From assembly GCF_032062105.1 (NCBI RefSeq), contig NW_026920047.1:62001-126000 (forward strand): a stretch of DNA of 64,000 nt, given 5' to 3'. How positions within the stretch are numbered: the stretch's first letter is position 1; each line of letters begins with the position of its first letter. The translations under genes were made by a program, and so were the position numbers. Source of the DNA: Saccostrea cucullata (Eukaryota). The notes beneath the pieces are model-generated. The model did not search any database. It was not told where the DNA came from and saw nothing but the letters and a program-made list of their open reading frames with translations. This document shows positions 1 to 64,000 of this stretch, one piece after another.

Positions 1-639
1 TTTCATGTTTAATAGCAGAGATTCTCTCTATTTAGATAATTTTGAATGTTTATGTTTTCGTGTGATGTCACAATTGATTTCCCGCACTGAGAAAATGCAA
101 ACATGAAGCGTTTTTATCATGCTTACGTCTAATTCAACAATATCCTGTGCGATATTGAAGTAAGCTTCAACTTTCGATATTTATGCAGTTAATTATTATG
201 ATGAAGGACTGACAATCAATCGTAAATTTAGAAATATTTATTGACAGACTTTTTCAAAAATGAGGTTTTAGTTGTTGAAGCTGCCTTGAAAAATGCAGAA
301 ATTATCCCACCCATATACTATATGAAATTAAAACAAATGCTTTCAGATAATTTAAACACTATAAATATTCTCAAATATTTGAGTATATAGTGTTATCTAA
401 CTCATTTATTATTTGTGCAAAAAAATTCGCATGATGGACTCCGTTATAGGCCCGTAAACATGAAGTATCTAAACTCCATACAAACTCTATACAGGGCGGT
501 ATTTGTGAGGCGATATCTTTTTAATAAGTCAAAAAATCCCATGATAGGACTGTTTTAAAATGTTAAGTACGTATTAAATTAGTAATTTAAAAAATACGAA
601 AAAAATTCATTGACAGAATTTTTTCCTCCTTAAATTGGT

Positions 640-988
640 TTTGTGCTTTTTCACTAAATGCATGTGATATTGAGCTGATGTTTGGTATGTGAGTGTATCC
701 TGATGAGTTACATTTTCATTTTGCTTCATTGATTTTGACAGCACACTGTATTACAATCTTTTAATTTTAAAGGGTTTTCAGCATTTTTTTTCCAAATGCT
801 TGCAAATATTGAGCTGATTTCTGGTATGTGACTTTACCTTGATGAGTTATATATCAAGTTTGCATTTTGTTCCACTTCAAATATTATTTTTGGAATTATG
901 GCATTTTTCAATTTTAATTAGGAACTAGATTACACCTGCTGTTAGGGGACTGGTATTGCTAAGGCAATACTGTGAGAGTGCTTGTTTC
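640..988. mobile_element. 3' part of a Helentron-associated (HINE-like) non-autonomous element with two internal core repeats
   Basis: Repeated motif atattgagctgat..tggtatgtga..t..atcc/ccttgatgagtta at about 668 and 807; terminal hairpin gtattgc-taag-gcaatac followed by gcttgttt, typical of HINE 3' ends. Confidence 0.45.
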
Positions 989-1090
989 TTACATTTACTT
1001 AACCATCTAGGTTCTTCATTTATTGTGACAGTTTAAACTTACATAAATATTTCTCTTGTCAACATTGACATCACGTACTGTGTATCAGTT

Positions 1091-1488
1091 TTTATCCTGC
1101 AACTACCCCTTGCATTGACCTAATAAAGGTAACCTAATAAACCAAAGCTTTATCCGGTCACTGCCCTAATAAAGCCTCTTGCATGTATTCCGACGCTCTA
1201 AAAGCATTGTGACGTCATATATATATTGCAATGTTTACGCCATGGCGTCATAGTTATAACTGCAGAGATGTGCCTAAATATGTCAAAAAATAGCTACTTT
1301 TGGATGTTCAAATGTAAAGAATATGTTGCAGGATAAACAAAATACATGGAAACTCACAGTCTTGAAATATAAGTGATATTTGGGCTCGGGTCGAAAACGT
1401 AAGAGGGCTCGGCAAGCCTCGCCCTCTATCACGTTTTCTTACCCTCGCCCAAATATCGCTTATATTTCAAGACAGTAACCATGTATTT
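1091..1488. mobile_element. Non-autonomous element made of a looped inverted repeat plus an adjacent ~150-bp palindrome
   Basis: tttatcctgcaac (1091-1103) / gttgcaggataaa (1325-1337); long imperfect palindrome 1340-1488 centred near 1413. Confidence 0.6.
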
Positions 1489-2533
1489 TATATAAATACA
1501 CCTGGGTGTCTTCAAGATTTTCATGTACTGTTTGATTGTTAGTATCTCAGTAAAAATTTTTATCCATGGTTATACTTTTTCATTGCAAAAGTTTTATTTT
1601 TTTCACTTTCCCTTCGTGATTTTCAGCAACAAACAGATTGTCATTTGTATCTGTACAAAGTCCTATTGGATTATTTAATCCACAGTTTATGTACCGGAGG
1701 AACTGTCCATCCTGGTCTATGATGTGAACACAGTCATCGTTACGATCAGCTGTAAGGATGTGACTCTGACTGTTTTTGGTGATTCCTCGTGGATAGAATG
1801 GTAGGTTCTTTGGAGTTGGAGTATGTCCAGTGTACCTGAATCTCAGTTTCCCGGCCTGATTGACCACCACTACTGCTTTAGCTCCCCAGTCAGACACACA
1901 GATATCCAGGTTCCTGTTCTCAGTTATGTAATCAGAATTAAATGAATAAAGAGGTTTATCTTGATCATCAAACTGAATGGTTTGTTTCTCTGTGGAGCCA
2001 GAGTAACAGACAACTTTTGTTTGTTTGTTATCATCACTGATCATGATAACCAGAAGGTCACCAGAGGAAGTACTACAGACACCGCGAGGTTTCCAGTTCT
2101 GTAATCTGATCACCTCATCTATCTTCTCATTCTTCACAATGATCACAGTTTTATCATTGTAATCAGTATAAACTAGATCTCCACTTTTTGTCATGGCTAT
2201 ATTCAATGGATTGTTCCCTGACTTGGTTCGGATTGACTTGAGTGGTGATCCCTGATTGATGCTGTAGAGTTTCATGGTGCTGCCATTTCCACTCGTCCAG
2301 ATTTCTTCATCACTCACACAGGCCACATTGTAAAGTTGTCCATACCCAGTGTCTGTGGTGGAGGCAGTCTCTGGTTTATCAAGCAGCTGTTTGACTGGAG
2401 GAGAGGATCCAGCTTCTGGTGATTTCTGTGTTGTCTTCATGCTGTAGCCATGTTTATCTGAAGTTAATGAACTTGATGATAAGGTTCCAAACAGATTACT
2501 AATATCTCCTCCTTGCTTTCTGCCTTGTGTAAA

Positions 2534-3122
2534 GAACTATATGCGGTATTAACCAACATTTGCCCCCCAAAATCAAACTTTGATGGAGTAATATTTAATT
2601 AAGTCCTTAAACAGGGGAGTATATGCTGACTTCAAAGCACTGAATAATTTTATAAGTAATGACGTCATATGTACGTAATGACGTCACAAATATGACGTAA
2701 ATTTCAGTTTTTTATGAATTTTGCAGAAAAATGTACATATTTCGTCGATATTTTAAATAAAAGTCACCGAGCGCATGTGTGTTCAGGATAAATATTTTGA
2801 TACAATGTGTAGAATGATAATATCAATGAAATATGTCAATATTGTTCCTGAACACACATGCGCTCTATAAATTTTAAAGCTTAAATTGTTGAAATTTTGT
2901 CCATTTTGCCCTCTTTCTGAAAAAGAATATAAAATCGGACTAGTTTGTGACGTCATAAAAACAGAAATTGTGAATACACTGCTCTGGAACTATAATATTT
3001 TCTGTTAATTTATATTTCTCGTACAATTTATTGAATTCAGCACATTTCAGGAAGTTTTCAAAATTTGACTTTGGGGGGGGGGGGGGGGGGGGCAAATATA
3101 TGTAATATACCGCATATAGTTC
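2534..3122. mobile_element. Spy-type MITE inserted between AAA and TTT with no target-site duplication
   Basis: TIR gaactatatgcggtat / ataccgcatatagttc; removal restores tgtgtAAA|TTTtggta, matching paralogue C (ggtgtaaattttggta). Confidence 0.75.
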
Positions 3123-3303
3123 TTTTGGTAAAGATGGAAGAATTTTTTCAGGTAGATTTTTATATCTTTCTATATTAACAGATTTTAAATTAAAAAGCTT
3201 TGAAACTTCATTAGACTCTCAACAGTACAGGATGTATTGATTTCATCCTTGATGCCAGACATTGTCTTGTTTATTTCATCCAGTTTTTTCTGTAGAGTTT
3301 GTA

Positions 3304-6282
3304 CCCAGGTAACACAACAACGTTATTAAAACGTTATAAAAACGTTTTCAAAATGTTATAAAAACATTTTCTAAAACGTTATTACAACGTTATTTTGTAT
3401 GGTTTTTTAAACGTTATCATAACGTTTTTCAAAATCATTTTCCTGCAATGTTTTGAAAACATTTTTGAAAACGTTTTCAAAACGTTTTTGAAAACGTTTT
3501 CAGAACATTTCTTATATGTTTTAAATCGTTTAAAAATATTTTACAACATAAAAATCATTGTACTTCCTACAGTTTTAATTAGTTCAGATTTTTTACACAA
3601 ATATAATCCATGAACTGTTGTAAACATCCGCACAGTCAATAAAAGTCTTCTTAACAGAAAAGATTTGTCACAATTGAAATTTAAAACAAAAAATCACAAT
3701 ATCTTCCTTTGAAAATCATGTTTGGCACTTTTGGCATTTGGATCACTTGGACTTCTTTGTTTTAATTCTTCTGAAAAACAAAGATTTAGAGAAAAACTTT
3801 AATTAACAAAATGAATGATCATTCTCGCAAATCATTTTCGTAAAATACATATATACATGTATATCCATGCATTAGAAGAATTAAAACTATATATAGCATA
3901 CATCCGATAAATACAAGGAAAGTCTAAAATTATTTATAAAAAAAAAAATAAACTTTGTTGTTGTTTTTTTTTGACAACAGTGTGTTTTGGGCAAAAGTTC
4001 TATAAAATATATATTGTATACTAAATAAATCTATCTCTGTAGTACATTCTTGTCAGGAAACTTCAAACATACCTTAAAGAAAAAATACCCTGGTAAATCC
4101 CTCCAGCATGGTGTGCCTAAGCAAACCTTATTATGTCAAATTCCTCTCACTACATGTGATCTTTTAAAAGGTATATTTAGTCTTTGCAAACAGCCGCTGT
4201 AAATGAAATATGATATTTATTTCCAAGAATTGTAAATTGTGAATATATACATGATATTGAATATAAATACAAATCATTTAACATTTTCAAAGAAGTATTT
4301 AACTTGATAAGCCCCCCCCCCCCACACACACACACACACTTACACACACTCCCCCTCGCAAACATACTCGATTGTGATTTTCATATAGAAAATTCATATC
4401 ATTTTTTCTTCGAATGCCCATGTTATGATGAGCAAAGAAACACTCTTTTTCACTGTATATCTAGTATAGACCTACAAAATCCTATTCCTATTTCCCTAAA
4501 TCTTTTATTATTTGGTGATAGTAGTATTTCATATGCAAAAAATATGAAATTATTTGATTGTGTTCACAATTATATATCACAAACCAAAAGGTTTCATAAA
4601 TGAAGTGTAACTATGTAATACTTATTCCAGTTTATGTCTTAAATTAAATACACATTCATTGTATGTTTATAAATTGCTGTAGTTCTCATTTTTTCGATTC
4701 AGTTCATTTCCACATTTATAAACCGGTATTCATTTGTTGTTGTTTTTTTTCTTTTTCTATCTTTACTCATGTATCTTTCTTTCCCCTATGTTCTATTTAA
4801 AGTTGTGTCAGCTATATATAACTTATTGGTCATATATAAACCTGTTACTATATGTGTATTAATTAACCTTGTACCTTTGGAGAGGGCTCATATAGGCTAT
4901 GCCTGCTGCCCAATCCAATTATGTATCTTACATAATAAAATATGTTCAAATCAAATCAAACATACTCGATCTATTCAAATCATGTTTTGAAGCTCTAAAT
5001 TTTAAAATTTATCTCTTAGCCTGGGGTTATTATACTACACATGATTGACATGAAGTACACATTAATAAAGAAAACTCACACTAGACACAAGTCATAAAAC
5101 ATTTATGTAAATGCACAATCATGATAAACTTAGATGATCAGTTTACTTCAAAAACAACAAATTACCCGCCCAGTTCAAATATCAGTGAAATGTTCAACCA
5201 TTTACAAGGAATGATTTAGGCTTATACATACACTTACTACTATAATACAATTTCTTAATATATGTATACATATTGAATATTACTTAAAATTCAACATATC
5301 ATACGATGATGTAAAATATTACCTTAATCCTGTTCTTTGTCTTTCAAAATGCTGCCCGGTTTTTCAAAATCTTGATAATTTGACCTATATAGATCACGTG
5401 GAAATAGTTTGCAGCAAGGAGCGAGCGCTAACCACGGCATCCCGCTGTGCGACTCAATTAACTTTTGATAAACACATTATCAAGGAGGAAACAACACAAG
5501 TGAAAAAAAAATGCACTTTACTTTGTTGAACTACATCACATCTTAGAAAAATACATTAAAAACGGCTTTTAATACAGTTTTTTCACAATGTTTTAGGAAT
5601 GTGGCATAAAACAATTAAAGAAGAACTGAATTTAATGAAAAAAAAAAATTTGTCCAACCCCCCCCCCCCCCTCAATATGCTTTAAAAGACATCCCCAAGT
5701 AATCAATAACAAACAAACAAAAAAGTAAATGCTAAATCAGTAAATGTATTTTTTTTAGAAATGAATTATATAGATGTTTGTTGTTTCTATAACGTTTTAA
5801 CAATGTTTTCCAAACATTTTAAAACAATGTTATATTCATGTTTTCTGGTAACATTTGTACCTAGAATTAATTACAATTTTAATTCAATTTAATTTTTTTT
5901 TAAATTTGAGTAAACACAATACACCACATACTGTGCAATATATTCTTAATATCATACTGTAGTTTTTAAGAATATTTTTCCCCCAAACAATGGAATGTGA
6001 AAACACTTTTTACTATGCTTTTTAAGTAATAAAAATTATTCCTAATATCATTACATGTAAAAATGTTATGCAAAAATGTTTTAAAAAAACTTCCTTCCAA
6101 CCAGTATCAAACGTTATGAAAAACATTTTAAAAATGTTTTTGAGAAACGTTTTCTAAAATCGTCATTATAACCTATACAAAACGTTATAAAAACATTTTT
6201 CAAACGTTATGTCAAAAACGTTTTGGAATAACATCCTGACAACCCGAATATAATGTTATGAAAACGTTTTGTGCTACCTGGG
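3304..6282. mobile_element. Non-autonomous DNA transposon, CMC/EnSpm-like, with TA duplication and subterminal AACGTT repeats
   Basis: TIR cccaggtaacacaa / ttgtgctacctggg; TA at 3302-3303 and 6283-6284; many aaacgtt repeats at both ends; removal restores codons TQL|QTL of gene copy A. Confidence 0.8.
4373..4956 (+). mobile_element. 5'-truncated LINE 3' end nested in the EnSpm-like element
   Basis: Encodes ...ENSYHFFFECPCYDEQR...LLLFGD...TKRF (LINE ORF2 C-terminal Cys/His motif); aataaa then (tcaaa)n tail; 14-bp TSD caaacatactcgat at 4359-4372 and 4957-4970. Confidence 0.8.
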
Positions 6283-7229
6283 TAACTGTGTGTTTTTCAT
6301 CTCATCAACTTCAGCTTTAAGTTTCTGGACAAGTTTGTCAATTTCTCTGAGCAAGTCCTCTCCATGTTTTGTTATGGCTGTTGATAGATCTCCATATTCT
6401 TTTTCTAACTGACTCATTTTGTTTTGTACATCAGAGGCAATGTCCTGGTAGGTGGGATAAATTGTCTCGCGTAATTCACTTTGTTCTTTGATAATTTTAT
6501 CCTTTTTTTCATTTACAACATTTAAGATGTCAGAAAATTTATGACCTAGATGTTGATCAGAAGTAAGGCACTCTGAACAAACAGAAAGTTCACATTGTTT
6601 ACAGTACAATATACATTGATTGTTATGCAAAATACATGAAGGGTAGAGGGGAGTGGATTTCCTGGCCTGAAATTTGACGACTTTGTGGTCCTTGGATTCA
6701 TCAGAAATCATGTGTTCTCCTACACAAGCTGTACACAGGTTGACAAGACATGTATCACAGTGCATCTGTACCACAGCGGTCTCACACAGGTCACATCGCA
6801 TCACATCCTGGGCACTGGTACGAGGGTCCATGATTTAATAAACCTAGCATGGAAAAAAAGGCATTTCATAAAACATTTTGATATCACTTCAATAAAATAA
6901 ACAGTGCCAAAAAAATTACCAGTGATCAATAATTTCTCATTTCTCAGGCATTGCTGCATCAGGACAAAATCTACCACATGAATCATTGAAAAGGGAAATG
7001 ACTCAAATTTCTAGATTTCAAAGTTAAAAAAAAATTTAATTACATGTATTCACCTTTTCACAGGTGCTTAGATTTTTGTTCTTATAAGTAAACAATATAT
7101 TTCTTGTTAATTTATAGTATTTAATGCATTAAATTTAAAATAAATGTTTGGAATAAAAATTGCAAATCTTTAATACATATTTTATTTAATGAGAACAAAA
7201 ATTTAGAATAAGTTGATATCATCAATGTT

Positions 7230-8118
7230 GCCTGCATGGTGCAGTGGTTAGAACGTCTTACTCCAGAGTTGCAAAGTAACGAGTAAACCCTTACATCGCA
7301 GGTTCAAATCTCACTGTGAGACATGGAGACCGCTCCTTTGGATGAGACTGCATATAAAGAGCTTAATTCGGTAATAACCAATATTTGCCCCCCAAATCAA
7401 ACTTTGATGGAGATATATTTAATCAAGTTCGTAAACAGGGGAGTATATGCTGACTTCAAAGCACTGGATATTTTCATAAGTAATGACGCCATATGTACGT
7501 AATGACGTCACAAACATGACGTAAATTTCAGTTTTTTATGAATTTTACAGACAAATGTACATATTTCGTCGATATTTTGAGTAAAAGTCACCGAGTGCAT
7601 GTGTGTTCAGGATCAATGTTTTGATATAATGCGTAGAATGATGATGTAAATGAAATATGTCAGTATTGTTCCTGAACAAACTTGCGCTCTATAAATTTTA
7701 AAGCTAAAATTGCTGAAATTTTGTCCATTTTGTCCTCTTTCTGAAAAAGGATATAAAATCGGACTGGTTTGTGACGTCATGAAAACAAAAATTGTGAATA
7801 CACTGCTTTGACACTATAATATTTTCTGCATTTATATTTCTTATACGATTTATTTAAGTCAGCACATTTCAGGAAGTTTTCAAAATTTGACTTTTGTGGG
7901 GGCAAATATATGCAATATACCGCATATAGTTCTTTAACAGAGGTCCCTTGTCACAGTAGGTGCTGGCTGGCATGAAAAAGATCCCTCACTGCTCAATACG
8001 GCCGTGCATGAGTGTCGAGTTTAGGACAAAATTTGTAGCTCTCCATCGGCAAGTGGAGGCATTTCTATATGAGTGAAAAAATCTTGAAAGGGACGTAAAC
8101 AACATACAAAATCAATCA
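7230..8118 (+). mobile_element. tRNA-derived SINE with Deu/Nin-like core, split by a MITE
   Basis: A-box tggtgcagtgg, B-box-like ggttcaaatc, core tttggatgagac...acagaggtccc...aaaagatccc, aatc tail; homologous to 19434-19730. Confidence 0.7.
7359..7932. mobile_element. Second copy of the Spy-type MITE
   Basis: Closely similar to 2534-3122 over its length; again flanked by AAA on the left and TTT on the right. Confidence 0.8.
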
Positions 8119-8693
8119 GACGAGTCTTTTTGTTTGAACGTCTGACATGAAGAAAAAGGTATAACACCACCCCCCAAAAAAAAGAACTTTCCTGCCGCTA
8201 ATGTATGAAGGGTGATCAAAATTTTTGCCAAACTAATTTAATAATTTCCATAAAAGAAACCAAATCAGGTTTTAGTGTTTTCTTCTGAAAAGTAAACTTC
8301 TCTTTTTATATTACATGTATACCATATATGTATACATGCCTCTGTTCCACCCATAGTGGAGACAGTCACATGATATGCTCCATCATAGCATACTCTTCAC
8401 ATCATCTCAAAGATTTTCCAATGTCCTACCCGGCATTTTTTCTCAAATATGTTATTTTGATAATAAGAATAATCCACGCATTGCAAAGTACTGAAACACA
8501 AGTCCCTGAGACAAGCCATTTTTTTAGCTTTAAATAATCCTTCTTTATGGGTATAGAATTCACATAAATATTAATTTGTAGACTAGTACATGAAGTTACA
8601 ATGCATAATCATTTTTTATTCAGTTTATATATTTAAAAATTATCTTATTCTTATAAACAAGATTTATCAAATAAATTCATCCATGAATATTAC

Positions 8694-8825
8694 CTGCAGA
8701 TTATAATGGCACCTGTCTTGTCAAATACTTGTACAATGTCTATCTCTGATCTGTACAGGTATCACATGATCCACCTACCCGTGTTATCTACCTGTCAGAT
8801 ATATTTTACTTCCTGGTCTATGTGT
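8694..8825 (-). promoter_or_regulatory. Probable non-coding first exon / core promoter of gene copy A
   Basis: Donor CAG|GTAAT at 8693; acceptor AG at 6844-6845 just upstream of the ATG; motifs tcacatgatccac and acttcctggtctatg shared with 36971-37018. Confidence 0.5.
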
Positions 8826-9049
8826 ACTGAGGATTTAAATTAGCACTCCTTTTCTTACTTGGCTGAATTCTTATTCATTGTTATTATAAACTACTAGTAT
8901 CAAGATTACTTCTCTTAAGTACATATATTTTTTTAGCTGAAATTGATAATTAAAAGTGAACATTCAATATAATTTATTTTTAAAACTTATTAAAGTAGCC
9001 AGCTGCCTTGTTCATATAATTTACGTACTGAATTGATTAATGAAAATTT

Positions 9050-9530
9050 ATTAGAAGGTCATTTCCCAAGGAATATACATGTGATGTAAGAGATCTTATT
9101 GTTATAACTGTTCAAAAGTAACTGCCAAGGTTATTTTTTTTTACCAAGAGGGTTTAACTCTAAGGCCAAGGTCGAAAGGTCAAAAATAGTTATACCAATT
9201 GAAAGGTCTTGTCACCATGAATACACATATGAAGTATGAACGCCCTAACCACCAACAGTTCAAAAGTTATGACAAAGTTTACTGGTTAAGGTTTGGTATT
9301 TTTTGTAAAAGAAGACCAAACTCCAAGGTCAAGAAATAATATTTGGTGGTACCAAAAAAAGGGCCTTTTCACGTGGAATACAAGGTCTGTGAAATATGAA
9401 AGCCATACCCAGTCCAAAATTATAGACAAGCTTAGTTAAAGTTTTTGTAGACAAACACAAATAGATAAACAGACAGATGTACAAAACAAAAACTCATCTA
9501 CCCACAATTTCTCCATTACTGGGGCATAGT
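9050..9530. mobile_element. Degraded HINE/pearl-like element
   Basis: Repeated aaggtc motifs in diverged core repeats, (acag)-type microsatellite near 9450-9478, terminal ggggcata. Confidence 0.45.
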
Positions 9531-9557
9531 AAGACACCTATGGAGAAACCAAACCCA

Positions 9558-11000
9558 TCAATGCTCAGGTCTGTATTGTGTTATAGTACAAGTGACACCG
9601 AGCCACTCAAACTCAATGCTCAGGTCTGTATTGTGTTATAGTGCAAGTGATCTCATCTGATTCCACCGAGCCACTCAAACTCAATGCTCAGGTCTGTATT
9701 GTGTTATAGTACAAATGACACCAACACACTCAAACTCAATGCTCAGGTCTGTATTGTGTTATAGTACAAGTGATCTCATCTGATTCCACCGAGCCACTCA
9801 AACTCAATGCTCAGGTCTGTATTGTTTTATAGTACAAATGACACCAAGTCACTCAAACTCAATGCTTAGGTCTGTATTGTGTTATAGTACAAGTGACACC
9901 AAGCCACTCAAACTCAATGTTCAGGTCTGTATTACCGGTATACATAGTCATATATATTATCTGTATTGTGTTATAGTACAAGTGACACAGAGCCACTCAA
10001 ACTCAATGCTCTGGTCTGTATTGTGTCATAGTACAAGTGACATCTAGCCACTCAAACTCAATGCTTAGGTCTATTTTGTGTTATAGTACAAGTGACACCA
10101 AGACACTCAAACCCAATGCTTAGGTCTGTATTGTGTTATATTACAAATGACACCGAGTCACTCAAACTCAATGCTCAGGTCTGTAATGTGTTATAGTACA
10201 AGTGACACCTATCCACTCAAACTCAACGCTCAGGTCTGTATTGTACATAGTCCTGTATATTATCTATATTGTTTTATAGTACAAGTGACACCGAGCCACT
10301 CAAATTCAATGCTCAGGTCTGTATTGTATTATAGTACAAGTGACACCGAGCCACTCAAATTCAATGCTCAGGTCTGTATTGTATTATAGTACAAGTGACA
10401 CCGAGCCACTCAAACACAATACTCAGGTCTGTATTGTATTATAGTACAAGTGACACCGAGCCACTCAAATTCAATGCCCAGGTCTGTATTGTGTTATAGT
10501 ACAAGTGATCTCATCTGATTCCACCGATCCTCTCAAACTCAATGCTCAGGTCTGTATTGTGTTATAGTACAAGTGACACCAACACACTCAAACTCAATGC
10601 TCAGGTCTGTATTGTGTTATAGTACAAGTGACACCATAAACCACTCAATCTCAATGCTCAGGTCTGTATTGTGTTATAGTACAAGTGACACCGAGCCACT
10701 CAAACTCAATGCTCAGGTCTGTATTGTGTTATAGTACAAATGACACCGAGCCACTCAAACTCAATGCTCAGGTCTGTATTGTGTAATAGTACAAGTGACA
10801 CCGAGCCACTCAAACTCAACACTCAGGTCTGTATTGTGTTATAATACAATTGACACCGAGCCACTCAAATTCAATGCTCAGTTCTGTATTTTGTTATAGT
10901 ACAAGTGACACCGAGCCACTCAAACTCAATGCTCAGGTCTGTATTGTGTTATAGTACAAGTGACATCAAGCCACTCAAACTCAATGCTCAGGTCTGTAAT
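9558..11000. repeat. 55-bp minisatellite, about 25 units, with two recurring insertion variants
   Basis: Unit caatgctcaggtctgtattgtgttatagtacaagtgacaccgagccactcaaact (e.g. 10681 to 10736 period); variant with tctcatctgattc near 9651, 9774, 10509. Confidence 0.95.
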
Positions 11001-12336
11001 GTACATAATCGTATATACATGTATAATACAGCATTGCTGTTGCACTAAAGGTGCATAGCTACATTGCATAGCTGCATGGTCTCAATTCTGATCGATTCCT
11101 GCAATTGTCGGGGGTTTCCGTCCTTAAACCACAAAAGTAGATCTATTATTTCCAAATATCCCGTATATCGAATTCGGTTCTTTAAATTATCCTTACTTTT
11201 AAATTAATTATAAAGAATAATTATTTTGAGGCTAAAAAGGGGATTTAACAGTAAAATTTAATGCAAATAATTCTATATAATAAATGCTTATATTTGTATG
11301 AACATGATACTTCAGGTACAAGGAATCGGTCCTACCTTCAAACTAACGGTCAATCTACAGAACACGTCCCTCAGTCAGCCCTCCACCAGTCTACTGATTA
11401 CGTTCTTATAAGAAGAAAAACTGTACTCCTTCAAAAAATCCTTCATTGAGGTCTGTATTCTTCCATAATTTTCATTTCAAACTAAGATCTTTTTAAGAAA
11501 TTATATTTTTTGTTGTAAAATTACAATGTATGATCAGATGAAATCGAAACATTTTTTTATACTAAACGTCTTTCAATGTTTATCAGGTGCCTTTGCTGGT
11601 TCCCGGCCTGAACTATGCCTTTGAGACATTTGTTGAATGTTTGAGTGACAAAGGGGTCTCAGACAATATCAAGGTATGGGGACAGAAATTAATTAAGATT
11701 ATATAGTGAAGCAAACAATCTGTGCATAAAGCATATGGTGGGTGTTACCTATCAACAGATCTAAAGAATGCTTACTTCTAAATGGCACCTGATCCCACCT
11801 CTTATGTATGAAGAAGTCTCTGTTTGCTCTGCTCCGAATTCATACTGTTGTCAATGGACTTTGAGCTTGACAGTACTGTTTATCTTCATATTTCATCATG
11901 ATATAAGATGCCTTCATTGTATTTGCATCTTTGAATTTTAAGCGTTCATGAGTCATATTGTTTTAAAATAGACTGCTACTTTAAGATTTAAAATTCAAAC
12001 TTTTAATTGTTGCACAAAGAATAAAAAATGGCAAAAAACCTTGAATTTGCTCTATATTTATGACCTGCTTTGGTCAGGCCTTTGTTTTGAAGGAAGGTTC
12101 CCAGGTCCCTTTAATTACTGGGGTAATTAGCATGCCTGCACTGATGTGGAACCTGTGTCTAAAGTCTGCACCAAGAATGAGGATCTCTTTGAATAAACCG
12201 TAAAGACTGAATAACTTAACAGCATGTCATAGAAATAACATTGTAACTCAGATACTGGAGACTTGATGCATGTAGTGTTGAAAGTAACATTAGGAATATT
12301 ACATTTTTTAATATTTCGCAGAATAGGTAAAAAATA

Positions 12337-13161
12337 CGGTGGTATACAGTGTATTTAGGACACGCAATTATTTTTTTTTTATTGTCAGAAAAAAATTATC
12401 TTGTGAAAACGACATAATTATCTTGTGAAAACGAGATATTATCTTGTGAAAACGAGATAATATCTTGTGAAAACGACTTATTATCTTGTGAAAACGTGAT
12501 AATATCTTGTGAAAACGAGATATTACTAGTATCTTGTGAAAACGACTTATTATCTTGTGAAAACGAGATATAATCTTGTGAAAACAAGATATTATCTTGT
12601 GAAAACGACTTATTATCTTGTGAAAACGACATATTATCTTGTGAAAACGACTTATTATATTATGTCGTTTTCACAAGATAATATCTCGTTTTTCACAAGA
12701 TATTATCTCGTTTTCACAAGACATTTTCTCGTTTTCACAAGATATTTTCTCGTTTTCACAAGATAATATCTCGTTTTCACAAGATAATATTATTTTCTCG
12801 TTTTCACAAGATAATATCTCGTTTTCACAAGATAATAAGTCGTTTTCACAAGATATTATCTCGTTTTCACAAGATAATTATGTCGTTTTCACAAGATAAT
12901 ATCTCGTTTTCACAAGATAATAAGTCGTTTTCACAAGATAATATCTCGTTTTCACAAGATAATAAGTCGTTTTCACAAGATAATATCTCGTTTTCACAAG
13001 ATAATAAGTCGTTTTCACAAGATAATATCTCGTTTTCACAGGATATTATCTCGTTTTCACAAGATAATAAGTCGTTTTCACAAGATATTATCTCGATTTC
13101 ACAAGATAATTTTTTTCTGGTATTAAAAAAAAAATAATTTCGTGTCCTAAATATACCACCG
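12337..13161. mobile_element. Foldback-type MITE built of inverted arrays of a 21-bp repeat, TA duplication
   Basis: Termini cggtggtata..tttaggacacg / cgtgtcctaaatataccaccg flanked by TA; ttatcttgtgaaaacgagata arrays switch orientation at about 12658. Confidence 0.85.
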
Positions 13162-13286
13162 TAAAAAATGACTAAGAATTAAATTTATTTATTGAAAAAT
13201 AATCAAAATTAAAGGTACTGACGGAATACATGCTGAACTCTGCCAGACCTAGTAAACTCTAATCTATGCAAAACAAAAAGGAAACC

Positions 13287-13287
<1 letters not shown>

Positions 13288-13320
<33 letters not shown>

Positions 13321-24380: not shown

Positions 24381-27300
24381 TCATACTTCAGCTCTCATAA
24401 TCATTTTACTGACTTGAATCAGTATTTGCACATCCTCATTGGTCATAAGCCAAATTAACTTTTTATCACTGTCCAAATCTTAGAGGATTTGTTTATTAAT
24501 TCAGACAAAACATTTCTTTCATCCTTAACATGATTACATGAAAGGAGAAAATGTTTCTCATCTTCAATTGTTTTGATATTGCATCTATCGCAGTGTCTTA
24601 ATTTCTTCTCTAGAAATGCCTATATATCGACCCCTTTCAATTTTAAAGTCTGTGAGCTGATATGCGAAAACGAGTAAAACTTCTCCTCTGCTCAAAATTC
24701 TTAATTAAATTAAGATACTTTTCTTGACCAAAATTTTGTTTAAAAGTGCTATAGCATCTCAGCTTTTTATCAGAGTGTGATTTAAGTTGAGAATTCCACT
24801 CTTGTATATAATATCTAAATAAACAATCTGTATGTTCACGTTTGAATTTGTGCATTTTGACTGAAGTTAAATCACGAATACCCTCGATATTGGTAATAAG
24901 AAAATTAATGGAGCTGTACCAAGAAGGGAGTTTTTTCTCAAACAATGATTTGGATTCACAGTATGCATCTTTTAAAATTGGGAAAGAATGGCCTAGATTT
25001 TCAAGCCTATACCAGTACCTTATCATTGATCTTACAATGTCAAAGTGCAGGGGAAATCTACCTAAATCAGACAATACAGCAAAATTAGTTGCAGTTTTAT
25101 GCACACCTAGTACTGATTTACAAAATTTCAAGTACTGTTTTTCACAGAGTAAGTTGGAGTATATTTTATCAATAGTACAATTGGGTATGCTATTTTTTTT
25201 TTGTAAATGGATTAAAACAACCCCAAACTTCAGATGCATACAATAAAATAGGTTTAATTGTATGGTCAAAAATATGAATGGTGGTTTTAACCTCAGGATT
25301 CAGGGAAATGAAATTTTTCCTGAGTTTAAAAAATGATTTTAATGCTTTTTGATAAAGCTGCTTTTGAGCAAAGGAGAAAGAACCCGAAGAACAAAATGTC
25401 ACACCTAGATATTTGTATTCAGACACACATTCCAGTTCGACATCATCGAGGTAAAATTTTGTTTTGGAGAATCTACCTGCTTTGTTAAAAACAACTATCT
25501 TTGTTTTAGAGGTATTTACACAGAGACACCAATCGTTACAGTATTGCTGTAGAATATTAAGTTCTTGTTGTAAACCTTCCGCTGTGGAGGAGAGTAGAAT
25601 TATGTCATCAGCATACATCAAACATTTAACTGAATTTGAATTTAAATAAACAGGGTCAGTAGCTGAGTTCAGGTAATCTGGAAGATCATTAATAAAAATT
25701 TTAAATAAATTGGGACTGAGATTGTCACCTTGCTTCACTCCCAAAGTTATTGGGAAAAAGTTAGTAATCTTATTATCGACTCTGACACAGGATTTACTTG
25801 ATGTATACATACTTTTCACTACTTCATAAAAATTTGTTCCTACCCCTATTTTGAGGAGTTTAATTTTGATTCCTGTGTGTATAACAGTATCAAAGGCTTT
25901 TTGAAAATCAACAAAGCAGGCATATACTCTACCATCTTTAGTATTACAGTACTTATCAATAATTGTCTTGAGTATATACATATGGTCTGATGTTCTTGCT
26001 TTTCGAGTGAAGCCGATCTGATAATCACTTATTACATGATGTTTTTCTAAAACTTGATCAAGTCGAATGTCTAGTATTTTATTGAATAACTTTCCTATTG
26101 CATTTGTAACTGTAATGCCCCGATAGTTGTTTGGGTCAGAACTATCATTACTTTTATAAATAGGAATAATGTACCCAGAAGACCAAGTTTTTGGATAATA
26201 TCCAAATGTAAGGCAACAGTTGAATATTTTATAGAGACATGGTAGTAAAAAAGTTTGACTACATTTGATCATATGGTTTGAAATATTGTCAAGACCTGGG
26301 GCTTTTCCATTTTTTAATTTTGAGATAGCATTTGAAATTTCTGCTACAGATATATGATTATCAAGTTCACTTAAACATTTACTTTTTTCCAGATTGGTAA
26401 GAATATTATCAAGCTGTGCTAGACGTTGAGCATACTTGGGTTTTGGTTGGTTTAGATTTTGGAAGTGAGAGACCCAGGTGTTTGGATCGATTGCGTCCGA
26501 GCTGTTCGTGTTTTCAGTACCTTGCAGCTTATCAATAAGATTCCAATAAGATTTTGGGTTTTCTTCATGTAGAGTTTCTAACTGTTTTAGCAGAGATTGT
26601 TTATACTGTCTGCATTTGTATTTCCTTGTTTTGGTATATTCTCTATACAGTTTGTAATAGTGATTTCTGACAGCGGGATCTTTGGGGTATTTAGTATATA
26701 TTTTTTCGTAGCTAAATAGATTTCTTCTCATAGAATTCAAGTCTGAATCAAACCATTTTTTATGGTTTTTGTTTGTCTTTTTGCATTTTTTTTTGCATTT
26801 TCTAAGGGACTTATCTGCAGTATTAATAAGGATATTAGATAATTCTAATGTAGCATTATCAATTGTTGAGGGAGAATTAAGATTAGGTCCATTTAAAAGA
26901 TTATGTAATTTTCTTTGAATGTCCTCTGAATTAAGAGCGGCTTCGAAGCAAGCAGAAGAATCATCAGACCAAATGTAGTTAGGAGATACAGGACTTGAAT
27001 TGACATCATTCATATCAGATTTAAGACAAAACCTGGCAGATAGTGACCATTGCAACAAACAGTGGCAATCAGACAAAGTAGGTAAAAATTCTGATACTCT
27101 AAAATACAATATTTGGTTTAGTATTTTTTCTGAAACCAACACGTAGTCAACTGTGCTACATCCATTTGGTGTAAAACATGTATAATTACCAACTGTATCT
27201 GCAAAGGTACGACCATTTGATATTCTCAATTGGTTTGATATACAGAGATCTAATAATTCTTTGCCTCGATTATCTAATTTAGAGTCCATGTTAAGTCGAT

Positions 27301-27898
27301 TAATAATTTGTAAGTCAGCATTGTATCTTGGATCAAGAGGAATAAAATTATCATCATCGTTTTCAATGAAATCAGGTTCTGTAGATACCCTTGCATTGAA
27401 ATCTCCGCAGAGTAGAATATTACCAAGTGATTTGTAATGAGGTATGTCTTTTTCAATACACTCGAGAATATCATAGTCAATACCTTTGGAATAAGATGAA
27501 TTTTCCGGGGGGTTATATAGTACACATATGAATAAATCTTGGTCAAAATTGAAAAATGTTTTCTCTAACTTAATCCACTGAAAATCCGATTTTGTGTTTT
27601 TTAGAATCTTTATATGTGGTTTAAATTCACTTCTACATAGCATGGCTAACCCCCCAAAAGTTCTGTTGTTATGCTTTGATGTAGACCTACAAACAAAATG
27701 ACAGTAGTGATTTCCTATCTTATGGATACATTGATCATGACCTACGTGAGTTTCGGCCAGAAAAACAATACCAAATTTTTCTATCTGTTTGAGAAAAACT
27801 GGATCATTCAGTTTGTTGTATGACTTGCTCAAAAGACCCCCTACATTCAAAAAGCCCATTTTGACTGATGAATAAACAAAAGATGACTTCATAATCAA
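24381..27898 (-). pseudogene. LINE ORF2: APE endonuclease + reverse transcriptase + C-terminal Cys/His domain, frameshifted
   Basis: FLNVGGL, LAETH, GDFNAR, SDHC-like LSDCH (endonuclease); KAPGLD, NYRGIT, FVDFQKAFD, GVKQGDNLSP, YADD, YKYLG (RT); RFRISAHRL-KIERGRY...C..C...EDEKHFLLSC in shifted frames; frameshifts at about 25200, 24645, 24605, 24480. Confidence 0.9.
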
Positions 27899-28162
27899 AA
27901 GTTAAAATAAAAAACAAAAAAGTATATATATATACTAGGCTTCAAGTATTAAACGTTTTATTAGGTATTTATCTGAACACTAAAATCTAATGTAGACATT
28001 GACCTAGCTGCATATTTATATGTTCTCTATATTCAGCAAATAAAGGCACATGAAATTACTATAAATCAATTAAGCATCTCTTATCTGAGAGTGTTGATAT
28101 TAACGAATTAAACTCAGAAGCCAAGTTTTCAAGAACTAGACTACACTACAATGTTTCACATT

Positions 28163-29716
28163 TTACAACACAACATTAATACTTCGTGTAACCCCGACCT
28201 CGACCTCTCCTGTTGTTGTGGCGGAATCTAGATCTGGATCTTTCCCGATTTTGGACAGGAATGTTAAGGAAAGTGTGAATGGTTTTTTGATATTGGCTGC
28301 TAATAGCGATGTTCCTTTAACTGAAAGATGATATTGGTCTTCTGCAAGAAATTCAGGGTTTGGATTGCCGTCTGTAAGCATGTTACCGTGGTCGCAGAAC
28401 AACAACATTGGTACCTCAGACAATCTTTGTTTCAATATTGCATTGGTAATTTGCCCATTGGTATGGTACTCAAGGTTGTCCAGTCTTGGCGTGGCCAGTG
28501 AGAGTATTGTGATAGTGTTTTGCCATTTGGATTTAATTGTTTGGATCAAGCTCTCTAGGACATCAACACAGACCTGTGGCTCCATTTTTGTCAGGTCATT
28601 AGTAAGTGGGTGAAGAACTAATATGTCTGGGTGTAGGTTACAGGTTTGGATAAAGTCCCTGGTTTCTTTCATTGTATATTTTATTATTTTGGTGATCTCC
28701 GCAACCGGGGTAAGTTTGTTTTCATTGATTCCTTTCACGTTAGATGTCCCAATGAGTAAGATGTTAGGTTTCGCTGCTGCTGTGTCATGCTTTGGCTGAA
28801 GATCTCCAACATTGGAGGAGCTCACTGCTTGAGAATAAGACATGGGAGTTTTAAGCTGTTTCTCCATTCTCTCGAGCGTTTCGGTGACATCCATTTTAAA
28901 TTTATTAAGAGATAGACAGACATCTTTAATCTCTTCTAATTCTCTTGCACACTGATATAATTTCTTTAAACAGGCATCATTGTTTTGATTGATAAGGGTG
29001 ACCAAGTAGTTCATGTACTTTCCTTGGCTGGCCTCAAGCTTGCCTATTGCATCAGTCATGGAACTTTCAAATCTGTGTAGGTTTACTAGATGCTCGTTAC
29101 TACGTTTATCGTGGCTCTGTGCTTGAGCTGCCGTTTTTACTAGTGTTATCTCATCATCAGTTTCGACAACTCTCGACTCATTGTTTGATGGCTGATTTTC
29201 TGTTTCCGTGTGTTCTACCGATGAATGTGGAAGTTTCAAGTGAAGAATTTGGCCGAGTACACGTTTCAGGATTGGAAAGTGTTTCTCAACGAATAACATG
29301 TACTTGCTGCCCTGGGCTCTGATGGTTCCAGTTGTAATAAAAAATGTTACATTGTATGCTAGGCTATTATCCTTCTCTCTTATCTCAATCACAATAGAAT
29401 TGGCGCTATCATTGGAATCTTCCCAGATTTCAGGTTCATCATACCATTTAATAATGTAGCTATCGCTTTTCCCCAGGTGACCATAGTAAAAGCTATCGAG
29501 AGTCTTAATCCACGGGTAAATTCTTTGTAAATTGGTGTGGAAAGCGACCATGTTTGCACCCTTTTCGTAAGTTTTCAGATCAACTTCTTCAAATAGCGAG
29601 TTTCTTGCTTTACCCGTTCTCTTGTTGAGCTTTTTTGGTAAGCTGGTCAGGGGATATTCATTAACGATTCTGGTCCACGATGAGTCGATAGGCGGTATAT
29701 CTACAATGTCTGCCAT
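28163..29716 (-). CDS. LINE ORF1 with coiled coil and C-terminal SGNH/GDSL esterase-like domain
   Basis: LLIGTSNV (block I), LHPLTNDL (block III), DQYHLS (block V); upstream of ORF2 in the same orientation. Confidence 0.8.
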   Translation of the reverse strand: MADIVDIPPIDSSWTRIVNEYPLTSLPKKLNKRTGKARNSLFEEVDLKTYEKGANMVAFHTNLQRIYPWIKTLDSFYYGHLGKSDSYIIKWYDEPEIWEDSNDSANSIVIEIREKDNSLAYNVTFFITTGTIRAQGSKYMLFVEKHFPILKRVLGQILHLKLPHSSVEHTETENQPSNNESRVVETDDEITLVKTAAQAQSHDKRSNEHLVNLHRFESSMTDAIGKLEASQGKYMNYLVTLINQNNDACLKKLYQCARELEEIKDVCLSLNKFKMDVTETLERMEKQLKTPMSYSQAVSSSNVGDLQPKHDTAAAKPNILLIGTSNVKGINENKLTPVAEITKIIKYTMKETRDFIQTCNLHPDILVLHPLTNDLTKMEPQVCVDVLESLIQTIKSKWQNTITILSLATPRLDNLEYHTNGQITNAILKQRLSEVPMLLFCDHGNMLTDGNPNPEFLAEDQYHLSVKGTSLLAANIKKPFTLSLTFLSKIGKDPDLDSATTTGEVEVGVTRSINVVL

Positions 29717-30115
29717 TTTGGCGCGAATCAGTGACAGTGCTGTCAGACGATATTTTTAAAATTCTACAATGTACAAATAATTAAACTGCCGATCGAGTAA
29801 AACCTGTAGCACACTTACAAATACAAGTCAAAATTGCAGAAAAGACCACAGATTATACAAGAATATGTAAAGACAAAAAAACTACATATTTAGTTTTGAC
29901 ATTCAGATTATGCAAGCAGTGGCGAATCCAGGAATCATGAAAGGGGGTAGTTTGGAGTCGGGGTAGGCGCCTACAGACACAACAAAAATGATTTATTAAA
30001 TCTTATCTATTTGTTGGACATAAAAGGGGAGGGACGGACCTTTTGCAACTTCTCAGACCTTACCGATGAACGGGAAAACAAAGTAAGTTAGTGTAGAAAA
30101 ATAGCAATGAAAGAT

Positions 30116-30535
30116 CAGAGGCGTAGTCACAAACTTAAAAGTGGGGGGCTCAACTCCAGAAAGTCTTTGACAAGCAAGAAAAAAAATAATAATAATTGAA
30201 AGTTCCCCAAACTGGAAAATCCTATTTCGGGGGGGGGGGGGGGGGGGGGGGGGTAGTGGCCAAGTTACTTTCAATTCCAATTTTTTTTCCACAATTCTTC
30301 GATATAACTATACTAGGGTCAAAAAGTGGGGGGGGGGGGGGCAACTATCCCTTCAATGAACATTTCCTATAGTAAAGGTAATGTTGGGGGAAAATAGCTG
30401 TGATCTTTGTTCTTCATTAAAAAGTGAGGGGGTGGCACAGACATACACTTGCCCCCCAGATCTGAAAGTGGGGGGGGGGGGGCGGGCGGGCTAGTGCCCC
30501 CGCTGCCCCCCCCCCCCCCTGTGACTACGCCTATG
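30116..30535. mobile_element. G-tract-rich MITE with 5-bp TSD (hAT5-like), possibly nested in an older MITE at 29917-30658
   Basis: TIR cagaggcgtagtcac / gtgactacgcctatg; aagat at 30111-30115 and 30536-30540. Confidence 0.75.
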
Positions 30536-31412
30536 AAGATGTTGGATGGAACTTACCCATCCCCTTTCCGAATCAAACCATTGTCTTCTTTTCGCTTAAT
30601 TGTCAATTCTTTTCAGGGAAGTTTACACCCCCCTTTCAAATTCGATTCTACGTCACTGCTCTGTCGCGAAGAAGAGACTGAATATGACTTAATCAACTCG
30701 TATTTAATAATGAGGGATAGAATTTGTATAGGATATATCGTTTATGATAAAATCTGTATATTTAAATCGCCTGTTTTCTTCGCCCTTTCTATCATTTTTG
30801 TTTAATTTTGTGTACTTTTTCTAATATTTTGTGCTAGAAGAAAACGATACTAATATTCACTTTGAACAGAAGAGCTGAATAGTTTTTTTGTGTGTGTTAT
30901 AATAAATGTTATAATGTGTGTTATAATGAATAGAGTTTTACGTCTTCTGCATAACAAAATAAATATCAAAATATTTGTCTGACACTTGCTTTTTAAGCTT
31001 TAAGTGCTACCATAACTAAGTATCGACATGTTCACTTTTCCTTCAATGAAAAAAGGAGTCCTGTTTGGGATAAAAAGTTTTAAAGGGACATAGGCAGCGA
31101 ACAAAAAGATTAAGATTATAAAGCAATAAAACATTAAATCAAACATAATAAGTAATGATTAACAAAGATAAACAGTTGATAATTTATAATCAATGAAACA
31201 CACATTTATTTCATCGTGATTTATTATTTTTTATACAAAGCTACGAGAACAAAAACTATTATGTTCAGATAGAACAATAAAACATTAAATCCATCTTAAC
31301 TTATATATAATAATAAGCATTCATATGAAAAAATAATGACATCATATACAAACAGTGCATCCATAGAAATTATTGCCATGATTTAATGTCATGTAATTTC
31401 TTTGTGATGGTT

Positions 31413-33107
31413 TCACTGCAGATATTTGATTTTCTTCACTTTTCCATTTCTATACTGAGCAACGAACAGATAATCATTTGAATCTATACATAATCCCATG
31501 GGCTCACTCAGACCACAGTTTATGTAACGGACGAAGTGCCCATCCTGGTCTATGACGTGGACACATAGGCTATTATCATCAGCTGTAAGGATGTGACTCT
31601 GACTGTCTGTTATGATTCCTCGTGGATTGAATGGCTCAATCTTTAGACCAGGCGTACGTCCAGTGTACCTGAATCTCATTTTCCCGGCCTGATTGACCAC
31701 CACTACTGCTCCAGCTTTATGGTCAGAAACACAGATATCCAGGTTCCTGTTCTCAGTTATATGTCTGTAATAAAAACCCGTGGAATAGAGAGGTTTACCT
31801 TGATCATCAAACTGAATGGTTTGTTTCTTTGTGAAGCCGGAGTAACGGACAACTTTTGATTGTTTTTCTCGAATATTATACATGATAACCAGCAAATCAA
31901 AAGAGAGCGTTATACAGACACTGTAAGGACCCCATTTCTGTGTTTTTATTATCTCTTCTATTCCTTCATTCTTCACAATATTCACTGAATTATCCATGTG
32001 ATCGGTATAAACTAGATCTCCATTTTTCGTTACTGCTAAGTCATAGAGTTTGTTTCCTGACTTGGTTGTGATTGACTTGAGTAGTGATCCTTGATTGATG
32101 CTGAAGAGTTTCATGGTGTTGTCAGTTCCACTTGTCCAGATTTCTTCATCACCCCGACAGGCTACATTGAGTAGATTTTCATATCCAGTGTGGATGTTGG
32201 TGACAGTCTCTGGTTCATCAAGCAGCTGTTTGACTGGAGGAGAGGATCCAGCTTCTGGTGATTTCTGTGTTGTCCTCATGCTGTAGCCATGTTTTTCTAA
32301 TGTCATGAAACTTGGGGCTAAGACGCCGAAAAGTTTTCTGATCTCTTCTCCTAGGATTTTGCCAGGTGTAAATTTTGGTAACGACGGCAAAATTTTTTGC
32401 GGAAGATTTTTATATTTGTCTATTGTGGTTGTAAGATTAATTGCTAAGAGCTTTGTTATGTCATTAGAATCAACAAAAGCTTCAATCCAACTGATTTCAT
32501 TCTTAATATCAGAAATTGTAACGGTTATTTCATCCAGATGTTTCTGCAAAGTTTTCAACTGTTTGATTTTCAAATCATGAACTTCATCTTGAAGGTTCGT
32601 CACATGTTTCCTTATTTCTCTGTGCAAGACATCTCCCTGTTCTTCTATGGCAGCTGAAAGATCTTCACAATTCTTTTCTATCTGACTTATTCTGTTTTGT
32701 ATGTCAGAGGCAATGTCCATATATGTTGGACATATCGTCTCCTTTAGTTCCATTTGTTTATTCATAATCTTTTCCTTTCTTTCATCAAGAACTTGTAGGA
32801 TTTTTGATAATTTATGGCCTAAATGTTGATCTGAAGCAACGCATGTGGCACACACAAGAATATCACATTGATTACAGTACATTTCACATTGTTCTTTGAC
32901 ATGAGATGCACATCCAGGGTAGAGGGGAGTGGTTTTGCGCAGATTGCTTGTAACAATTTCATGTTTCTTGGACTTATCAGAAATCGTATGTTCTCCCACA
33001 CAGGCCTTACATAGGTTGACAAGACATGTATCGCAGTGCATCTGTACCACAGCGGTCTCACACAGGTCACATCGCATCACATCCTGGGCACTGGTACGGG
33101 GGTCCAT
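31413..33107 (-). CDS. TRIM-like B-box/coiled-coil/NHL-propeller protein, copy C (564 aa)
   Basis: Intact ORF with the same domain order; acceptor tttag at 33123-33124 just upstream of the ATG. Confidence 0.92.
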   Translation of the reverse strand: MDPRTSAQDVMRCDLCETAVVQMHCDTCLVNLCKACVGEHTISDKSKKHEIVTSNLRKTTPLYPGCASHVKEQCEMYCNQCDILVCATCVASDQHLGHKLSKILQVLDERKEKIMNKQMELKETICPTYMDIASDIQNRISQIEKNCEDLSAAIEEQGDVLHREIRKHVTNLQDEVHDLKIKQLKTLQKHLDEITVTISDIKNEISWIEAFVDSNDITKLLAINLTTTIDKYKNLPQKILPSLPKFTPGKILGEEIRKLFGVLAPSFMTLEKHGYSMRTTQKSPEAGSSPPVKQLLDEPETVTNIHTGYENLLNVACRGDEEIWTSGTDNTMKLFSINQGSLLKSITTKSGNKLYDLAVTKNGDLVYTDHMDNSVNIVKNEGIEEIIKTQKWGPYSVCITLSFDLLVIMYNIREKQSKVVRYSGFTKKQTIQFDDQGKPLYSTGFYYRHITENRNLDICVSDHKAGAVVVVNQAGKMRFRYTGRTPGLKIEPFNPRGIITDSQSHILTADDNSLCVHVIDQDGHFVRYINCGLSEPMGLCIDSNDYLFVAQYRNGKVKKIKYLQ

Positions 33108-33394
33108 GATTCAATTTTTTACCTAAAATTGAGGAAATAAATAACATCGTTAGGGCGTTAAATATTCTTATATCACCTTAAAAAATGATTAAATTAAATG
33201 ACTAAAAATTGAAACGGTCTTTTTGTCTGTAACAATGTCTAAGTTGCATTAATACCTCCTGGTATATGTGCAAATTGAACTGATAAATGTAATGAAAAAT
33301 TCAATAATTAAGGGTGTAGATGTTATAAACAAAAAAATTATTTACAGGGTATATGTTATGAACAACCAATTATTCATGTAATTCACAAATGTAA

Positions 33395-34030
33395 TTCACT
33401 TAAATCCCTTCCAGGTTAAGAATCTGATAAGGAAAGTACTAGTCACGATTAAAAAGTACAGTTTCACTTTAACGACGGAAATCATTATGAAGAAATCAGC
33501 TGAGGAATATGAACCAAATCCAACCTCTTTCTAATTTGACATTCCTGTGAAATATTACAAAATCATTATATCCTCTCGAAAGGGAGTTGGAGTGAATAAA
33601 TGATTTAAATTTGTGTGTGCTAGTTTGTGTGTGCTAGTTTGCTCTTTTACTAAACGGAATAGCCGTCATTGGGATCTATGGATATTTGCATTTAAGTTCT
33701 TTGGGATATTAAAAATGATCAAAATTGACGTATGATTTTGAAAAATTTCTTCATTAGGAAGGGAATTATGAGTATAAGTTTGATTACCACTTGTAGAATA
33801 GAATTAAATCCAATTTCTTCTAAAATACAATTTATATAATGAGCCTTACAAATGAAGACAATGTTGTTTCCTGCTTTTTTTTCAGTAGGGACCAGTACGT
33901 ACTGATCATGTAATCTATCTAATTCTTTTTTCACTTCTGGATTATTGAATACAGAAGGATAGATTGTTTTCATTTTGCTCCTCAGTCTTTTAAAACATTA
34001 TTTTAACATGGATCTGATTCATTTAATCCA
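33395..34030 (-). mobile_element. Penelope-like element RT fragment (decayed)
   Basis: Translates to ...LDRLHDQYVLVPTEK-AGNNIVFICKAHY..., resembling the PLE VPADKA-NN motif. Confidence 0.65.
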
Positions 34031-36295
34031 TGAACGATTTGTGAAATGAGCCCTAGGAAATAAACAAAAATGTTTGTATTTTTTATTCAGCTTTACTTTG
34101 ATATTATATTTGAGAATAGCACTCTAAATCTCTAAATTAATTAAGTGATCCGCTAATCGCCATTGCCTTTGCTTATGCGGTATGAAAATTTCAGTTCTAG
34201 TATTTGAAAAAAAAAATGAAACGAGAAATAATGCTATTCATAGTGAATGAAACATGTAGCCACATTAATTTTCCTTGAAAGGTTTCAGAATGTTTATATG
34301 ACCGTTGTTTAGAAGTGCCTTGTTCAGAGAATCAGGAATTTAATTTGTAATATATGCTTTGGTGTAAACTCCCAATTATGTTATTTAATAAATAATCTAA
34401 TTTTTACATAAGAATTTAGAAACGCCTTTTATTAATTTAATTCAGTACAAGTGGCCTATTATATCACTTTTCAGTTTACAAAGTGTGGCTATATATGTAC
34501 ATGTAACCACTAAAATGTGCTTATCATAGACCAATTATGTCACTAAATAAGTTTAATTTGCTGAGAAAATCAAACTGAACTTAATCATTCTACATAAATA
34601 TTTTCCTAAATTTTCCTTCATATTAATCGTAAATAATTTGTTATCTGATTTAAATTGCATTTTTCGCTTATGTATCCAAGACAGAACATCAAAAGAAACA
34701 TACTGGCAATCTAGACATCGATATTTTTTTTTTAACCAAAACAAATTATCTGCACCGATTATTCATCTACACCGATATGTATTTATACTGCAATATGACA
34801 ATTTTAGAGGTATTGGGTAAAGAAATAAACTTTGTCAATAATTCCTAGACCAACCTAGAGGATCAACTTTTTTTGAAATTTCTAAATAAGTGACGTCTTA
34901 CAACTTTCATCAAAAGAAATCTCTAAGGCAGAAATACAAAATATATGGAAAATGTCATAATTTGGCGCTTTTCCAACAAGCTTTCAGAGTGTCTCTCAAC
35001 AAATTTATTTTAAAACAAACTAGAAATCGCAATAAACATTCGATTTTTAAGCCAAGAAATTCCATTCAAGTAGAATTAAGATAGGGACTATAATTTGTGG
35101 CGGAAGGTTTTTTTACATGAAAATGATCAGGGTTTATTTTTCCATTTTGAACTATAACAATACTGTTAATTTTGGATTCCTATTTTTTCCTTCCTGTTTG
35201 CACAAAAAGCTGTTTTTGCAGTTAAATGTGTTATGCTGGTTCTGAAAATATCTATTAAAATATTTATGAATTCTATCAACAAAGTGTGACAAATATAGTA
35301 AATATATTCTGAAAATCCGGGAAATAATTGAACCAATATTAACGTAAAAATTACACTTTTTTAGTGATATCTGAAAATTTACATCATATACATGTACCCC
35401 CGCTTTTGATCTTTTCTAAATATTCAAGATAAATTTGGCTTCTTTGCTTAAAATCAGAAAAAGTTTCAGACTTTAAAATAATTTTCTTGCTTATTAAATT
35501 TTCAGTGCCAGAAAAATCACTTTTTATTAGTGCAGAAAGGTCAAATTATTGATTGTGCGAAGCAATTTAAAACTTTTTCTTAGTCACAATTTTTAAGTGT
35601 CTTTTCTAAACAAACTTAGAGTTCATTCTGTTTCATGCTTTAACTGGATAAAAATATTGGAAAGAAAACGTCAAAAATTTGATTTTTAATTAAGACACAA
35701 ATTTCCGTGCAAAAAGGTCATATTAAATGTACTGTAGGGCCAAAAGAAGCGTATTGACCCCCATTTTTTGATTTGAATTTTAATTATGCTATGTATGTAA
35801 AAACTAAAAATATACTTGGCAAAAAAAGTTTAAGACTTTAAATATCAGGATTGAACGTCGTTAAATACGAGTGAAAGATTTCGAGAGGAACATTAAACAA
35901 TAAAAAATACATTTTAGGGATTTATCAATTATGTCATTTCTATTCAAAATTAATCAAAAATATTATTTTTCTTTATTGTTCCAACTATCTGATTGGCTCA
36001 AACTGGATCAAATGACCAAGTATAAAAAGTTTTACAGACTGAATGTTTCTATTTTAAAAATTCATTAACCTGCTGTTTCTAAAATAAGAAACGTTCTTCT
36101 GTGAAGCAACAATAGTGCTGACGTCACAATAGTCTTTATAAACTGGATATTTCTAAAAACAGATACTGCAGCTGGTTTTCATGATTGTGACGTCATAATG
36201 CAAATGACATAACAATTCCTTGTATGAAAGGGTAATGTACTGAGTATTAGAAAGAAGGATTTTAAGACATTTCTTATTTACTGATAAAAAATAAT

Positions 36296-36436
36296 AAAAC
36301 AATTGTAGCCTTTTGATTCGGTACAATCCCTCGATATATAGACCTTAGAGAAAGCATGTCGACCGAGCACGGTCGATATGCTTTCTCTTAGGTCTATATA
36401 TCGAGGGATTGACCTCAACAAAAGGCTATAATTGTA
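36296..36436. repeat. ~140-bp palindrome, probably part of a non-autonomous element
   Basis: caatccctcgatatatagacct..agagaaagcat.tcgaccg-agca-cggtcga.atgctttctct..aggtctatatatcgagggattg. Confidence 0.8.
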
Positions 36437-36919
36437 TATTATACATAAATCGCATGCATGAAATTTCTTTGTGTTATTTATACACAGATAAAATTCCACA
36501 TCTAAAACATTCTCCATGGCACCTGTTCCAACCTCTGATGTTTTGGAGGTCCGTGTTTGCTCTGCTCCTGTTTTGTATTGTTTTATGGACTTTTGATCTT
36601 GAATACCGTTCGTTATCTCCATATGTTTCACCCATCCTCAATTGTAAAATTTAAAATGCATATTGCTACTAACAATATCATCCAAAGGAAAAAAGCAAAT
36701 TTAGATCAAAAATTATTTCAAAACTACAATAAGTATGAATTCCATTGCGGAAAAATTATTAATGAGTCAAAAAAGGAAATGAAATTCATGCTTTAAAATT
36801 AAACACATTTTAAGTTTTAACTTCCAAGTAACATTATACTCAAATAATTATATTTGAAAAAAAAAATCTTTTTTAAACTGAAAAATGAGCAATAATATAA
36901 ATAATCTTTTAACTATTAC

Positions 36920-37260
36920 CTGATTTTGATGTCTGCGTGTCTATCGTGTTCGTCAAGCTCTCTTTTCTCTTCACATGACCCACAAACCTACATGTATTTT
37001 TAAACTTCCTGGTCTATGAGTGGCTATTTAACATCCGAGTCACAAAGCAGACTTCATCATTTAATTTTTTACAGATTATAATTTATGTACTTATTAGGAA
37101 TGCAAGTATGTGTTTACAAAGTAGCATATTCCGCTTCTGTAATATTTTAATATATAATTATGATATAAATTTCCTTGTACAGAGTTTATTTTGCTTTCTT
37201 TATAATTTAAAGACTCTCATAAAATTTTCCATTTTATGCCATTAGCGAATGTGCTCAGCC
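36920..37260 (-). promoter_or_regulatory. Probable first exon / promoter of gene copy C
   Basis: Donor CAG|GTAAT at 36919; alignable with 48500-48845 upstream of copy D; ETS-like acttcctgg, E-box cacatg, tgtttac motifs. Confidence 0.55.
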
Positions 37261-39648
37261 AAATTAAATAAAAACGTCTTGTTTTATCTTTTTTAACCCA
37301 ATTGTAACTTCCTCTGAAAAACTGTTATGTAAACACCTTGAGATATAAAAGGGCTGATACCAGACGAAATTTCAAAAGGTTATTTATTTCTTTTCCTAAA
37401 TTAGGATTGAAAAGACACTGTTTGGAAATTTTTGTGAATATTTTTATTTATATAAAAATTCCAAGGAACTTTTGGACCATTTAAAATCTCAAGATTTTTC
37501 CAAAATCAGCAGCTTAAAAACGACTTTTCAACTTTTTTATATACACAACCATTCCCAACGATAAATTTAAGTCCAGACTTTTCGATATCATTGACAGCTG
37601 CTTTTTCAATAAAAATAGAACTTGTAAATTTACCTACATTGTCATTCGTAATTTTGCAAAATTACAATGTATTTTGTTAAATACATTCTGATTGTACACA
37701 CAAGAACCCTAAAGTTCACATCAGAAAGATGCTTCAGTTTCTGATTGACAATATCTATGTGTATTTTGAAATGTGACCAGGTTTTCCAACAATCTATGGA
37801 ATTCCCATGGGTACCCAATTGCGCCCCGTTATTAGCAGACCTATTTTTGTATTCATATAAAGCAGAATTGTGCAAAATCTTATGCGTGAAAAGAAGAAAA
37901 TACTTGCTGTGGACTTCAACTCGACATCAAGATATAGCGATGATAAATAACAATTGTAATTTCCATTCTTATTTCAATGATATATCCCGGTGAGAATGAT
38001 ATAAAAGATATCACAGAGTCTGACACATCTGTTTCATACTTGGATATATTACTTGAAAAAGACGTTAATGGTAATCTCGTAGAACAACATGACTTTATGA
38101 TAAACGTGATGACTTTTATTTTTCTATCGTCATTGACAACTTCCCTTACTTATGCAAGTTTATTCATCTCATTTGATTCGATATGCAAGAGCATGCTCTA
38201 CGTATGAACAATTTCTAAAAGGAGGTATATTATTGACAAACAAGTTGATGAAACAAGAATTGCGGCAGTTTCGTTAAAAGTCATCATTTCGTAAGTTCTA
38301 TGGCCGATGCAATGACCTTGTCAGCAATTACAAGTTATCTCGAAAGAATAAGCAATTCAGAATGGCAGTATCTGTCATGGCTTTATTTTGTTTAAGATAG
38401 GTTATTACATAATAAATCAATGGTATCAAACAATGGACAATGATCAAGTATTATTGCAAGTGTCAATGAGTAAGCGCCGATCCTCAATCTGGCATTTGGC
38501 GCCTACGGTTTGCAGAAACGGAGCCATATGGTGCTGACAACCCTGGAGGGTAAACAGAAGTTGCCAGCGATGGCTTGTTGCAAAATTCTGAAGTTCGTCG
38601 GCATGGATTGCAGCCTGGAAGGATCTCTAAAGCCATGACGAGGGACGATGTTGCGCTGGAATCAGAAATGATAACAGCAGAAACACAGGAGAAAACTAAC
38701 AATAATTGAATGCACAATATTTATGCCCTAACATACCTATGATAAAAATACTATATGTATGCATATCCGCGTACGTAACTGAATAGGGTGATGTATATAT
38801 GTAAGCAGTTTTTATGGATGACTGGTATATGTAAACAAGTTTTATGGATGATCGGTGTAAAGGAAAAAAAAAATGTGTGGATTAGATGAGGAATATTAAT
38901 CTACATAAAATGGTGGGGGCGGTTGGGTGATCAAAATCGTCGAGCGAAGAGGATGTGTGCGCAAGCGCATTTAAGGCTTGGGGCTATTTTGGAAATTTGG
39001 TTGAGGACAGGGGAGTTATCGCGCTTAGGCTATTCTTCTTCGATAACTGGCATTTACCGCACATGGCGGTAAATGCAATTATCTCGAAAGAATAAGCAAT
39101 TCAGAATGGCAGTATCTGTCATGGCTTTATTTTGTTTAAGATAGGTTATTACATAATAAATCAATGGTATCAAACAATGGACAATGATCAAGTATTATTG
39201 CAAGTGTCAATGAGTAAGCGCCGATCCTCAATCTGGCATTTGGCGCCTACGGTTTGCAGAAACGGAGCCATATGGTGCTGACAACCCTGGAGGGTAAACA
39301 GAAGTTGCCAGCGATGGCTTGTTGCAAAATTCTGCCAAGTGGATTGCTGTGCACGAATTTCGAGACAGCAATCCATCCGCCAACAAGTGGCGGACAATTT
39401 GGCAAACAAGACATCATGTCTTAAGCAACGCAATGATTCTCAAAGCAATACAAAAACAATATGCAGGGTATCATCAATGAATAATGTGGCAAAGCAATAT
39501 AACACAACATATCAAAGCATCAATCAGCATAACTGGGGGGAGGGGAGAGGGAAGGATGCAATGCAACTCAGTGCAATTGCGACTACTATCATGAATATGG
39601 GATGGTGTGAAGGTGTTTCTTTTACAAGCCATGCACAGATACTGTGTT

Positions 39649-40256
39649 TTATGGGAGTGTGGGGAAAACCTTTTGACTGGAAGTCAGAAACTTGGACAAT
39701 GCCGTTTGAATTGTAGTTGTAAAAATAGAATTTCCAAGATCTGATAAATGAACACAATCGAGGAATAATTTGGGCTGATCAATTCTAATATCTGGGTAAC
39801 GAATGAGGGCCCCATTTAACTTTTGCACAACAAAGCAACCAATGGAATTATTGATTCTTTTTCTAGATTTCTCTGCAGCTTCGCTCGAAATCATGTAACG
39901 CCAGTATTTGCGAGGAAGTATGTTTGACCATACAAGAAGAGTGTTTGGTAATTTTCTATGAATGGAGTCTAATAATGATTTCATGGCTATTTGTAATTTT
40001 TTAAGGGACTGAATGCCAATACTGTTGCCACCACAGTGAACTATTAGAACTTGAGGAATGATTTCATTGTGGCGATTTAACAAACTAGCAATGTGTTGAT
40101 CAAGTTGCTCCCATTTTAGTCCCCCAGATCCGGACCAGGTTACATCTATGTTTAAGTGCTCCAGAGACAAGTTTTGGCCAATTGGTGAACGTGTGCAGTA
40201 ATCTTCGGCTCGTCTGATGATGGAAGATCCAACAATCCATACCTTGCAGCGAGTTC
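39649..40256 (-). CDS. SGNH hydrolase-like ORF of the Ngaro element (no ATG; begins at a splice acceptor)
   Basis: Frame extends upstream of the ORF call to TRCKVWIVGSSIIRRA (block I), SGSGG (II), VHCGGNS (III), DCVHLS (V). Confidence 0.8.
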
Positions 40257-40292
40257 CTGCAAACTTAGCTTACAGTTAGTAAGACTGACTAT

Positions 40293-41276
40293 CTACAAGA
40301 CTACAGTATTAGGGCGAACATATGACTTAAAAGCGTTGGATTTCCATCTACCCATGGTTTTGATTTCTTGCTCTGGAGTACCTTGCATATACAATGAAGT
40401 TGCAGCCCCTATGCGAAATGAATGGGATTTGAATGTTGATATATCAAGTTTGAGGAATGATAGAGCTTTCTTTAGTATTTGATTGAATTGATAGTAAGTC
40501 AAGGGTGAGCCATCCATGTGGCACAGAAACTGTGATGTTTGAGTTTGTGATGGTCTATGGGTCGCGTACTCTAGAATGTTGTGGAATAGGACTTGATTGT
40601 GCTTTGTACTGTTAATGTGCATTGTTGTGCCCTTGCCATGCTGATCTGTTTTAGTTTTCCCTAAAGTGATCTGAATGGATGATTGGGATATTGATACATT
40701 TTCTATTGATAATGGGGAACTGTGGGTATTTGCCCTAGTGGTGGTTATTTCACCAACTCGAAGTAAAGCAAAGAATGCGAGCCCATATGCTGAGGAGAAC
40801 AGTAATTTTTCATAATAATTGCGACACACATGTTGCAGCGAGTCTATTAACTTGACTAATAGGGGAAATGTTATCGGGCTTCTTGAATCTTTTCTATGTT
40901 TTAGTTGTTTAAAGCCATTTAGCATTTTCTTGACTATGAAAAATTGGCATGGGTCTGGGAAATTACCAAGTTTTATGTTGAAGCTTAAGCCAGCTAGGTA
41001 GGTTTTGGCTGTAGAGTATGTTGTCCCCTTTGAGGATAGGTAAGCAATATAGTTAATTAATTGGTCTATGGGAGGGGGCCATACTTCTGTTAAGTTAATT
41101 TTTTTTCTAAATTGTGCAAATGAGTCAAGACCTTTCTGGTATATTTCTTGAGTGCTATGAGAGACTGATGCTGAGAGTAGTTGTTCTACGTCCTGCTCAA
41201 ATGGTTCCAGAATTCCAGAGGAACTTGGCAGGGATAATAGTCTGCATGGGGGGCCAGCTTCCTGAACTTTTGCCAC
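40293..41276 (-). CDS. Tyrosine recombinase of the Ngaro element
   Basis: LLRVGE (R), KTKTD (K), HSFRIGAAT (HxxR), GRWKSNAFKSY (W, catalytic Y). Confidence 0.93.
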   Translation of the reverse strand: MAKVQEAGPPCRLLSLPSSSGILEPFEQDVEQLLSASVSHSTQEIYQKGLDSFAQFRKKINLTEVWPPPIDQLINYIAYLSSKGTTYSTAKTYLAGLSFNIKLGNFPDPCQFFIVKKMLNGFKQLKHRKDSRSPITFPLLVKLIDSLQHVCRNYYEKLLFSSAYGLAFFALLRVGEITTTRANTHSSPLSIENVSISQSSIQITLGKTKTDQHGKGTTMHINSTKHNQVLFHNILEYATHRPSQTQTSQFLCHMDGSPLTYYQFNQILKKALSFLKLDISTFKSHSFRIGAATSLYMQGTPEQEIKTMGRWKSNAFKSYVRPNTVVL

Positions 41277-42775
41277 TGAAAACGAGATATGGCATCAGCT
41301 ATAGAATTAGAATGACCTGGTACATGTTCGCAGCGGACTTGGATATTGTATTTTAATATTTTATAAAGAAAAGGCCTGAGGAGGGACATAACTCTTGGTG
41401 ACTTTGATGTTTTTTGTTTGATTATCTCGACAACAGCCATGTTATCAATATGCAAGATTATTTTTCTGCCTTGTAGTTTGTGGCCCCATATGTATATTGC
41501 AAGGGCGACTGGGACTAACTCCAGATAAGTCAGATCTCTACAATCGTGTTGTGACCATTCTGAGGGCCATTGTAGGTAGGACCATTGTGTACCAAATATG
41601 ACCCCACACCCAAGTGAACCAGAGCTATCAGAGGATATGTGAATAGTGTCTTTATCTGACCAGTGAATATCTGGGAATACAGTTGTGCCATTAAAGTCGG
41701 ACAGGAACTCAAGCCATATATCTACATCTTCGCGAAGTGCCCTTGAGATAGTGATATAATGCTGTTGTTTGTATCCCTGTGATAGGCTGTCATAAAATCG
41801 CCTACAAAATGCTCTCCCTGCAGGTATTGCCTTAGAAATAAATGCCAAAGATCCAACTAATGATTGCATTTCTTTAAGAGTAATTTTGCGACGCGAGGCA
41901 ACGTTTTGAAGTTGGGCTTTAAGGGCGTCGACTTTATCTTTAGGGACAAATATAGTTTGGGTGATGGTATTAATCCCTAACCCTAGAAATGTTAAACAAG
42001 TTGTAGGACCTTCAGTTTTTTCCTCTGACAGAGGAACGCCGAGCGTTTCACAAGTTATGTCAAATATTTGCATGAGGTTTTTGCACACAAGGGTGTTTGC
42101 AGGGCCTGCAAAAAGGAAATCATCAAGGTAGTGTACTAATGTGTCAATATTGGCTCGATCTTGAACAATCCAATGGAGGGCTGTGGCAAATTTTTCAAAT
42201 GTAGCACATGCTATAGAGCAACCGAATGGGAGGCACTTATCGAAATAATAGTTGTTAAAATAAAAACCAAGCAAGGAAAAATCCTCGGGGCGAATAGGAA
42301 GGAGTCTGAATGCACTAGAAATGTCTTTTTTCCCCAACAAAGCTCCCTTGCCTAGTTCTTTTATCATTCTTACTGTCGAGTCAAATGATGTATAATGAAC
42401 GGTGCAGAGATCTGGGTCTATAAAGTCATTAACACTATTTCCCTCTGGTGCAGATAAGTTACAAATCATACGCCACCCCCCTTGCTTTTTGGGAACAATG
42501 CCTATTGGGCTACACTTGATATTTGACATGGGGATATTCTTGAACGGCCCAGCTACTCTACCTAATTTAACCTCTTGATCAATTTTTTCTTGGAGCTGCT
42601 GTGAATTTGTTTGTGCAGATTTCATGTTTTTAGATTTTTGATATTCCCGTATACCCGAATAACAAATGTTGAAACCATATTGAAAACCATTGATTAATTC
42701 ATGAGCAATATGTTGCAAGGGGTAGTCTTTTAGCATTGATTTTAGGATGTTAACGTTGACTGGGGTTGGGGCCAA
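41186..42775 (-). CDS. Reverse transcriptase / RNase H of the Ngaro element
   Basis: SPIGIVPKK, DISSAFRLLP, LPFG, HYLDDF, FLGLGI; RNase H SDSS, LEL, HIDN, ADAISR. Confidence 0.93.
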   Translation of the reverse strand: MAPTPVNVNILKSMLKDYPLQHIAHELINGFQYGFNICYSGIREYQKSKNMKSAQTNSQQLQEKIDQEVKLGRVAGPFKNIPMSNIKCSPIGIVPKKQGGWRMICNLSAPEGNSVNDFIDPDLCTVHYTSFDSTVRMIKELGKGALLGKKDISSAFRLLPIRPEDFSLLGFYFNNYYFDKCLPFGCSIACATFEKFATALHWIVQDRANIDTLVHYLDDFLFAGPANTLVCKNLMQIFDITCETLGVPLSEEKTEGPTTCLTFLGLGINTITQTIFVPKDKVDALKAQLQNVASRRKITLKEMQSLVGSLAFISKAIPAGRAFCRRFYDSLSQGYKQQHYITISRALREDVDIWLEFLSDFNGTTVFPDIHWSDKDTIHISSDSSGSLGCGVIFGTQWSYLQWPSEWSQHDCRDLTYLELVPVALAIYIWGHKLQGRKIILHIDNMAVVEIIKQKTSKSPRVMSLLRPFLYKILKYNIQVRCEHVPGHSNSIADAISRFQWQKFRKLAPHADYYPCQVPLEFWNHLSRT

Positions 42776-43805
42776 GTCCCAGAGGCCTTGGTTGGTTTGG
42801 GGGGAACCCTCTACTCTGAAATCTGCTTGGGGGCTGGCGGGGATGTTCGGCTTGGGATGGGCGAAAGTTTTCTGTGCGAAATGCCTGACTGTTGTGCCAG
42901 CGGCAGTTTATGAGTGGGTGATTATTGGAGCATTTAATGCAAGCATGTTGATAAGAGCAGTATGGTCTTCCGCATGTGCCTTTGTAATTGAAGTCAAAGC
43001 ATTTTGGCGATTTAGATGTATAATTTGGGGTTTGCTGTGATAGAGTGTTGTGGCCATGAGACACATACAAGAGCCATAATTCTGCGTCGACACACCCCCA
43101 GTCGAGAGTATGGTTCCTGGAGCGCTTTAGTCTAAATTGTATGTCATAATTGAGCCAGTTTAAGTTTGATGATCGCTGTGCAGCAGTGCGTATGATGTTA
43201 ATGTATTTAAGGATTGATTGAATGTGTTCAGGGAACTTAGTCAAGTAAATGCTGCTGAAAATGAGGAAAGCATTTGTCCATGTTTCAATTGAAGTTATTT
43301 TGATTTCTTTATGCTTAGCCTTTAGCACTAATTCGCCGGCAACAAATGCGAGCTGTTGCTGGGGCTCGTCATTTGGTTTGAGAGGAAGTAATTTATGCAA
43401 GTGAATGAATGCATTATCATATATGTTTTGTCTCAGGTTGTCTGGGACATGGACGCCCAATGCGTCTGAAACGCCACATAATGAATTTGGTGTTGTTGCA
43501 CTTGAATTAGATAATGTATTAGAGCTGCCTGAAGTACCTGGAGAAAGCATTGTTGGCGATGCCTCAAACTCTAAGGGGTCAGGGATGTCTATTCCTGAGG
43601 AAGTTGTAGGCTGGTTTGATAAGGCTGGAGGTATGGCGTCAGGAGTGACCTGGTTCGGTTGAGTCACGGTGCTTGTAGCAGTGGTGACCTGGTTCGGTTG
43701 AGTCACGGTGCTTGTAGGCCTGGATGCTTTGGCCTTTTTGGTGGCAGCTGGAGCTCGGCCGGGCCTGGCATATGGAGACTTTGTAGTCCTTTTTGCACGG
43801 AGCAT
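42750..43805 (-). CDS. Gag-like ORF1 of the Ngaro element
   Basis: W..YD.QFR motif and C-terminal CFDFN...C....C.YQH.C..C...H....C zinc fingers; ATG at 43805 follows a tttatag acceptor; 39-bp-period internal duplication TSTVTQPNQVT. Confidence 0.85.
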   Translation of the reverse strand: MLRAKRTTKSPYARPGRAPAATKKAKASRPTSTVTQPNQVTTATSTVTQPNQVTPDAIPPALSNQPTTSSGIDIPDPLEFEASPTMLSPGTSGSSNTLSNSSATTPNSLCGVSDALGVHVPDNLRQNIYDNAFIHLHKLLPLKPNDEPQQQLAFVAGELVLKAKHKEIKITSIETWTNAFLIFSSIYLTKFPEHIQSILKYINIIRTAAQRSSNLNWLNYDIQFRLKRSRNHTLDWGCVDAELWLLYVSHGHNTLSQQTPNYTSKSPKCFDFNYKGTCGRPYCSYQHACIKCSNNHPLINCRWHNSQAFRTENFRPSQAEHPRQPPSRFQSRGFPPNQPRPLGLGPNPSQR

Positions 43806-45184
43806 GTTTCTATAAAACAAACAACTGTGTAACTTGTGTTTAACATGTACATAATTCATTATTATTATTATTATTTGCTTATATAAATTTTTACTATTAA
43901 TTTTTTTTTGTTTGAATCTGAGATTGTAAGTTATTAACATCGTTTACTAATTATGAATGGTCAAATTATATGTAGAGTTAAAGCCCTTTTGTTTAACGTT
44001 TGGCATGCCGCCATTAACGGATGGTGATGATGAATATTGATCCAGCAAAATCTGCTGACATCTTAAGTGCTGAGGCAAGGGAAACGCCCAATTCGCTTCC
44101 AATGCTTCACTAGATGTTTAATACATACCGATGACCGGTGGAACGATACCTGTACAATATAGTAATCCACGTAATGGGTTGCAACTTGGAGGTGATTTTT
44201 CTGTTGATGCTGTCTGATCAAAATCGTCGAGCGAAGAGGATGTGTGCGCAAGCGCATTTAAGGCTTGGGGCTATTTTGGAAATTTGGTTGAGGACAGGGG
44301 AGTTATCGCGCTTAGGCTATTCTTCTTCGATAACTGGCATTTACCGCACATGGCGGTAAATGCAATTATCATTGGATCAAATGTTGATTGACGTTTTTCA
44401 TACTAATTGTTAGTCCATTATTTTGAAAACTGAATTGACGACAGATTTTGCCGTTTTTCCCAAATCATGACAAGGAGCACACGGCGGTTGTGACCGGTAG
44501 GCAGGGGATGCTCACTCCGCCGTGGCACCTGATCCCATCTCTAATGTTTTGGAGGAAGAAAGAAAAAGAAATTTTGTTTAGAAAGATGTGTGAGTGCAAG
44601 ATCATTTAAAGCTACAGAACTGTAGCACTCTGCTTGAGAATACTCTGAATGTGAATTAAAAGGGTATTATGTAAAATCAACCTGCATATAAATCTTTCCT
44701 TACAATTTTATTGAGTGATGTGTACAGCTTTTCTGATACCTTTCTGACAGCTGATAAATTTCATTTAAAGGTAACCCCTATTGATGTTCTAAAAATCAAC
44801 ATACCCGGTATTTGTAAATAGCTTTTCTAAAAATGTTTTATAACAGACTCTGGAAATATAGGGGACATGAACTCCATAAAAGGAAGCTGGTGATAGAAAA
44901 GCTGAAGTATACCAAACACACCTTCCCTCTTGTCCTTGGGCACATAGATCCATTGTGCCTTGCTTACAGCTGATGTTCTTTGAATACACTGGTATGAAAT
45001 AATTCCTCCTTTCAATTTCCTGGCATTAAAAAGTATTATCATAAAATATTGTTAGTTTTGAATATACTAGTACTTGTTCAATATTTCCCAGAAAATAATT
45101 TTAATGTATCATTTATGTGTACAGGACTTTTGTAAACTGAATGTTTCTCCACACATCTCTTGCTCTGGATCTTTAGCTTGATTC

Positions 45185-45800
45185 AAACAATAATCAAGCT
45201 CAAAGTCCATGAAAACACTGAAAATTTGGAGTAGAGCAAACATGGGCTTAAAAAAAACATCAGAGGTATCAGGTGCTATAGAGGAGTGAGCATCCCCTGC
45301 CGACTGTTTACACTCGCTGTGTGCTCCTTATCATGATCTGGCAAACAAAAAAATCCGTAAATTCAATGTAAAAATAATGGCCTAAAACATTGTATGAAAA
45401 ACGGTTATCAGCATTTGACTTAATGATAAACTGTATTGACCATTGTATCGACCATAGAACTTCCAAAATAATATTTAAAAAAAAACAGTAAATATTCTTA
45501 TTTCATCAACTTATTAGTCGAAGGCTTGGCACGTGTTTGAAATTTTTTCGTCCATGGAACATTTTTTGCACATTGAATCAATTGAGAAACATTAACCCCA
45601 TATAACAATTGAATGGTACATGTATATTGTTTCATAACAAAAGAACGTTGACGATAGAAAAGTTCAATTGATTAACGAATATCATAATTTTTTTTTTATA
45701 TTAAGGTTGGATCTTCTTTTGTTTCTGACTAGATGAAACATTCAAAGTAGATTTGCTTAAATGTCTTATATATTGAGGTGTAAGGAATTTAAAAGACCAT
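45185..45800 (-). mobile_element. Penelope-like 3' fragment
   Basis: Reverse-complement homology to 54478-55012. Confidence 0.7.
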
Positions 45801-46045
45801 ATTTTTTTTTCCTCGTCACAATTGTACAACTTTAAATAGGAATGGTAAACTGCGTTTGAAAACTAGCAGAGACTATATCAAGAAAACGTCTGGACAAAAA
45901 AACATGCGTACAATCGCAATATGTCGTTCCCGACTTCGTCTGGGGCGACATAATTAATTACTTCATCAGCAAACAGTGCTTCCATTAAATGGTAACATTT
46001 TCTTATGGTATTAACATGATTTAATGTTTTTTCTTTGTTATGGTT

Positions 46046-47657
46046 TCACAGCAGATATTTGATTTTCTTCACTTTTCCATTTCTAAACTGAGCAACGAAC
46101 AGATAATCATTTGAATCTATACACAGTCCCAGGGGATCAATCAGACTACATTTTATATAATAGAGGAACTGTCAATCCTGGTCTATGATGTGGACACAGT
46201 GATTGTTATCATCAGCTGTAAGGATGTGACTCTGACTGTCTGTGGTGATTCCTCATGGACTGAATGGTCTGTTCTTTGGAGAAGGAGTATGTCCAGTGTA
46301 CCTGAATCTCAGTTTCCCTGTCTGATTGACTACCACTATTACTTCAGCTTTATGGTCAGATACACAGATATCCAGGTTCCTGTTCTCAGTTATATGTCTG
46401 TAGTAAAAACCCGTGGAATAGAGAGGTTTACCTTGATCATCAAACTGAATCGTTTGCTTCTTTGTGGAGCCGCAGTAACGGACAACCTTTGATTGTTTTT
46501 CTCGAACATTATTCATGTACATGATAACCAGCAAATCAAAAGAGAGCGTTATACAGCCACTGTAAGGACCCCATTTCTGTGTTTTGATTATCCCTTCTAT
46601 TCCTTCATTCTTCACAATATTCAATGTGTTATCCATGTGATCGGTATAAACTAGATCTCCATTTTTCGTTACTTCTAAGTCATAGAGTTTTTTTTCCTGA
46701 CTTGGTTGTGATTGACTTGAGTAGTGATCCTTCGTTGATGCTGAAGAGTTTCATGGTGTTGTCAGTTCCATTTGCCCAGATTTCTTCATCAATCAGACAG
46801 GCCACATTGAGTAGATTTTCATATCCAGTGTGTATGGTGGTGACAGTCTCTGGTTTATCAAGCAACTGAATGACTGGAGAAGAGGATCCAGCTTCTGATG
46901 ATTTCTGTGTTGTCCTCATGCTTTAGTCATGTTTTTCTAATGTTAAAGAACTCGGAGCTAAGACGCCGAAAAGTTTGCTGATCTCTTCTCCTAGGATTTT
47001 GCCAGGTGTAAATTTTGGTAAAGAAGGCAAAATTTTCTGCGGAAGATTTTTATATTTGTCTATATTGGGTATAAGATTAATGTCTAAGAGTCTTGTTGTG
47101 TCATTAGAATCAACGAACGTTTCAATGAAACTGATTTCATTCTTTATATCAGATATTTTACAGGTAACTTCATCCAGATGTTTCTGCAAAGATTTGAACT
47201 GTTTGATTTCCGTCTCATGAACTTCAGCATGAAGCTAATTTTTCTGTGCAAGGTATCTCCGTGTTCTATCACGGCGGTTGAGAGATATCCGTAATCTTTT
47301 TCTAATTGACTAATTCTGTTTTGTACATCAGAGGCAATAGCCATGTATGTTGGGCATATCGTCTCCTTTAGCTTCATTTGTTTCTTGGCAATTTTTTCCC
47401 TTTCTTTCATCAAGAACTCGTAGAATTTTTAATACATCATGGCACATTGTTTTTTTGATATGAAAATTACATCCAGGGTAGAGGGGAGTGGATTTTCGAA
47501 GACTGTTTGTAACAATTTCATGTTTTTTGGATTCATCGGAAATCGTATGTTCTCCCACACAGGCCTTACACAGGTTGACAAGACATGTATCACAGTGCAT
47601 CTGTACCACAACGGTCTCACACAGGTCACATTGAATTACACTGGTACGGGGGTCCAT
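46046..47657 (-). pseudogene. TRIM-like gene copy D, pseudogene; closest to copy C
   Basis: Five ORF fragments in different frames, deletion removing most of B-box2 near 47440, in-frame stops at 46923 and 46253. Confidence 0.92.
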
Positions 47658-48502
47658 AATTAAAATATACTTAAAATGGAGGAAAATTGTGCTTCTAAAT
47701 ATTCTTAAAGCCCTTCAAATTAAATGACTTAACTGTTTATTGAATCACTGTCTAATTTGTAGGGTATGTTAGGGTATTTACCATAGTTTAAAACGTGGGA
47801 TAATTTTTATATCAAGCGAAGTTAGCATTGATATGTGAAATAAATTGTAGAAATAAAGGAAAGAATGTTAAAAGATTTAAAAAGTAAACACGAATAAACA
47901 CAGAAAAAGTTAGAGGTACTGTGAACAGTGAGCTCACTAAATGATAACCCCCACCTCTCATATTACGCGGTTTATAACTGCAAAGTCCATTTTTTGACCT
48001 CAGAGACCCGAAGCAAGTGGCACACCAACAAGTAAAATAGGAGGTGCATAATAGCATTATGTAATAAAGAACAAATGCTTGTGAAGGTTTCATTATAATT
48101 GATTCATTGGTATAGGATGCGGATAAAAGATGGGTACTCTTCAATATAATTATTACAATATGGCAGTGTCGATGTTTTGAAATCGTAAACTCGAAATATG
48201 TTTCTGATTAAAAATGTTAAATAAGAGGTGCACAATGGCACTATGTAATAAAGATTCTCTAAAAATCTCATTCGAGATTTAAAATTATTTCACTAAAAAT
48301 GAAAAATCAAAAAATGACATACAAAAAGAATTCTTTATGAGTCTAATAAAAAGGAACTGAAATCCATGCCATAGACCTAATTTTTACTCATGAAGTTAAA
48401 TCTTAATGTTTAATTCAACGAAAAATAATATTTAAACTAATCATTTTTTATGTTGTTTTATTGAAAAATAAACAATAAAATGATAAAGCTTATAACCATT
48501 AC

Positions 48503-48845
48503 CATATTTTAATGTCTGTGTATCTATCCTGTTCATCAATCTCTCTTTCTCTTCGTAATGGAATTACGTGACCCACATACTTAAAAGTATTTTTTTCAAA
48601 ACTTTCCGGTATTTTAATATATCTGAGTCACAGAGCTGTCTTCTCCGTCATTTTAGATTTTTTTACAGACTTTGTGTACTTATAAGGATGTGTGTTTACA
48701 AAGTAGCATATAAGAGAAGGAATTCAAACACTTTATATGATTCATTATTCCGCTTTTTTTAAATATTATATTACTAAGTCATATATTTCCTTGTACAGAG
48801 ATTATTTTGGGTTCCTCTATATTTTTAAGGAGCCTCTCATAAGAA
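48503..48845 (-). promoter_or_regulatory. Probable first exon / promoter of gene copy D
   Basis: Homologous to 36920-37260 (atgtctg.gt.tctatc.tgttc.tcaa, gagtcaca, tgtgtttacaaagtagcata, atttccttgtacagag). Confidence 0.55.
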
Positions 48846-49191
48846 CCTGGTTCACTTGTCACAAAATTCGGCCCCGTGTCAAAATTAATTATATTCCTCT
48901 AAAGAGTGTATATTTTTATGAAATTACCAATATATACCTGTACAGAGCTTTATCTATGTTTTATATAGCTGTAAAGGTAGCATTGTTTAGGTTAACGTTG
49001 CGATATTTTGACGTTGATTTACGCGACGTTTATTTTCAAGAATAAGAATTGGATATAATATTTCAAAATATATCCAGCTAATGCCTAGGTCACATTTCCC
49101 GGCCGGTAGACGTAGATCGGTGGTAATCGGTAGTAATCCGTGGTGTTAACGATGCCCGAACATCGGTCCACATCGGCCAAGTAGTTCTTAA

Positions 49192-49747
49192 GGTATCAGT
49201 CACATTATCCAGCGATGGGTATACGATGGTCAACCAATGCGTTTTATGAGAAAAATGACGTGGTTGCCGACCGGACTTACAAAGACCCAGCAATGCAATG
49301 CTAATCATAAAACGATGTTCCAGGATAATCGGCCGATGTATATCACATCGCTCACACATTGGTGAACATTGTTCGTACATCGGTCGACTACGGGCCAATG
49401 TTTGGTCGAACATCGACCGATGATCGGTCGTTATCTGTTGAACACCACTAAACTCCCCGATGACCTCAGATTCAACGTATATTGGACGATGCTCGGCCAT
49501 ACATCGGCCGATCCTTGAAAGATGTCTTAAAGATGGGTTGCCGATGAGGAGCGATGTGAGGCATCGTTGGAGACATCGCTGAATTTTAACTACGAATTAT
49601 TCCCTACCGATGACCCCACCGATTCGCAAAAAAAGACTCAGTCACCGTCCGATAACTAGTGATGCCCGGCCGGCAACCACGCCATTTTCATCAAAAACGC
49701 ATCGGTTTCTCATCGTAAACCCCATCGTTGGATAATGTGACTTATAC
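49192..49747. mobile_element. CpG-rich MITE, PIF/Harbinger-like
   Basis: TIR agtcacattatccagcgatggg / cccatcgttggataatgtgact, flanked by ttaa; internal atcgg/ccgat repeats. Confidence 0.65.
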
Positions 49748-50496
49748 TTAACATGCATTTTTCATTATGTAAGTTCATGAAATTTTTCTCACAAACGCAA
49801 AATGCAATTTATTGTTCTACATGTGATAGTATACCATACTTACTAATTTATTTTTCATTATTAATGGCAAATATTTGATTCGTATTTTTGAAATCTTTTT
49901 TTTTTAAATCATATTTATTAGAGAAAATAGTTGTTTATTGGTGGATTTTCATATGTTAGTGGACTGATGCCATGAGATTCATGCCGCTAAAATATTTAAA
50001 AGAACTTGAAACAAAAAGTTACAGGAAGTGTTGAAAAAAGAAATCACCATCATACTTTAAACAGTATGCTATTTTATCGTTAGTTTGATGACCCTACTTT
50101 GTTTGTCGCCTTTGTTTGATGACGTCATTGCTTCTCTATCTTTCGTCCCTCTGCTCATTGCACTTTTTAAAAAGATATATCGTCGTGTTATTAAATACTG
50201 ATTGAAACCAATTTTGCTTCTATGACTTTATCATGAACAGTCGACTTAACAAAATATTGAAGATGGAACTACGCCTAAGGAGAAAGATCCTCATTCAATT
50301 TTGTCGCTCGTTGAATACAATTTCTTATGTTGCGAGTAAAACTTTTCAACGTAACCGACTTTGAGATTTGAACATCCGGACTGCGAATCAGCACAAAATT
50401 ATCTCTCCTCTACCTTAATCATTTGTTCTGCAGAGAAAAAAGTGTTAAATATGTATCTGGACTTATTTTGTCTACCTCTATTCGGCGGCAAATATA

Positions 50497-51480
50497 CAGC
50501 TCAACAAACTTTTTAAGCTCACATGGTTTTTTGCACAATTTAAGGTCACATTGTTGTAATAAAAATAACCATTTTGGAACTACAGTACAATAGCATTACC
50601 CTTCGTTATATTACATACATAATGTCAAGCATAAATGTCTTTTAAAATCATTATCTTGAGTTTCCAAAGTGGATGTTTTAAAGGAAAATTTATAAATAAA
50701 TGGTAGGATGTTTCGACTATACGATACTACCATAGGTTTTTACAAATTGTATAAAATGAGCTTTCCTTGATCCCATGTCGTTGAAATTTTCAATTTTCTT
50801 CTTAAAGGTGAGTATTTTTATAAAATCTTTGCTCATTTACCATACTCCTCTTTGTTTCGTCGAAATGTAGCGCCGAAAAGGGATAACATTGCAAAAGGAA
50901 ACCATATTAAAGTGTAGGATAATGAAGTATTGTTTATTTTTTTGAATAGTAAATTCCTTCTGTGAAAAGGAAAATTCTTCTGCATTTACGGTTTGAAACG
51001 TTAAAATTTTGCAGTTGGATGAATCTTTCATGATTCTAGATTTTAGAAGTTGACTCTTAAAAATCCAACCTTATTAACATAGAAAGCTGCTAAACAGATG
51101 AAAAATACTGTTACCATCCCGAGTTAGAGAGTCAAAATGTACAGATAATACAAGTTACAGTAGCTGTACTGTATCCATGTCTACGTTTCTGCCAAGAGCT
51201 ATTGCTTTCAAAAGAACGCATAAAAAGGAAAAGTTACAACTGGCAAGAAACTACAAAAATTCAAATGAGAATAGTTTTTATTTTTCAGCCATGAATATAT
51301 CAAAGTTCTACCAATTGATTTGTGTGAATTATGTTTCAGTAAAATGAAATAAAACTCAAATTATGTAAACAAAATACTTTTAAAATGTATTTTGTTGTAT
51401 CGATACACAATCTTATATCATAACAATGTGACCTTAATTTGTGTGAAAAACCATGTGAGCTTAAACAGTTTGTAGAGCTG
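50497..51480. mobile_element. Tc1/mariner-type MITE with ~65-bp TIRs, TA duplication
   Basis: cagctc.acaaact.tttaagctcacatggtttt...ttaaggtcacattgtt mirrored at 51425-51480; TA on both sides. Confidence 0.8.
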
Positions 51481-53957
51481 TATGTATTTCCAGTGGGTTT
51501 TTTTTTACTTACATTTAAGATTTTTTACTCTCTGCCAATTAGTTTTCGTTCAGATTTCAAAGAACTAAGATATTGTGATTTTTACTACACATCAGTAAAT
51601 GAAATTGATTATTAGATGACAAATGCTCACATTTAAAAATGTGTCTCCCCTACTATGATAAAAATAAGTCGTTATTTGAGATGTATTGCTTGATTATACC
51701 AATGCTTATTGAAACATTTTTATACGATTTATTCAAAGATATAAGCCGTATGTCTTATAGTTTAGAAGTGGAAAGAAAAGAATGAAGTTGTTTTAGGTTT
51801 AAGAATTTGTTCCTGTATAAATCTGTACGAAAAAGGTCTAACATATTTGATGTTTTACTGAGTGTACATAAAAATCGATGTTATACCTCTGAGTGAGATG
51901 TTGGACCTGTTGATGAAATATTAGACCGCTTACGTCACATTATGGGCGGACCTTAATCTCATTTGCTTCCGTTGGTGATAAACAGTGATGAATATGAAGT
52001 TTACATCAGAACGCAGTACAAGATACATTAAAAATTTATACATTTTTACCCAAGTTTGGATCTGCAATCCAACAAAATATAAAGTTGTTTATTTTTCCTC
52101 TGTAATATCCCATTCATTTAAACCTCCTATGTTGAAGAGTTCCACAATAGTCTGCTCTGAATTATTCGTTCTACTACTATTTCCTATAGGAATGAACTAT
52201 AGTACGAATTATTCAAAGCAGACTATTTTTAGAGAGAATTTAATATGATATTTTCTATATGTACGAGCATTGTTTACATTATGAAGAGCTTTAAAGTTCT
52301 GCATCTCGTTAATTAATCAACAAGTGATATTCAAATTTTCACTGATCATTCGATGATGCTTTTACAAGTATTGTAATCATTAAAAGTGGTTTCAAAAATT
52401 CAGTTCAAGCTGTGTCCATGTCCCTTTAAGAAATTTTCTTCACATTTTGTACCATTTTAAGACAAATATTACACAATAAGTCATAATAAAGATTAAGAGG
52501 TTTATATAAATTTAGAAATAAAAAGAGTCTTTGTAACTTTATTTCCTGTTACATATAATTTAGTTTAGCTTATGAAATAAAATAATAGAACGGATGAAAA
52601 GTTTATGTGCATGAATATAATATAATATAATTGTTATTATTTTTCACTGTAGATTACAGCTCTGTGCATCATCAGATGTAAAAACAGTTTTCATATAGGG
52701 CCTAGATATTAGTTAAGGTATTTTCGCTAAGATACAGTGCCCTCCATATACATATACATGTACATATACAGCAATATCCTCGCCCAAACACACTATGTAA
52801 AACATATTAAGCAAGAATACAAATTTTCAGGAGGAATTAAACAACCTTGCATATCTATCCTTAAATAAAGTTCTCGTGTATAAAAGTGTGTTTTATTTCT
52901 GACTGGTTTTAGTACAAAGAAGAACTATGTTTGTACATATATGAGCATGTTAAAGCTTATCGAATATACAATCTATTCATGCGATAAAGTAGATTGATTG
53001 AATGATTGAATGTATGTTGTTTTACATCTCATTCAAGAATGCAATATATTTATATAACAGAAAATTACGATATGAACATGATAAATACATGTAAAAAGGT
53101 AAGGAGACAGTCTATGCGGAAGACACTGTCATAGAATTTACTTGTCCGTAGGGCATTAGCGTCTATAATCAGAAATACAAATGATTAAAAATTAGAGGAC
53201 TACAAAGCGGATGCCCCCTTGAAAAAGAGCATTTTTATCTATAAAAAGCAAGCTGCTAGGCAGCATTTGATATTGATCCCGATGCAAATTACGTAACTTG
53301 CGTTTCTCACAAAGACAAATTACACGCACAAAAACACACACAATTACGCGTTACTATATTTTCCTTCTCCGTTGCAAGGGGATAGGAAGATTATGACAAG
53401 AATGTTTGCTGTTGGCAAGTAACAGCATAATCATTCCAGAAGGCATCCATTCAATGATCACGTGTCGCTTGATTATCAACCTTGGAGAAGAAAATATATA
53501 TATGAGTATATCATAGAGCATCTCTCTTAGTGTGAAATTAGTCATCAGTTTAATCACCGGCCTTTTGATTTAATCTCAAGTGCCTCAACAGCTTCAAGGG
53601 ATGTTTCCTTTCATTTCACTGAAAGTGTCATAGTTTTGGACCCCAACATTTAGTTACAGTGACAAATATATAAGTATTCATTTATATATATTTACATTTG
53701 CAAATGTTTCCTTTAAATAACACTACTGAAAGCAATGTATATCTATAACTGTATAAATACAGGTACGGGGTCTAGAGGTCATAGATGTGCGTATGAATAA
53801 ACGTTCGACGTAATTTCTCTGTGAAGTCATAAAGTGTCGACGTGCGTTCAATGGATTATATTCATGCCATTGGATTAGCAAAATAACGCATTTCACACGT
53901 TAAAAGTCACAATCAGGCAAATAAAAAGTATGAATAAGTCACAAATGTAAATATTAG

Positions 53958-54095
53958 TAATAAGATATCACTTAAAACATATATCGGGATATAAATACGG
54001 GTTGGTACGAGATTAAATTCATCATAAAATGGAATTTAATCTCGTGACCAAACCGTATTTATATCCCAATAGATGTTTAAAAATAATACCTTATT
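53958..54095. repeat. ~135-bp imperfect palindrome
   Basis: gggatataaatacgg.ttggt.acgagattaaattc / gaatttaatctcgtgaccaaaccgtatttatatccc. Confidence 0.75.
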
Positions 54096-54477
54096 TCTTA
54101 AATAACTTTTTAGTCATGGTGCATTTGAACTGTATTTACATCTACATATACATGTTTATGATGTTTCATTATTTAGCTTTATGAAATTTCTTATAAATGT
54201 GCTTACAATATCACTTAGTATTTTATAACGGATAGTAACAAGAGGTATGGAATGGTGTACAATCTAATCTGGATGTGATTGATGAGGAAGTTCGAATGAA
54301 ATTTCTTTTTTAAAAATGTATCAGAAGTAATCATAAAAAATTGTTTTGTAATATAGTAATTGCAGCTTAAGCTTAAAACTTTAGTTTTTGACATTAAATG
54401 TAAGAGGGCTAAATGCTACATCTCTACCACAGTATATCAGTTTGGTAAATATTTTGCGAATCACAACCAACCAAGCC

Positions 54478-55012
54478 ATATGATAAACGTGATGTCTTTA
54501 ACTTTTCTATCGTCAACTTCCCTTACTTAGGCAGCAATACCGTATACCTTTATCACCTGCATAGGGAGTATATTTATCTCAGCTGATTCGATACGCAAAA
54601 GCATGCTCTACGTATGAATAGTTTCTAAAACGAGGTAAATTATTAATAAATAAGTTGATGAAACAAGAATATCAGCAGTCTCGTTTACAGTCATCATTTC
54701 GTAAGTACTATGGTCGATACAATGACCTTGTCAGCAAATACAATTTATCATTGAGTCAAATGCTGACTGACGGTTTTCATGCTAATTGTTAGTCCATTAT
54801 TTATACACTGAATTGACGACAGATTTTTCCGTTATTTCCTGATCATGACAAGGAGCACACAGCGGGTGTGCCCGGTCAGCAGAGGATGTTCACTCCTCCA
54901 TGGCACCTGATGTCACCTCTGATGTTTCGGAGGTCCGTGTTTGCTCTGCTCCTATTTTGTATTGTTTTATGGACTTTGATACTGAATACTGTTTGTTATC
55001 TCCATATCATTT
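54478..55012 (+). mobile_element. Penelope-like 3' fragment (empty-site paralogue of the Ngaro target)
   Basis: YDKRDVFNFSIVNFP, GVYLSQLIRYAKAC-like translation; same 3' tail recurs as short fragments near 11770, 17610, 36515, 61600, 62460, 63405. Confidence 0.8.
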
Positions 55013-55774
55013 TTCATACAACCGGGTCCCCTGGTAAACAAAGCTTAGCAGAGTGTATTTTAGTAGGTAAGGGTGGATAACTGATTAGTATATCTTGTGA
55101 GGCAAACCGTGACAAGTATGAATTAGTAATCAGGTATGATCTTGTGCCCAGTGCACTACAAAACTTTCGTGATTTCATCTCAACAATGAGATAACATTTA
55201 AACAATCCTCCAACGTATCTATGTTCTTCTTCACCCTACAATTAGGTGAACCTTGGGCCTCTTAAGATACTTTAGTCCCCAGGTTCTGAAAATGTGGCAT
55301 TAACTGAATGAAAATGCTACCAAAAATATCCCTAAATTCTCATACAAATGTGTTTTTTCTTCAAACTTGATCTTCAAAGTTTATCATATTATGTAGGGAA
55401 AATAAGTAAATATCGAATAAATTTTCAAAAAAATGCGACTAAAACCACCTATTATAATCCATTTTCTAAATAAAATTTGATCAACAAATACACTTTAGAA
55501 ATAAAATTCATAGTAATCCAGGCTTTTGAATAAATTTTTATATACATAATTTACTTTTAGTTTCTTCTATTTATTTCGATATATTTACAAAGCAAAGTAT
55601 ATAGAGATTTCCCTATCATTGCAAAAACACTATAAATCACTTCTAATTTCATATCATTTTAAAGAACCTCAATTTCTTTAAATATCTAAATTTAAATAAT
55701 TTGACTTTTTATAAGACTTTTCAGAAAACCTCAAAGAACCATGAAGCAGACTGAGTGGTATAAAATGAAAAATA

Positions 55775-57587
55775 CGAGGGGCGTTCAATAAATAATGTCA
55801 TTGGGGCTCGGAAAGAAGTAAAAAGATGCTTTTCTATGATTTAGTCTGAATGATCTAACAAAAATATTCTCTTTTAATTAAAACACGTGTCCGTAACATT
55901 TTTATTCAATTTCTAATTGTTTCTAGAACACATTTTTGAGTATGACCTTCGTATACTGGAAAATGTCAGATCCTATGATTTGCTGTATTTGTTTTTTATA
56001 GATGTTTATCTAAGTTTGGGAAATGAAATAAGTCAAAGGTTGAAAGATCTGGCAAATTTTGTTGGTGTGACAAAACATTAACTTTCTGTTTATCCCAAAA
56101 ACTCCTTTACTCTTCATAGCCTGTGGGTTTGGGCGCTGTCATGAAGAAATTTAATATAGTGAATTCCTCATTCTGTTTCCTTACCCTCAAACACCTTTCA
56201 TTTTTTGGCAGAAAAATTGTTTTCTAGACTCCTCCAGAAATTGAACTTCCTCCCCAAATATGAATTTGAACAATAAGACCGCTAATATTTAAGAAAATAG
56301 CATATAAAAGTGTTTTATGTTCTTGCAATTCTTTGCTCTTTTTAGGCATTTGCATTTTTGTCAAGTGCATGTTATTTTAAATTTGTTCTGAGGGTTTAAA
56401 GCAAAATGGATTCAAATTTCATTATCTATTTGAATTTCAGACAAACGTTGATAAGTGTAATTTTTGATTTTTTAAAAATATAATTGTTTAGATGTCGTTT
56501 TCACTATTTTTCAAATTATAGGGGGCATGCTTGATCGGTAGCTTGAATTTCTGGAATTGGAGGAATTACAATCGGAATTCAATTCCGGCTCAGTTCTATC
56601 AATTCCGTATTGAGAGGTGGTGTGAAAGCAATTAAAGATGGCGACTACTGTGTATTTGCCGAGAGTGCCGATTAAAACATGTATGCAGTTTTTCCCTGTA
56701 TTTGGACCCTGATACAGTCCTATAGACCTATTTGCAAATTAAAATTTAACATTGTTCTCATAATATTATTCAAATCATGTTAATTGTTAAGTTCTCCTAC
56801 TAGCTGCAGACAGCAAACATCATGATATTCTGTTCTTCACAGCATTCACTCGCACTTTTATCCTGACCTCCATAAATCATTTAATAAGAAGAAATTCTTT
56901 ATTTGTCGAGCTACAGCCATATTGTGAGTCTGTGAACTAATTCCAATTCCAGTTTTACATGATTGGTAGAATTTTTGGAACTCTCGGAATTGAAATCTGA
57001 CTTTACAATCAAGCACACCCAGGGTGACCTTTGAGAATTAAATATTTTTACTATCAAATGTTTCTTTAAAACAGTGTGAACTATCACCAAAATGATTTCT
57101 ATCAATTTTGCTATGTGTCTTAAAGTCAGTAAAAAATATTCAATGATAATTTGTTGAATTTTCGCAAATATACATTGGTTGTTGTAAGTCCTTGTTGCCA
57201 AAGACGGTATCCATTTTTGATGCCCATTAAATAATTTTTGTATATTGAAATCCATCCGTTTACGTGGCTATAAAACAAACATTGGTTGCTGTAAATATCA
57301 CATATTTCAGTTGATATATTTTTGGAGAAGTAGCAAGTTTTACACCTGCTTTAATGAAGCGTTTAATTTGACACTAGGTTTCTGATTGTTGACCATTAAT
57401 TTTTAATGCAGTGTTTGGAATAACCCTTCCTTTCCAGCTTCCCACGATGAAATAATGCAATGAAAAGTGGTCGCAGAAACTGTTATCAATTCATTAAAGA
57501 TATAATGAGAGAAAGCCAATCTTAATGTCATATATTTCTATGTTGTATGTCATCGAGCTAATGACATTATTTATTGAACGTCCCTCG
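55775..57587 (-). mobile_element. Decayed mariner element
   Basis: TIR cgaggggcgttcaataaataatgtcatt / aatgacattatttattgaacgtccctcg with TA flanks; transposase remnants FLHDSAQTH and NLPDLSTFDLFHF (cf. LHDNARPH, YSPDLAPSDF) at about 56010-56150. Confidence 0.8.
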
Positions 57588-57707
57588 TAGTTGCATAAAA
57601 GTTTTGATTTTCATGCTTCATTTTGAGAGGTCTTGAATTAAATTATAATCAATAAGTTATCTTTCCTGACTGAGGATAGGAGTACATTAATTAGTTTTTG
57701 TTTTGAT

Positions 57708-59402
57708 TCACTGCAGATATTTGATTTTCTTCACTTGCATATTTCTCCATTCAGCAACAAACAGATTATCATTTGTATCTGTACACAGTCCCTGGGGATA
57801 ACTTAGTCCACAGACTATAAAACGGAGGAACTGTCCATCCTGGTCTATGATGTGGACACATTCATTGTTATAATCAGCTGTAAGGATGTGACTCTGACTG
57901 TCTGTTGTGATTCCTCGTGGACTGAATGGTTGGTTATTTGGTGCAGGAGTATGTCCAGTGTATCTGAATCTCAGTTTACCAGCATGATTGACTACTACCA
58001 CTGCTTCAGCTCTATAGTCAGACACACATATATCTAAGTTTCTGTTTTCAGTAATATTTCTGCAAAAAGGTCCAGATGAAAAGAGAGGTTTGCCTTCACC
58101 ATCGAACTTTATGATTTGTTTCTGATTGAAACCAGAGTAACGGACAACTTTTGTTTGTACGTAGTCATCATTTTCCATGATAACCAATAGGTCACCGGAA
58201 GAGGTACTACATGCAGATCGAGGTTTCCATTTCAGTAGTCTGATCACCTTCTGAATCTTCTTATTTTTCACAATGTTCACAGTTCTATCATGGTAATCAG
58301 TATATATTAGATCTCCACTTAAAGTCACTGCAATGTCATCTGGTGCTTTCATTGACGTAGTTGTGATTGACTTGAGTGGTGATCCCTGGTTGATGCTGAA
58401 GAGTTTCATATTGCTGTCATCTCCACTTGTCCAAATTTCTTCATCACTCATACAGGCCACGTTATGAAGGTGTCTATAACCTGTATCTATATCTATGGTG
58501 GTGACAATCTCTGGTTCATCAAGCAGTTGTTTAATTGAAGGGGAGGATCCAGCATCTGGTGATTTTTCTGTAGTCTTGAAGCTGTACCCATGTTCATCTG
58601 CAGTTAAAGAACTCAGTGATAAAGTTCCAAACAGTTTGACAAGATTTTTTCCTTCGATTTTCTCTGGTTCAAATCTTGGCAAACATGTTACAAGCTTTTG
58701 TGGAAGGTTTCTATATTTTCCTACAATAGATTTAATTTTCAACAGCTTTGAAATGTCTTTAGAGTTCACATTTTTTTCAACTGCATTGATTTCATCCTTA
58801 ATTTCAGATATTTTCTTGCTAATTCCATCCAGATGATTTTGTAGAATTTGTGACTGTGTGATTTTCATTTCATTAACTTCAGCTTTAAGTTTCTGGACAA
58901 GTTTGTCAATTTCTCTGTGCCAGTCCTCTCCATGTTTTGTTATGGCTGTAGAGAGATCTCCATATTCCTTTTCTAACTGACTCATTCTGTTTTGTACATC
59001 AGAGGCAATGTCCTGGTAGGTTGGGCAAATTGTATTAATTAATTCATTTCTTTCTTTTATAAAAATCTCTTTCCTTTCATCCAGAACTCGCAAGATTTTA
59101 GATAATTCATGACCTAGATGTTGATGTGATTCAATGCAGCTAATGCAGATAGGAATGGCACATTGATTACAATACATTTCACATCGTTCTTTGACATGAG
59201 AATTGCATCTTGGGTAGAGAGGGGTAGATTTTCTAAGAGCAAATCTGACTATGTCATGTTTTTGGGATTCATCAGATACCATATGATCACCAACACAGGC
59301 CTTACACATGTTGACAAGACATGTATCACAGTGCATCTGTACCACAGCGGTCTCACACAAGTCACATCTTATCACATCCTGGGCACTGGTACAAGGGTCC
59401 AT
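57708..59402 (-). CDS. TRIM-like B-box/coiled-coil/NHL-propeller protein, copy E (564 aa)
   Basis: Intact ORF; acceptor tttag at 59416-59417 places the start at MDPCTS (59402). Confidence 0.92.
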   Translation of the reverse strand: MDPCTSAQDVIRCDLCETAVVQMHCDTCLVNMCKACVGDHMVSDESQKHDIVRFALRKSTPLYPRCNSHVKERCEMYCNQCAIPICISCIESHQHLGHELSKILRVLDERKEIFIKERNELINTICPTYQDIASDVQNRMSQLEKEYGDLSTAITKHGEDWHREIDKLVQKLKAEVNEMKITQSQILQNHLDGISKKISEIKDEINAVEKNVNSKDISKLLKIKSIVGKYRNLPQKLVTCLPRFEPEKIEGKNLVKLFGTLSLSSLTADEHGYSFKTTEKSPDAGSSPSIKQLLDEPEIVTTIDIDTGYRHLHNVACMSDEEIWTSGDDSNMKLFSINQGSPLKSITTTSMKAPDDIAVTLSGDLIYTDYHDRTVNIVKNKKIQKVIRLLKWKPRSACSTSSGDLLVIMENDDYVQTKVVRYSGFNQKQIIKFDGEGKPLFSSGPFCRNITENRNLDICVSDYRAEAVVVVNHAGKLRFRYTGHTPAPNNQPFSPRGITTDSQSHILTADYNNECVHIIDQDGQFLRFIVCGLSYPQGLCTDTNDNLFVAEWRNMQVKKIKYLQ

Positions 59403-62400
59403 GGTTATATTTTGCCTAAATTGAGAAGAATATTGATAATCGCTCATTATATATCTACATGTATACATTCCAAATGCAATGATTAGGATAATAAGTTAAA
59501 TCTTGGTGAAGAAAATGAACGGAAATATATGATTTATGAATCTGTTTCCTTAAATTTTAATTTTTGAGAGGGTGAATAGCAAATCATGAAATAAAGGAAT
59601 AACTTTTGACAAAATATTAAACTAGTTTAACAGTACATTTATAATATTCCAGAAAAGAAATTGCTATTCATGACTCCATCTTCACTGATGAACAACATTG
59701 TTTAAAATGTGGATGTGCTTTATCTTTAAAATCCTCTGACCTCTCACTCTGGAGATATTCGGACAGAAAATTAAAATTTCAAAGTTAAAGAAGACTGCTT
59801 TGGTTTACTCTGCTTTCCGATCAGTTCAGGGTAGCATATGTTAATGCTTGTTAAAGTTTTGACTTATATACTGAAAGGAAAAAGAAACGCAGGGTAGCAT
59901 AATATTCGAAAAAAAAATTGACCGCATGACCGAAAATAACGAAAATTTGTCAGAAGAGAAATTTAGTTTCTATGTACCTTAATCAGTGTTCAAAGGTACT
60001 CAACCGTAAAATGTATGACATCATGTAGGGAAAACGCGAAAAAGCCCAAAACACGTGCAATTTGATGACGACGAGTTTGTCAACAATTTTTGTTGCACAA
60101 TTTGATGCATCTGAGGTATACACATTGTTTTTCAATATTTAAAGACGATATGAATTTCTTGCAATCTTGGTACAATGTACGGAAGTTCCATGGGGTATGG
60201 TTTTCGAATTGCCTGAGAAATAAAAAAGCAACAACTCAATAACTAAACAGTTTCTTGTGAATTTACCTCATAAAACTTGTTACCCGTTGTAAGAGAGGAC
60301 ATGGAATGGTTTTCAATCAACTATGACGATGACGTTAACGCGAAACAGAGTCATGTTACGAGCGGATTATTCGTCCTGCCATCTCTTAAATCGCAATCCT
60401 ACTACCACAAAAACCGCCTTTTATACAGTAGACTATTGTTATCATTACATTCCCCGAAAAAAAGAGAACAATTTCGCAATTTTGGCTTTTTGAGACAGTC
60501 AGCTTACTGTTGTGTTCCTCTCACTGGCGCATGCGCGTGTCGTATGACTAATTTTTTGGCGTGGTTACCCATGTCCAATATTGCCAGGGTTTAAAAAGAT
60601 ACTCACTCTCATGAATTTTATGGAAAGGAGAAATAACGCTCATGAGAGATGTACAGGAGAAACATTGAAGATAACGTTAGCTTTCGATTTTCACTTTTGG
60701 GGGTATCGTCTTATGAGCTTCAATAACACATGAATTATTAGACAAAATCAAATGGGATTTTGGATATGTCTTTTGAAAGATGATTTTAAAAGTTAGATAG
60801 GAATAATGAAAAAAATTGAAAGAAAAATAAATTTATTCACCTCAAAAGTTTACCCTACGTTTCTTTTTCCCTTCAGTATGTACAGGTTTACATACATTTA
60901 TAGATATGGACTCTTCCATGTAAAAATTATATACTGTATGCTAAAATTGAGGTCATATTTGAAATTAATATTTCAATTTATACATACTGTCATTATATGT
61001 ATGTCATCATTCTGTCATCATTTAAGTTATGGAACAAATACTTATTATATCTAGTATATAAGTCTTAAGTGGGGTGAATCAATACAGCCTACCTGTTTGT
61101 TCAATAAATGGTCTCAAGTTTTTAATCCCTCTAATCTGTAGTGTGGAAAGATATTTTAAAATGACATCTAATAAATAAAAAATTATAAAGTGAATCCCAT
61201 AATTAATAAGATGGCTTTAATGACGTCTTTCCTGCATGTAAGCCAAATACACAAGCAGAGTCTCTTTTATCACTTAATATTTAGTGTTCAAACTTCCTGT
61301 TTTAGTTTTACTAAGAATTCGGGTCAAGTATCTTTTTTTCAATCTTGCAAACTGATACACATCTTAAATAACAAATAGTTATATTTGGGCACACACCATT
61401 CATCATCTACGAAGATATAATTCCGCACAATTTAAAAAAAAGACGTGTTTTCATAATATATGAAAACATGATAATCATCAGCTAAATAAATTTACACTAG
61501 TTATTCGGAGAAGATCTAAGCTACCGAATATTTTTAAGAATGGAGGCTTATATAACAACTTTGCTACATGCAATATATGGAGATAACAAACAGTTTTAAA
61601 AACTCAAAGTCCATTCAAGTAATACAAATAAAGAACAGGGCAAACACGGACCTCTAAAAAATTAGAGAATTATGAGCACATTACGCAAATACAAAATACT
61701 CCTGAAAGATCAGGAACTCGTGATCAAGATCTCGTGAAAAAAATAATGTCGGAGAGATTGCATTTTTTGGGGCATTCAGATGTATTAATAGATATGATCA
61801 GAAAAATGAAAGATGGTTTTTTTAGATGTCATTCATAAATTTCACACAGTAAAAATCATAAGTTGACCTTAGCTGGTTTCATGTAGCACACCACCCGAAG
61901 GGCATTTTTATTTATAGCAGCAAAAACTAAATGATAATCTTCATGTAAATTCATGTAAATTAGTTTAATCCAACTTTTTAAAAACACATTTTCTCTGAAT
62001 ATGAAACCATGCCTTCCGGTAGAACAACATGGCTTGACGAGGGGTGGTGACTGCACAGTTTAAGTGTAATCAGTCACTGTTAATTTTTTATCATATGTGT
62101 ATGTTTACTCCTTTATACAGATGATATCGCTCATATGATATTGTTTATCTATCAACACGATCTGATCAACAGTTGTCACAATGCTTCAATGCTTTTTACA
62201 TGAAATAGATTGGTCAAGCAAAGTGGATTCATATAAGTGACTGTATGTGTTAAATAGATGTTAAATAGGTGATCCGAATCTCTCATTGTTTGTGGTTGTG
62301 TATCAGATAACATGTTTTGTGTTTTCCATACCCTCGCAAAGGTTTTGAGATAGAAAACACACAACTGGAATCATATATACGTACCCAACCACAAACTATG

Positions 62401-63180
62401 AACATCCTCTCTGTTTAATACATTCAGTAAAATATGACAAATATTGCATGTAGATCCGGTGCCGTGGAGGAGTAAGCATTTTCAGGCCGACCGGACAAAA
62501 CCTCGACAATAGCTTGCCTTGTTTTTAAAATTGTAAATGTGAAAGATTTCTGATATAGTGTACATTCAAGATGGTTAAAATCCTAAACTACGAAATAAAA
62601 TGAGGAAGCAATGGGGGTTATATTCTTACTTTAAAACAAACAACACGAAATCATTTTATGTGTAAACGGATGTTTAATCTTTGCAAATAATATGGCCTCA
62701 TATATTTATAAAGTGACGAAGTTTTACAAGATGCATGTATGTAGCAAAAAAAATCAATGTTTTAAAAACATACATATTCTGACGATGAACAGCAGAACAA
62801 ACCTTACACAGAGAATGTATATAAATTTTAATCATAGACATGGAGACTGCTTCACAGTAAACAACTGGACAAAAGATATCAATACACTTAAAAAAACAAA
62901 AAAATCTTGCAAATTAGTTTTCCATTTATTTGAAGGTAAATTTTAGACCAGTGCATATCTTAAAAACTTGTGTTGGATCTAAAATGTTTCGATTAATTCG
63001 ATTTAATAATTTATGACATGAATGTTTTAGAGTGTATTCAGATTGATTCAGCAAAGTAAATCCTATTCCCCTTCAGCAAAACAATATGATTTTTCTTTCA
63101 TTTTCATAGTCTCTCACATTCATTTGACAAAAGTACATATTTTCATGAACTACATGTGCTTAATTTCTTTATTTATGGTT

Positions 63181-63400
63181 TCACATTAGAAATTTGATTT
63201 TCTTCACTTATTTGCTTCTATATTCAGCAATAAACAGATTGTCATTTGTATCTGTACATAGTCTTTATGGTTCTGAACTGTCCATCCTGGTCTATGATGT
63301 TGACACACTCATTGTTTAAATCAGCAGTAAGGATGTGACTCTGACTGTCTGTGGTGATTCCTATTGAAGACTGAATGGTTTGTTTTTAGAGCAGGAATAC
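63181..63400 (-). pseudogene. 3' fragment of TRIM-like gene copy F
   Basis: [28 protein letters not shown] and [14 protein letters not shown] blocks with internal deletions; cut off by a Penelope-like fragment at about 63400. Confidence 0.85.
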
Positions 63401-64000
63401 AGATGCTTCTTTGTTCTTCTAGGTACACCTGATCCCACCTAGGAAATTTCCTGGGGTCCATAATTTTGCCCTGTCTTCACATTTGTATAGTATATAGATT
63501 TTGTTAGATCGATCAATGTTCGTTATTATCATGATGGAGAGAATTTGAACTTCCTTTAATACCATTTTTCCAAACACTACCACTTACTCCTTTTTGACCT
63601 AAACTGTGTTCTGATTATTTACGTCAAATAAGGAGCCAGATGCGACCGCTACCATAGATTGTCTTTTGTTAATATCTCAACATATGTGTTTTTCTGAAGA
63701 ATGTCTGATTATTTTATTTATAAATGAGAGAGACAGAAAAGATGGGAGATACCTAGTGCCTAAATAGTTACCCATTTTATAATAAAGTTGACGGACGTGT
63801 GTTACATTCAGAATATGAGAAGAAATACCATATCGAAGAAAAGATGTTGCAAAAACTTGACCCCTTTGTAGAAACTGGATTACGGTGTCACAGCTTGTGA
63901 CTGCAACTGTGCATAAATAGATATGCATGATGTTGTTTCATAATAACATATCACAAACATCTGCTGTGCAATAATATGTTTGGTCTGAATCAGTGAAATT

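What the first reader, a model, noticed from the sequence alone, without database searches (positions are those of the whole stretch)
1580..63400. Tandem array of RING-less TRIM/NHL genes with antibody-like framework/hypervariable pattern on the propeller: candidate diversified intracellular receptor system
Seen: across copies A/B/C/E, nearly invariant blocks ([47 protein letters not shown]) alternate with short positions that differ in almost every copy: GQLYN/HLLYN/ENLLN/RHLHN; NNPLN/CRPSD/NKLYD/KAPDD; KPRG/RPDG/GPYS/KPRS; SFNSDY/SSGPAKRL/STGFYYRH/SSGPFCRN (with an indel); SDWGA/SDHKA/SDHKA/SDYRA; ADRNDD/ADYIND/ADDNSL/ADYNNE; NNPIG/SEPLG/SEPMG/SYPQG; AENHE/AEYRR/AQYRN/AEWRN. Established: in NHL propellers (Brat, LIN-41/TRIM71) the residues around the P-x-x-hydrophobic motif and after the conserved Asp form the top, ligand-binding face. 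Inference: the array is under diversifying selection on one binding surface, with birth-and-death turnover (3 intact, 3 dead), as expected for an innate immune or restriction-factor repertoire. Expansion of this family in bivalves is known; I am not aware of its ligands or function being described.
Basis: partly seen in the sequence, partly recalled or inferred. Interest (0 to 1): 0.75.

Follow-up and report, generated by a model that had tools for sequence, protein, structure and literature searches.

The report
Oyster hypervariable propeller sensor gene family
This oyster DNA holds six tandem copies (three intact, three broken) of a very large gene family whose six-bladed propeller changes unusually fast on one face only, under positive selection, which makes the family a likely but untested repertoire of immune sensors working inside the cell.

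Summary
Observation confirmed and extended. Six minus-strand copies (3 intact, 3 broken) encode RING-less B-box/B-box/coiled-coil/NHL proteins of a large oyster family (Saccostrea-type window; 2,544 related clusters among 8,000 scored). In 105 paralogues all 14 sites above 3 bits lie on the propeller top face; none of 47 bottom-loop sites exceeds 2 bits. A Crassostrea virginica radiation varies at 18 of the same 25 sites. Those sites have dN/dS 2.1 in the window and 1.5 in 18 independent loci (M1a/M2a 2dL 68, omega 2.9; non-top sites 2dL 0) and are rich in Tyr, Trp, Arg and Asn. Segmental exchange is evident. A sister family fuses a related propeller, variable at the same sites, to Roc-COR and a HEPN domain. 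Best reading (0.65): diversified cytosolic sensors of foreign molecules that work like TRIM5/finTRIM but with an NHL propeller and no RING. Ligand, induction and function are untested; window-only tests are weak. Oyster TRIM expansion and immune association are in print; the one-face selection was not found in 10 searches. This scan noted a like pattern in sea urchins before.

The parts
1580..6831 (-). Copy A, broken: B-boxes and coiled coil at 6286-6831, a short middle piece at about 3126-3302, propeller at 1583-2530
   Evidence: intact near-copy P0110 differs at 20 of 486 compared residues
2531..3125 (.). Element with terminal inverted repeats inserted in copy A; 89% alike to 7355-7935
3303..6285 (.). 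About 3-kb element with terminal inverted repeats inserted in copy A
15683..17365 (-). Copy B, intact, 560 aa, B-box/B-box/coiled coil/NHL propeller, one coding exon
31413..33107 (-). Copy C, intact, 564 aa
46046..47657 (-). Copy D, pseudogene, recent duplicate of C (1422 of 1604 aligned bases identical), 66-nt deletion, frameshifts, 3 premature stops
57708..59402 (-). Copy E, intact, 564 aa; reference for residue numbers; B-boxes about 13-52 and 64-102, helix 96-213, propeller 293-563
   Evidence: RNA-guessed contigs 98% alike over 1,000 and 905 nt
57711..58526 (-). Six-bladed NHL propeller of copy E; hypervariable residues 310, 311, 328, 330, 353, 355, 371, 393, 395, 410, 414, 445-447, 463, 464, 466, 494, 511, 514, 535, 537, 552, 553, 555
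63181..63370 (-). Copy F, 3' fragment (last blades only), broken

Best explanation
These genes belong to a large oyster family of RING-less B-box/coiled-coil/NHL proteins whose propeller top face is under diversifying selection, and they likely act as dimeric sensors inside the cell that bind fast-changing foreign molecules, more likely pathogen proteins or nucleoprotein surfaces than one fixed RNA motif. Steps: (1) shown: tandem duplication, loss by transposon insertion and frameshift, and exchange of segments between paralogues; (2) shown: about 25 sites in the d-a and b-c loops change faster than silent sites while the bottom face and strands are conserved; (3) predicted: the coiled coil forms an antiparallel TRIM-type dimer that presents two propellers; (4) inferred: each paralogue's top face binds a different ligand, and B-boxes add higher-order assembly and avidity as in TRIM5; (5) inferred, weakest: lacking a RING, they pass the signal or the captured target to a shared partner (a RING ligase, autophagy or a signalling adaptor) through the conserved parts, or block the target directly, while a sister family carries its own Roc-COR switch and HEPN nuclease.
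For: One-face variability in two separate radiations: Saccostrea/Ostrea set and C. virginica set, 18 of 25 sites shared, Fisher p 4e-17. Pairwise identity 0.19 at the 25 sites against 0.85 in the rest of the propeller; 108 of 108 site strings distinct. dN/dS at the 25 sites, picked on 104 other proteins: 2.10 (silent rate fixed, p 6e-8) or 3.78 (free, p 0.004) in the five window copies, 1.92 in the three intact ones, 1.51 in 18 unrelated loci with silent rate 1.00; rest of propeller 0.27-0.42. Site models on the 18 loci: M1a/M2a 2dL 68.0, omega 2.90 on 6.4% of sites, M8a/M8 2dL 56.2; 15 of 16 sites with posterior above 0.5 on the top face, 13 of 16 among the 25. F61 frequencies give 62.5; non-top sites alone give 0.0; 0 of 24 neutral simulations, 16 of them with conversion tracts, reached 68 (maximum 26.0). 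Make-up of the 25 sites is not drift-like: Trp 4.7%, Tyr 12.2%, Arg 11.3%, Asn 10.1% against 1.0, 5.9, 6.1, 5.9% expected at 34% GC; Leu, Ile, Val, Pro depleted; variable N-terminal sites show no Tyr/Trp excess. Six S. echinata/S. cucullata models join a related propeller (35-39% identity) to Roc-COR and HEPN_DZIP3, five of them with a B-box between; in the six fusion-type propellers aligned (five of these plus P0287) the same sites differ 0.71 against 0.15-0.20 for strands and bottom loops. Dimer model of residues 60-265: ipSAE 0.64, best of 3 controls 0.00, runs agree in at least 95% of contacts, pLDDT 86, antiparallel; the mark was reached by 21 of 30 microbial and 17 of 29 eukaryotic solved homodimers and 0 of 23 and 0 of 30 monomers, and solved TRIM dimers exist, so the pass may be from memory. 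Family is transcribed: 3,720 oligo-dT reads laid, mostly from paralogues. In print, oyster genes annotated as TRIM are tied to poly(I:C) priming, OsHV-1 survival and Perkinsus tolerance, not mapped to this family.
Against: No ligand, induction or activity was tested. Window-only site models are weak (M1a/M2a p 0.02-0.03) and in the full-length run all 9 sites with posterior above 0.5 lay in the N-terminal half, none in the propeller (set includes two pseudogenes). Top loops as a whole have dN/dS 0.62-0.86, not above 1. Variable N-terminal sites gave 1.49 (silent rate fixed) in five copies, so part of the excess at picked sites may be picking bias (1.00 in the three intact copies). Masking codons near indels keeps 6 of the 25 sites and lowers 2dL to 23.5, inside the range of the heaviest conversion simulations. 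The codon models are my own code with one tree and scaled branch lengths, naive empirical Bayes, no multi-nucleotide term. Whole-gene dN/dS is high (0.39-0.50), showing relaxed constraint and many dying copies. The fusions are automatic gene models, and 41 of 56 long hits are two or three family genes joined end to end, probably model chimeras. The top face is mostly mildly positive (72 of 108 positive, 21 negative at the 25 sites), so RNA is not excluded. 6 of the 21 TRIM-annotated rows seen in one poly(I:C) table were not regulated by priming.
Confidence: 0.65

Rival explanations
1. Diversified RNA-binding repressors: like Brat, LIN-41 and Mei-P26, each propeller binds a different RNA (viral or transposon transcripts) on the top face and silences or hands it on. 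This is still a conflict role, with RNA as the ligand.
For: The variable face is the RNA-binding face of Brat (PMC4015489 passages); Brat also lacks a RING (recalled; listed as TRIM-like in PMC3503706); Tyr, Trp, Arg, Asn, Lys are common at the sites and net charge is positive in 72 of 108; bottom loops are acidic (-5 to -10), as described for Brat; the sister fusion ends in a HEPN domain with an R-x4-5-H motif in 5 of 6 models; NHL top faces are known to change RNA specificity between subfamilies (PMC5908797 passages).
Against: No basic residue is fixed at any of the 25 sites; 36 of 108 have zero or negative net charge there; known RNA-binding NHL faces are strongly basic and conserved within a subfamily; closest solved folds are TRIM2/TRIM3, judged unlikely to bind RNA like Brat (PMC9634614 passages).
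Confidence: 0.17
2. Substrate adaptors in a non-immune conflict or host process (for example against selfish elements or in gametes): conserved N-terminal half docks a shared ligase, variable face picks targets, as recalled for nematode F-box and MATH-BTB adaptors.
For: Conserved coiled-coil core (residues about 125-200 nearly invariant), no RING, one variable binding face.
Against: Fusion of a sister propeller to Roc-COR-HEPN and of a family member behind a HEPN domain (P0279) points to defence circuits; published links of oyster TRIM-annotated genes are to infection.
Confidence: 0.1
3. Neutral birth-and-death: redundant duplicates have lost their binding function, so the exposed top loops drift freely and recombination inflates the tests.
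For: Half the copies in the window are dead; 30 of 48 metagenome loci had no open frame across the propeller, some because the contig ends; whole-gene dN/dS 0.39-0.50; recombination is present; top loops overall below 1.
Against: Equally exposed bottom loops stay at dN/dS 0.16-0.34; the signal vanishes when top sites are removed from the same sequences; 0 of 24 neutral simulations reach the observed statistic; the residue make-up departs from drift; the same positions recur in separate radiations.
Confidence: 0.08

Closest known systems
TRIM-NHL proteins (class VII / subfamily C): TRIM2, TRIM3, TRIM32, TRIM71/LIN-41, Mei-P26, Thin
   Same: B-box, coiled coil and six-bladed NHL propeller closed by an N-terminal strand; best Foldseek hit TRIM2 NHL 7b96, E 3e-17, TM 0.78 by target, 22% identity; best profile hits TRIM3 and TRIM2.
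   Different: No RING and no filamin domain; hundreds of tandem paralogues rather than three to five genes per genome (PMC4015489); one coding exon; the binding face is the least conserved part instead of the conserved one.
Drosophila Brat / C. elegans NCL-1
   Same: RING-less two-B-box, coiled-coil, NHL layout (recalled); the same top face (d-a and b-c loops) is the ligand face; acidic bottom face.
   Different: 18-20% identity in the propeller; Brat has a fixed basic face for one RNA motif, here the face is hypervariable and of mixed charge. Orthology not tested.
TRIM5alpha and fish finTRIMs (recalled)
   Same: Works like: B-box/coiled-coil dimer carrying a C-terminal domain whose exposed loops are under positive selection, in clustered, lineage-specific expansions.
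   Different: Those use a PRYSPRY/B30.2 domain and have a RING; here an NHL propeller and no RING. Antiviral activity is proven there, untested here.
Expanded invertebrate conflict proteins with variable beta-propellers (TRADD-N, Death-like, HEPN fusions; PMC8195603, passages)
   Same: Propellers, B-boxes and HEPN domains in Crassostrea and Branchiostoma expansions, proposed there as invader sensors; P0279 joins HEPN to a family member.
   Different: The passages read describe WD40 propellers on TRADD-N proteins and do not describe this stand-alone family, its one-face selection or the NHL-B-box-Roc-COR-HEPN layout.

Membership tests
TRIM (RBCC) E3 ligases | N-terminal RING finger | tested here: not met
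   No RING family in Pfam scans of B, C, E or in the precomputed domains of the hits; no RING pattern in six frames of the window or RING core in 286 family proteins; start Met aligned in 107 of 108.
TRIM (RBCC) E3 ligases | One or two B-boxes | tested here: met
   zf-B_box, two stretches, E 1e-9 to 2e-11; Cys/His ligands invariant.
TRIM (RBCC) E3 ligases | Antiparallel coiled-coil dimer | tested here: met
   Helix 96-213 in the model; dimer model 0.64 against best control 0.00, may be from memory of solved TRIM dimers. Prediction only.
TRIM-NHL (class VII) | Six-bladed NHL propeller at the C terminus | tested here: met
   24 strands in six blades, pLDDT mostly 80-94; Foldseek top hits TRIM2, TRIM3, Thin, Brat, LIN-41 NHL.
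TRIM-NHL (class VII) | Filamin domain before the propeller (TRIM2/3/71) | tested here: not met
   Linker 231-292 is about 60 residues, pLDDT under 50, no filamin hit.
TRIM-NHL (class VII) | Conserved, strongly basic top face | tested here: not met
   Top face hypervariable; net charge of top loops -4 to +8 across 108 proteins. Counted from sequence, no electrostatic surface computed.
TRIM-NHL (class VII) | RNA binding by the propeller | not testable with these tools
   Needs binding assays.
TRIM5/finTRIM-type restriction factors | PRYSPRY (B30.2) domain | tested here: not met
   C-terminal domain is an NHL propeller.
TRIM5/finTRIM-type restriction factors | Positive selection on exposed loops of the C-terminal binding domain | tested here: met
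TRIM5/finTRIM-type restriction factors | Pathogen binding and restriction, immune induction | not testable with these tools
   Only indirect: published TRIM-annotated oyster genes could not be matched to family members.
Brat/NCL-1 subfamily | Orthology by propeller phylogeny | not tested
   No tree with Brat was built; Brat ranks below TRIM2/3.

The most novel reading that the evidence does not exclude
The NHL propeller is a general variable sensor module of marine invertebrate cells, a counterpart of the LRR in NLRs and of PRYSPRY in vertebrate TRIMs: oysters keep hundreds of RING-less dimeric sensors whose binding faces are reshuffled by segment exchange, alongside a sister class in which a related sensor gates a Roc-COR switch and a HEPN RNase, and sea urchins use a like propeller with B-box, TIR or Death front ends. 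It would be an undescribed class of germline-diversified cytosolic immune receptors.
Probability: 0.3. Interest if true: 0.85.

Novelty: new variant of a known kind. Interest (0 to 1): 0.68.

Why it matters
Oyster genes annotated 'TRIM2/3/45/71-like' turn up again and again in studies of resistance to herpesvirus and Perkinsus and are read there as RING E3 ligases. If many of them are this family, they have no RING and their business end is a hypervariable binding face. That changes what to test: ligand capture by single propellers, and haplotype and copy-number differences at about 25 named residues as markers for resistance breeding. It would also give an invertebrate without antibodies a large intracellular recognition repertoire on a scaffold known so far for developmental RNA control, and the NHL-Roc-COR-HEPN sister class offers a direct assay (ligand-gated RNase).

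Tried and rejected
No whole genome is held for this window, so genome-wide copy number was not counted. Window-only site models gave weak, partly contrary results. With three intact copies and a free silent rate the estimate at the 25 sites ran to infinity (no silent change), so only the fixed-rate value 1.92 is quoted. A RING on an upstream exon was looked for and not found. Gene conversion as the sole cause of the conserved blocks: silent divergence in blades 4-6 is lower (0.06-0.22) than in the N-terminal half (0.12-0.43) in most window pairs, so some homogenising is likely, but amino-acid constraint remains (dN/dS 0.3-0.4). A donor for the blade-2 stretch that separates copy A from P0110 was not found (best 40 of 47 residues). 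The incompatibility test for recombination was borderline in the Saccostrea set (15 of 300 permutations) and clear in C. virginica (0 of 300). Read laying did not list allele differences in full (432 rows hidden), so no pN/pS between alleles, and showed no splice joint for the 5' leader; runs with small shares were not used. Matching C. virginica family members to the Perkinsus study by LOC prefix showed only neighbouring ids, none of those shown being on my list (first two places per term only). 15 C. virginica pairs that share a LOC id differ at 240 of 374 variable-site positions against 406 of 4,237 N-terminal ones; this hints at allelic hypervariability but is biased (pairs had to be under 90% alike, ids may sit on neighbours), so it is not used as evidence. 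P0277 (Ig-Roc-COR then propeller) and P0278 (WD40) are single models and were set aside as probable chimeras. PMC7653742 and PMC6289776 held no passage on this family. A Pfam scan of the whole alignment was over the size limit and not repeated.
Full report
What is there. The window is 34% GC animal DNA. Six copies of one gene lie on the minus strand. B, C and E are single open frames of 560-564 aa with an AG just before the start codon, as at a splice acceptor. A is split by two inserted elements with terminal inverted repeats, D is a decayed duplicate of C (88.7% DNA identity), and F is a fragment. A LINE and a DIRS/Ngaro-type element lie between copies. Pfam gives two B-boxes and NHL repeats and no RING. 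A search with E scored 8,000 candidates and found 2,544 clusters at E 1e-20 or better; the best 120 are from Saccostrea cucullata, S. echinata, Ostrea edulis and a few Crassostrea/Magallana, about 27 of them (my count) from one 33-Mb S. echinata contig. The window's own protein and two S. cucullata models share a contig length, so the window is most likely a Saccostrea rock oyster. At 50% clustering 421 representatives score under 1e-30; Atlas look-alikes of the propeller are mollusc clusters.

Fold and faces. AlphaFold2 on an alignment of 108 sequences gives B-boxes, one helix at 96-213, a low-confidence linker and a six-bladed propeller whose sixth blade is closed by strand 293-303. Foldseek's best matches are the NHL domains of TRIM2, TRIM3, Thin, Brat and LIN-41. 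I had no coordinates, so faces were assigned from the model's strands: loops b-c and d-a form the top, a-b and c-d the bottom, as defined for Brat, whose top face binds RNA (PMC4015489, passages).

Variation. I used 105 of the 120 hits (550-600 aa), window copies left out. All 14 sites above 3 bits are on the top face; bottom loops average 0.30 bits with none of 47 above 2; top loops exceed coiled coil and linker. These hits were picked by likeness to E, which favours a shared framework but not its position. A second search from a distant locus gave 110 C. virginica proteins (isoforms and alleles included): 25 propeller sites exceed 2 bits, 18 of them the same, 2 on the bottom. The sites are rich in Trp, Tyr, Arg, Asn, Asp and Gly and poor in Leu, Ile, Val and Pro against a drift expectation, a make-up recalled for antibody and other binding surfaces but also compatible with nucleic-acid binding.

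Selection. DNA came from the window (A, B, C, D, E) and from 18 of 48 metagenome loci that had an open frame across the propeller (40-57% identity to E, host DNA by homology). I wrote GY94 site models. Window alone: M1a/M2a p 0.023 (full length) and 0.03 (propeller), M8a/M8 p 0.016 and 0.008; in the full-length run the 9 sites with posterior above 0.5 were all N-terminal, a result against the reading. With the 25 sites fixed beforehand from 104 other proteins, dN/dS is 2.10 in five window copies, 1.92 in the three intact ones and 1.51 in the 18 loci, against 0.27-0.42 for the rest of the propeller and 0.16-0.34 for bottom loops; all top loops together give 0.62-0.86; variable N-terminal sites give 1.49 and 1.00. 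Blind site models on the 18 loci: 2dL 68.0, omega 2.90, 15 of 16 sites on top, 13 among the 25. Checks: F61 62.5; codons near indels masked (154 of 255 kept, 6 of the 25) 23.5; non-top sites 0.0; 24 neutral simulations, maximum 5.2 without and 26.0 with 60 conversion tracts. I take positive selection on the top face as well supported, pending standard software.

How the repertoire is made. Distances in the N-terminal half and in the propeller framework correlate at 0.32 against 0.67 for random splits of the same sites (0.57 against 0.76 in C. virginica), and the variable sites of blades 1-3 and 4-6 are uncorrelated: paralogues exchange segments and the variable sites saturate fast. Copy A and its intact near-copy P0110 differ at 20 of 486 residues, 9 of them in one stretch of blade 2. 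Nothing here points to somatic rearrangement; it was not tested.

Expression. Contigs of runs guessed to be RNA match E over 1,000 nt with 20 differences and 905 nt with 12; in an oligo-dT run 3,720 reads were laid, 55 at 99% or more and most at 88-95%, so mostly paralogues; depth is zero just upstream of the start codon. The family is transcribed; induction could not be tested.

Clues to function. Among 56 longer relatives, 41 are family genes joined end to end, but six Saccostrea models place a related propeller in front of Roc-COR and HEPN_DZIP3, five with a B-box between. They share the junction sequence across two species, keep a P-loop in 6 of 6 and an R-x4-5-H motif in 5 of 6, and the six fusion-type propellers aligned vary at the same sites (0.71 against 0.15-0.20; P0283 left out, P0287 included). 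This sensor-switch-nuclease layout recalls NLR-type defence proteins and is the best indirect sign that the propeller senses invaders. A dimer model of residues 60-265 passed (0.64 against 0.00; caveats in the For line), with the near-invariant stretch 125-200 at the interface, so close paralogues might also form mixed dimers (inference).

Literature. Ten searches found no paper on this family's RING-less layout, one-face variability or selection; the library lacks most subscription journals, so this is weak. Seen as passages: PMC8382680 lists a bivalve-expanded B-box orthogroup; PMC9437489 finds ten TRIM-annotated genes among 121 candidates for herpesvirus survival; PMC9892467 finds 79 TRIM transcripts, mainly TRIM2/3-like among the shared ones, in a Perkinsus-tolerance module and treats them as RING ligases (supplements searched by id prefix); PMC6971885 and bioRxiv 10.64898/2026.05.15.723513 report TRIM genes in resistant or infected oysters (the preprint's supplements are closed and may name members); in PMC7064767 I saw 21 of 34 supplement rows: 11 sustained, 6 not regulated, 4 other patterns after poly(I:C). 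None could be tied to this family by id. PMC8195603 proposes variable propellers in invertebrate expansions as invader sensors. PMC9070667, PMC9634614, PMC5908797 and PMC3503706 were read as passages for NHL structure and TRIM classes. TRIM5, finTRIM and F-box/MATH-BTB comparisons are recalled. Two earlier notes of this scan describe a like one-face pattern in sea urchin propeller genes with B-box, TIR or Death front ends; they prompted the search for fusions, were not checked here and are not counted as support.

Verdict. The finding is real. The family is TRIM-like but fails the RING and filamin tests, so it should not be filed as a TRIM E3 ligase; it works, most likely, like TRIM5/finTRIM sensors with an NHL propeller in place of PRYSPRY (0.65; RNA-binding variant 0.17; non-immune adaptor 0.10; neutral 0.08). 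New variant of a known kind; interest 0.68.

Noticed in passing
P0283-P0289 (S. echinata and S. cucullata gene models): Sister family with an N-terminal NHL-type propeller, B-box, Roc GTPase, COR and C-terminal HEPN_DZIP3 domain; the propeller varies at the same top-face sites. An Atlas cluster of 100 mollusc Roc-COR-HEPN proteins scores 0.91. Not found described in one search.
   Followed up: partly
P0279 (C. virginica model): HEPN_DZIP3 domain and an unassigned stretch that looks TRADD-N-like (by eye, recalled) in front of a full B-box/coiled-coil/NHL unit; single model.
   Followed up: no
window 38335-44370, minus strand: DIRS/Ngaro-type tyrosine-recombinase retrotransposon: open Gag-like, RT/RNase H, recombinase and SGNH-like frames, with two pairs of identical split direct repeats (38335-38590 = 39079-39334; 38928-39083 = 44215-44370), so probably young.
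   Followed up: partly
window 24646-29755, minus strand: LINE element with ORF1 ending in an SGNH/GDSL-like domain and an endonuclease-RT ORF2 that breaks near its 3' end.
   Followed up: no
window 9558-11002, 12395-13110, 13523-14368: 55-bp tandem array; two 21-bp arrays in inverted orientation facing each other; a 168-bp repeat array.
   Followed up: no
copy A against P0110, residues 351-384: 9 of the 20 differences between these near-identical genes fall in one 34-residue stretch of blade 2, like a conversion tract.
   Followed up: partly
P0236-P0276: 41 public models of about 1,000-1,300 aa are two or three family genes end to end; probably annotation chimeras of neighbours, real read-through not excluded.
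   Followed up: no
copy E residues 313, 314, 356, 396, 448, 449: Starts of strand a are only half-variable (one residue in 65-90% of paralogues), which may mark a semi-conserved centre inside the hypervariable ring; geometry not checked.
   Followed up: no
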